Assembly: GCA_025350525.1 (NCBI GenBank)
Contig: JANXXR010000364.1
Coordinates: 1 to 37,581 of the forward strand
DNA length: 37,581 bases
Source of the DNA: Deltaproteobacteria bacterium
Lineage (GTDB): Bacteria; Myxococcota; Myxococcia; Myxococcales; 40CM-4-68-19
Reading direction: 5' to 3'
Shown: one piece after another, positions 1 through 37,581 of the stretch
Layout of the letters: the number at the start of each line of letters is the position of its first letter
How positions within the stretch are numbered: position 1 is the first letter of the stretch
The notes under the pieces: generated by a model
Told to the model about the DNA's origin: nothing
Seen by the model: only the letters and a program-made list of their open reading frames with translations
Databases searched by the model: none
Made by a program: the position numbers and the translations under genes

Positions 1-96
1 GTCCTTCGCCTTCGCCTTGAGGAAGGGACGGATCGCTTCCGGAAGCGACTCGGCAGCCGGCGCCGCGAGAACGAGGGCGAGGAGGAGCGTGATCAT
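1..96 (-). CDS. N-terminal 32 codons of an exported protein of unknown function (partial, continues past window start)
   Basis: ATG at 96..94 shares ATGA with the cytochrome b stop (93..95). It reads MITLLLALVLAAPAAESLPEAIRPFLKAKAKD, a signal-peptide-like start. Too short to name. Confidence 0.3.
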   Translation of the reverse strand, partial: MITLLLALVLAAPAAESLPEAIRPFLKAKAKD

Positions 97-1520
97 GGCG
101 GGTCTCCGGCGCGCTTGGCGGGCGGGACGGCAAGCACGAGGGACGGGATCACCAGCGGCGGGACCACCAGCCCGACCGGCGCGTCGCCGAGCCCGAGACC
201 GCGGAGGGTCAAGAGGACTCCGGCGATGGCGGCGAGGAGCGCGACGGCGCCGGCCGCGAGGTAGGTCATGCCGAAGAGCCCGTGCAGCGCCGCGTGCAGC
301 AGCGCCGCCCCGCTGAGGACGAACCACTTCTGGCGGAGGATGGCGAAGCGCAGCCCGCTCACCACCAGGCCGGCGGCGAGGATCCAGATGGCGCACGCCC
401 GCGCGACGTTGTGGGCGTCGGGCTGGAGGGCGCCACCGCCGCCGATGTCCCAGGCCTTGAGCGTGAGGAAGCCGACGAAGAGGAGCGCGGCCACGCCGAG
501 ATCGGTGAAGGCCGGCGAAGGTTTTCCCTGGCGCGCGCGCCGGTCGAGCCACGGCACCACCGCCCAGCCTCCCAGCAGCACCGAGACGGCCGCCAGCGCC
601 GCCTGCGAGCCCTCCATGCCGAGGAGGTGCGGCGGGAACTCCTTGAGGATCTGGTAGACCCATAGGAAGTACCACTCGGGCTTGATGCCCGGATACGCGG
701 GCGCGAGCGGATTGGCCTTGTGGCCCAGCTCCCACTCGACTCCCGGGATCCGCGGGCCGTACGGCCAGAACACTGCCAGCGAGCCGAGCAGGATCAGGCA
801 GACCAGCCAGAGCAGCACGTCGCGCATGGCGAAGTCGGGGAAGAAGCGCATTCCCCGCTTCCCGGTCGGGTGGAGCGGCGGCGCCATGCCCTGCCGCTGG
901 ATGAGCAACAGGTGCAGGCCCACCACCGCGAAGGTCGCGAGCGGCAGGATGACCACGTGCAGCGAGAAGAAGCGGTAGAGCGTATTGCCGCTGACGTCGG
1001 GGCCGCCGCGAAGCACCTGCATCAGCCACTCGCCGATGCCGGGGACGGCCTTGACCGAGTCGGTGCCGACCGCGGTGGCGAAGAAGGCCAGCTCGTTCCA
1101 GGGCAAGAGGTAGCCCGAGAACCCGAAGCCCAGCGCGATGGCGAAGAGCATGAACCCGCTCACCCAGGTCAGCTCGCGCGGCGGGCGGTAAGCCTTGAGC
1201 ATCAGGGTGCTGAGCATGTGCGCCACCAGCGAGACGATCATGAGGTGCGCGCTCCAGCAATGGATCGAGCGCACCAGCCACCCGAAGGGCACCTTGGTGG
1301 TGATGAAGCGGATGCTCTCGTACGAGGTCTGCTCGCCCACCTGGTAGTAGACGAGCAGGAGCGCGCCCGAGGCGACCTGCATGGAAAAGAAGAAGAGGGT
1401 GAGCCCGCCGAGGTAATACCAGAAGAGCGAGTGCGTCCCGACCGGGACTTCCTTGTGCTTGAGGAAGCCGACCAGCGGCCCGAGCTGGTAGCGCTTGTCG
1501 AGCCAGGCGTAGAGGCTCAT
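93..1520 (-). CDS. cytochrome b of a Rieske/cytochrome b complex (long form with extra C-terminal TM helices)
   Basis: Track ORF 93..1661. I place the start at ATG 1520..1518 (MSLYAWLDKRYQLGPLVGF...), which overlaps the Rieske stop by ATGA. Cytochrome b hallmarks: FWYYLGG, WLVRSIHCWSAHLM, GYLLPW, FFSLHVVILP. Confidence 0.9.
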   Translation of the reverse strand: MSLYAWLDKRYQLGPLVGFLKHKEVPVGTHSLFWYYLGGLTLFFFSMQVASGALLLVYYQVGEQTSYESIRFITTKVPFGWLVRSIHCWSAHLMIVSLVAHMLSTLMLKAYRPPRELTWVSGFMLFAIALGFGFSGYLLPWNELAFFATAVGTDSVKAVPGIGEWLMQVLRGGPDVSGNTLYRFFSLHVVILPLATFAVVGLHLLLIQRQGMAPPLHPTGKRGMRFFPDFAMRDVLLWLVCLILLGSLAVFWPYGPRIPGVEWELGHKANPLAPAYPGIKPEWYFLWVYQILKEFPPHLLGMEGSQAALAAVSVLLGGWAVVPWLDRRARQGKPSPAFTDLGVAALLFVGFLTLKAWDIGGGGALQPDAHNVARACAIWILAAGLVVSGLRFAILRQKWFVLSGAALLHAALHGLFGMTYLAAGAVALLAAIAGVLLTLRGLGLGDAPVGLVVPPLVIPSLVLAVPPAKRAGDPP

Positions 1521-1975
1521 ACACGCTCCTGCTGCGCAGGGGGCGAGACGGTGATGGCGCCGTCGGGTTCGCGCTGCGCCAGCCAGCGCGCCAGCGGCCG
1601 GGGCGGCGGGCCGGAGAGCACCCGACCCTCGAGATCGAAGCGGCCGTTGTGGCAGGCGCACCAGATGAGCGCGTCGCCCGGCACGTATTGCACCGTGCAG
1701 CCTTCATGCGTGCAGCGCGCCTCCAGGGCGCAGAGGCGCTGCTGCGGGTCCTCGAACACCAGCAGGCGCTTGGCGCCGTGGCGCACGATCAGGGTGTGCT
1801 CCTTCTCCAGCCTGGCCTGATCTTCCTTGCTCAACCGCAGCACGCCGGCGCCGTCCTGCGGCGCCATCGGCTTCAGATACCGGAGCACCGGAAAGACGAT
1901 GCTGGTGAAGAAGCCGAGGAGCCCGACCCCGAGGATCACGTCGAGCAGGGAGCGGCGCGTCGGTTGGGGCTGCAT
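1517..1975 (-). CDS. Rieske 2Fe-2S protein
   Basis: 3' part of track ORF 1517..2722, with ATG at 1975..1973 (MQPQPTRRSLLDVILGVGLLGF, one TM helix). Rieske boxes CTHEGC and CACHNG are present. Confidence 0.9.
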   Translation of the reverse strand: MQPQPTRRSLLDVILGVGLLGFFTSIVFPVLRYLKPMAPQDGAGVLRLSKEDQARLEKEHTLIVRHGAKRLLVFEDPQQRLCALEARCTHEGCTVQYVPGDALIWCACHNGRFDLEGRVLSGPPPRPLARWLAQREPDGAITVSPPAQQERV

Positions 1976-1977
1976 GA

Positions 1978-2337
1978 TTACTTGCCCAGTGAACGGACGT
2001 GGGCGACCAGGGCGTCCACCTGCACGGGCTCGAGCTTTTCCTTGTAGCCGTCCATGCCGTCCTTCTTGTCCGGCCGCTTGAAGCCGTCGAGGATGGCCGT
2101 CTTGGCCTCCGCGTCGGTGACCTTCTTCTGCCAGTCGGCGGTGGTCATGTCGGGGATGCCCAGCTTCTCGCCGGTCTCGGTCTTGCCTTTGCCGTCGGCG
2201 CCATGGCAGCTCGCGCACTTGACCTTCCACAGGCGCTCCGTCTTCACGTCGGCCTCCGCCGCCGCCGCGCGGGGGAGCACCGCGGTGAACAGCAACGCTG
2301 CCAGACCTGTGACCGTCATCTTCGGGACCAACTTCAT
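1978..2337 (-). CDS. monoheme class I c-type cytochrome, exported
   Basis: 119-aa ORF with a signal peptide (MKLVPKMTVTGLAALLFTAVLPRAAAA) and a single CASCH motif. It lies 2 nt upstream of the Rieske gene. Confidence 0.85.
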   Translation of the reverse strand: MKLVPKMTVTGLAALLFTAVLPRAAAAEADVKTERLWKVKCASCHGADGKGKTETGEKLGIPDMTTADWQKKVTDAEAKTAILDGFKRPDKKDGMDGYKEKLEPVQVDALVAHVRSLGK

Positions 2338-2382
2338 TTGAGGCTCCTTTGGCTTGCGGCAGATGCCGCGAAGGCGCTACTG

Positions 2383-2808
2383 CTAACGGGCGACGAGCAC
2401 GGGCCTGGGGCTGATCTGCAGCAGTCGATCGACGACGCTGCCCAGGAGCACGCGCGCCACTGCGTTGCGGCCGCGGTGGCCCACCACCACCATGTCCACC
2501 TCGGCCCTTTGCGCCAGCTCGGAGAGGGCGGGCGCAGCGGCCCCGTCGAGCACGATCGTCTCGACGGAGAGGCCGGGTCCGATGGAGGAGGCGATCTCCT
2601 TCACCGTCGCCTTGGCCTGTTCGTGTTCCTGGCGCTGCCACTTCGCCGCTTGCGCCAACAGCTCCGGCGCGGTCTGCATCGGAACCACCGGCGACACGGC
2701 GCAGGCGATGATCAACTGGCACCCAGTGGCGCGGGCGATCTCCTCCGCCAGCTTCACCGCGTCGCGCGCTTCGTTCGAACCATCCACTCCAACCAGGATC
2801 CGCTTCAT
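2383..2808 (-). CDS. universal stress protein (UspA family)
   Basis: MKRILVGVDGSNEARDAVKLA...MVVVGHRGRNAVARVLLGSVVDRLL is the typical Usp fold signature. ATG 2808..2806 overlaps the hypB stop (ATGA). Confidence 0.85.
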   Translation of the reverse strand: MKRILVGVDGSNEARDAVKLAEEIARATGCQLIIACAVSPVVPMQTAPELLAQAAKWQRQEHEQAKATVKEIASSIGPGLSVETIVLDGAAAPALSELAQRAEVDMVVVGHRGRNAVARVLLGSVVDRLLQISPRPVLVAR

Positions 2809-3569
2809 CGTGTTTCTCCTCTCAGAATCGCCGCCGGCCGGGAAACGAACTGGCGGGGCTCCACCGAGCGTGAGGCGGCGCGCAGGGCGGCCAGCCACGA
2901 GAGCCACTCCGCCATGCCTTCCATGGTGCGCGCCGAGATGGGCAGGATGCGGGGCGCCGGGTTGACCCGCGCGAGGGCTTCCGCAAAAGCCTCGATGCGC
3001 ACTTCGGGCAGCGCCGGCAGCAGGTCGATCTTGGTGAGCAGCACCAGGTCGGCGGCGCGGAACATGGCCGGGTACTTGAGCGGCTTGTCCTCGCCCTCGG
3101 TGACGGAGAGCGCGACCACGTTGGCTGCCTGGCCCAGGTCGTAGATGGCGGGGCAGACGAGGTTGCCGACGTTCTCGATGAAGAAGACGTCGACCCCCTC
3201 GAGCGGAAAGTCGTGGAGCGCGTCGTGCACCAGCCGCGCGTCGAGGTGGCAGGCGGTGCCGGTGGTGATGGTCAGGGCGGGAATGCCGGCCTTGCGCAGG
3301 CGCTCGCCATCGTGGTCGGTGGCGAGGTCGCCGCTCACCGCGCCGATCCGCAGGCGGGGGCCGGCGGTGCGGGCGGTGGCTTCGAGCAGCGCCGTCTTGC
3401 CGGAGCCCGGCGAGCCCATGAGATTCAGCGCCAGCACCCCCTGCTTGAAGAAGTGCTCGCGGTTGTGCTGCGCCACCCGGTCGTTGTTGCCGAGGATGCG
3501 TTTCTGCACCTCGATGGGCACGACTTCCGGATCGCCGCAGCCGCAGTCCTCGCACATACACAGCTCCAT
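2805..3569 (-). CDS. hypB: hydrogenase nickel-incorporation GTPase HypB
   Basis: MELCMCEDCGCG N-terminal Cys cluster, P-loop GSPGSGKT, and ENVGNLVCP. The start at 3569..3567 shares one base with the hypA stop (TGATG). Confidence 0.9.
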   Translation of the reverse strand: MELCMCEDCGCGDPEVVPIEVQKRILGNNDRVAQHNREHFFKQGVLALNLMGSPGSGKTALLEATARTAGPRLRIGAVSGDLATDHDGERLRKAGIPALTITTGTACHLDARLVHDALHDFPLEGVDVFFIENVGNLVCPAIYDLGQAANVVALSVTEGEDKPLKYPAMFRAADLVLLTKIDLLPALPEVRIEAFAEALARVNPAPRILPISARTMEGMAEWLSWLAALRAASRSVEPRQFVSRPAAILRGETR

Positions 3570-3910
3570 CAGTTGACTTCCAGGTCGATGCTCTCGAGCA
3601 CTAGCTCGTCTCCTTGCACGAGCCGCGCCGGACCGCCGCATCCGCTGCACTGCAGCGGCGCCCCGCGCAGAATCTCCAGCGCGCAGCGCGGGCAGGACCA
3701 CTGCGCCGGGATCCTGCGCAAATTGAGGTCGGCGCCCGCGCAAATGGTGCGCTCGCGGAAGGTCTCGAAGGCGGTGGAGAGCAGCGACGGCTCAACGCCC
3801 GCCAGCTCGCCCAGCCCCACGCGCAGCGCGTGCACCTTGGTCGCGCCGCGCTCCGCGGCCTCCGCTTCAACCAGGGCGATGAGCGCCTGCACGATGGAGT
3901 ACTCGTGCAT
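3569..3910 (-). CDS. hypA: hydrogenase nickel-insertion protein HypA
   Basis: 113 aa with the MHEYSI N-terminus and CPRC...CSGC zinc site. Confidence 0.9.
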   Translation of the reverse strand: MHEYSIVQALIALVEAEAAERGATKVHALRVGLGELAGVEPSLLSTAFETFRERTICAGADLNLRRIPAQWSCPRCALEILRGAPLQCSGCGGPARLVQGDELVLESIDLEVN

Positions 3911-3949
3911 CTCAGGCGGCCCGCGCGTGCTGTTCCATGACTCTTCCCT

Positions 3950-4981
3950 TCAGCAGATGCGCGGCTGCGGGTCGCCTTCCGGCTCCGCCAGCAGGCGCTT
4001 TCCAAAGCCGGTGTCGAGCACGACGCGCCCGGGGTTCTCCAAGACGCAGGTCCCCACGATGGCCGCGTTCCGCCCGAGCGGATGCGCCCGCAGTGCCGCG
4101 AGCACGCGCCCGGCAGCTTCCGGCCGCACGCCGAGGACCGCCTTGCCTTCGTTGGCGACCTGCAGCGGGTCGATCCCCAAGAGCTCGGCGGCTGCACGCA
4201 CCTCCTGCCGCAGCGGCACCGCCTTCTCCTCGAGGAGGACGCCCACGCCGCTCTTCTCCGCCATCTCGTGCAGCGCGCTGGAGAGGCCGCCGCGGGTGGG
4301 GTCCTTCATCGCCGTGATGTCGCCGGCCGCGAGCGCCGCGCGGATCAGGCCGTTGAGCGGCGCGACGTCGGAGCGCAACTCGCCGTCGAGCTCGAGCCCG
4401 TTGCGCGCCACCAGCACCGAGAAGCCGTGGTCGCCGATGGTCCCGGTGACGAGGATGCGGTCGCCCGCGCGCAGGCCGTTGTCGCGGACCACCTTCCGGG
4501 TCAGCGCCACGCCGGCGGTGTTGAGGATGAGCCCGTCAAGCTGGCCCTTGCCCATCACCTTGGTGTCGCCGGTGACGACGGTCGCGCCCGCTTCGCGGCA
4601 GGCCTCGCGCATCGAGGCGTGGACCCGCGCCAGGTCGGCGCGCGCGAAGCCCTCCTCGACCACCACCGCGCAGGTGAGGCCCAGCACTTCGGTGGCGCCC
4701 ATCATCGCCAGGTCGTTGACGGTGCCGCACACCGCCAGCCTGCCGATGTCGCCGCCGGGAAAGAAGAGCGGCGAGACCACGTGCGAGTCGGTGGTGAGCA
4801 CGAGGAAGCGCCCGTCGCCGAGGGGAAGCGCGGCGCCGTCGTCCATGGCCGAGAGGCCCACGCTGCCGGGCGGGTCCTCCACGCCCTTGACGAAGAGCTG
4901 CTCGATGAGCGCGCGCATGGCCGGCCCGCCCGCGCCGTGCTTGAGGGTGATGCGATCTCCGCCGGCGGCGCGGGTGGTCAT
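3950..4981 (-). CDS. hypE: hydrogenase maturation protein HypE
   Basis: 3' part of track ORF 3950..5314, with ATG 4981..4979 (MTTRAAGGDRITLKHGAGG). AIR-synthase-like body and the characteristic C-terminal PRIC. Overlaps the hypD stop. Confidence 0.9.
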   Translation of the reverse strand: MTTRAAGGDRITLKHGAGGPAMRALIEQLFVKGVEDPPGSVGLSAMDDGAALPLGDGRFLVLTTDSHVVSPLFFPGGDIGRLAVCGTVNDLAMMGATEVLGLTCAVVVEEGFARADLARVHASMREACREAGATVVTGDTKVMGKGQLDGLILNTAGVALTRKVVRDNGLRAGDRILVTGTIGDHGFSVLVARNGLELDGELRSDVAPLNGLIRAALAAGDITAMKDPTRGGLSSALHEMAEKSGVGVLLEEKAVPLRQEVRAAAELLGIDPLQVANEGKAVLGVRPEAAGRVLAALRAHPLGRNAAIVGTCVLENPGRVVLDTGFGKRLLAEPEGDPQPRIC

Positions 4982-6099
4982 GGTGCCGTCCTCCACTGTG
5001 GCGCGCCGCCGTACTGGTGCCAGATGCGGCAGGTGCCCTCGGCCGAAACCATGCAGGCGCCCACCGGCGTGTCGGGCACGCACTCCTTGCCGAAGAGCCG
5101 GCAGCTGGCGGGAGAGGCGATGCCGGACATGATCTTGCCGCAGATGCAGTGCTCGGAGAGCGCGTCGGGCGCGCAGTCCCGAAGACGCTCGAGGTCGATG
5201 CGGAAGCGGCGCCGCGCGTCGAGGTGCGCGAACTCCGGGCGCAGGCGCAGGTTGCCGTCGGGCACGTCGGCGATGCCGCGCCAGTGCCCGCCCTCCACCT
5301 GGAACACTTTCCACAGCTGCTCCTGCGCGGGCAGGTTTCCCTCGCGCGTGACGCAGCGCGGGTAGAGGTTCTCGACCGCGGGAGTCCGGTCGGCGGCCAG
5401 CTCGGCGAGCCGCACCAGCGCGGCGAGGATGTCGAGCGGCTCGAAGCCGGCCACCACCACCGGCAGGCGGTGCCGCGCGACGAAGCCCTCGAAGATTCCC
5501 CAGCCGGTGATCGAGGCCGCATGCCCGGCGGCGAGAAAGCCCTCGATGCGGGTCTCGGGCACGGTGGCGACGATCTCCATCGCCGGCGGGATGTACTTGT
5601 GCGCGGAGAGGACCGAGAAGTTCTTCGGCGGCCCGCGCAGGATCTCGGCGGCGGTGGCGACGGCGGTGGTCTCGAAGCCGCTGGCGAAGAAGACGATCTC
5701 CTCGGTGGTCGCCCGCGCCAGCCGCACCGCTTCGGAGACGCCGTAGACCACTTCCACCTTGCCGCCCTCGGCGCGGGCGTCGGCGAGCGAGCGCGAAGTG
5801 CCGGGGACCCGGAGCATGTCGCCGTAGGTCGCGACGCGAACGCCCTGCAGCGCCAGCGCGACTGCCTCGTCCACCTCGGGCAGATCGGTGACGCAGACCG
5901 GGCAGCCGGGGCCCATGATCACGTCCAGCTCGCGGGGAAAGGCCGAGCGCAGCCCATAACGCGCGATGGCCTGCTCGTGGCTTCCGCAGACGTGCATCAG
6001 CGCCATCCGCCGGCCGGCGCGATCGACCGCGCGCTGCAGCGCCGCCGCCAGGGCCTTGGCCCGCTGCGGATCGCGGAACTGGATCTGCGGCGCGCTCAT
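4978..6099 (-). CDS. hypD: hydrogenase maturation protein HypD
   Basis: The last 373 codons of the 1287-aa track ORF are HypD-like: HVCGSHEQAI, GPGCPVCV, FETT. ATG 6099..6097 overlaps the hypF stop. Confidence 0.9.
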   Translation of the reverse strand: MSAPQIQFRDPQRAKALAAALQRAVDRAGRRMALMHVCGSHEQAIARYGLRSAFPRELDVIMGPGCPVCVTDLPEVDEAVALALQGVRVATYGDMLRVPGTSRSLADARAEGGKVEVVYGVSEAVRLARATTEEIVFFASGFETTAVATAAEILRGPPKNFSVLSAHKYIPPAMEIVATVPETRIEGFLAAGHAASITGWGIFEGFVARHRLPVVVAGFEPLDILAALVRLAELAADRTPAVENLYPRCVTREGNLPAQEQLWKVFQVEGGHWRGIADVPDGNLRLRPEFAHLDARRRFRIDLERLRDCAPDALSEHCICGKIMSGIASPASCRLFGKECVPDTPVGACMVSAEGTCRIWHQYGGAPQWRTAP

Positions 6100-8423
6100 C
6101 GCAGCACCGCGTCGGCGATCACGGCCTGGCCCAGCGCGAGGCCGCCATCGCCGGGCGGCACCTCGCCGTGCAGGAAGACGTCGAACTGCGGGGAAAGATC
6201 GGCCCGCGTGCTCTCGGCCAGCCGCGCGTTCTGGAAGCATCCGCCGGTCAGCACCACCGGGAGCCGCCCGTGGCGGGCCGCTGCCGCGCGCACCAGCGCC
6301 GCCGTCGCGGTCGCGAGCGTCTGGTGGAAGGCGGCGGAGATGGCGGCGAGGGGCCTCTGCGCGCGCAGGTCGTGGACGATGGCGCGGATCATCGGCCGCA
6401 GGTCGAGGACCCACGGCGTCGCGGAGCGGTCGATGTCGAAGAGGTAGCGTGAGAGGTCGAGCCGCGGCCAGCCGGCGGCGTGGTTCCATTCCGCCGCCAC
6501 CTGGCCCTCGAAGGCGGAGGTGGCGCGGCCCAGGGCGAGCGCCCCGACGCCGTCGAAGAGGCGGCCGACGCCGTGGGCGAACGGGGAGTTCACGCCGCGC
6601 GCGATCATCTGGCGCACGCCCCGCACTTGCTGCGCGGGCAGGTCGGCGAAGAGCGGCAGGCCGTCGAGCGGCGCTTCTGCGCCGAAGGCATCGTCGAGCA
6701 GCGCGAGGGCGATGCGCCACGGCTGGTGGATGGCCTGCTCGCCTCCCGCCAGCGGAATCTGCCGCAGCGTGGCCAGGCGCGCGAAGCCGCTGGCGGTGGC
6801 CAGCAGCACCTCGCCGCCCCAGGAGGTCCCGTCCATTCCGTAGCCGGTGCCGTCGAAGGCGACGCCGATCACCGGACCTGCCAGCCCGTGCTCGGCCATG
6901 GCGCTGACCACGTGGGCGTGGTGGTGCTGCACACCGATCTTGACGGCCCCGGCGTGACCGAGCGCGTACCCCGTCGAGACGTAGGCCGGGTGCAGGTCGT
7001 GCGCGATCACCTCCGGCTTCACGCCCAGGAAGCGGGACATCCGGCCGGCCGCGGCGGCCAGCGACGCGAGGGCGTCCGGGCCGTCGAGGTCGCCGAGGTG
7101 TGGACCGAGCACCGCCTGGTCGCCGACGGCGAGGCAGAAGGTGTTCTTGAGCTGCCCGCCGACCGCCAGCACCGGCCGGCGCACCGGCACCACCAGTCGA
7201 ATGGGCCGCGGCACGTAGCCGCGCGAGCGCCGCAGCAGCAGCGGCTTTCCGTCCACGATGCGGGCCACCGAGTCGTCGCAGCGGGTGGCGATCTCGCGGT
7301 CGTGGAGGAGGAAGAGGTCGGCGATGCCGCGCAGCCGCTCCAGCGCCTCTTCGTCCCGAAAGGCGATCGGCTCCTCGGAGAGGTTTCCCGAAGTCATGAC
7401 CAGCGCTGCCTGCCGGGCTCCGCCCAGCGCCGGGTTCTCGATCGAGCGCAGGAGCAGGTGATGCAGCGGCGAATAGGGGAGCAGCAGGCCGACCAGCGGA
7501 CTGCGCGGAGCGACTTCGTCGGCGAGGGGGGCAAAGGGCCGCCGCCGCGCCAGCACGATGGGCGCCTCGGGCGAGGCGAGGAGCCGCTCCTCCTCGAGCG
7601 AGAGGAAGGCGCAGCGGCGGGCCGCGTCGAGGTCGCGCACCATCACCGCGAAAGGCTTCTCTTCTCGGTGCTTCCGCTCCCGCAGCCTGCCCACCGCGCT
7701 CGCAGAGCCGGCGTCGCAGGCGAGGTGGAAGCCACCGATCCCCTTGACGGCCACGATGCCGCCCTCGAGGAGCGTGCGGACCGCCCGCAAGAGGCCGTCG
7801 GGAAGCTCGCGGCCGGAAGCGTCCAGCGCGCGCAGCCGCGGGCCGCAGCGCGCGCAGGCGGTGGACTCGGCGTGGAAGCGCCGGTCGGCCGGGTCTGCGT
7901 ACTCGCGGGCGCAGGCGCCGCAGAGACGGAACGCGCCCATGGTGGTGGCGGGCCGGTCGTAGGGTTGATCGGTGGCGATGGTGAAGCGCGGGCCGCAGTG
8001 CGCGCAGCTGGTGAAGGGATAGCCGAACCTGCGATCCACCGGATCGCAGACCTCCTTCGTGCACTCGGCGCAGGTGGCCAGGTCGGGGGAAATCGAGAGG
8101 CGCCGCCCGGCGGTTTCGCTGCTGGCCACGATGCGGAAGCTGGTGGCCACCTCCGCCGGGATGGCGCTGGCGGCGAGCGTCTGGATGCGGGCGGGAAGGG
8201 GCGCGCTCAGCAGCGTCTCGCTGAACAGGTGCAGCGCCGCGTCGCTGGCAAAGGCGTCGATGATCACGCCCGAGGCATCGTTGCTGATCCGCCCGGTGAC
8301 GCCGAGCCGCTGCGCCAAGAGGTAGACCCACGGCCGGAAGCCGACGCCTTGCACGGTCCCGCGGATCTCGATGTGCAGTCCTGGCGTGCTGGCCGCCGGC
8401 GAACTTTGCATCGCGCTCTTCAT
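6096..8423 (-). CDS. hypF: carbamoyltransferase HypF
   Basis: Acylphosphatase-like N-terminus (IRGTVQGVGFRPWVY), two CxxC-x18-CxxC zinc fingers, and YrdC and Kae1-like parts. Start taken at ATG 8423..8421 (MKSAMQSS); ATG 8411 is an alternative. Confidence 0.9.
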   Translation of the reverse strand: MKSAMQSSPAASTPGLHIEIRGTVQGVGFRPWVYLLAQRLGVTGRISNDASGVIIDAFASDAALHLFSETLLSAPLPARIQTLAASAIPAEVATSFRIVASSETAGRRLSISPDLATCAECTKEVCDPVDRRFGYPFTSCAHCGPRFTIATDQPYDRPATTMGAFRLCGACAREYADPADRRFHAESTACARCGPRLRALDASGRELPDGLLRAVRTLLEGGIVAVKGIGGFHLACDAGSASAVGRLRERKHREEKPFAVMVRDLDAARRCAFLSLEEERLLASPEAPIVLARRRPFAPLADEVAPRSPLVGLLLPYSPLHHLLLRSIENPALGGARQAALVMTSGNLSEEPIAFRDEEALERLRGIADLFLLHDREIATRCDDSVARIVDGKPLLLRRSRGYVPRPIRLVVPVRRPVLAVGGQLKNTFCLAVGDQAVLGPHLGDLDGPDALASLAAAAGRMSRFLGVKPEVIAHDLHPAYVSTGYALGHAGAVKIGVQHHHAHVVSAMAEHGLAGPVIGVAFDGTGYGMDGTSWGGEVLLATASGFARLATLRQIPLAGGEQAIHQPWRIALALLDDAFGAEAPLDGLPLFADLPAQQVRGVRQMIARGVNSPFAHGVGRLFDGVGALALGRATSAFEGQVAAEWNHAAGWPRLDLSRYLFDIDRSATPWVLDLRPMIRAIVHDLRAQRPLAAISAAFHQTLATATAALVRAAAARHGRLPVVLTGGCFQNARLAESTRADLSPQFDVFLHGEVPPGDGGLALGQAVIADAVLR

Positions 8424-8622
8424 CCGGAGACGAGGTGCAAGGGCTGCACCACCACCGCGCCCGAGGGCGAGGCCTTGCACGGGCCCGTCGCGCGAGCGTT
8501 GCGTGACGAGACGCGCCGTTGCGCAAAAAGAAGCGGTCCGGGTCGAGCGGGCAGCATCCGCGTCCGTCCTGCGCGAGCCGCGGGGCTGCCGGGCATCGTT
8601 CTTGAAAGCGCTGAGGAGGGTG

Positions 8623-8877
8623 ATGACTCCCCTTGCCAGCGATGCACAGCGCCGGCTCGAAGAGCGGCGTGCAGCTATCGAGCGCGCCCTGCCCGAGGCG
8701 CCGACCAGCACCGCCTGGCGCGAGCTCGCGGAGACGGAGGCGGCGCTCGACCGCATCGAGCACGGCACCTACGGCCGCTGCGAGTCCTGCGACGGGGCCA
8801 TCGGGCGGCAGAGACTCCTGGCGCTGCCGGCGATCCGCCATTGCATCGCCTGCTCTCCCTTTGCTTCCAGGGGCTGA
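8623..8877 (+). CDS. DksA/TraR-family C4 zinc-finger protein
   Basis: ATG 8623 is preceded by GAGGAGGG. The 84-aa product ends with CESCDGAIGRQRLLALPAIRHCIAC. Divergent from hypF. Confidence 0.7.
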   Translation: MTPLASDAQRRLEERRAAIERALPEAPTSTAWRELAETEAALDRIEHGTYGRCESCDGAIGRQRLLALPAIRHCIACSPFASRG

Positions 8878-8903
8878 CGCAACTCCTGCGAGGAGCGCCC
8901 GGA

Positions 8904-8922
8904 CTCCGCAACCGTTGCGGAG
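8904..8922. terminator. short hairpin between convergent genes (possible bidirectional terminator)
   Basis: CTCCGCAA-ccg-TTGCGGAG: 8-bp perfect stem with a 3-nt loop, between the DksA-like stop (8877) and the stop of the large lipoprotein gene (8965). No clear U tract. Confidence 0.25.
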
Positions 8923-8964
8923 AGCTCACGACGGGCGTCTCTCGGGCAGAAGGAGGGCGCCGGA

Positions 8965-11900
8965 TCAGGGCGCGAAGGTCCCGGTGAGCGCGCCGGCCCA
9001 GGCGTAGACATTGATCTTGCGGAACGGCGCCGTCGCGAAGGTGTCTGGCGAGACCAGGTTGGCGGTGATCCGGGCGTAGTAGGTCTGGCCGGCGGCGAGC
9101 ACTCCCGCCGGCAGCGCGATGCTGGTTTCATTGGTCCTCCAGCTCGCCACGCGCACGCTGCCGCTGGTCGAAGGCGTGGGCAGGTAGAGGCGGTAGAGGT
9201 CCACCGTATAGCTGCTCGGAACGCCGGTCGCGGGCGCCGTCCAGGAGATTTTGGGCGCGAGCCCCAGGCCGGTGAGCGTCGAGAAGGCGCTGCTGGCGAG
9301 GCCTGCCGTCGAGGTGATCAGGGGCGAGAGCACCGGGCCCAGCGTCGGCACGATGGGCCCCGCCGCCGCCATGGGCTCGCGCCGGCCCACCGACACCTGC
9401 TCGACGAGCGCGGTGGCGGCGCCGGGAGCGAAGTAGCTCACCTGCCCGGTGAAGCTGACGCCGCGCCACTCGTTCCACGCAGGCGCGGTGCCGGTGTCGA
9501 GGTGTCCATACGAGAGCGGCGTTGCCAGGTCGAGGTCGCCGGTGAGGCTGGGCGCCTGGAGCACGAAGAGGCTGGGCGTCCCATGCGCGAGGGGGCCGGC
9601 GGCGGTGAGCGCAAAGGGGCTGGCCCCCACCACCAGCGCATGGGCCGAAGCCAGGGTGGTGGCCGACGGGTTCATCTGCGCGAGGAACGGCTCGAACTGC
9701 GAGAGGCTCCAGTGGACGGCGATGCTGCCCGTCTGCGCGGAGGCGGCGAGGACCGCGGTGATCGTCGCTGCCGTCCTGTCGGTGAGCGCAATCCCGGTGA
9801 GCGAGGTGGCGTTGCTCGCCGCGCGATAGGCGTATTGCGCCGCGCCGATGGTGAAGCTCCCTGCGTGGAGCTGGTGGACGAAGAGAACGTCGGTGGCGGC
9901 GAGCAGGTTCTGCGGGCGCCCGGCCGAGGCGCTGGCGAACCAGTCCTCCGGCAGGGTGGCGGTGGTCGCGCCCGCGAGGAGCGCGCTGGTGTCGAGCGCG
10001 TCCCAGACGTCGGCGTTTCCGGAGGTGATCTGGAGCTGATCGCCGGCGCTCCAGGCGGTGAGGCCGCTCACCTGCAAGGTGACGGGCGTCGCGCCGGACG
10101 ATGGGACGAGGCCGCTGCGGCCGAGCGCGTCGGAGCCCAGGTCGAGGACGGACGCCGAGGTGTCCACCAGTGTCGTCAGGCCGCCGGCGTCGAGCTGGAG
10201 CAGATAGTTTCCAGCGGGGACGGTGGGGATGGAGAACGAGCCGTCGGCGGCGAAGGTTCCCGGATAGGTCACGCCGCCCGAGGCAACCATGGCCTTCACT
10301 TGCGCGCCCGCCACGTCCAGCGCAGCGATGGGCTGCGCGCCGGTGTCGGGCCAGAAGGTGATCAGGCGCGCCCCGGTCACGGCGCGGCTGGCGACGCAGA
10401 GGGCGGCGTTGCAGGTCATTCCCGTGCCGCAGCTGGTGCCGTTGGGGATGGTCCCGTTGTCGGTGCACACCGGCACGCCGGTGCTGCAGACGATGGCCGC
10501 GGCGTGGCACAAATTCGTCGAGACGCAAGTGGCCCCGGCGGCGCAGGCGCCGCAGACGCCGCCGGAGCAGACGAAGCCGGCGCCGCAGCTGGAGCCGTCG
10601 GGCGCGTTGCCGGTGTCGGTGCAGACCGGCGCGCTCGAACTGCAGGAGATGGCCGCGGTGTGGCACGCGTTGGTCGAGGCGCAGGACGCGCCAGCGGTGC
10701 AGGCGACGCAGGCGCCGGAAGGAGCGCAGACCAAATTCGTCCCGCAGCTGGTGCCGGTGGGCTGGAAGGTCCGGTCGATGCAGACCGGAGCTCCCGAGCT
10801 GCACTCGGTGGTTGCGGTGGCGTCGCACGGATTCAACGAGAGGCAGGCCGCGCCCTGCGCGCAGGCGCCGCAGACGCCGCCGTTGCAGACCAGGCCCGCG
10901 CCGCAGCTGGCGCCGTTGGGGAGGTTGCCGCTGTCGGTGCACACCGGCGCTCCCGAGCCGCAGGCGACGGCCGCGGTGTGGCAGGCGTTGGTCGAAGTAC
11001 AGGTGGCGCCGGTGGTGCACGCGCCGCAGACGCCGGCAGCAGAGCAGACGAGGTTCGTGCCGCAGCTCGTCCCCGCGGCGAGCTGCGCGCCGTTGCCGCA
11101 AGCGGCGGTGCCGCTGCCGCATTGAAGCACGCCCGCGAAGCAGGGGTTGGGCGGCGTGGCGCACGGCTGTCCGCACGAGGTTCCCTGCAGATTCCAGGTG
11201 GCCGTCACCGCGCCGTCGAGTCCGCAGTCGATCTTGTAGGTGCCCTGGATGAGATTGGGACCAATGACCGGCGGCACCAGGTAGCTGCGGGCGCAGCCGA
11301 TGCTGGTGATCCCTAGGCTGTCGAAGTTGGTGGAGACGAAGTCGCTGGAGGCGTCGGTGCACGAGAGCGCCCACTGCCCGTTGATGCCCCAGTCGAAGCG
11401 GGTCAGCGTCGCCTCGGCAACGCTGTCGGGCAAGGCCATGGTCGCGGTCGCGGTCGTGCAGGAGGCGCTGCCCTTCGCCACCGGCGTCGCCAGCGTGATG
11501 GTTCCCTGCGGCAGGTAGGCGGCGGAGGTTCCGCTGCCGCCGAGATACTGGAGCGTCGCGCTGCCGGTCGCGGTGTGCGTCAGGCGCTCGGTCGAGTCGA
11601 GGCGGAAGGGGCCGCTCAGGTCGCGCTGCGCCGCCACGGCGACGAGACTCCAGTCGTGGAGGTCGGTGCTCTGGGTCGCGACCGTGGCCGCGTCGCGCGT
11701 CACCGCATAGGCGCGGTACCAATAACCGGTGGCGCCCTGGTACGCGGGCATGACGGCAGTGGGCGAGGTGCCGGCCGGAGGAGTGAAGGTCAGCGTTGCC
11801 GGAAGCGAGACCGGCGTTCCCAGCGGATCGATGCGATATCCGCTGCCCACTCCGCCGAGCAGGCCGACCGGGATGATCTCCGAGAGCGAGAAGGTCACCG

Positions 11901-12129
11901 CCGCCGACAGCGCGCCCGCAGGAATCGTCAGGGTCAAGGCGCCGGCGGAGGCGATGAGACTGATCGATCCCCCGGCCGGACCGATGGCGGCGCTGGCGGT
12001 GAGACCCGTCGTCCTCCCGCGCGGCGGCGGCGTCGGTCCGCCGGGCAGGCCGGGACCGCCGGGCTGGTCGCCGGCCCCGCAGGCTGCGAGGAGCGCGAGC
12101 GCCACCCCTGCCAGTGCGGGGCGGCGCAT
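8965..12129 (-). CDS. large (1054 aa) lipoprotein with tandem Cys-rich repeats and a C-terminal FN3-like domain
   Basis: Lipobox MRRPALAGVALALLAAC. The central region has four 52-53-aa repeats with 8 Cys each. The C-terminus (PKISWTAPATGVPSSYTVDLYRL...GQTYYARITANL) looks like fibronectin type III. The start lies 1 nt downstream of the upstream gene's stop. Confidence 0.75.
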   Translation of the reverse strand: MRRPALAGVALALLAACGAGDQPGGPGLPGGPTPPPRGRTTGLTASAAIGPAGGSISLIASAGALTLTIPAGALSAAVTFSLSEIIPVGLLGGVGSGYRIDPLGTPVSLPATLTFTPPAGTSPTAVMPAYQGATGYWYRAYAVTRDAATVATQSTDLHDWSLVAVAAQRDLSGPFRLDSTERLTHTATGSATLQYLGGSGTSAAYLPQGTITLATPVAKGSASCTTATATMALPDSVAEATLTRFDWGINGQWALSCTDASSDFVSTNFDSLGITSIGCARSYLVPPVIGPNLIQGTYKIDCGLDGAVTATWNLQGTSCGQPCATPPNPCFAGVLQCGSGTAACGNGAQLAAGTSCGTNLVCSAAGVCGACTTGATCTSTNACHTAAVACGSGAPVCTDSGNLPNGASCGAGLVCNGGVCGACAQGAACLSLNPCDATATTECSSGAPVCIDRTFQPTGTSCGTNLVCAPSGACVACTAGASCASTNACHTAAISCSSSAPVCTDTGNAPDGSSCGAGFVCSGGVCGACAAGATCVSTNLCHAAAIVCSTGVPVCTDNGTIPNGTSCGTGMTCNAALCVASRAVTGARLITFWPDTGAQPIAALDVAGAQVKAMVASGGVTYPGTFAADGSFSIPTVPAGNYLLQLDAGGLTTLVDTSASVLDLGSDALGRSGLVPSSGATPVTLQVSGLTAWSAGDQLQITSGNADVWDALDTSALLAGATTATLPEDWFASASAGRPQNLLAATDVLFVHQLHAGSFTIGAAQYAYRAASNATSLTGIALTDRTAATITAVLAASAQTGSIAVHWSLSQFEPFLAQMNPSATTLASAHALVVGASPFALTAAGPLAHGTPSLFVLQAPSLTGDLDLATPLSYGHLDTGTAPAWNEWRGVSFTGQVSYFAPGAATALVEQVSVGRREPMAAAGPIVPTLGPVLSPLITSTAGLASSAFSTLTGLGLAPKISWTAPATGVPSSYTVDLYRLYLPTPSTSGSVRVASWRTNETSIALPAGVLAAGQTYYARITANLVSPDTFATAPFRKINVYAWAGALTGTFAP
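10396..11175 (-). repeat. coding tandem repeat (Cys-rich module, about 156-159 nt unit, 4 full plus 2 partial copies)
   Basis: Protein residues 319-578. Unit: CG-x2-(L/F)VC-x3-4-C(G/V)AC-x2-GA-x-C-x-S-x-N-x-C-x-(A/T)A-x2-C-x-SGAPVC-x-D. Units a/c and b/d resemble each other most, suggesting a duplicated double unit. Confidence 0.8.
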
Positions 12130-12130
12130 T

Positions 12131-12964
12131 TCAGTCGCCCTTGACCTGAGCGTCTTCGACGAGGACGTCGTAGTGGTAGCCGGCGCCGAGGCTGCGGTCG
12201 AGGTGGACGATGCCGGAGACGAGCACGGTGTCGCCCACGCCCGCGGTCTGGTCGCTGGCCACGGTGAGGTCGGCGGTGGCGCCCGCTCCGGTGCCGTCGC
12301 GCAGGTGCAGCCAGTTCTTGCCCATCACGCCGTTGGTGGCCTTGACGACTTTTCCGTGCACGGAGATGGGGCGGTCCTTCAGCTGCGCGCTCTGGGCATA
12401 GATGTCCGCGATGGTGCGGCCTTGCGGGCCCGCGGCCTTGGAGACCTTGACCGGGCCGGTGTCGGCAGTCGCGGCGGGCGCCGGGTGTCCAGCGGGAACG
12501 GCGGTCGAGGGAGACTGCGGCGACTGCGCTGCGGCGGCGGCGAACATTCCGCCGCCAGAACCCGTCGGCGCGGCCCTGGGTGCGGCAGGCGCAGGCTCGC
12601 CCTGGAGGACGCCGAAGGCGATCTTCGGCCAGGTGCGCTTGAGCGTGCCGCTCTTGAAGTTCTCCATCCACATCGCGCCGGAGACGGCGACCACGTCGCC
12701 CACTCCCTTGGTGGTGGTGGGCACCGCGGTCCAGACCTCGCCGTCCGCTCCGCTGACCTTGAGGTAGCTGTAGGAGGCGACGTCGATCTTCTCCGTCACC
12801 TTGCCGCGGATGACCTCGCCGGCGGCGGGCGCTTCCGGAGCGGCGAAGGTGGCCGCCGCGATGGGCGCGACGGCGGCAGGAGCAGGAGAGCTTGGGGCGG
12901 GCTGGTTCCGGCACGCGGCCGCGAGGGCGAGGGCAGCGAGGACGAAGTTGACCTTGACGGGCAT
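12131..12964 (-). CDS. lipoprotein with two OB-fold-like (tRNA_anti/BOF-like) domains separated by an Ala/Pro-rich linker
   Basis: ATG 12964..12962 is preceded by GGAG. Lipobox VLAALALAAAC. Two similar beta-rich modules: GKVTEKIDVASYSYLKVSGADGEVWTAV... and HGKVVKATNGVMGKNWLHLRDGTG.... The family assignment is by eye only. Confidence 0.6.
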   Translation of the reverse strand: MPVKVNFVLAALALAAACRNQPAPSSPAPAAVAPIAAATFAAPEAPAAGEVIRGKVTEKIDVASYSYLKVSGADGEVWTAVPTTTKGVGDVVAVSGAMWMENFKSGTLKRTWPKIAFGVLQGEPAPAAPRAAPTGSGGGMFAAAAAQSPQSPSTAVPAGHPAPAATADTGPVKVSKAAGPQGRTIADIYAQSAQLKDRPISVHGKVVKATNGVMGKNWLHLRDGTGAGATADLTVASDQTAGVGDTVLVSGIVHLDRSLGAGYHYDVLVEDAQVKGD

Positions 12965-13101
12965 GGGTTTCTCCAGAGGTTGTCCCTCTCCAGAGCACGC
13001 GTCGTGCCACCCGGCAAGCTGCGCGGCGCAGGGAGGACAGGGAGCGGCGCGCAGGATTTGCAGGAGGATGAGCGGCGCAAGGTCTGCACCGGGCGCAAGG
13101 A

Positions 13102-13761
13102 CTACCGGCTCTTCTTTCTCATCCGCAGCGGGAACCGCGGGCCGGTGCGCCCCACCCGCAGCCGCTCGATGAGCACGTCGTAGTCGGGCACCGCCGCTGG
13201 CCCGGCGCGCAGCAGCGGGGGAGCGCCGGTCATCTCGTCCCAATCCTCGGCGGCGCTGGCCAGCGTCGCGCCGGGAGCCGCCGGAAAGGTCCAGAGCAGC
13301 CGCGCCACCACCATCGCCGCGAGCGGCCTCTTCCGGGGCGAGTCGTCCTCGACGACGCTGCGCGAGTTGCGCCAGGTGGCCCGAGCCACCGAGAACGATT
13401 TCGCCGTCAGGCCCATGGCGCCGCTGGCCCTCGGTCCGCGGCTGCGGTCGTGCGAATCGAGAAAGAAGCGAACCGTCACCGCAAGCACGCCCTGCGCCTT
13501 GAAGCGCTCGAGGAGCTCGGCCGCGTCGTCCGGCGCCAGCTCTTCCGCGGCCTCGATGCCGGCCGCATCCACCTCGGGTCCGGCCACCACTTCATAGCCC
13601 TTGCGCAGGAGCGCGGCGACGAGGAGCGGCTTCAGCTCTGCGCCCGCTGCGGCGTTGGCCGACCGGTTATCGACCAGCAAGACCAGCCGCTCCGCCGTGG
13701 CGGCAAGGGCCGCACCGGGGAGGAGCAAGAGAGCGAAGAGCAGGTGTCCCAGGTTCCGCAT
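13102..13761 (-). CDS. exported protein with TolB-N/LpoB-like module, function unknown
   Basis: MRNLGHLLFALLLLPGAALA signal peptide, then ERLVLLVDNRSANAAAGAELKPLLVAALLRKGYEVV. This resembles the V(A/L)VLP(F)xN(x)S modules of the lipoproteins at 24379 and 24887. Basic C-terminal tail. Confidence 0.55.
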   Translation of the reverse strand: MRNLGHLLFALLLLPGAALAATAERLVLLVDNRSANAAAGAELKPLLVAALLRKGYEVVAGPEVDAAGIEAAEELAPDDAAELLERFKAQGVLAVTVRFFLDSHDRSRGPRASGAMGLTAKSFSVARATWRNSRSVVEDDSPRKRPLAAMVVARLLWTFPAAPGATLASAAEDWDEMTGAPPLLRAGPAAVPDYDVLIERLRVGRTGPRFPLRMRKKSR

Positions 13762-13816
13762 CTCGACTGCACACAACAGCAAGCCTCGTGCCCGGCAAAG
13801 TGCCGCCTGGAGCGCT

Positions 13817-14761
13817 TCAGCGCCAGGTGGTCCCGGATCCAGCCGATTCCTCCTGCAGCAGGAGGGCGCTGGCGACGGCGGCGGCGACCTGGCTGGCCAT
13901 CGCCGCCGGACCGCTGCGCTGCACGCGGATGACGGGCGATCGGGCGCCCGCCGCCAGCGCGCCGTAGAGGGTGACCGAGCCGTACTGCACTTCGGCGACC
14001 ACCCCCAGATTCTGCGCCGGCCACGCCTGGAGCCTGCGGAACACCGCGCGCTCCGCCATCACCTGCATCCTGGAGCGCGGGTCGTCCAGGTCCGCCAGCG
14101 GCTGCAGGCGGTGGCGCTCTCCGGCCCGCACCTCGATCGCGATGGCCCCGCGACCGACGCCGGGCACGATCTGGACCAGCGGGAAGCGCTCGCGTTCGGG
14201 GTGCCCGAGCAGCTCCAATGAGTCGGCCGCTACCACCACCGCGTCCAGGTCGTGGCCGACCCGCTCCAGCACCGAGGCATCGCCATCGTCCAGTTCGACG
14301 ATGGAGAGGTCTGGACGCAACTCGGCGAGTTGTGCCGCGCGCGCCGTTCCCGCGGCCCCCACGCGAGCGCCGCGATCGAGCCGCGCGAACGGGGCTCCGT
14401 TCTTCGAGTAGAGCGCGTCGCGTGGGTCGCCGCGCGGCAGGATGGCGATCACCTCCAGCTTCTCGTGATCGGGACCGGGCAGGTCCTCGGCGGAATGCAC
14501 CGCCGCGTCGGCCTCGCCTTCGAGCACCGCCGCCCGCACCCGCGCGACTGCGTACCGGCCCGCCTCGCGGAAGAGCACGCGCACGAAGTGCTCATCGCTC
14601 TTCCGTAAGTGTGCCTTTGCCCGAAGCAGCGCGGCGACGCTCTGGCAGCGCCAGATTCCGGCTGTCGTACGCACTGTCACGAGGCAGAACACTGTGGGCC
14701 CCCGGCCTCCCCAGGGCTTTTGCTCAGCAACCAGAATGCCAAACAGATTGATCCGTCTCAT
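13817..14761 (-). CDS. porphobilinogen deaminase (HemC)-like ORF, strongly degenerate: pseudoenzyme or decaying pseudogene
   Basis: Clear HemC backbone: ADAAVHSAEDLP, PRGDPRDAL, LRPDLSIVEL, PGVGRGAIAIEVR, MAERAVFRRL. Cofactor and substrate motifs are replaced (GTSSxRR->GAAGTARA, RGN->DDG, GGC->AWP). The start is uncertain (ATG 14761; an in-frame GTG further 3', codon VFCLVTV, is also possible). Confidence 0.5.
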   Translation of the reverse strand: MRRINLFGILVAEQKPWGGRGPTVFCLVTVRTTAGIWRCQSVAALLRAKAHLRKSDEHFVRVLFREAGRYAVARVRAAVLEGEADAAVHSAEDLPGPDHEKLEVIAILPRGDPRDALYSKNGAPFARLDRGARVGAAGTARAAQLAELRPDLSIVELDDGDASVLERVGHDLDAVVVAADSLELLGHPERERFPLVQIVPGVGRGAIAIEVRAGERHRLQPLADLDDPRSRMQVMAERAVFRRLQAWPAQNLGVVAEVQYGSVTLYGALAAGARSPVIRVQRSGPAAMASQVAAAVASALLLQEESAGSGTTWR

Positions 14762-14870
14762 CCAATCATTGACTTCCAGACACTCGATTGGCCTGGGGGA
14801 AGGCACCCATTTCGTGGGTCATCCGGCGCAGGTGCGCGCGGCGCCGGCGGGGACAAGCAAGACTTGGGGC

Positions 14871-14951
14871 GGAGATCTGGGGACACCATACGCAACTCGA
14901 CTTTGCCTGGAAGTCTGGGGCTTGAGTTGCGTATGGTGTCCCCAGATCTCC
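14871..14951. repeat. perfect 28-bp inverted repeat with 25-nt spacer
   Basis: GGAGATCTGGGGACACCATACGCAACTC at 14871..14898, with its exact reverse complement at 14924..14951. It starts 30 nt downstream of the response-regulator stop (14981..14983). Confidence 0.9.
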
Positions 14952-14980
14952 ATGCTCTCGCTCGCTGAATGAGCCCTTCG

Positions 14981-16390
14981 CTATCCCGGCTCTCCGTGCT
15001 CTGCCAGCAGGTGCTTCTTCAACCGGTAGCGCAGCGTATCGCGCGTCACTCCCAACAGCCGCGCCGCCATCGACTGGTTGCCGTGCGCCTTCTGCATCGC
15101 CTCCAGAATCAGCCGGCGCTCCACCGCGTTCAACTCCATGCTCCCGGGCGGCGGCGCACCGCCGCTGGGCGGCGGGTCCGATCGGGGCGGCGCGAAGTCC
15201 GGCCGGTTCTGGCAAATCGACTCTGGCAGGTGCTCGGGACGGACCTCGTCGATCTCGCCGTAGAGCACCATCGCCCGCTCGATGACGTTGCGCAGCTCGC
15301 GGACGTTGCCCGGCCAGCGATAGGCGGTGAGGAGCTGCAGCGCCTCCGGCGAGACGCCGCGCACCTTGCGCTTGAGCTGCTCGTTGTAGCGGACGATGAA
15401 GGCCACCGCGAGCAGCGCCACGTCCTCAATGTGGTCGCGCAAGGGCGGGATGACGATGCGGACCACATTCAACCGGAAGTAGAGGTCGGGACGGAAGCGC
15501 CCGTCGGCGACGCGCTGCTCGAGGTCGACGTTGGTGGCGGCGACGACGCGCACGTCGGAGTCGAGCTCGACCACGCCGCCGACGCGCCGGAAGGTCCGGT
15601 TCTCGAGCAGGCGCAAGAGCTTCGCCTGGCCGCCGGCGGGCATGTCGCCGATCTCGTCGAGCATCACCGTGCCGCCCGCCGCCGCCTCGAAGAGGCCGAT
15701 CTTCTGCGTCCGCGCGTCGGTAAACGACCCGCGCTCGTGTCCGAACAGCTCGCTCTCCAACAAGTGATCCGGCACCGCCGCGCAGTTGATGCAGAGGAAC
15801 GGCTTCTGCGCCCGCGCGCTCTGGGCGTGGATGCCGCGGGCGACCACCTCCTTGCCGGTCCCGCTCTCGCCCTCGATGAGCACGGTGGCGGCGTCGTTCA
15901 TGGCGATGCGCTCGATCAGCCCGCGGATCTGCTTGATGGCCGGAGACTGGCCCACCAGCGACGGTCCCTCGGCGGCGGCGTCGCCCGCGCCCAGCGGTCC
16001 GGCCAGCAGGCGCCGGGTGGCGGCGGCGCCCAGCGCGCGCTTGACCGCCGCGTCCAGGGTGGTGAGCGGGAAAGGCTTGACGAGGAAGTCGATGGCGCCG
16101 AGCTTCATCCCCTCGACGGCGATGTCCACCGTGCCGTGGGCGGACATCATCACCACCACCAGCTCGGGATGGAGCACCAGCGCGCGCTTGAGCACGTCGA
16201 GTCCGTCGATGCCGGGCAGGCGGACGTCGAGCAGCATCACGTCGGGCGAGCCTTTGCCCAGCTGGGCGAGCGCGTCCTCGCCGGACTCGGCGCTGGTGAC
16301 CTGGTAGTGGCTCCTGGTCAGCCTTTCCTGCAGCGACCAGCGGATCAGCTTCTCGTCGTCCACGACGAGGATGTGCGCGGCGGAAGTCAT
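14981..16390 (-). CDS. sigma54-dependent response regulator (NtrC family: REC + AAA+ + Fis-type HTH)
   Basis: ATG 16390..16388 (MTSAAHILVVDDE). Walker A GESGTGKE, GAFTGA-type loop GHERGSFTDA, WPGNVRELRNVIE, and C-terminal HTH NQSMAARLLGVTRDTLRYRLKK. Overlaps the kinase stop by 4 nt. Confidence 0.92.
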   Translation of the reverse strand: MTSAAHILVVDDEKLIRWSLQERLTRSHYQVTSAESGEDALAQLGKGSPDVMLLDVRLPGIDGLDVLKRALVLHPELVVVMMSAHGTVDIAVEGMKLGAIDFLVKPFPLTTLDAAVKRALGAAATRRLLAGPLGAGDAAAEGPSLVGQSPAIKQIRGLIERIAMNDAATVLIEGESGTGKEVVARGIHAQSARAQKPFLCINCAAVPDHLLESELFGHERGSFTDARTQKIGLFEAAAGGTVMLDEIGDMPAGGQAKLLRLLENRTFRRVGGVVELDSDVRVVAATNVDLEQRVADGRFRPDLYFRLNVVRIVIPPLRDHIEDVALLAVAFIVRYNEQLKRKVRGVSPEALQLLTAYRWPGNVRELRNVIERAMVLYGEIDEVRPEHLPESICQNRPDFAPPRSDPPPSGGAPPPGSMELNAVERRLILEAMQKAHGNQSMAARLLGVTRDTLRYRLKKHLLAEHGEPG

Positions 16391-17871
16391 GCGGCCATCT
16401 CCAGGATCTGCTCGACGGGCAGCGAGAGGGAGAAGAGCGTGCCTCCCTCGGGCGGGCAGTCGAACTCGATCTGCCCGCGGTGCTCGGCCACGATGCGCGC
16501 CGAGGTGGCGAGCCCGAGCCCGTTGCCGTCCTTGCGGGTGGTGAAGAAAGGCGTGAAGACGTGGGCGCGGACTTCGAGGGGAATTCCCGGCCCGGTGTCG
16601 CCCACCTGCACGACGACGAATTCGTCGCGGACGAAGCTGGTGACGGTGAGCGTCCCGCCCTTGCCATTCATCGCCTGGAGCGCGTTGAGGCAGAGGTTGA
16701 GGAGCACCTGCTCGATCTGCCCCGGGTCGCCGTGCAGCGCCGGCAGCGACGGGTCGGGCACGAACTTGATCTCCACCGGCGTCTCGCTGTGCTGCTGCCC
16801 CACCAGGAAGAGCACGGCCTCGATGACCGGCGTCAGCTCCATCCGTTGCATGCGCGCGCGCGGCGGCCGGGCGAAGTTGAGCAGGCCCTCCATGGTGCGG
16901 GTCAGCCGCTGCACTTGATGTTGCATCTCGGCGACGACTTCGGCCTTGCTGCCGGTCCCGGCCAGATCTTCGGCGAGCAGCTCGAGCGCGCCGGAGAGGC
17001 CGGCCAGCGGGTTCTTGATCTCGTGGGCGAGGCCGGTGGCCATCTCGCCGACCGCGGCGAAGCGGTCCGCGCGCACCATCCGCTCGGCGTAGACCAGCTC
17101 CAGCTCGCGCGTGCTGCGCTTGAGCGCCGCGAAGGTCGCGTCGAATCCGCGGGCCGCCACGCCCAGCTCGTCGGGCCGCCCCTCGTCGGCGACGATGCTG
17201 GCGTCGCCTTCTTCGGCCAGCCGCATCGCCCGCACCAGGCGCTGCAGCGGATTGACCACTTCCCGCCCCAGCAGCCAATAGGCGCTCGCCAGCAGGATGA
17301 TGAGCGCCGGCACCGCCGCCACCACCAGCTCGCCGGCGAGCATCTTCTTGGCGGTCTGGACCGGATCGCGCGAGAAGCGCGCATCGATCCATCCGTTGAC
17401 CTTGGACACCGAGCCGTGACAGCCGGCGCAGCCCGGGGCGTTCTGGATGGGCCGGAGCACCGCGAACTGGTCCGAGTTGACCGGCCGCACCTCCGTCTTT
17501 TCCCCGCCGGGGAGCGTGGGCCAGGGGCGCGCATCGATCAGCTTTGGATTCGAAGAAGAAATCACCGTTCCGTCGGGGCGCATCAGGCTGACCGAGATCA
17601 CCTCCTGGCGGTGCTCGTCGACCATGGTGAGGATGACCGGCAGCGCGTTGCGCCCGGAGTGGAGCATCTCCGAGCTCAGCCCTTCGGCGGCGGCGTCGAC
17701 GAACATCTCGGCGCGGTGCCGCACGTTCTTCTCCAGGTCGCGGCCCAGCATCTCCACCGCGGCCAACACCATCAGTCCGAGCGTGACGGTGAAGAGCAGG
17801 GCCGAGGGCAAGAAGACGCGCGCCCGAAGGCTCGCGTTGAGCTTCCTGAAGCCGGGCAGCCGCTGCGGCAC
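16387..17871 (-). CDS. sensor histidine kinase with heme-c (CXXCH) periplasmic sensor domain, HAMP, HisKA, HATPase
   Basis: Two TM helices flank a domain of about 140 aa containing NAPGCAGCHGS. H-box GLAHEIKNPLAG, plus N/G boxes (LNLCLNALQAM, DTGPGI, GNGLGL). Start proposed at GTG 17871 (VPQRLPGFRK) behind GGGAGGAGG; GTG 17877 is an alternative. The track ORF extends to 18093, but that part has no support. Confidence 0.88.
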   Translation of the reverse strand: MPQRLPGFRKLNASLRARVFLPSALLFTVTLGLMVLAAVEMLGRDLEKNVRHRAEMFVDAAAEGLSSEMLHSGRNALPVILTMVDEHRQEVISVSLMRPDGTVISSSNPKLIDARPWPTLPGGEKTEVRPVNSDQFAVLRPIQNAPGCAGCHGSVSKVNGWIDARFSRDPVQTAKKMLAGELVVAAVPALIILLASAYWLLGREVVNPLQRLVRAMRLAEEGDASIVADEGRPDELGVAARGFDATFAALKRSTRELELVYAERMVRADRFAAVGEMATGLAHEIKNPLAGLSGALELLAEDLAGTGSKAEVVAEMQHQVQRLTRTMEGLLNFARPPRARMQRMELTPVIEAVLFLVGQQHSETPVEIKFVPDPSLPALHGDPGQIEQVLLNLCLNALQAMNGKGGTLTVTSFVRDEFVVVQVGDTGPGIPLEVRAHVFTPFFTTRKDGNGLGLATSARIVAEHRGQIEFDCPPEGGTLFSLSLPVEQILEMAA

Positions 17872-17894
17872 GCGCACCTCCTCCCTGCCTGCTG

Positions 17895-17910
17895 AGCAAG
17901 GTCCGGACCA
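17895..17910 (-). promoter_or_regulatory. candidate sigma54 (-24/-12) promoter for the kinase/regulator operon
   Basis: The minus strand reads TGGTCCGGACCTTGCT, with GG-N10-GC spacing and TTGCT at -12. It is only about 25 nt from the proposed GTG start, so the leader would be very short. Confidence 0.3.
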
Positions 17911-17960
17911 AGCTGCCCAAATGGCGTCTCCGGCGCGCGCGCTGCTAGCGGTTACAAAAC

Positions 17961-17996
17961 TTGCGCGGCGCAGAGAGCGACGCGCAATCGCTGCGC
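17961..17996. promoter_or_regulatory. nested palindromes, candidate enhancer (UAS) for the NtrC-type activator
   Basis: TTGCGCG(17961..17967)-N13-CGCGCAA(17981..17987) and GCGCAG(17968..17973)-N17-CTGCGC(17991..17996). They sit between two divergent sigma54-like promoters. Confidence 0.3.
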
Positions 17997-18038
17997 GTCT
18001 ACCCAGGTGACCGCTCTGGAGTCTCGGCAGTCGCTGGG

Positions 18039-18054
18039 TGGCACCCCTCTTGCC
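18039..18054 (+). promoter_or_regulatory. sigma54 (-24/-12) promoter upstream of the first NHL gene
   Basis: TGGCACCCCTCTTGCC has exact TGGCAC, 5 nt, then TTGC (consensus TGGCACG-N4-TTGCW). It ends 23 nt before ATG 18077, so the leader is short. Confidence 0.55.
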
Positions 18055-18076
18055 TGTGCAGCAAAGAGGAAATCGA

Positions 18077-19003
18077 ATGAAGACCCGCGTCAATCAAGTC
18101 ATCCTTACTCTTCTGGCCGCCTCGGCCTTTGCGCATCCGGCGTCCGCGGAAGTGATGCGGAGCAACTTCACCTACCGGCTCTCGGATTCGAACGGCGCCT
18201 TGCCGATCTCCTGGGCGACGATGAACTGGGACTCGCGCGCGGGCGAGCTCTACGTCATCGACTCGAGCAGCGGCACCGTCGATGTCTTCAACGACAACGG
18301 CATGGAGGTCTTCGCCTTCGGCAACGACTCGGGCCTGGGCACCGTCGTCGGCGCGGTGCCGATCGAGGGCGGCGACATTGTCGTGCTGGCGGTCAAGACA
18401 AAGGAGTGGTCGTTGGTGCGCTGCAACTTCCGAGGTGAGCCCATCGCGAGGATCGCGGTCAGCGGCGTGCCGGGGGGCTTCAGCCCGAGCGCGCTGCGGA
18501 CCGCGAAGGGAAAACTCTATCTCGCAGATGGGAACAACCTCATGATCGTAGAGATCGGGATCTCCGGCGCGGTCTCCGCGTCCTGGGATCTGGCGAAGCT
18601 CCTCAAGCTCGACTTGAAGAAGCGTCCCGGCAACGACCTGCGCGGCTTCAACGTCTCGCCGGACGGCAACATCCTCGGGACCATCTCGGGACTCTTCCTC
18701 GCCTTCGTCCTCACGCCCGACGGCCAGCTGCATCCGTTTGGCACGCGCGGCGGCGCGCCCGGCAAGTTCAACATCGTCGCCGGCATCGCCGCCGACGAAA
18801 CCGGCCACCTCTACGTGACCGACGTGCTGCGCGCGGTGGTGATCGTCTTCGACAAAGAGTTCAAGTTCATCGGCGAGTTCGGCTACCGCGGCTACGACGA
18901 CGACAACCTCGTCGCCCCCAACGAGGTCGCGGTGAGCAACGGCCGCGTCTTCGTCAGCCAGAGCGTCGGCGGCGTCAAGGTGTTTGAAGTCGTCTTCCAA
19001 TAG
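18077..19003 (+). CDS. NHL-repeat beta-propeller protein, exported
   Basis: ATG 18077 follows AGAGGA. Signal peptide MKTRVNQVILTLLAASAFAHPASA. Repeated blades of the type GxLYVxDxxxxxVxVF (ELYVIDSSSGTVDVF, KLYLADGNNLMIVE, HLYVTDVLRAVVIVF, RVFVSQSVGGVKVF). Confidence 0.8.
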   Translation: MKTRVNQVILTLLAASAFAHPASAEVMRSNFTYRLSDSNGALPISWATMNWDSRAGELYVIDSSSGTVDVFNDNGMEVFAFGNDSGLGTVVGAVPIEGGDIVVLAVKTKEWSLVRCNFRGEPIARIAVSGVPGGFSPSALRTAKGKLYLADGNNLMIVEIGISGAVSASWDLAKLLKLDLKKRPGNDLRGFNVSPDGNILGTISGLFLAFVLTPDGQLHPFGTRGGAPGKFNIVAGIAADETGHLYVTDVLRAVVIVFDKEFKFIGEFGYRGYDDDNLVAPNEVAVSNGRVFVSQSVGGVKVFEVVFQ

Positions 19004-19114
19004 TCCAATCAGCGGGCATTTCGGTCTGGGTGCAAACCCCCAACACTGGGTGTGGTGGCTCACGCCGCCCGAGCCGCAAAACCGAAAAACCCACTGGAAT
19101 CAACGCTCCCTGCT

Positions 19115-19130
19115 TGGCGCTTCGCTTGCT
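19115..19130 (+). promoter_or_regulatory. sigma54 (-24/-12) promoter upstream of the hexaheme cytochrome gene
   Basis: TGGCGCTTCGCTTGCT has GG-N10-GC spacing, 5/6 at -24 and TTGCT at -12. It lies 59 nt upstream of ATG 19189 (SD AAAGGAG). Confidence 0.6.
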
Positions 19131-19188
19131 TAGTGCAGCGAGCAGAAGTCCCGGCTTTCGAAGCTTCAAGCAGTGAAAGGAGCACCAG

Positions 19189-20640
19189 ATGAAATCCCTC
19201 AAGTTTGGAACCATCCTCGTCGCCTTCGCAATGGCGACCTTCGCGTTCGCCCCAGAGGCGTTCGCCTTCCATGACGGCGGCGTCGCGTACTGCGACGGCT
19301 GCCACACGATGCACAACTCCTCCGGCGGCAAGGCGGTTGCAATCAAGGGCGCGAGCACGCAGTTCCAGGGCGTGGCCGACTTTCTCTTGCAAGGCTCCGA
19401 CCCCAGCTCGACCTGTCTCAACTGCCACGCCAGCGCGACGGGCGGCGGCTATCACATCATGACGTACCCCCTCGCGCTTACGGGCTTCCCTGCTAACACG
19501 ACGCCGGGCGGCGATTTCGCATGGCTCGGCATCGCTTCAGCCCCGGGCACCACGACCAGCTACGGCGCTCCCTTTAATAGCAAGGGCGAGCGGCATGGCC
19601 ACAACGTGGTCGCGAAAGACTACGGTATGATCGCTGACGCGACTCTCCTGACGGCTCCGGGCGGCACGTACACTGCCGCGACGCTCTCTTGCGTCAGCTG
19701 CCACGACCCACACAGCCGCGCCCGCGTCGTCGATGCGAACGGGACCATCGCCTACAACAAGCTCGGCGCGAAGACGCTGCCCATCGCCGGCTCAGGCTCC
19801 TACGGTGCGACCGCAACGGCGACCGAAGCCGTGGGCGTGTACCGCCTTCTTGGCGGCAAGAACTACGTCAACGAGGGAGCCGGCTACACGTTCGATCAAG
19901 CCGATCCGCCGGTGGCCGTCGCTCCTTCGAACTTCAACCGCACCGAGGCGGTCACTGACATGCGCGTCGCCTACGGCGCGGGCATGAGCGAGTGGTGCTC
20001 CAACTGCCACACCGCGCTCCACAACCCCAACGTCATGGCGGCCAACACCAAGCTCATCCACCCGTCGGGCGCCGGGGCGAAGCTGGCCACGAGCGCGACG
20101 GTCTGGGGCGCCCCCACGACTGAGGCGGGCATCTACAACGCCTACAAGGCCTCGGGCGACCTGACCAACACTGTGGCCACTTCGTACACCTCGTTGGTTC
20201 CGTACGAGGAGGGCACCACCGTGATCGCCACGCTGGCCGGAGACGCGTCCATGATTGGCGGCAGCGCCGCAGTTCCCGCCGTCGGTCCTGCCGGTTGCGT
20301 TCCTAACGGGACTACTTGCATTGCCGCCATTCCCGCCGTTCTGGGCCTCGCGAAGACAACCGGCCCGAGCACTGGCACCGAGAACGTCATGTGCCTGACC
20401 TGCCACCGCGCGCACGCGGGCGGCTTCGACTCCGCTACCCGCTGGCAGAACCGCGGCGAGTTCCTCACCATCGCCGGCGCCTGGCCGGGCAGCGATGCGC
20501 CGACCCTCGAGGGCAAGGGCGGGCAGTACTCGAACGGCTATACCCAGGCGCAGTACACGGCAGCCATGGGCGGTCGGTCGGCGACGAACTACGCCACCTT
20601 CCAGCGCTCGCTGTGCAACAAGTGCCACGCAAAGGACTAA
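19189..20640 (+). CDS. hexaheme c-type cytochrome, exported
   Basis: Signal peptide MKSLKFGTILVAFAMATFAFAPEAFA. Six CXXCH motifs (CDGCH, CLNCH, CVSCH, CSNCH, CLTCH, CNKCH) spread over 483 aa, with long Ala/Thr/Gly-rich heme-free stretches. Confidence 0.88.
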   Translation: MKSLKFGTILVAFAMATFAFAPEAFAFHDGGVAYCDGCHTMHNSSGGKAVAIKGASTQFQGVADFLLQGSDPSSTCLNCHASATGGGYHIMTYPLALTGFPANTTPGGDFAWLGIASAPGTTTSYGAPFNSKGERHGHNVVAKDYGMIADATLLTAPGGTYTAATLSCVSCHDPHSRARVVDANGTIAYNKLGAKTLPIAGSGSYGATATATEAVGVYRLLGGKNYVNEGAGYTFDQADPPVAVAPSNFNRTEAVTDMRVAYGAGMSEWCSNCHTALHNPNVMAANTKLIHPSGAGAKLATSATVWGAPTTEAGIYNAYKASGDLTNTVATSYTSLVPYEEGTTVIATLAGDASMIGGSAAVPAVGPAGCVPNGTTCIAAIPAVLGLAKTTGPSTGTENVMCLTCHRAHAGGFDSATRWQNRGEFLTIAGAWPGSDAPTLEGKGGQYSNGYTQAQYTAAMGGRSATNYATFQRSLCNKCHAKD

Positions 20641-20662
20641 CTGACGTCCAGCTGGCCTGAAC

Positions 20663-20697
20663 GAGGAGGGTCGCGAAAGCGGCCCTCCTCTTCATTT
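20663..20697 (+). terminator. intrinsic terminator after the hexaheme cytochrome gene
   Basis: GAGGAGGGTCGC-gaaa-GCGGCCCTCCTC (12-bp stem with one G-U pair) followed by TTCATTT. It starts 23 nt after the TAA stop. Confidence 0.7.
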
Positions 20698-20821
20698 GTG
20701 GAGCACCCGGGCGGGGCATGGCCCGTGCAGTACCAGTGCAGTAGACGGTGCGAACCGAGCGCCATACCGCGGCTGCGCGCCCCGGCGAGCGCAATTGCTG
20801 CGCTGCCGCGCAAGGATTGTC

Positions 20822-22201
20822 ATGGACTTGAGGCGACCAGCGCTGGCGCTCCCGCTGCTCGCCGCCTGTTCGCTGGTCTCGCACCAGATCGCGGCCACCG
20901 CGCCGCTCGAAAACGAAGCAGAGATCTTCGTCGAGCTGCAGCCGCTGCCGGGCGACGCCGCCCGCCTCGTCTTCGAGTTGACCTCTGTCTCTGCCGTGCG
21001 GGCCGACGGGCGCGCCATGCCGCTCGAGGTCGCGCTCGACGGCGCGCCGGGCCGGCAGCGGCTGCTCGCGAGTGGCCGCGTCGAGGCGGGCACGTACACC
21101 GGCCTTGCCTTGCTCTTCAAGCGCGCCACGCTGGGCGGCTCCGACCTGCTCGTCGTCAAGGAGCCCATTCATATCGAGGCGCCGTTCGCAGTCTCGCGGC
21201 GGCGCGCGGTGGTGCTCTGGCTGACGCTGCAGCCCGCCTCGACGGACCAGCGATTCGCCTTCGCACCTTCCTTCATAGCTGCGGTGCCGGCAAAGGCCGT
21301 GGTCGCGCTCACCGCCTTCTGCTCCGACGAGGCCTCCCACCAGCTGACCATCTTCGACAAGCGCACGCGCAAGGTCACCGAGGTCCTGCCCACCGGCCGC
21401 GCGCCGTGGGGGATCGCGCTCGATCCCATCGCCAGCCGCGCCTACGTGGCGCTGGCCGAGGACGACCAGGTGGCCATCGTCGACATCGCCAACGGCGCCG
21501 AGGTCTCGCGCATCCGCCTCAACGCCGGAGACTCGCCGCGCGAACTGCTCCTCACGCCGGACCGCCGGCTGCTCCTCTCGGCCAACGCGGGCTCGAGCAC
21601 GGTGAGCCTCATCGATCCGAATTCCATGATCGAGGTCGGGCGCGTGCAGACCGGCGACGAGCCCACCTCGCTGCTCCTCGATCGCAGGGGCGCGCGGGCC
21701 TACGTCTTCAACCAGCGCTCCAGCTCGATCTCGGTCGTTGACCTCGCCACCCGCTCGGTGGTGGCGACGGTGCCCACCGAGAATGCGCCGCTGCGCGGGC
21801 AAATCGACCGCGCCGGCACACGGCTCTACGTCGCCTCGCCCAACTCGGCCTACCTCGCCGTCTACTCGCTACCCGACTTGTCGGTCGCAAAGCGCGTCTA
21901 CGTCGGCCTGGGAACCAGCGCCCTGAAAGTTGATTCCAATACCGACCTTCTTTATGTCGCCAATGGGATTGATAAGCGGCTGGCGGTCTTCGATCCCTTC
22001 TCGCTCCTGCCCATCGATTACCTGGAAGTATCGGGCGCCGTCTCGTGGATGGCCATCGACGACGCCGAGAATGCGATCTTCGTGCTCCTGCCTGACAGCC
22101 ATTCCATCGAGGCGATCCATTTGACCACCAAGAAGCCGCTCGGCGGGTTTTCCGTCGGCGCCCAGCCGCGCGTGCTGGCGCTGATAGGGGAGAGGAACTG
22201 A
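20822..22201 (+). CDS. lipoprotein with N-terminal beta-sandwich (DUF4382-like) and YVTN-type beta-propeller repeats
   Basis: ATG 20822. Lipobox LPLLAAC. Repeats of about 40 aa: PWGIALDPIASRAYVA, PRELLLTPDRRLLLSAN, PTSLLLDRRGARAYVFN, LRGQIDRAGTRLYVAS, ALKVDSNTDLLYVAN. Confidence 0.8.
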   Translation: MDLRRPALALPLLAACSLVSHQIAATAPLENEAEIFVELQPLPGDAARLVFELTSVSAVRADGRAMPLEVALDGAPGRQRLLASGRVEAGTYTGLALLFKRATLGGSDLLVVKEPIHIEAPFAVSRRRAVVLWLTLQPASTDQRFAFAPSFIAAVPAKAVVALTAFCSDEASHQLTIFDKRTRKVTEVLPTGRAPWGIALDPIASRAYVALAEDDQVAIVDIANGAEVSRIRLNAGDSPRELLLTPDRRLLLSANAGSSTVSLIDPNSMIEVGRVQTGDEPTSLLLDRRGARAYVFNQRSSSISVVDLATRSVVATVPTENAPLRGQIDRAGTRLYVASPNSAYLAVYSLPDLSVAKRVYVGLGTSALKVDSNTDLLYVANGIDKRLAVFDPFSLLPIDYLEVSGAVSWMAIDDAENAIFVLLPDSHSIEAIHLTTKKPLGGFSVGAQPRVLALIGERN

Positions 22202-22208
22202 GGCGTGG

Positions 22209-24371
22209 ATGAGAGCCCGGATCCACATCGCCTCCCTGATCGCGCTGCTTTCGGGCGGGGCGTGGGCTGAAGGGATCTCGGGCTTTGTCGACGAGAGCTA
22301 TTCGCATTCGAATTCGAGCACCACGGATCCAGCCGGCAACACGCAGCACTTCGTTTCAGACCAGCTCACCCAGAGGTATCGCCTGACGCTCGACCGAAGC
22401 TTCTTTCCGCTCCTGCGGTTCAGCGGCGGTGGCCTCTTTGAGCAGAGCAATGCCTGGCGCCCGGCGACATGGTCGCGGACGGAGAGCGCGTTTGCCAACC
22501 TCAACCTGAGCGGGCCCATCCTGAGCGGCGCCGCCGGCTACAACTACCGCGTCGAGAAGGCGAGCGTGCTCACCGGCCCGCCCCCGGCGCTGGTGATCGA
22601 GGAGCCGAGCCTGTTCGCCATCTGGCGTCCCACCGGGCTGCCGGCCTTCTCGCTGCGCTTGTCCCGGCCGCACAATTACGACACGCTTCGCGTCTCGCAG
22701 GACGTGGTGACGAACCTCGCGCTCTTCAGCGCCACCTGGTCGCCGGTCAGGCATATCGACCTGCTCTACACGGCAAGTTATGCCGAGCCGATCGATCGGC
22801 TGCACCACACCGACTCGACCTCGATCTCGCAGACCGGGCGGGTCAACTACTCCAATACCTTCGAAGGCGGCATCACGGCCGTCGCCGCCGGCGCCGAAGT
22901 CAGCAACCAGCGGTCCCACGTCTCCAGCTCGGGTCCGGGCGGCACCATCGCGACGCAGCAGGCGCCGCTCGCCGGGCTGTCGCTCGTCGAGACCTTCCCG
23001 GCCATCCCCACGCAAGACACGCTGGTCGCAAACCCTGCGCTGATCGACGGCAACACGACCGCGAGCGCGAACCTCGATCTCGGCTTTTCCGTAGCGCTCG
23101 CAGGCGACACCAACGCGCGCGACTTCGGCGTGCAGTTCCCGGATCTCCTCGGCAAGGTCAATACGTTTTATCTCTGGGTGGACCGCGAGCTCCCCGCGCA
23201 GGTCTCGGGCGCGTTCCGCTGGACGGTCTTCCAGAGCGACGACAACTTCCGCTGGACCGAGGTGCCCATCGCCGGGCCGGTGGTCTTCGGCGTCTTCCAG
23301 AACCGCTTCGAGATCACCATCGCCACCACCACCGCGCGCTTTCTCAAAGTCGTGACCAAGCCCATCGATCCCTCGGTCACCCTCGACAAGCGCTTCAGCA
23401 ACATCTTCGTCACCGAGCTTCAGCTCTTCCTCGTCACGCCGGTGGGCGCGACTGGATGGCAGTCAAACACCAGGGCCAGCTTCAACACCAGCGCGCGCAG
23501 GCAGGTCTTCTACCCCAACCTCTTTTACGACTTCGGCTCCATCCTCACCCTCGCCACCGTGCCCGGCGGGACGCCGAACTACAGCTACCTGGTCACCAAC
23601 GGCCTCTCGTACAGCCGCAGGCTGAGTCCGATCCTGCTCTTCAACTCGCGCCTGGCCCGGCAGGACCAGGGCCTCTCGCGCTCGCACGAGGGACTCTTCC
23701 TCTACAGCGCCGCGCTCGCTGCCACGCCTTTGCCGACGCTGAGCCACAACCTCGTCTACAGCGGGCAGACCATCTCCAACGCGCAGGGCTTCGGCACCAC
23801 CAACTCGCTCTCGTTTTTCAACCGGGCGACTCCGTACCGCGGCATCGGGCTGCTCGCCGGCGCGCTGGCCACCCTGGTGGGGAGCCCCAGCGGGCAGAAG
23901 CTCTTGAGCAAGGGGCTGACCTTCAATGCCTCGGTGCAGCCCAATCCCAAGCTGACGCTCGGGGGAACCTTTGCCCACTCGGACACCACCATTAGCGGCG
24001 GCGGCGGGCCCCGCAGCTCCAGCGCGTCGAACCGCATCGACGGCAGCATCTCCTTCAACCCGGTGCCGGCGTTCTACGTGTCGGCAGCCATCTCGCGCGT
24101 CATTACAAGGCCGCGGCCGCAGACGTTCGCGAGCGGCACGCTCAGCTTTTCGCCCTTTGCCGGCGGCGACCTGCAGCTCGCCATGACCTACAGCGAGACG
24201 CGGCAGCAGCCCGGAGGGACCACGCGCCTGTTCGTGCCGAGCGTGCGCTGGAACATCCGGGCCGGCACGATCCTGAGCGTCTCGTACTCGGTTCTCGACA
24301 GCGCCGCGAGCGCCGACCCCAGCCGGACCCATTCGAACACCTTCACCGCCGACTTCCAGACGGCGCTATGA
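22209..24371 (+). CDS. 720-aa outer-membrane beta-barrel protein with an internal discoidin (F5/8 type C)-like insert
   Basis: Signal peptide MRARIHIASLIALLSGGAWA. Long runs of alternating hydrophobic strands occur before residue 260 and after residue 415, ending ...FTADFQTAL. Residues 262-408 read like a discoidin domain (LIDGNTTASANLDLG, TFYLWVD, WTVFQSDDNFRWTEV, ARFLKVV, IFVTELQLF). SD GAGG lies 5 nt upstream. Confidence 0.7.
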   Translation: MRARIHIASLIALLSGGAWAEGISGFVDESYSHSNSSTTDPAGNTQHFVSDQLTQRYRLTLDRSFFPLLRFSGGGLFEQSNAWRPATWSRTESAFANLNLSGPILSGAAGYNYRVEKASVLTGPPPALVIEEPSLFAIWRPTGLPAFSLRLSRPHNYDTLRVSQDVVTNLALFSATWSPVRHIDLLYTASYAEPIDRLHHTDSTSISQTGRVNYSNTFEGGITAVAAGAEVSNQRSHVSSSGPGGTIATQQAPLAGLSLVETFPAIPTQDTLVANPALIDGNTTASANLDLGFSVALAGDTNARDFGVQFPDLLGKVNTFYLWVDRELPAQVSGAFRWTVFQSDDNFRWTEVPIAGPVVFGVFQNRFEITIATTTARFLKVVTKPIDPSVTLDKRFSNIFVTELQLFLVTPVGATGWQSNTRASFNTSARRQVFYPNLFYDFGSILTLATVPGGTPNYSYLVTNGLSYSRRLSPILLFNSRLARQDQGLSRSHEGLFLYSAALAATPLPTLSHNLVYSGQTISNAQGFGTTNSLSFFNRATPYRGIGLLAGALATLVGSPSGQKLLSKGLTFNASVQPNPKLTLGGTFAHSDTTISGGGGPRSSSASNRIDGSISFNPVPAFYVSAAISRVITRPRPQTFASGTLSFSPFAGGDLQLAMTYSETRQQPGGTTRLFVPSVRWNIRAGTILSVSYSVLDSAASADPSRTHSNTFTADFQTAL

Positions 24372-24378
24372 GGACGCC

Positions 24379-24924
24379 ATGAAGAGATACCTTCTGCTTC
24401 TCCTGCTCGCCGCCTGCGCTTCCGGGCGCAGGTACCAGGACAAGGGCATGGACTTCGCCGCCGTCCGGACGGTGGCGGTGCTGCCCTTCCAGAACCTGAC
24501 CACCGCCAACACGGCGCACGAGCGCGTGCGCGACGTCTTCTCCAACATGCTGCTCGCGACCGGCGCCCTCTACGTGCTGCCGGCCGGCGAGGTCGCGCGC
24601 GGAATCAACCGCGGCGGGGTGGCGCTGCCGAGCACGCCGTCGAAGGAAGAGTTCATCGCCATCGGCAAGATGCTCGCCGCCGACGCGGTCATCACCGGCG
24701 TCCTCAAGGAGTACGGAGAAGTCCGATCCGGGAACAGCACCGCCAACTCGATCTCGCTCAGCGTGCAGATGGTCGAGGCCGGGACCGGCAAGATCGTCTG
24801 GTCCGCCTCGACCACCAAGGGCGGGATCGGCTTCTTCGACCGCCTCCTCGGAGGCGGCGGCGACCCGATGAACAAGGTGACCGAGGATGCGGTCCATGAC
24901 CTGCTCAACCAGCTCTTTCATTGA
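24379..24924 (+). CDS. small lipoprotein, TolB-N/LpoB/DUF799-like module
   Basis: Lipobox LLLLLAAC, then AVRTVAVLPFQNLTTANTAHERVRDVFSNMLLATG. SD GAGGA lies upstream of the ATG, 7 nt after the barrel gene's stop. Confidence 0.7.
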   Translation: MKRYLLLLLLAACASGRRYQDKGMDFAAVRTVAVLPFQNLTTANTAHERVRDVFSNMLLATGALYVLPAGEVARGINRGGVALPSTPSKEEFIAIGKMLAADAVITGVLKEYGEVRSGNSTANSISLSVQMVEAGTGKIVWSASTTKGGIGFFDRLLGGGGDPMNKVTEDAVHDLLNQLFH

Positions 24925-26086
24925 GCGCGCCACGGCGCGCCTTCTCGTCGCGCGCGCGGCGGCCGTCGCGCTCCTGCTGGGGCTTGCGGGGTGCGCCGGG
25001 TCGCGCCCTGTCGCGCACAAGGAGCCTCCGGCGCTGAGCGGACCGCTGGTGCTGCTGCCGGTCGTCAACCTCAGCGGGACCAGCATTCCCCTGAGGGAAG
25101 TACAGGACGCGGTGGAGCGATCCCTGCGCGTACGCGGTATCCCGCTCGTGGACGCCGCGCTGGTCGAGCAGTTTCTCGCCCGCCACCGCCTCCGCTACAC
25201 CGGCGGAGTCGACCGCGAGGAAGCGCTGGCGGCGGGCGAGGAGCTGAGCGCCGCCGGACTTCTCGTCACCACCGTCGAGCTGTACCAGCCGGGCAACCCG
25301 CCCAAGGCCGGCATCTCCATGCGCCTCGTCTCGGCCGACGAGGCGGCGGAGGTCCGCTGGATCGACGCGGCGGCGCGCGCGGGCGACGACTCGCCCGGAC
25401 TCTTCGAGCTGGGCGTGGTCCACGAGTACCCGGAGCTCCAGGAAGTTCTTTTGGCAAAGCTCTCGGCGTCCCTCGCCCTCTCCCTCGCCGGCAAAGGCCC
25501 GCACGCGGTTGCCTGCCCCGGCAGCGGGCGCTTCGCTCCCAAGGAGCTGTTCCGCTCGCCGCGGCTGGATGCGGCGCAGACCCGGTCGGTGGCGGTGCTG
25601 CCCTTCGCCAACGAGACGGCGCGGCGCAACGCCGGGGACCTGCTCGCGCTCCAGTTCGTCCGGCAGCTCGAAGCGTCGGGCCGCTTCCGCGCCGTCGAGC
25701 CCGGCGTGCTGCGCGACGGGCTCCTGCGCTTTCGCATCATCAGCGAGGGCGGCATCTCGCTCGACGTCGCGCGGGTCATCCTCGAACTGGTGCAGGCCGA
25801 CCTGGTGGTCGCGGGCATCGTGCGCGACTACGACGATCCGGAAGGCGCCGGCGCGGCGCCGCGGGTCCAGTTCACCGCGCTCTTGCTCGACCGCGCCAAC
25901 AACGAGGTGCTGTGGGAATCGACCTCGTACAACCAGGGCGACGACGGCGTCTTCTTCTTCGACGCAGGCTTGGTGGGCACCACTCCCGACCTGGCCTGCC
26001 GCATGGTGCGCAGCGCGGTCGATGATCTGGTCGAACCGGGCCATGCGCCCGCGCCGCTGCGCTTCCCGCAAGCCGCAAAGAAGTAG
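24887..26086 (+). CDS. lipoprotein with two tandem TolB-N/LpoB/DUF799-like modules
   Basis: Lipobox LLLGLAGC. Module 1: LVLLPVVNLSGTSIPLREVQDAVERSL. Module 2: SVAVLPFANETARRNAGDLLALQFVRQL. The start is uncertain (ATG 24887 or 24896); either overlaps the previous gene. Confidence 0.65.
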   Translation: MRSMTCSTSSFIERATARLLVARAAAVALLLGLAGCAGSRPVAHKEPPALSGPLVLLPVVNLSGTSIPLREVQDAVERSLRVRGIPLVDAALVEQFLARHRLRYTGGVDREEALAAGEELSAAGLLVTTVELYQPGNPPKAGISMRLVSADEAAEVRWIDAAARAGDDSPGLFELGVVHEYPELQEVLLAKLSASLALSLAGKGPHAVACPGSGRFAPKELFRSPRLDAAQTRSVAVLPFANETARRNAGDLLALQFVRQLEASGRFRAVEPGVLRDGLLRFRIISEGGISLDVARVILELVQADLVVAGIVRDYDDPEGAGAAPRVQFTALLLDRANNEVLWESTSYNQGDDGVFFFDAGLVGTTPDLACRMVRSAVDDLVEPGHAPAPLRFPQAAKK

Positions 26087-26159
26087 CTCGCCCCGCAAAA
26101 CCTGCGCCCGTTCGCCGTCGCCACCGGGCGGCACCCCTTGCGCAGGGCGCACGGCTTGC

Positions 26160-26175
26160 TGGTGCGCTGCTTGCA
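26160..26175 (+). promoter_or_regulatory. sigma54 (-24/-12) promoter upstream of the chaperone/cytochrome operon
   Basis: TGGTGCGCTGCTTGCA has TGG at -24, GG-N10-GC spacing and TTGCA at -12. It lies 47 nt upstream of ATG 26222 (SD AAGGAG). Confidence 0.5.
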
Positions 26176-26221
26176 GAACCCCTGACGGACAGAGGCACGC
26201 ATCCGCTCAAGGAGTGTCCCG

Positions 26222-27919
26222 ATGAACCGCACCGCCATCGCTTCCCTCGCGCTCGCCGCCGGACTGGTCGCTGTCCCTTCGATTGCTTCCGCCGAAGAGC
26301 CTTATGCGCTGGTGAAGGGGCCCAACGGCATCGTCAAGGCCAAGCTCTTCTCCGAGCAGTACGCCGCGCTGCCGGTGGCGCAGATCGAGAAGGATGTCAT
26401 CACGCTGCGCGAGTTCTCCGCCGCTTTCGCCGCGACCCACCAGGAGCACGGTGCGCAGGCCAGTGGCGGCAAGAAGGATTCCTCCGCGGTGCTGGAGCGC
26501 ATCATCGACGCGCGGCTGATCGCGCTAGAGGCGCACGAGATGGGCCTCGACGAGGCGCCCGAGCTGAAGAAGGCCGTCGCCGACTACTCGGACACCGAGC
26601 TGATCGAGGTGCTCAAGTCGCGGGTCACCGGCGAGATCACGGCCGATCCGGCGCAGGTCGAGAACTACTTCCGCGACGCCGTGCGGGAGTGGAAGGTCAA
26701 GGCGCTGCTCTTCGTGAAGGAGGCGGACGCGAAGGAGATGTCAGCCGCGCTCAAGGCCGGCAAGACCTTCGCCGAGCTGACTTTGGCCGCCACCGCGGCG
26801 AAGAAGGCCACCGACAGCGGGCCGGGCGAGTTCCTCCCTCTCAAGCAGGTGCAGCCGCAAGTGCTGGCCGCACTGCAGGGACTCTTCCAGGGGCAGGTGA
26901 GCGATCCCATCAAGGTCGAGGGCGGGTGGAGCCTGCTCTTGCTAGAGGAGATTCGCTATCCCCTGGACCTGAAGGCGCGCGCTGATGCCGAAGGGCGCTC
27001 GCTCGATGAGCGCCGCGATCTGGCGCTCAAGACCTACTACGACGCGCTGGTGAAGAAGACCTGCACCACCCGGCAGAAGCTGGTGGACAAGCTCGACTTC
27101 GAAAAGAAGCGGCCTGGCTTCGAGAAGCTGGCGAAGGACAAGCGGGTGGTGGCGCGGGTGACGGGCGGAAAGGACATCACCGTCGGCGACCTGACCGAGG
27201 CGATGCGCCTGACTTTTTATCACGGCGTCGAGGAGTCGATCCGGCTCAAGCGGGTCAACGAGGCGAAGATCCCCACCTTGAACAAGATGATCTACCAGGA
27301 GGTCTTCGACACCGAAGCCAGGCGCACTAAGGTCGCCGACTCCGACGAGTACAAGCGCGCTGTCGCCGAGTACAAGGAGTCGCTGGTCTTCGGCGCCTTC
27401 GTGAAGAAGGCGGTGCTGCCGGGGCTCCAGGTCACCGAGGACGAAGGCAAGAAGTACTACGAGCAGCACAAGGCAGAGTTCGTCCTGCCCTCCTATTACA
27501 AGCTCTTCAGCCTCGCCTTTACCAAGTCAAAGGACGCGCAGCGCGCCTACGACAAGCTGAAGTCCGGCACCGACTTCAATTGGCTGAAGGCCAATGCCGA
27601 CGGCCAGATCGCCGAAGACAAGCGCACGGTGGACTTCAACGGAACTACCGTGAGCGCCAACTCCCTGCCGCACGAGCTGGTGGTCAAGCTCAAGGGAGCC
27701 AAGCCCGGCGACTATCGCCTGCAGGCCCTCGATGGCCAGAACCTGCTCATCAAGGTGCTCTCCGCCACGCCGGAGGAGCAGCAGCCTTATCTGCAAGTGC
27801 GCCCAGCCATCGGCAAGAAGCTGGCGGCGGATCTGGTCACGCAGGCCATGGCCGACTGGGTGGCGAAGTTGCGCAAGGCGCACGACGTGAAGGTCTACCT
27901 CACGCAGATTGGCAGCTGA
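26222..27919 (+). CDS. SurA-like periplasmic chaperone / parvulin-type peptidyl-prolyl isomerase (two PpiC-like domains)
   Basis: Signal peptide MNRTAIASLALAAGLVAVPSIASA. SurA-N-like helical region, then two parvulin-like segments (VKALLFVKEADAKEMSAALKAGKTFAEL...GGWSLLLLEE and YKLFSLAFTKSKDAQRAYDKLKSGTDFNWL...). Confidence 0.7.
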   Translation: MNRTAIASLALAAGLVAVPSIASAEEPYALVKGPNGIVKAKLFSEQYAALPVAQIEKDVITLREFSAAFAATHQEHGAQASGGKKDSSAVLERIIDARLIALEAHEMGLDEAPELKKAVADYSDTELIEVLKSRVTGEITADPAQVENYFRDAVREWKVKALLFVKEADAKEMSAALKAGKTFAELTLAATAAKKATDSGPGEFLPLKQVQPQVLAALQGLFQGQVSDPIKVEGGWSLLLLEEIRYPLDLKARADAEGRSLDERRDLALKTYYDALVKKTCTTRQKLVDKLDFEKKRPGFEKLAKDKRVVARVTGGKDITVGDLTEAMRLTFYHGVEESIRLKRVNEAKIPTLNKMIYQEVFDTEARRTKVADSDEYKRAVAEYKESLVFGAFVKKAVLPGLQVTEDEGKKYYEQHKAEFVLPSYYKLFSLAFTKSKDAQRAYDKLKSGTDFNWLKANADGQIAEDKRTVDFNGTTVSANSLPHELVVKLKGAKPGDYRLQALDGQNLLIKVLSATPEEQQPYLQVRPAIGKKLAADLVTQAMADWVAKLRKAHDVKVYLTQIGS

Positions 27920-27932
27920 GCAAGGACCTCCC

Positions 27933-29864
27933 ATGCGCGCCCCAGCCATCGGGATTCTCTGCGCGGTCCTGGCGCTGGCTTTCTCGGCGCGCGCCGAGCA
28001 GTTCGCGCGCAAGGAGTGTCTCGACTGCCACGCCAAGTTCGCCGACAAGCTCCACGACCTGAAAAACCTGCACGCGCCGGTGAAGTCGCAGGAGTGCGAG
28101 GAGTGCCACCTGCGCCACGGCACTGTGCCCAAGCTCCTTCTCAAGGAGAGCGGCAACGGCCTCTGCCTGACCTGCCACAAGAAGGAGAGCCTCGGCCTCG
28201 AGAAGAAGGTCGTGCACCAGGTCCTCAAGACGGGCAAGTGCATCGACTGCCACGACGCACACGGATCGAACGCGAAGGTCCTGCTCAAGCGCGAGGGCAA
28301 GCTGGAGTGCTACTCCTGCCACAAGCCGGAGCCGTTCGAGAAGAAGTTCGTCCATAAAGTCGTCGCGGACGGCGGCTGCATGGCCTGCCACACCGCGCAC
28401 GCCTCCGACCAGCAGGGCCTGCTCATCGCGGCAGAGGGACCGCTCTGCCTGAAATGCCACGCGGCGGCGGCGGCGCCGTTCCAGAAGGCCCACGGCGGCA
28501 TGCCGGTCGCGAGCAAGGCCTGCACCACCTGCCACGATCCGCACTCGTCGGACAAGGCGGGCCTGCTCAAGGCTTCGTTGCACAAGCCGCTGGTCGCCGG
28601 GGAGTGCGCCACCTGCCACGCGGCCTCAGCGGGGAAGCCGTTCGCGGTCAAGGCCGACGGCAGCAAGCTCTGCTACGGCTGCCACCTCGCCGACGGGATC
28701 GCCGACAAGGATCAGATCGCGCACGCGCCGGTGAAGAAGGGCGACTGCCTCGCCTGCCACGACCCGCACACTTCTTCCAACAAGGGCCTGCTCAAGGCCG
28801 CGGGCAACCAGCTTTGCTTCTCCTGCCACAAGGACAAGGCGCTGCCGGTCACTTCGAAGCACGCGACCGTCGCGCAGGGCTGCACCACCTGCCATCAGCC
28901 GCACGCCGCCACCAACAAGGCGCTGCTCGATGTCTCCATCGAAGCGCTCTGCGTGAAGTGCCACGTCGCCTCGACCGCCGATCAGCTCAAGGACAAGGTC
29001 GTCCATGCGCCCTTCAGGGGCGGCAAGTGCACGAGCTGCCACAACGCCCACGGCTCCAACGTCCCTGCCATCCTCAAGGAGTCGGAGGACAAGCTTTGCT
29101 ACTCCTGCCACAAGGACGCGGAGACCCGCTTCGTTAAGTCGCACACGCACAAGCCGGTGCAGAACGGGCAGTGCTCCGGCTGCCACCAGGGCCATTCGGC
29201 CGACGTGCCCAACCTGCTCAAGGCCGAAGGCGCAGCGCTTTGCGCCACCTGCCACGCAGATCTGATGAAGAAGGAGCTGGGCGGCTCGCAGCACCAGCCG
29301 TTCGCCGACGGCCAGTGCCTCACCTGCCACGATGCGCACGGCTCGAACATCCCCGGCATGACCGTGGCGGCGCAGGGCAACCTCTGCGTGCGCTGCCACG
29401 CCGTGGCGATGAAGGAGGCCGAGGGCGCCAAGAGCGTGCACGCGCCCTTCGCCAAGGCCGACTGCACCAGCTGCCACAGCCCGCACAAGTCGGGCCTGGA
29501 GATGTTGCAGCTCACCAAGGGGCCCGAGGCCTGCCTCATCTGCCACAAGGCGCTCAAGGAGAAGATCTCCGCCGGCAAGACGCACGGCCCCGCCGGGCAG
29601 GACTGCCTGCAGTGCCACCGGCCTCACGCCTCGGCCAACGCCAAGCTCGCCACGCAGGCGACGCCGCAGATCTGCAACGGGTGCCACAAGCAGCCCGACC
29701 CGAAGCTGTCGGCGGCGCACCTCGGAATCGATCTGACCAGGAGCAACTGCACCAGCTGCCACAACCCGCACGCCGGTCCGGACGCGCGGCTGATCAACAG
29801 CGTCGCGCACGAGCCATTCGAGAAGGGCAAGTGCGACGCCTGCCACACCGGAGGTGCGCTGTGA
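27933..29864 (+). CDS. 26-heme c-type cytochrome (tandem doubled-CXXCH modules), exported
   Basis: ATG 27933 (MRAPAIGILCAVLALAFSARA). I count 26 CXXCH motifs in 643 aa, arranged as about 13 repeats of LCxxCH...(V/A)HxP(V/F)xxGxCxxCHxxH(G/A)S. Confidence 0.9.
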   Translation: MRAPAIGILCAVLALAFSARAEQFARKECLDCHAKFADKLHDLKNLHAPVKSQECEECHLRHGTVPKLLLKESGNGLCLTCHKKESLGLEKKVVHQVLKTGKCIDCHDAHGSNAKVLLKREGKLECYSCHKPEPFEKKFVHKVVADGGCMACHTAHASDQQGLLIAAEGPLCLKCHAAAAAPFQKAHGGMPVASKACTTCHDPHSSDKAGLLKASLHKPLVAGECATCHAASAGKPFAVKADGSKLCYGCHLADGIADKDQIAHAPVKKGDCLACHDPHTSSNKGLLKAAGNQLCFSCHKDKALPVTSKHATVAQGCTTCHQPHAATNKALLDVSIEALCVKCHVASTADQLKDKVVHAPFRGGKCTSCHNAHGSNVPAILKESEDKLCYSCHKDAETRFVKSHTHKPVQNGQCSGCHQGHSADVPNLLKAEGAALCATCHADLMKKELGGSQHQPFADGQCLTCHDAHGSNIPGMTVAAQGNLCVRCHAVAMKEAEGAKSVHAPFAKADCTSCHSPHKSGLEMLQLTKGPEACLICHKALKEKISAGKTHGPAGQDCLQCHRPHASANAKLATQATPQICNGCHKQPDPKLSAAHLGIDLTRSNCTSCHNPHAGPDARLINSVAHEPFEKGKCDACHTGGAL

Positions 29865-31120
29865 TCGCGCTCTTGCTGGCCGCGCTGACCGCCGCCGCCG
29901 CGCCGCCGTCCGACGCCGTCCAGGCGCAGCGCTTCAAGCTCAAGCCCGGCGCCGAGGGCAAGCTCTGCCTCGATTGTCACGCGCCTTTCCAGGCCAAGCT
30001 CAAGCAGGCCTTCGTGCACACGCCGGTGAAGAGCAGCAACTGCACCGGCTGCCACAATCCGCACGCCAGCGAGCACGGCAAGCTGCTGGGCGCGGACCAG
30101 GACAAGCTCTGCGCCACCTGTCACCAGGACCTCTTGCCCGCCAAGGCGAAGAGCGTGCACCGGCCGTTCGGCGAGGGAAACTGCACCGGCTGCCACGACC
30201 CGCACGCCTCGGACAACAAGTTCGAGCTGCTCAAGCCCGGCGCGCAAGTGTGCGCGGGCTGCCACACAGCGATCGCCACCGCGACGGGGCAGGCCAAGCA
30301 CAAGCACTTCGAGCAGGGGAGGGTAGCCTGCACCACCTGCCACGAGCCGCATGCATCGGCCAAGGGCGAGCACCTGCTCAAGGGAGAAGATCCGGCGCTC
30401 TGCCTCGGCTGCCACAAGACGAACGTGGCCTTCTCCAAGGCGCATATGAGCTATCCGGTGGAGAAGGCGCGTTGCACGACCTGCCACGACCCGCACGGCT
30501 CGAGCAAGCCCGCCATGCTCTACGATACTTTGCATAAGCCGGTGGCGAGCCGGCAATGCGTCCAATGCCACGCCTTGCCCTCGTCGGCGCGGCCCTTCGA
30601 GACCAAGGCGGTGGGGACGGCGCTCTGCACCAGCTGCCACGCCGCCGAGATCACGCGAATGCTCGCCTTGCCGCAGGTGCATTGGGCCATCGCCGACGAG
30701 AAGGCGTGCCTCAATTGCCACAGCGCGCACGGCTCGCGGCAGCGCGGCCTCATCAAGGGGAACATGAAGGCGGTCTGCGCCACCTGCCATTCCGACACCA
30801 TTGCGCGGCAGGAGCGGTCGGTGACCAAGCACAAGCCGGTCGAGACAGGTGACTGCACCGCCTGCCACAGTCCGCACTCGTCGGAGACGGCGCTCTTGAT
30901 GAAGAAGGCCGATACCACCGTGATGTGCCGCACCTGTCACGACTGGCAGAAGCACGCCACGCATCCTTTGGGTGCGACGCTCAAAGACCCGCGCAACCGG
31001 AACCTGGTCCTCGATTGCCTCAGCTGCCACCGCGCCCACGGCACTGAGTTCAAGCATATGAATCCCTATCCGACGACTACGGAGCTCTGCACCAAATGCC
31101 ACGAGTCATTCAAACGATGA
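29861..31120 (+). CDS. 16-heme c-type cytochrome (tandem doubled-CXXCH modules), exported
   Basis: GTG 29861 overlaps the previous stop (GTGA), with GGAGG 6 nt upstream. An alternative GTG at 29831 would give a charged n-region (MRRLPHRRCAVIALLL...). I count 16 CXXCH motifs. The 29171..29860 part of the track ORF is out-of-frame reading of the previous gene. Confidence 0.88.
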   Translation: MIALLLAALTAAAAPPSDAVQAQRFKLKPGAEGKLCLDCHAPFQAKLKQAFVHTPVKSSNCTGCHNPHASEHGKLLGADQDKLCATCHQDLLPAKAKSVHRPFGEGNCTGCHDPHASDNKFELLKPGAQVCAGCHTAIATATGQAKHKHFEQGRVACTTCHEPHASAKGEHLLKGEDPALCLGCHKTNVAFSKAHMSYPVEKARCTTCHDPHGSSKPAMLYDTLHKPVASRQCVQCHALPSSARPFETKAVGTALCTSCHAAEITRMLALPQVHWAIADEKACLNCHSAHGSRQRGLIKGNMKAVCATCHSDTIARQERSVTKHKPVETGDCTACHSPHSSETALLMKKADTTVMCRTCHDWQKHATHPLGATLKDPRNRNLVLDCLSCHRAHGTEFKHMNPYPTTTELCTKCHESFKR

Positions 31121-31998
31121 GGCTTGTGCTGCTGCTCTGCGCGGTGTCTTTGGCCCTTCGCGCGGAGGTGCTCCCGCTCTTGCCTGCGGGCTCGGCGTAT
31201 GCGGACGCGAGCGGCGCCGCGCTCAAGGCGCCCGAGGGCGTTGCCTGCGCCGGTAAGGGCTACGTGGTCGGGGCGGACACTGGCAACGGCCGCCTGGTCA
31301 CCTGGACCTTCAAGGATGGGGCGCTCACCGGCGGCGCTCCTATCCGTTTCCCGGAGCTGGGCGCGCCGGCGCGCGTACAGATCGACAGCAAGGGCAATGT
31401 CTTCTCGCTCGACCAGCGGACGCGGCGCATCGTGCGCGTCGGCGAGCAAGGTACCTTTGCCGGGTACGTACAGCCCAAGGGCGTGCCGGCGGCGAGCGGG
31501 TTCTTTCCTGTCGCCTTCAAGCTGGACTCCGCCGACAACTTCTACCTGCTCGACATCGCCTCGGCGCGGTTGGTGGTGCTGGACCCTGCGGGCGCGTTCG
31601 TGCGGCAGCTTTTGCAGCCGGCGGGCGCGACGCTGAACGACGTCGCGGTCGATGCGCGCGGGACGGTGTTGGCGGTGGACGGCGCGCACGCGGTGGTCTA
31701 CGCGGCGAAGGTCGGCGCCGAGTCGTTGACGCCGCTCTCGAAGGGCCTGCGGGAGTATGCGAGCTTTCCCAGCTACCTATCCATCAATGCGCAAGGGCTC
31801 ATCGTGCTGGTTGATAATCACGGCAATGGGATTTTGGTGCTCGGACCCGACGGAACCTTCCTCGGCCGGCGGCTGAGCATCGGCTGGGGCGAAGGGCTGG
31901 TCTATTACCCGGGGCAGATCTGCATCGATCTGCAGGGCGATATCTTCGTGGCCGACCGGGGGAACAATCGACTGCAGGCGTTCGCGCCGGCGAAGTGA
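31117..31998 (+). CDS. NHL-repeat beta-propeller protein, exported
   Basis: ATG 31117 overlaps the cytochrome stop (ATGA). Signal peptide MRLVLLLCAVSLALRA. Blades include GYVVGADTGNGRLVTW, NVFSLDQRTRRIVRV, NFYLLDIASARLVVL, LIVLVDNHGNGILVL, DIFVADRGNNRLQAF. Confidence 0.82.
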   Translation: MRLVLLLCAVSLALRAEVLPLLPAGSAYADASGAALKAPEGVACAGKGYVVGADTGNGRLVTWTFKDGALTGGAPIRFPELGAPARVQIDSKGNVFSLDQRTRRIVRVGEQGTFAGYVQPKGVPAASGFFPVAFKLDSADNFYLLDIASARLVVLDPAGAFVRQLLQPAGATLNDVAVDARGTVLAVDGAHAVVYAAKVGAESLTPLSKGLREYASFPSYLSINAQGLIVLVDNHGNGILVLGPDGTFLGRRLSIGWGEGLVYYPGQICIDLQGDIFVADRGNNRLQAFAPAK

Positions 31999-32129
31999 TG
32001 CTTCCCCGTTTCGATTCGTTCTCCCCGTCCGCGCGAATTCGCAGGTTTGCGCCACCAATCCTGCTCGCCGTGCTCACGCTTGCGCTTCATGGTGTGGGGC
32101 TGGCCGGCGGATTCGTCTGAGACGACGAC

Positions 32130-33623
32130 TTGATCGTGGTGAAGAACCCCGCCACCCGCGACCTGTCACGCCTGGGAGAAGTGCTCCTCTCGCCCGACTG
32201 GATGCCGCCTTACTACCGGCCCCTCAATCGGGCCTCTTATCTGATTGATTATCACCTCTGGGGGATGAATCCGCTCGGCTTTCATGCGGTGAACCTGGTT
32301 CTGGCTATCGGCTGCGTCCTCGCGATGTATGCGCTGGCCCGACGGGTGTTTGACTGCCGGGCTCCGGCATTCGTGGCCGCGGCGCTGCTGGCCGTCCATC
32401 CCATCAGCGTCGAGGCGGTCGCGTTCGTGACGGCCCGCAACAACCTCTTCGCGCTTCTCTTCGCGCTGCTGCCTCTGACCGCCTTCATCGACGCGTCCCG
32501 GCGCGATTCGTTGCGCCTGGCCTGGCTCTCGGGCTTCGCGTTTTTTCTCGGGCTCCTCTCCAAGGAGCCGGCCTTGATGGTCCTGCCGCTCATGGCGGCG
32601 CTGCTGGTGCTTCCGTCGCTGCGACCGCGGCGCCCTGATCGGCGATCGCTCCTGCTGCTCGCCCCGCACGTCGCGGCGGCGTCGGTCTGGCTCGCGCTCC
32701 GCGCCATTGCGATGTCGCACGCGGCCGCCACGCCGGAACTTGCCGCGACCCCCCTGCTCCAGCGCCTGGCGCTCAACTATTCCGTGATTCCACGCTACCT
32801 GCTGCTCATCCTCTTTCCGCGCGACCTCTCCAACTTTCACGCCGCGCCGCCGCCCGGCCTCCTCTCCAACGGATGGCTACCGCTGGCCTGGCTGACGATC
32901 GCTGCCGGACTCATCTGGCTCGTGCGCCATCGGTCCGTCCCGATCACCGTCGGGCTCCTCTGGTTCGCCGCCAACCTGTTCCCGATCGCCCAGATCGTCC
33001 CCCTGCCGACCAGCACTCCCTTCGCCGAGCGGTACATCTTCTTCTCGTGCGTGGGGCTCTTTCCGATCGCCGCCGAGCTTTTCCGGCGCGGCCAGGCGAG
33101 CTCGCACCGGCTGCTGACCCTGGGTGTCACGGCGGCCGCTCTCCTCGCGCTCGGCGCGCGCACGTTTGCGCGCACGCTGGACTGGCACGACGACCTCGCC
33201 TTGACCCGGAGCGCGGTGGCGGTGGAGCCCCGCTCGGCTCGAGCCCATTTCAACCTGGGAGTCGTGCTGAAGGATCGCGACGATCTGCCCGGCGCGGTGC
33301 GCGAGTGGGAGACCGCGCTGACCCTGGAGCCGTCCGACGCCGAAAGCCATGCCCAGCTCGGCACCGCGGCGGCCGTCCGCGGCGACTTCGACGCCGCAGA
33401 GCACCATTACCGGGCCGCAGTCGCCTCTGACCCCATGCTGTCGCTGGCTTGGTTCAACCTCGGGCGGCTGCTCGACAAGACCGGGCGCTTTCCGGAGGCG
33501 ATCGATTGCTATTCGACCTACCTTGAGAGCGCCCTTCCGGACTCGGACCCCCACGTGGCCGTGGCCCGCGAACGGCTCTCGGTGCTTGGCGCGGCATCAG
33601 TTGCTCGCGGCGGCGTGGAGTGA
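32130..33623 (+). CDS. TMTC/PMT-like GT-C membrane protein with C-terminal TPR repeats; open part only, the gene appears interrupted by an in-frame TGA at 32118..32120
   Basis: Multi-TM N-terminal half and a TPR C-terminus (AHFNLGVVLKDRDDLPGAVREWETALTLEP, AWFNLGRLLDKTGRFPEAIDCY). A 40-codon in-frame segment from ATG 31998 (overlapping the NHL stop, TGATG) supplies TM1 and the GGFV part of the FVxDD motif, then hits TGA. Confidence 0.7.
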   Translation: MIVVKNPATRDLSRLGEVLLSPDWMPPYYRPLNRASYLIDYHLWGMNPLGFHAVNLVLAIGCVLAMYALARRVFDCRAPAFVAAALLAVHPISVEAVAFVTARNNLFALLFALLPLTAFIDASRRDSLRLAWLSGFAFFLGLLSKEPALMVLPLMAALLVLPSLRPRRPDRRSLLLLAPHVAAASVWLALRAIAMSHAAATPELAATPLLQRLALNYSVIPRYLLLILFPRDLSNFHAAPPPGLLSNGWLPLAWLTIAAGLIWLVRHRSVPITVGLLWFAANLFPIAQIVPLPTSTPFAERYIFFSCVGLFPIAAELFRRGQASSHRLLTLGVTAAALLALGARTFARTLDWHDDLALTRSAVAVEPRSARAHFNLGVVLKDRDDLPGAVREWETALTLEPSDAESHAQLGTAAAVRGDFDAAEHHYRAAVASDPMLSLAWFNLGRLLDKTGRFPEAIDCYSTYLESALPDSDPHVAVARERLSVLGAASVARGGVE

Positions 33624-35413
33624 TCAGGCTTTATGCTACGAGCCCATCGATGCTGACGCAGGCCGGGCGCCGGGGCGCAGTCCTCGTGATGGCGGCAGCG
33701 ATTGCGTATATTCCGGCATTGCGGGGCGGGTTCGTCTTCGATGATCACATGATTATCGAGGGCGGCCGCCTTCTTCGCGGTCCGCTCTGGCGAGTCTGGC
33801 TGACGACCACTACGGCCGACTACTGGCCGCTGACGCGGACGTGCTTCTGGGTGCAATGGCGCGTGTGGGGATTGCATGCGTGGGGTTACCACGCTGTCAA
33901 CATCCTGCTGCACATCGCCGCCGCGATCCTCGTTTGGCGCGTGCTCCGGCGCCTTCATATGCCGGGCGCATGGATCGCCGGGCTTCTCTTCGCGGTTCAT
34001 CCCGCCACGGTCGAATCGGTCGCCTGGATTTCAGAGACCAAGAACACGCTCTCTGGCGTACTTTTCTTGGGGTCGATCCTGGCCTGGATCCGGTTCGACG
34101 AGGAAGGTGACCGGCGTTCGTACGCAATCTCGTTGTCGCTCTTTGCGCTCGCCGCACTCGCCAAGGCCTCCGTCGTCATGTTGCCGCTCGTTCTCCTTGG
34201 TGTCGCGCTCGCCCAACGCGGCCGGCTCAGGCGGAGGGACTACGAGACCACCGCCCCCTTCTTCGCCGTGGCGCTGGTTGCCGGCTTCGTCAACCTCTGG
34301 TTTCAGCGTCACAACGCGATGGCGGGTGGCTGGGCAGTGTCTCGTGGCGTTGGGCAGCGGGTCGGCGAATCGGCCTGGGCGCTGACGACGTATCTGCGGA
34401 ATGCATTCATCCCTGTCCGTCTGGGATTCGTCCACGAGCCGTGGACGGTCGGACCGGACTCCCCATTGCTTTTCTATGCGCCGCTCCTGGCGATGGCGGC
34501 GGCGCTGGCGCTCCTGGTCACGCTGCGCGCGCGTTCCCGGCTCGCTCGCGCCGCGCTGTACGCGACCGGCTATCCCGTGCTGATGTTGCTTCCGGTGCTG
34601 GGTGTTCTGGATATCGCCTATTTCAGCGTCGGGCCGGTTTCGAACCACCTCCAGTATCTGGCGCTGATCGGGCCGGTTGCGCTGCTGGGGACTGGGATGG
34701 CCTGGATCACGGAGCGCGAACTCGTCACCGCGACTGTCGCAGTGGCGGTGGCGGTCGCGCTTGGAGTGGTGACCTTCCAGCGCGCCACGGAATTCGAGAA
34801 TGACCTGACGCTCTGGACCGGTGCCGTCCGCGCTGCGCCCGGCAGCGCCTATGCGCATAACCAGCTCGCCAGTATTGATCAGGAGCGTGGCAATCGGGCG
34901 GGGGCCCTCGACGAACTGCTCGCGACTGCGCGCCTCTCCAGCGCCCCCGCCGACCACCACCGCTACATGGGCTTGTGGTTTCTCTTCTCCGACCGGCCGA
35001 GCGAAGCGATCGATGAGGCGCGGGAAGTCCTGCGCACCGCTCGGGATCCAGAGGCCCGCCGCGACGCAGCGTGGGTGCTGACGCAGACCGGGCAACATGC
35101 GGAGACGTTGCCCGTCTTCCGTTCGCTTGTCAGCGAGGCGCCGAACGGCTCGGACTACACGTATTGGCTCGGCGCAGTGCTCGCGCGCGAGGAAAAGATT
35201 CCGGAGGCGGCTGAGGTGCTCCGAGGCTTTTGCCGCGTGCGCCCAGGCGACCCGCAGATGGAGGAAGCCTTGGCGATCCTGCTCGTGCGCTTGGGATTCG
35301 TTGACGAGGCTCCTCAGCACGCCGGAGCCGCGGCCGGCGTGACGGCTCGAGATCCTCGTGCGGCGGCGCAACTGGCGGCTTGGATCCAGAAGGCGGGGAT
35401 GCCGCCCTTGTAG
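33620..35413 (+). CDS. TMTC/PMT-like GT-C membrane protein with C-terminal TPR repeats (intact paralogue)
   Basis: GTG 33620 overlaps the previous stop (GTGA). N-terminus ...AIAYIPALRGGFVFDDHMII carries the FVFDD loop-1 motif. About 10 TM segments, then TPR-like helices. Confidence 0.8.
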   Translation: MIRLYATSPSMLTQAGRRGAVLVMAAAIAYIPALRGGFVFDDHMIIEGGRLLRGPLWRVWLTTTTADYWPLTRTCFWVQWRVWGLHAWGYHAVNILLHIAAAILVWRVLRRLHMPGAWIAGLLFAVHPATVESVAWISETKNTLSGVLFLGSILAWIRFDEEGDRRSYAISLSLFALAALAKASVVMLPLVLLGVALAQRGRLRRRDYETTAPFFAVALVAGFVNLWFQRHNAMAGGWAVSRGVGQRVGESAWALTTYLRNAFIPVRLGFVHEPWTVGPDSPLLFYAPLLAMAAALALLVTLRARSRLARAALYATGYPVLMLLPVLGVLDIAYFSVGPVSNHLQYLALIGPVALLGTGMAWITERELVTATVAVAVAVALGVVTFQRATEFENDLTLWTGAVRAAPGSAYAHNQLASIDQERGNRAGALDELLATARLSSAPADHHRYMGLWFLFSDRPSEAIDEAREVLRTARDPEARRDAAWVLTQTGQHAETLPVFRSLVSEAPNGSDYTYWLGAVLAREEKIPEAAEVLRGFCRVRPGDPQMEEALAILLVRLGFVDEAPQHAGAAAGVTARDPRAAAQLAAWIQKAGMPPL

Positions 35414-35421
35414 AGTGGCTG

Positions 35422-36027
35422 TCAGGTGTCCCAGGCGCTGACCGGCAGTGGGCCCGCGCGGCTGCGCAGCCATCCGACCGTGAGCAGCCAGGTCCGCGGC
35501 TGGACCAGCGGCGCCGAGGAAGCGCAGGCGTCCGTCTGCGGCTGCAGCCGGCCGTGAAGCATCCGGTTGTCGAGCACATAGCGGACGGCCCGCCGCACTT
35601 CCGCCGGCGTCTTCAGCTCGCGGGCGAAGTAGTGGTCGGCGAAGACGCGGCCCTTGCGGCCCACGGCGCGGTTCGCCGCCCGCGCGATGCGGACCGCCAG
35701 TCCCTGCATCCCGCGCGAGAGCGCGATCTTATCCACCGCCTCGACCACCAGGTGCAGGTGATTGCCCTGAACCGAGAAGTGGACGAGCCGGAACCCCGCT
35801 CGTGCCGCGCCCTCGGCCAACGCCGTCCGCACCGCGCGAAAGACCTGCCCACGGCGCAGGACGGGAGCGTTCGGCCGCGCCCGCATCACCACATGCAGCG
35901 GAAAGCGTGGCGCATGTTCAGGACGGCGCTTGTGGGAGACCAGCCGCCGGGGCGCGCGTCGCTTGCGTCCAGCGCCGGCGCGCTTCCCGCCCCAAGTAGG
36001 CAATTCGAGCTGGACCGGCGTTGCCAT
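35422..36027 (-). CDS. IS200/IS605-type Y1 (HUH) transposase, RAYT-like
   Basis: FRLVHFSVQGNHLHLVVEA (HUH motif) and AVRYVLDNRMLH (catalytic Tyr region). Start placed at ATG 36027 (MATPVQLELPTWGGKRAG); the track ORF begins at a TTG 13 codons upstream. Confidence 0.8.
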   Translation of the reverse strand: MATPVQLELPTWGGKRAGAGRKRRAPRRLVSHKRRPEHAPRFPLHVVMRARPNAPVLRRGQVFRAVRTALAEGAARAGFRLVHFSVQGNHLHLVVEAVDKIALSRGMQGLAVRIARAANRAVGRKGRVFADHYFARELKTPAEVRRAVRYVLDNRMLHGRLQPQTDACASSAPLVQPRTWLLTVGWLRSRAGPLPVSAWDT

Positions 36028-36038
36028 CTTGATTGGGG

Positions 36039-36066
36039 ATTGTAATGCCTCGCAGGCGATTGTCAA
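36039..36066 (-). promoter_or_regulatory. near-consensus sigma70 promoter for the transposase gene
   Basis: The minus strand reads TTGACA-N16-TACAAT, and the -10 box ends 11 nt before ATG 36027. This implies a near-leaderless mRNA. The AT-rich boxes stand out in this GC-rich DNA. Confidence 0.4.
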
Positions 36067-36370
36067 CCGTCTTAGCGGGTACGAGCTTCAGGCGGGGAGA
36101 GGGAGTGAGTGCGTCAGTGAATGGGCGGCGGCTGCCCGACTGGGCCGGCGCTCAGCGCAAGGCCGTGCCACAGCTCGCACAACCTTCGGCGCACGCCGCA
36201 CGGTAGGCGCCACGCCTCGGAGAAATCGCCCTCATTATGGAAAGCGAGGGCGCGCATCCAGTGCACGTCCGTTGGGATCATCCGGCTTGATGGCGAGGAG
36301 CAGGCGCGATGGCTTCCGAGACGTCCGCGTTGGAGAGAATGTCGCCGTCGAGCTGTTTGCAGTACGGCAC

Positions 36371-36496
36371 CAGATCTGCATTGACGCGGAGGGCAACACC
36401 TTAGTGGCCGACCGCGGGAACAACCGCCTGCAGGCGTTCGCGCCGCAGTCGAGCGGCCCTGCGACTCAGGTCCGCAGCAACAGCCAGGCCCCCTGA
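36371..36496 (+). pseudogene. 3' fragment of an NHL-repeat gene (last blade only)
   Basis: It translates to QICIDAEGNTLVADRGNNRLQAFAPQSS...; compare QICIDLQGDIFVADRGNNRLQAFAPAK at the end of the 31117 gene. In my ungapped hand alignment, 64 of 78 nt are identical between 36371..36448 and 31915..31992. No propeller-length ORF lies upstream. Confidence 0.6.
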
Positions 36497-36538
36497 CCCG
36501 AGGGTCTGGCTCCGTGTCGCTCACCCAGGAGATGAACC

Positions 36539-37021
36539 ATGCGCTCGCTCATTCTCGTCAGCTTCCTTGCCGCCGGCTGTGGCGGTTCCGCCCTTTCGCA
36601 GCGGATCGCCGACTACCGTGCCACCGCCAACTCGCTCGAGGTGGTGGTGGATGCCCACGCAAGCTCTGCGCCGGCGGCAAACCCGGCGACCTGCATGGCC
36701 GTCATGGCGGACTACGCGCACCAGGCGGGCGGTCTGGTCGATCGGATGCAGTCGATGAGTGGAGGCATGGATCAGTGCATGACCTCGCTGGGCGGAGCAG
36801 GCCGGGCCGACTTTGCCGCCGGCTGCGCGGCCATGCGGATCGAGCTCGACGCGCACGTGAAGAACGGCTGCTCCGCGGCGGACCTTGCGGCCGAGATGGC
36901 CCGGCACGCCGGCGCGATGAAGGGGCGCAACCAATCCGAGCTGGACCGGATGGGGCAGATGGAAGGCATGGAGAACGGAATGAGCGCGTCGATGATGAGC
37001 GGCATGCAGGGCTGCCACTGA
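36539..37021 (+). CDS. Met-rich lipoprotein, likely periplasmic metal (Cu) binding
   Basis: Lipobox LVSFLAAGC. The C-terminal part is MGQMEGMENGMSASMMSGMQGCH, with further Met/Cys/His scattered through the protein. Convergent with a heavy-metal P-type ATPase. Confidence 0.6.
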   Translation: MRSLILVSFLAAGCGGSALSQRIADYRATANSLEVVVDAHASSAPAANPATCMAVMADYAHQAGGLVDRMQSMSGGMDQCMTSLGGAGRADFAAGCAAMRIELDAHVKNGCSAADLAAEMARHAGAMKGRNQSELDRMGQMEGMENGMSASMMSGMQGCH

Positions 37022-37032
37022 ACACCTTGCGG

Positions 37033-37581
37033 CTACATCCGGGCGTGCCGCAGGCGTAGGGCGTTGGCGATCACCGTCACCGAGCTGAAGCTCATCGCCG
37101 CGCTCGCGATCATCGGGCTCAGGAGCAGGCCGAAAACAGGGTAGAGCACTCCCGCCGCGACCGGCACGCCCAGCACGTTGTACGCAAATGCCCAGAACAG
37201 ATTTTGCCGGATATTGCGCAGCGTCGCCTGGCTCAGGCGCCGGGCGCGCACGATGCCGAGCAGGTCACCCTTCACGAGCGTGATGCCGGCGCTCTCCATC
37301 GCCACGTCGGTGCCGGTGCCCATGGCAATCCCGACGTGCGCGGCGGCGAGGGCGGGGGCATCGTTGATGCCGTCGCCAGCCATCGCGACGATCCGGCCTT
37401 GGGCGCGCAACTGCGTCACCAGCTCACTCTTCTGGGCGGGCAGCACCTCGGCGCGGAAGTCGTCGATGCCAAGCTTCGCCGCCACCGCCCGCGCAGTGGT
37501 GGCGCTGTCGCCGGTGGCCATCACCACGCGGATGCCCGCTTCCCGCAGCGCCCGCAGCGCCTCGACCGTCGAGCTCCGGAT
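37033..37581 (-). CDS. heavy-metal translocating P-type (P1B) ATPase, C-terminal 182 codons (partial, continues past window end)
   Basis: [25 protein letters not shown] (hinge GDGxNDxP), [15 protein letters not shown], then the last two TM helices. The frame is open to 37581. Confidence 0.88.

Follow-up and report, generated by a model that had tools for sequence, protein, structure and literature searches.

The OmcS nanowire of Geobacter sulfurreducens is accompanied by an eight-gene block, GSU2500-GSU2493, termed osc (omcS companion), which was linked to folding, secretion and morphology of the filament (Shen et al. 2025, Cell Chem Biol 32:239, as relayed in PMC13194489). A preprint likewise ties the block to OmcS maturation and secretion and has it always accompany an OmcS-like hexaheme cytochrome (bioRxiv 10.1101/2025.11.06.686851). 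According to that preprint, polymerisation was demonstrated only for G. sulfurreducens OmcS and not for its paralogues, and the physiological need for OmcS filaments is disputed (PMC11077965). In OmcE clusters, glycosyltransferases (family 39 among them) and TPR proteins often come next, and a porin-like mounting hypothesis was proposed (bioRxiv 10.1101/2025.10.22.684050).

Here, a 14-gene locus was investigated in a 37,581 nt stretch of DNA from a deltaproteobacterium of the Myxococcota (the window). With a probability of about 0.8, the region is an omcS/osc-type cytochrome-nanowire locus. Two regulator genes on the minus strand lie head-to-head with 12 genes on the plus strand, and a re-reading of the open reading frames recovered all fourteen where the original prediction had placed them:

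14981..16390, minus strand: NtrC-family sigma54 activator (Pfam REC, AAA+ Sigma54_activat, Fis-type HTH (HTH_8))
16387..17859, minus strand: histidine kinase with one periplasmic CXXCH (c-type haem site) between TM1 and TM2, then HAMP-HisKA-HATPase
18077..19003, plus strand: secreted NHL-repeat beta-propeller 1 (NHL1), homologue of Geobacter GSU2505 (Pfam NHL)
19189..20640, plus strand: OmcS-family hexaheme c-type cytochrome, presumed filament subunit (six CXXCH; match to PDB 6EF8/6NEF)
20822..22201, plus strand: YVTN/YncE beta-propeller lipoprotein, counterpart of OscD (GSU2500) (Pfam YNCE, NCBIfam beta_rpt_yvtn)
22209..24371, plus strand: 720-aa outer-membrane beta-barrel of about 28-30 strands, counterpart of OscE (GSU2499) (AlphaFold2, Geobacter homology)
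24379..24924, plus strand: LpoB/GNA1162-like lipoprotein 1, counterpart of OscF (GSU2498) (Pfam)
24887..26086, plus strand: lipoprotein 2 with two tandem LpoB-like domains, counterpart of OscG (GSU2497) (Pfam LpoB, weak match)
26222..27919, plus strand: periplasmic parvulin-type PPIase with SurA-like N-terminus, counterpart of OscH (GSU2496) (Pfam Rotamase_2, Rotamase, SurA_N)
27933..29864, plus strand: 26-haem periplasmic cytochrome, counterpart of OscI (GSU2495) (13 paired-CXXCH units, MtrA/DmsE-like repeats)
29861..31120, plus strand: 16-haem periplasmic cytochrome, counterpart of OscJ (GSU2494) (8 paired-CXXCH units)
31117..31998, plus strand: NHL-repeat beta-propeller 2 (NHL2), counterpart of OscK (GSU2493) (Pfam NHL)
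31998..33623, plus strand: GT-C (PMT_2) + TPR membrane protein 1, its reading frame broken by a TGA at 32118-32120
33620..35413, plus strand: GT-C (PMT_2) + TPR membrane protein 2 (domain search)

The Osc letters of OscD-H and OscK were deduced from the gene numbers. Pfam and NCBIfam supported the NHL, YVTN/YncE, LpoB/GNA1162-like and Rotamase/SurA_N assignments. The CXXCH motifs counted in the true open reading frames (6, 26 and 16) add up to the predicted 48, and the predicted tight spacing of most genes was confirmed (7 nt, 7 nt, overlap, 13 nt, GTGA, ATGA, TGATG and GTGA), with wider gaps of 185 nt 5′ and 181 nt 3′ of the hexaheme gene and 135 nt 5′ of the PPIase gene. LLAAC was read as the lipobox of the YVTN protein, and LAAC and LAGC as those of the two small lipoproteins, while the signal sequences of the three cytochromes (6-, 26- and 16-haem) contained none, as the original prediction had it. 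Both predicted GT-C/TPR genes are present, but gene 1 carries an in-frame TGA (GGFV*DDD) and is therefore interrupted; its product is 43-45% identical to that of the PMT_2+TPR gene which precedes the kinase gene near omcS in Geobacter. Protein 2 has a 55% identical orthologue directly 3′ of NHL2 in one related locus, L083, whereas the gene is absent 3′ of NHL2 in two others, L085 and L086, and is therefore accessory.

The hexaheme protein matched the OmcS structures 6EF8/6NEF over the full length (E = 1e-94), with about 45% identity to Geobacter OmcS, and judged from its sequence it belongs, with the Geobacter nanowire subunit, to the OmcS family of cytochromes. Removal of the signal peptide ahead of FHDGG gives the mature N-terminus FH.GGVA, as in OmcS. 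All six CXXCH motifs together with H28, H42, H138, H175, H278, H291 and H409 were invariant across 14 homologues. Residue H42 is equivalent to OmcS His16, which bridges subunits in the OmcS filament, and C402xxC405H406 to OmcS C328xxC331H332; both are conserved. A 35-aa insert at residues 357-391 was unique to this contig. In a rough neighbour-joining tree the protein fell into one clade with those of Anaeromyxobacter, Geobacter sp. AOG1 and Geobacter sp. H2geo, apart from both OmcS/OmcT and the GSU2501 type. The gene is flanked by two signals, the promoter being scored, like all sigma54 sites below, by mismatches to TGGCAC-N5-TTGC:

19115..19129, plus strand: sigma54-type promoter TGGCGCTTCGCTTGC, 1 mismatch, 5′ of the hexaheme gene
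20663..20690, plus strand: strong intrinsic-terminator-like hairpin with a 12-bp stem (9 GC pairs), then TTCATTTGTG, directly 3′ of the hexaheme gene

Comparable hairpins (z < -2) were found 3′ of 31 of 47 cluster-linked hexaheme genes. The placement outside the OmcS/OmcT clade and the unique insert would fit a non-polymerising OmcS paralogue, like GSU2501, OmcT or OmcJ, with the block serving some other envelope redox task, such as electron uptake or Fe(II) oxidation in Nitrospirota and other non-metal-reducers, and the cluster is common in Nitrospirota and Acidobacteriota. We hold this to be unlikely, given that every haem motif and the seven extra histidines, inter-subunit ligand included, are invariant, and that a promoter of its own and a conserved terminator are the pattern of an abundant structural subunit, whereas GSU2501-type genes overlap the next gene. 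The preprint authors, too, regard an uncharacterised nanowire formed by the cluster-linked hexaheme as possible (bioRxiv 10.1101/2025.11.06.686851).

The nanowire-locus reading is further supported by the conservation of the gene set, which recurs across genomes, a check that the original prediction had proposed. Among 80 OmcS-family loci, 63 contained at least three of seven core genes and 45 at least six; the loci bearing core genes span Myxococcota, Geobacterales, Nitrospirota, Acidobacteriota, Bdellovibrionota and others, and most are colinear. The suggested single functional unit for envelope electron transfer thus stands as a conserved extracellular/envelope electron-transfer unit whose gene order is kept across phyla. 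In the Geobacter locus P0241, whose OmcS is 96% identical to 6EF8, the order is PMT_2+TPR, kinase, sigma54 regulator, a 315-aa gene, OmcS, OmcT, a 1017-aa gene, an OmcS-like gene and a YncE propeller, followed by a 718-aa protein without Pfam match and an LpoB-like protein, and the proteins analysed here are 29-53% identical to their counterparts there. That the parts resemble no known system is not supported: the eight genes after the hexaheme gene are the osc block GSU2500-GSU2493. The set matches a characterised Geobacter cluster, and the novelty, which the original prediction itself had staked on finding no such match, is therefore lost; the locus is real and coherent, and it is a further example of a known system and not an undescribed electron conduit.

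By analogy with the Geobacter block, the propellers, chaperone, lipoproteins and barrel are taken as parts for filament assembly and secretion. NHL1, found in 49 of the 80 loci, is 37% identical to the product of the 315-aa gene directly 5′ of Geobacter omcS, and the YVTN lipoprotein is 42% identical to that of the Geobacter gene in the same position and matched PDB 1L0Q (E = 3e-33). Lipoprotein 1 (53% identical to its Geobacter counterpart) belongs to the most conserved core gene, present in 61/80 loci, and lipoprotein 2, whose C-terminal half shares 27% identity with lipoprotein 1 (E = 7e-13), was present in 59/80. The PPIase occurred in 53/80 loci; OscH is cited as a folding factor (Shen et al. 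2025, as given in PMC13194489). NHL2 lies 3′ of the 16-haem gene in every locus extending that far, and pairwise comparison detected no similarity between NHL2 and NHL1. Exactly 26 CXXCH were counted in 31 of 35 homologues of the 26-haem protein, in agreement with the '~70 kDa/26 heme' description of GSU2495 (bioRxiv 10.1101/2025.11.06.686851), and 16 in the 16-haem homologues from Geobacter and Geomonas loci.

The 720-aa protein had no Pfam match itself and is 31% identical to the product of the Geobacter 718-aa gene. Its AlphaFold2 model (pLDDT 87) displays a large beta-barrel into which a discoidin-like beta-sandwich is inserted at about residues 245-415; this insert had been predicted, and F5_F8_type_C_2 was matched in 6 of 23 barrel homologues. 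A porin-cytochrome conduit of a new type, in which this barrel sheathes the 26- and/or 16-haem cytochrome and the hexaheme protein acts as a surface terminal reductase without any filament, would be in line with the similarity of the 26-haem protein to MtrA (6R2Q_A, E = 3e-19) and to the DmsE-family model, and with the barrel and multihaem genes always being together among the loci compared. MtrB also gave the best TM-score among the fold matches of the barrel (0.38-0.41), but these scores are low, the matches are generic large barrels only, and a search against PDB chains, MtrB included, detected no sequence similarity. Furthermore, the neighbours of the barrel gene encode lipoproteins and a propeller instead of cytochromes, no cytochrome is a lipoprotein, the hexaheme protein retains the subunit-bridging histidine, and the Geobacter counterpart block is, in the sources as cited above, linked to OmcS maturation and secretion. 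Such a conduit is therefore distinctly unlikely as a substitute for the nanowire locus. The two are nevertheless compatible, as a barrel that mounts the filament could at the same time give the OscI and OscJ counterparts access to it.

The predicted regulator carries the sigma54-contact loop GSFTDA, scored 437 bits against NCBIfam ntrC and, across its AAA+ and DNA-binding regions, shares 45% identity with the GSU2506-type regulator of Geobacter. The kinase had been described as heme-sensing; its CXXCH makes it haem-containing and not haem-sensing, and it is therefore probably redox- or ligand-sensing. A CXXCH at the equivalent position was found in 11 of 16 kinases adjoining OmcS clusters, in two sensor types and several lineages. 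Periplasmic sensor domains with one CXXCH are also known, for example, from the Geobacter chemoreceptors GSU0582 and GSU0935. The likeness to these c-haem sensors is one of description, and the sensor types adjoining OmcS clusters may be unrelated to their PAS-like domains. The further regulatory features are:

17979..17999, no strand assigned: inverted repeat of 21 nt, GACGCGCA-ATCGC-TGCGCGTC, core GCGCA-N5-TGCGC, about 45 nt 5′ of the first sigma54 site, candidate activator-binding site
18039..18053, plus strand: sigma54 -24/-12 promoter TGGCACCCCTCTTGC, 0 mismatches, 24 nt 5′ of the NHL1 start codon
20714..20728, plus strand: candidate sigma54-type site GGGCATGGCCCGTGC, 3 mismatches, between the terminator and the YVTN gene
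26160..26174, plus strand: sigma54-type site TGGTGCGCTGCTTGC, 2 mismatches, 5′ of the PPIase gene
12131..14741, minus strand: possible regulon extension comprising a divergent HemC paralogue, a 219-aa secreted protein and a 277-aa lipoprotein, with a sigma54-type site 5′ of each
14727-14741, 13779-13793 and 12995-13009, minus strand: sigma54-type sites of the extension genes, 1 mismatch each

The three transcription units credited with sigma54-type promoters in the original prediction (18039, 19115 and 26160) do have them. At 19115-19129 the TGGC...TTGC positions are retained in L085 and L086 despite divergent flanks, and at 26160-26174 TGGTGC-N5-TTGCA is conserved in L083, L085 and L086. The block at 20714-20728, conserved in the same three loci, hints at a fourth sigma54-like site, and the three minus-strand sites all recur at the same positions in L083. 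The sigma54 regulon would thus have about seven conserved promoters, possibly reaching as far as the HemC paralogue. The GCGCA-N5-TGCGC core of the inverted repeat is exact at the same place in L083; similar cores lie at 20789-20803 and at 26093-26107, the latter (CCGCAAAACCTGCGC) upstream of the 26160-26174 site and exact in L083 and L085.

Could the two-component system be a mere neighbour, with the sigma54-like sites served by another activator or non-functional? Kinase and regulator were both within 10 kb in only 14 of the 80 loci, and the five sites with at most one mismatch in the whole window do not significantly exceed the shuffle mean of 3. In addition, the Geobacter kinase has a Cache sensor, and deletion of its gene, GSU2507, in an omcS-deleted background was reported to change omcB and pilA expression. 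However, all five sites stand directly 5′ of genes flanking the regulator and are conserved in related loci, and in 32 of 48 loci a site with at most two mismatches stands 5′ of the NHL1 homologue, compared with 1 of 45 for the 26-haem gene, which served as control. Moreover, conserved palindromes are placed 45-55 nt 5′ of two promoters, and a kinase and a sigma54 regulator adjoin omcS in Geobacter as well, where GSU2505, GSU2506, GSU2507 and GSU2499 co-vary in transcriptomes (PMC10599522). A chance neighbourhood is accordingly improbable, and because the -24/-12 sites are conserved, the cluster is very probably under sigma54 and two-component control.

The operation of the nanowire locus may be depicted as follows: Through its covalent periplasmic c-type haem, the membrane kinase would sense the redox or ligand state there and pass this on to the NtrC-family activator, which would turn on several sigma54 promoters, the first two driving the NHL propeller and the hexaheme subunit. 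The terminator 3′ of the subunit gene would leave the subunit in excess over the machinery. After Sec export and attachment of six haems in the periplasm, the subunit may fold with the aid of the OscH-like PPIase and be passed to an outer-membrane assembly of the ~28-strand barrel and the two LpoB-like lipoproteins (OscE, OscF and OscG-like), while the OscD-like YVTN propeller lipoprotein may influence filament form; these roles follow Shen et al. (2025) as far as that work is cited elsewhere. Outside the cell the subunit would polymerise by inter-subunit His-haem ligation into a conductive filament. The OscI/OscJ-like 26- and 16-haem MtrA-like rods probably conduct electrons across the periplasm, presumably towards the filament base, and the accessory GT-C/TPR proteins possibly glycosylate envelope or filament proteins. 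Counted against the nanowire-locus reading are the separate hexaheme clade, the missing OscB, OmcT and OscC, the interrupted GT-C gene, the restriction of shown polymerisation to G. sulfurreducens OmcS, the dispute over OmcS filaments (PMC11077965) and the omcB/pilA changes upon GSU2507 deletion.

Among known systems, the porin-cytochrome conduits MtrCAB, PccF/OmbB-OmaB-OmcB and ExtABCD share with this locus a large barrel encoded with MtrA/DmsE-like periplasmic multihaem cytochromes and an extracellular electron transfer purpose. They differ in that the present locus has no lipoprotein outer-surface cytochrome, a larger barrel with a discoidin-like insert and no sequence similarity to MtrB, additional propellers, LpoB-like lipoproteins and a PPIase, and an extracellular cytochrome from a filament-forming family. 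The OmcE clusters of Desulfuromonadia are alike in parts list, with a nanowire subunit, two multihaem cytochromes, beta-propeller lipoproteins and a large beta-barrel, but the OmcE subunit is tetrahaem and unrelated in sequence to the hexaheme protein, and the accessory genes are likened by parts list alone. Compared with the G. sulfurreducens omcS-osc cluster (GSU2507-GSU2493), there is one hexaheme gene, of another clade, instead of three (OmcT and the OscC/GSU2501 paralogue are absent), OscB (the 1017-aa spermine-synthase-like GSU2502) is absent, the kinase sensor is a CXXCH haem site instead of a Cache (dCache) domain, the regulator is without a PAS domain, the kinase and regulator genes are oriented away from the cluster instead of co-directional with it, and the cluster ends 3′ in two additional GT-C/TPR genes. 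Common to both are the OmcS-family hexaheme gene after a GSU2505-like NHL gene, the adjacent kinase and sigma54 response regulator, the nearby PMT_2+TPR gene and eight downstream genes identical in order: YVTN propeller, ~720-aa barrel, LpoB-like, double LpoB-like, PPIase, 26-haem, 16-haem and NHL.

Open reading frame listing and translation of the window, which has a G+C content of about 69%, reproduced the gene list of the original prediction, and the gene junctions and overlaps were as it had described them. The cluster genes and the element directly after them are as follows.

Genes of the cytochrome cluster (window coordinates, strand, product)
14981-16390, minus, NtrC-type activator with REC, Sigma54_activat, AAA_lid and HTH_8 domains
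16387-17859, minus, histidine kinase with HAMP, HisKA and HATPase domains
18077-19003, plus, NHL propeller (NHL1)
19189-20640, plus, six-CXXCH (hexaheme) cytochrome
20822-22201, plus, YVTN/YncE propeller lipoprotein
22209-24371, plus, 720-aa protein without Pfam or NCBIfam match
24379-24924, plus, LpoB/GNA1162-like lipoprotein (lipoprotein 1)
24887-26086, plus, lipoprotein with two tandem LpoB-like domains (lipoprotein 2)
26222-27919, plus, parvulin PPIase with SurA-like N-terminus
27933-29864, plus, 26-CXXCH cytochrome
29861-31120, plus, 16-CXXCH cytochrome
31117-31998, plus, second NHL propeller (NHL2)
31998-33623 and 33620-35413, plus, two PMT_2 (GT-C) + TPR proteins (GT-C genes 1 and 2)
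35422-36066, minus, IS200-like Y1 transposase (Pfam Y1_Tnp, E = 4e-8), directly after the last GT-C gene

The hexaheme cytochrome is a member of the OmcS family. A phmmer search of the PDB matched it along its full length to the OmcS chain of the filament structures 6EF8 and 6NEF (6EF8_A, E = 1.1e-94; query residues 27-355 and 394-483), and its identity to Geobacter OmcS was 45% by tblastn. The six CXXCH motifs lie at conserved positions, with enough conserved distal histidines for bis-His ligation: the motif histidines together with H28, H42, H138, H175, H278, H291 and H409 were invariant in 14 aligned family members and were matched in the 6EF8 alignment. The sequence CHTMHN aligned with OmcS C12-H13-T-M-H16-N, and C402xxC405H406 with the fifth OmcS motif, C328xxC331H332. 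Signal peptide cleavage is predicted between AFA and FHDGG and would give the same N-terminus as in the PDB chain. The equivalent of the inter-subunit ligand His16 and the mature N-terminus FH..GGVA are thus both present; from the published structures, we take His16 of mature OmcS to be the ligand to haem 5 of the neighbouring subunit. Residues 357-391 (window 20257-20361) form a 35-residue insert, IGGSAAVPAVGPAGCVPNGTTCIAAIPAVLGLAKT, which has two cysteines and is missing in every one of the 13 OmcS-family homologues aligned, even the closest (66-69% identity).

The OmcS family is very large: a search at E ≤ 1e-10 yields over 5,400 proteins. In a neighbour-joining tree of 120 hexahaem cytochromes, a rough distance-based tree without support values, the window protein fell into one group with that of locus L001 and those of Anaeromyxobacter and Geobacter sp. 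AOG1/H2geo, while OmcS/OmcT and the GSU2501 type formed other groups. Orthology to OmcS proper of G. sulfurreducens was not borne out in this tree. OmcS itself is the sole family member known to polymerise (bioRxiv 10.1101/2025.11.06.686851), and the physiological role of its filaments is debated (PMC11077965). By analogy, the clade of the window hexaheme may form filaments as well.

The genes around the hexaheme were compared across 80 OmcS-family loci from representative genomes, each searched with every window protein. The loci were found by OmcS-family alignment, and are therefore centred on hexaheme genes and end 10 kb downstream, so that the tally understates NHL2 and the GT-C genes. The order NHL, hexaheme, YVTN, barrel (the 720-aa protein), lipoprotein 1, lipoprotein 2, PPIase, 26-haem, 16-haem (then NHL2) recurred across these loci in Myxococcota, Geobacterales, Nitrospirota, Acidobacteriota, Bdellovibrionota and others. 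At least three of seven core genes were found in 63/80 loci and, despite the 10-kb limit, at least six in 45/80. Many of the loci came from Nitrospirota (Nitrospira MAGs included), Acidobacteriota and Bdellovibrionota, phyla that, to our knowledge, are not generally held to be metal reducers.

The eight genes from YVTN to NHL2 directly downstream of the hexaheme have the same order in Geobacter, Geomonas, Anaeromyxobacter, Nitrospirota and other loci, and are equivalent to the block GSU2500-GSU2493 that follows an OmcS-like hexaheme in Geobacter. By order and size, the window genes at 20822-31998 correspond to OscD through OscK, products of the 'omcS companion' (osc) genes, the letters D-H and K being assigned by deduction from the GSU numbering. 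In two sources (PMC13194489; bioRxiv 10.1101/2025.11.06.686851), GSU2504 is named omcS, GSU2503 omcT, GSU2501 oscC, GSU2495 oscI (26 haems) and GSU2494 oscJ. Identities to the Geobacter OmcS locus (L081), which ends after its OscF-like gene, were 42% for the OscD-like, 31% for the OscE-like and 53% for the OscF-like protein; OscG-K homologues at 36-57% identity were found in Geobacter-genus and Geomonas loci (L004, L015, L026, L012, L021, L057). The 26 and 16 haem motifs were kept in homologues of the two large cytochromes. NHL1 and NHL2 do not appear to be a duplication, as pairwise similarity between them was undetectable.

As far as citing papers relate, Shen et al. 2025 (Cell Chem Biol 32:239) tied osc genes to filament folding, secretion and morphology, the roles proposed being folding for OscH, secretion for OscE, OscF and OscG and morphology for OscD (cited in PMC13194489). 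By analogy, the individual Osc-like window proteins may have the same roles. The 1017-aa GSU2502-like protein OscB had no tblastn match in the window, and OscC has no counterpart there, the window having only one hexaheme gene. Both are also missing from many non-Geobacter loci and are therefore probably not defining for the osc cluster. The omcS/osc cluster family has been described earlier as widespread. The original prediction of an undescribed system is to be revised in this respect: the cluster it picked out is real and coherent, and is a member of this described family.

Nor did the locus reveal a new kind of electron conduit. The outer-membrane barrel with a discoidin-like insert proposed for the 720-aa protein was well supported, as the AlphaFold2 model (pLDDT 87) shows a barrel with some 28-30 strands, interrupted around residues 245-415 by an inserted beta-sandwich, and F5/8-type-C (discoidin-like) Pfam models were matched by 6/23 barrel homologues. 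A PDB sequence search found no solved relatives of the barrel or of the PPIase. The fold search with the barrel model returned generic barrels only, MtrB being the best though poor match (TM 0.38-0.41), and speaks neither for nor against an MtrB-like role. The large cytochromes matched TIGR03508 at 302 and 179 bits and the 26-haem protein matched MtrA (6R2Q_A, E = 3e-19), as expected of MtrA/DmsE-like periplasmic multihaem cytochromes, yet with 26 and 16 haems rather than 10. An MtrB/OmbB-type porin paired with an outer-surface lipoprotein cytochrome was not found, and none of the three window cytochromes has a lipobox. The porin-cytochrome reading survives only as a complement to nanowire assembly. 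Given the MtrA/DmsE-like character of the 26-haem protein, and a fold match to MtrB that is poor but better than the barrel's others, the barrel might also admit the periplasmic wires to the filament base.

The regulatory genes and signals of the cluster were examined next to its coding content. In the N-terminal half of the kinase, two hydrophobic segments flank about 150 residues that end in CAGCH. The kinase had been called heme-sensing; it is more correctly described as containing a predicted haem site (CXXCH). Among kinases adjoining OmcS clusters, a periplasmic CXXCH was present in 11/16, within two sensor architectures. The activator combines REC, AAA+ sigma54-interaction and HTH domains, and -24/-12 sites precede the putative target genes; its GAFTGA loop is the variant GSFTDA and its competence is putative. 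The start codon of NHL1 is preceded, at 24 nt, by a perfect -24/-12 site (18039-18053). With at most two mismatches allowed and GG and GC fixed, sites were found upstream of NHL1 homologues in 32/48 loci, against 1/45 for the region upstream of the 26-haem gene, which served as internal control. The sites before the hexaheme gene (19115-19129) and the PPIase gene (26160-26174, TGGTGC-N5-TTGCA, two mismatches) were kept in the nearest relatives though their flanks diverge, and a fourth, weaker sigma54-like block (20714-20728) is also conserved.

This fourth block follows a strong terminator hairpin (20663-20690) after the hexaheme gene. Such a hairpin was found after 31/47 cluster-linked hexaheme genes and was missing where the hexaheme gene abuts the next gene, as in GSU2501-type genes; it is the arrangement expected of an abundant structural subunit. 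The palindrome GCGCA-N5-TGCGC occurs in the cluster intergenic regions at 17979-17999, 20789-20803 and 26093-26107. Ahead of the NHL1 and PPIase promoters, at a distance of 45-55 nt, it is kept in the related loci L083 and L085, and it is a candidate binding site of the activator. A promoter scan found no sigma70 promoters in the cluster. Rfam gave no match to the window, scanned whole and again over 17800-20900, so that the leaders have no Rfam riboswitch (e.g. GEMM/cGAMP). In the Geobacter locus no sigma54 sites were found, by the criteria used, upstream of the GSU2505-like gene or omcS, and sigma54 control may therefore not be universal.

Beside the regulator lie three consecutive minus-strand genes (12131-14741), each with a one-mismatch sigma54-type site, all three sites being conserved in L083. 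They encode a divergent paralogue of HemC, which scored 135 bits against an NCBIfam cutoff of 164 and lacks about the first 55 positions of the profile; a secreted protein of 219 aa; and a lipoprotein of 277 aa that has two repeated domains. These sites suggest that the regulon reaches past the 14981-35413 region first reported, and through the HemC paralogue haem synthesis may be coupled to the 48-haem load. Further upstream, a 1054-aa lipoprotein with Cys-rich repeats (8965-12129, minus) had no informative family match; homologues at 36-48% identity lie near OmcS clusters of Anaeromyxobacter and others (L005, L006, L030, L032, L078, L023). Judged by translations only, the minus-strand region 93-8768 encodes a cytochrome b/Rieske (bc-type) pair with a monohaem ORF (1981-2376), a universal stress protein and a hydrogenase-maturation set (HypB-, HypE-, HypD- and HypF-like).

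The 3′ end of the locus is variable, since the closest relatives carry a small cytochrome c7 (PpcA-like) gene after NHL2, where their cluster stops, instead of the GT-C genes. In L085, whose barrel is 77% identical to that of the window, the c7 gene lies at 13747-14088. GT-C gene 2 is conserved in L083 and absent in L085 and L086, and GT-C gene 1 is interrupted in the window by an in-frame TGA (32118-32120) at codon 41 (GLAGGFV*DDDLIV, where paralogues read GGFVFDD). Either a mutation of TGG to TGA, making a pseudogene, or an error of assembly could account for this. Selenocysteine or programmed recoding was considered and is unsupported, as F or W occupies this position in paralogues and one substitution, TGG to TGA, suffices to explain the stop. 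A restart at TTG 32130 would drop TM1 and the acidic motif. With the Y1 transposase the cluster ends on its 3′ side, possibly at the boundary of a mobile element.

Taken as a whole, nanowire assembly is the best-supported reading of the locus. What the analysis shows for it is sequence homology, shared gene order, and the conservation of haem ligands and of regulatory signals; what the kinase senses and which way the electrons flow we infer. A more specific joint reading, to which we give roughly one chance in three (about 0.35), is that the haem kinase and sigma54 activator form a dedicated periplasmic-redox nanowire switch and that the nanowire of this clade is distinct from OmcS of G. sulfurreducens. 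Acting through the GCGCA-N5-TGCGC sites, the switch would control some seven conserved sigma54 promoters and thereby co-regulate the filament subunit together with its secretion machinery, both periplasmic wires (26 and 16 haems), two secreted proteins and the HemC paralogue, the last of which would raise haem supply. In the accessible literature we found no description of such a redox-switch regulon or clade-specific nanowire, nor of the regulatory layout of haem kinase, about seven sigma54 promoters and HemC paralogue.

The OmcS/osc machinery has been studied almost only in Geobacter sulfurreducens, and is here found as a compact version with a single subunit, in a high-GC lineage that is uncultured and probably myxobacterial. 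The regulatory layout is clear (kinase with haem, sigma54 activator, conserved promoters, terminator behind the subunit gene) and yields testable hypotheses on how nanowire production is turned on and on what sets the subunit-to-machinery ratio. The minimal set, without OscB, OmcT and OscC, helps define the essential parts and is useful for heterologous production.

The Geobacter omcS locus provided the reference for comparison. Its OmcS gene was recovered as P0241, named 'c-type cytochrome OmcS' and 96% identical to the PDB chain. In order, the locus encodes a PMT_2+TPR protein, a Cache kinase (621 aa), a sigma54 response regulator with PAS, a 315-aa gene product, OmcS, OmcT, a 1017-aa spermine-synthase-like protein, an OmcS-like hexaheme, a YncE propeller, a 718-aa protein without Pfam match and an LpoB/GNA1162-like lipoprotein. 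In the literature GSU2507 is a Cache/HAMP kinase of 621 aa, GSU2506 a sigma54 regulator and GSU2505 a hypothetical protein (PMC11077965, PMC10599522). The window proteins were 29-53% identical to their counterparts in this locus. Relative to the Geobacter type locus, the window has a single hexaheme gene and no OscB, its kinase is a c-haem sensor whereas that of Geobacter is a Cache kinase, its regulator lacks PAS, its two-component genes are divergently oriented, and two GT-C/TPR genes are located at the 3′ end of the cluster. GT-C/TPR and glycosyltransferase genes are also common alongside OmcE nanowire clusters (bioRxiv 10.1101/2025.10.22.684050).

Follow-up and report, generated by a model that had tools for sequence, protein, structure and literature searches.

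On the passage of cytochrome nanowires through the outer membrane and their attachment there, the literature goes no further than a large barrel, found together with a propeller lipoprotein in the genomic regions of OmcE and OmcS, that is described as a "secretion pore or anchor" (PMC13712944). Glycosylation clusters (GT2/4/39 and TPR proteins) adjoin these regions, and OmcE is probably glycosylated (PMC13712944). The closest described system is the osc (omcS-companion) operon, for which PMC13194489 cites Shen et al. (2025, Cell Chem Biol 32:239). According to what that citing article relates, in Geobacter OscH serves the folding, OscE, OscF and OscG the secretion, and OscD the morphology of OmcS nanowires, with a "channel-like OscEFG" in Geobacter sulfurreducens (Shen et al. 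2025, via PMC13194489). The same article gives oscC as GSU2501, oscI as GSU2495 and oscJ as GSU2494 (PMC13194489). Counting locus tags from the names given there makes OscD the propeller, OscE the barrel (taken as GSU2499), OscF and OscG the lipoproteins and OscH the PPIase, and the order obtained by this count is exactly the gene order at the locus described below.

A second set of related loci is defined by a four-gene core of a six-bladed propeller, a 16-haem cytochrome, a 26-haem cytochrome and a PPIase, which the OetABI/SEEP-SRB1 operon shares with our locus. Skennerton et al. (PMC5539420) described this propeller, 16-haem, 26-haem and PPIase core in SEEP-SRB1, Geobacter and Anaeromyxobacter and found no recognisable porin for it, and Murali et al. 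(PMC10553843) named the OetABI conduit, the barrel of which is OetI. Unlike the osc operon, the system is read in both papers as an electron conduit and not as nanowire assembly, and OetI is likened to our barrel by description. The same applies to UetC of the Uet cluster of Ca. Tenderia electrophaga (bioRxiv 10.1101/2022.05.06.490989), for which 28 strands and a pore some 5 nm wide are predicted, and which, like our barrel, adjoins a PPIase, NHL proteins and a doubled-CXXCH cytochrome. However, no discoidin insert is reported for UetC, and the cytochrome set of the Uet cluster differs from ours. Finally, MtrB of MtrCAB (6r2q) is also a very large outer-membrane barrel belonging to a multihaem cytochrome system, but it is built of 26 strands, lacks an inserted domain, has long loops that close its mouth and shows no detectable sequence similarity to the barrel reported here.

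The window, by which we mean the whole stretch of 37,581 nucleotides that was analysed, is from a Myxococcota MAG and carries a cluster of ten genes, all on the plus strand. The cluster opens with the gene for an exported NHL-repeat protein (18077..19003), followed by that for a hexahaem homologue of OmcS (19189..20640), a candidate nanowire subunit with six CXXCH motifs that phmmer aligns with OmcS (6ef8/6nef) from mature residue 1 at an E value of 1.1e-94. A YNCE-like beta-propeller lipoprotein with the lipobox LLAAC occupies the OscD position (20822..22201), and its stop lies 7 nt ahead of the ATG of the barrel gene (22209..24371). Downstream are a GNA1162/LpoB-like lipoprotein in the OscF position (24379..24924; 52-61% identity across phyla), a second LpoB-like lipoprotein in the OscG position (24887..26086), a SurA-like PPIase chaperone in the OscH position (26222..27919), a 26-haem doubled-CXXCH cytochrome in the OscI position (27933..29864), a 16-haem cytochrome in the OscJ position (29831..31120, with its start at GTG 29831 or GTG 29861) and a second NHL-repeat protein (31096..31998). 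Neither the 26-haem nor the 16-haem cytochrome has a lipobox. Two membrane glycosyltransferase-like genes of the GT-C (PMT_2) plus TPR type follow on the same strand (32130..35413), and homologues of these adjoin related clusters in several genomes, though not in all.

This order (NHL protein, OmcS homologue, propeller lipoprotein, barrel, two lipoproteins, PPIase, 26-haem cytochrome, 16-haem cytochrome, NHL protein) recurs with the identical ten genes near barrel homologues down to 31% identity. Using the 26-haem cytochrome as bait to gather loci across phyla, we found the ten-gene synteny to be common to a Geobacter MAG, three Nitrospirota MAGs and other Anaeromyxobacteraceae, and in each of these the barrel has the insert at the same place. 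Loci with related large cytochromes that the same bait retrieved from Bacillota and Carboxydocellales contain no barrel, as would be expected if an outer membrane is lacking. Within the cluster, conservation is lowest for the barrel (27-32% identity) and stands at 48-61% for the first lipoprotein and the large cytochromes. The barrel at the same position in Geobacter sp. H2geo (L014:3876-6158) is a full-length match to the family profile (E 2.5e-193), and the osc cluster of Geobacter sulfurreducens, which contains OscE, has the same order from the OmcS-like protein through the 26-haem and 16-haem cytochromes to the NHL protein, although the window barrel and the Geobacter barrel share only 27-33% identity. 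In the window, the barrel gene lies between the propeller and the two lipoproteins, the PPIase and the 26-haem and 16-haem cytochromes come after these, and an OmcS-type hexahaem cytochrome belongs to the same cluster, all of which are features of an OscE-type gene. Judged by sequence and position, the gene is an OscE-type barrel of an osc cluster, with its link to GSU2499 running through the Geobacter MAG and the order of the genes. For this window the outcome is mostly one of clarification, in that what the initial annotation presented as a porin with an odd insert turns out to be the barrel of OscE type that is usual in an osc cluster, here from a Myxococcota MAG. The discoidin-bearing barrel is real, but its nanowire-export system has already been published and the gene is a further member of a widespread family. 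We found no mention of the discoidin insert in the papers on the related clusters that we covered, among which the osc operon is represented by PMC13194489.

The open reading frame, with the ribosome-binding-site-like sequence GGAGAGGA upstream, translates to a protein of 720 amino acids, of which residues 1-20 are a Sec signal peptide cleaved between GGAWA and EG. AlphaFold2 (AF2) modelled the full-length protein with a pLDDT of 88.4 and a pTM of 0.64 and placed long antiparallel strands on either flank of the insert. DSSP analysis of the model counted 11 strands ahead of the insert (β1-β11, residues 23-240, at 22275..22928 on the plus strand) and 17 behind it (β12-β28, residues 415-719, at 23451..24365 on the plus strand), giving 28 in total; alternating family hydrophobicity is in keeping with both sets, and the analysis of loop lengths with the second. 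The product of 22209..24371 has the features of an outer-membrane beta-barrel, namely a signal peptide, amphipathic antiparallel strands that are even in number, periplasmic turns that are short and conserved, and a hydrophobic strand at the C-terminus, and it is predicted with high confidence to be a very large one of 28 strands. No match was obtained for the 720-residue protein itself in a Pfam and NCBIfam scan, nor by phmmer against the PDB, and the family is without a solved structure. By TM-score the top PDB match in a fold comparison of the full model is MtrB (6r2q_B; TMq 0.40, TMt 0.44), and there are many matches to TonB-dependent receptors that reflect generic barrel similarity. Membership of the MtrB/PioB family was looked for and not found: there is no Pfam match and no decahaem gene adjoining at the locus, and the TM-score of about 0.4 amounts to generic barrel similarity only.

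Between the two sets of strands is a module that resembles discoidin, F5/8 type C and CBM32 domains (residues 246-411, at 22944..23441 on the plus strand), joined in loop L6 by linkers of 5 and 3 residues. Residues 241-416 modelled in isolation gave a pLDDT of 94.6 and a pTM of 0.89 with about 8 strands by DSSP, arranged as in the F5/8 type C and CBM32 fold, a jelly roll in which eight strands form a beta-sandwich and the N- and C-termini are neighbours. Foldseek matched the isolated module to CBM32, F5/8 type C and APC10/DOC domains with a probability of 1.00 and E values of 1e-4 to 1e-3, with target-normalised TM-scores up to 0.58. At the sequence level, a profile of the insert matched only CBM32 and F5/8 type C chains in the PDB, led by 2jd9 (YeCBM32) at an E value of 0.075 and followed by 4lks, 2kd7 and 3ggl, all of which align over the S.D.N.W…ARYLKV stretch. 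Modelling thus confirmed residues about 246-411 as a separate, galactose-binding-like jelly roll in the predicted structure. The module has the jelly-roll fold of CBM32 and F5/8 type C domains such as those of YeCBM32 (2jd9), CpGH89 (CBM32, 4a44) and AlyQ (CBM32, 7d29), and shares with CBM32 the motif pattern …IDGN.., S.D.N..W, ..YLKV.., ..TELQ..; in contrast to a typical CBM32 domain, it scores below the Pfam threshold and is built into a loop of a membrane barrel rather than appended to an enzyme. D280/N282 and T402/E403 are at what we take to be the usual metal-ligand positions of the fold and are putative ligands here. The usual binding loops of this fold are found at the end facing away from its N- and C-termini.

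These results bear directly on the initial annotation, which had proposed a folded discoidin-like domain between the strands of a large beta-barrel. The barrel flanks are borne out by the long antiparallel strands of the AF2 model and by the alternating hydrophobicity, and the folded domain between them by AF2, the isolated fold and Foldseek; in addition, every peptide string quoted in its support occurs in the translation of 22209..24371. The location given, 22990-23435 (residues 261-409), was right but its extent somewhat too narrow, as the module spans about 246-411 (22944-23441). Pfam, which had been put forward as a check, finds nothing in the 720-residue protein itself, but it does recognize the domain in some of 48 diverse homologues, with PF22633 (F5_F8_type_C_2) in 10 (best E 4e-6) and PF00754 in 4.

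We deduced from sequence which side of the membrane carries the module, using three arguments. If both termini of the barrel are assumed to be periplasmic, strand parity places the end of β11 and the start of β12 on the far side, whichever end the count starts from. Second, the lipid-facing belt of alternating residues seen in family-averaged hydrophobicity adjoins the side of the termini and the strands become polar toward their far ends, above all the 18-residue strands β10, β11 and β12, which bear the insert. Third, across the 48 homologues the turns on the side of the termini are constant in length and better conserved, and length variation through insertions and deletions is confined to the loops opposite the termini, which is the side that bears the insert. 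Constant periplasmic turns and variable extracellular loops are the classical pattern of outer-membrane barrels. The three arguments agree in attaching the module to the extracellular rim, in predicted loop 6 between β11 and β12. All other extracellular loops have 7 amino acids or fewer, which shows the module to be the sole large extramembrane element of the barrel chain in this predicted topology. A barrel of 30 strands with the module in a periplasmic turn was also considered, in which residues 246-260 and 400-411 would be wall strands. This arrangement was ruled out since these segments do not face lipid, are polar or charged in the homologues and remain beta-paired when the module is modelled alone; they therefore belong to the module and not to the wall, which puts the module (about 246-411) in extracellular loop 6. 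The question of which face bears the insert, raised in the initial annotation, is answered by parity, belt and indel asymmetry in favor of the extracellular one. Of the two positions suggested there, surface display or a plug, attachment at the extracellular rim makes both a surface-displayed position and a lid over the lumen plausible.

The family is widespread in soils and sediments. A word-based search returned 164 homologues of 700-750 amino acids, and an exhaustive profile search with a cut-off of E ≤ 1e-3 returned 1,473 representative clusters, of which 845 also passed E ≤ 1e-30; the best 150 of the 1,473 matches are all full length. Within Myxococcota the family occurs in 27 of 301 genomes, nearly all from one family and none from the source genome's own family, and full-length matches were obtained in 21 of 61 genomes of Geobacteraceae. 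Among the matches examined (about 1,470 clusters, including Anaeromyxobacteraceae, Geobacteraceae and Nitrospirota) we found no homologue free of the insert. Three shorter matches (P0114, P0093 and P0047) were considered as insert-free forms and rejected, as the insert is present in them and they appear truncated or frameshifted. A comparison of homologues with and without the insert, which had been suggested at the outset, therefore yielded only insert-bearing proteins, and the insert, initially held to be unusual for a cytochrome-associated porin, is instead an invariant hallmark of a large family. In the Anaeromyxobacter-type subfamily of the window, it is the best-conserved segment of the protein, with column identities of 0.54-0.65 as compared with 0.31-0.53 over most of the barrel. 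Between phyla the module and the barrel have diverged to about the same degree, with 27-33% identity for the former and 24-28% for the latter; the module residues that are invariant at this distance determine the fold and are not surface residues, and insertions and deletions fall in the module loops. Given variable surface loops and fold-determining invariants, a conserved partner surface common to the whole family is not evident.

We lean, if only slightly, toward a role for the OscE-type barrel and its module as an outer channel cap at which the emerging filament, the glycan on it or the propeller lipoprotein would be docked or held. The 28-strand barrel, its lumen roughly 5 nm across, and the lipoproteins in the OscF and OscG positions would form, as proposed for Geobacter, a channel through which, or on which, OmcS-type filaments surface. 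Held by very short linkers where the barrel wall is tallest, the module would partly close a mouth that otherwise has no loops, and it may offer a docking or holding site to the emerging filament, to the glycan of that filament or to the propeller lipoprotein. An outer cap is favored because a 28-strand barrel without long loops needs its mouth closed or filled and the module is the sole candidate for this in the chain, and docking or holding is favored because the module has a ligand-binding fold, the binding loops of which would be opposite the termini and thus face away from the rim. A more specific form of the idea makes the module a true lectin for O-glycans that the GT-C/TPR (GT39-like) transferases add to the nanowire subunit or to the propeller; contact between glycan and lectin would then prime and hold cytochrome filaments at the barrel mouth, and the variable module loops would set which filament or glycan each channel accepts. 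We regard this as distinctly unlikely. The GT-C/TPR genes next to some of the clusters allow such a contact, but they do not show it. Another reading that relies on the fold, in line with what the initial annotation suggested, has the module as an outward-facing, putative adhesin or lectin for an external polysaccharide, the surface of a partner cell or a mineral-associated organic layer. Binding loops opposite the termini of a CBM32-type fold would indeed point away from the barrel, and the module loops vary between phyla, but conservation in the subfamily is higher for the module than for the barrel, which fits a partner belonging to the cell itself better than a variable environmental target. 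We consider an adhesin very improbable.

Two further readings concern the barrel as a passage. It could be the sheath of a porin-cytochrome conduit, comparable to MtrB, PCC3, OetI or UetC, with the 26-haem cytochrome threaded through it and an extracellular 16-haem cytochrome docked on the module. This would agree with MtrB being the best fold match by TM-score, with the co-conservation of both large cytochromes with the barrel, with the composition of PCC3 (a porin, a periplasmic cytochrome of 21-27 haems and an extracellular cytochrome of 10-35 haems), with a predicted 28-strand UetC beside a PPIase and NHL proteins, and with a 26/16-haem operon for which no porin was found (Skennerton et al., PMC5539420). 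However, there is no sequence kinship to the MtrB/PioB family, both large cytochromes are without a lipobox, and the barrel gene is coupled to those of the propeller and the lipoproteins, whereas the large cytochromes come after a separate promoter gap (26086-26222). The genetics, as far as PMC13194489 cites them, moreover assign OscE, OscF and OscG to OmcS secretion, and a conduit sheath appears rather unlikely on balance. The remaining reading takes up the shortage of extracellular loops: with the others at 7 amino acids or fewer, the chain offers no other means of occluding a 28-strand lumen, and the module, as the sole sizeable extramembrane element, could be a cis-acting gate that binds no ligand and shuts the wide barrel in the absence of cargo. 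In chaperone-usher systems (PapC/FimD), a large secretion barrel mounts a polymer and has its plug, a beta-sandwich, encoded between two of its strands, and our module is likewise a beta-sandwich encoded between two barrel strands. The short Gly-rich linker SGPGG is a possible hinge, and the fold-determining rather than surface nature of the residues invariant across phyla would also suit a gate. The usher plug, though, has a different fold and is periplasmic or luminal, whereas the module is predicted at the extracellular rim; sealing of the channel could instead fall to the two lipoproteins or the cargo; and a simple plug would not need to retain in full a CBM32-type fold with its DG…/S.D..W/…TELQ motifs. 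A gate appears unlikely. The outer cap, conduit sheath, gate and adhesin are not mutually exclusive. An invariant extracellular domain with a ligand-binding fold at the rim of the barrel is a precise and easily mutated candidate for an exit, anchor or gate site.

A divergent paralogue was also seen, encoded in another genome from the same taxonomic order (L012:9589-11814). The insert is its only segment detectable by BLAST (31% identity, E 1e-12), and its gene, too, is flanked by multihaem cytochromes on one side and by a GNA1162/LpoB-type lipoprotein plus a PPIase on the other. A search seeded with this paralogue returned only 5 relatives.

Within the order to which the window belongs, none of about seven genomes from the window's family or genus has the barrel (window 22209-24371), whereas most genomes of a neighbouring family carry it. 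This patchy distribution suggests that the cluster was acquired horizontally. In addition, a divergent second type of cluster occurs in another genome of the order (G188, locus L012:3765-15587), where the 741-amino acid barrel contains the same discoidin-like insert as the window barrel, the cytochromes are three smaller multihaem proteins, and a single fused double GNA1162/LpoB lipoprotein accompanies the PPIase. A search of a large protein collection returned just five relatives of this divergent barrel.

Conservation in the barrel proper is highest at Pro-rich periplasmic turns (RPxxLP, PLPTL and SPFPxG), located at residues 140-145, 509-510, 544-545 and 648-654 (window 22626-22643, 23733-23738, 23838-23843 and 24150-24170), and these turns may build a ring on which the two lipoproteins, or cargo, dock. 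In genomes G085, G198, G237 and G165, and also at locus L018:4046-6263, the barrel gene is spread over two to four consecutive reading frames; the splits reflect either frameshifts in pseudogenes or misassembly of high-GC MAGs.

The barrel gene and the first lipoprotein gene abut at all loci except one from Nitrospirota (L017:4448-5821), where they are separated by a gap of about 1.4 kb that may be an insertion. At loci from Zixibacteria, Bacillota and Carboxydocellales (L022, L023 and L025), the relatives of the 26-haem cytochrome and those of the 16-haem cytochrome fall in one long open reading frame, whose flanks showed no detectable barrel, lipoproteins or PPIase.

The 1287-amino acid open reading frame at window 4978-8841 on the minus strand matches HypD only over its last ~350 residues and is probably an over-extended frame in high-GC sequence, the true hypD gene likely being much shorter. 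The propeller open reading frame (20696-22201) probably starts at ATG 20822 (MDLRRPALALPLLAAC…, with a lipobox) rather than at TTG 20696, and its stop is separated from the barrel start by 7 nt. For the 16-haem gene, the most likely start is GTG 29831, which opens a signal peptide (MRRLPHRR…) and places the gene in overlap with the 3' end of the 26-haem gene (29831-29864); the other candidate start is GTG 29861, which has GGAGG 6 nt upstream.
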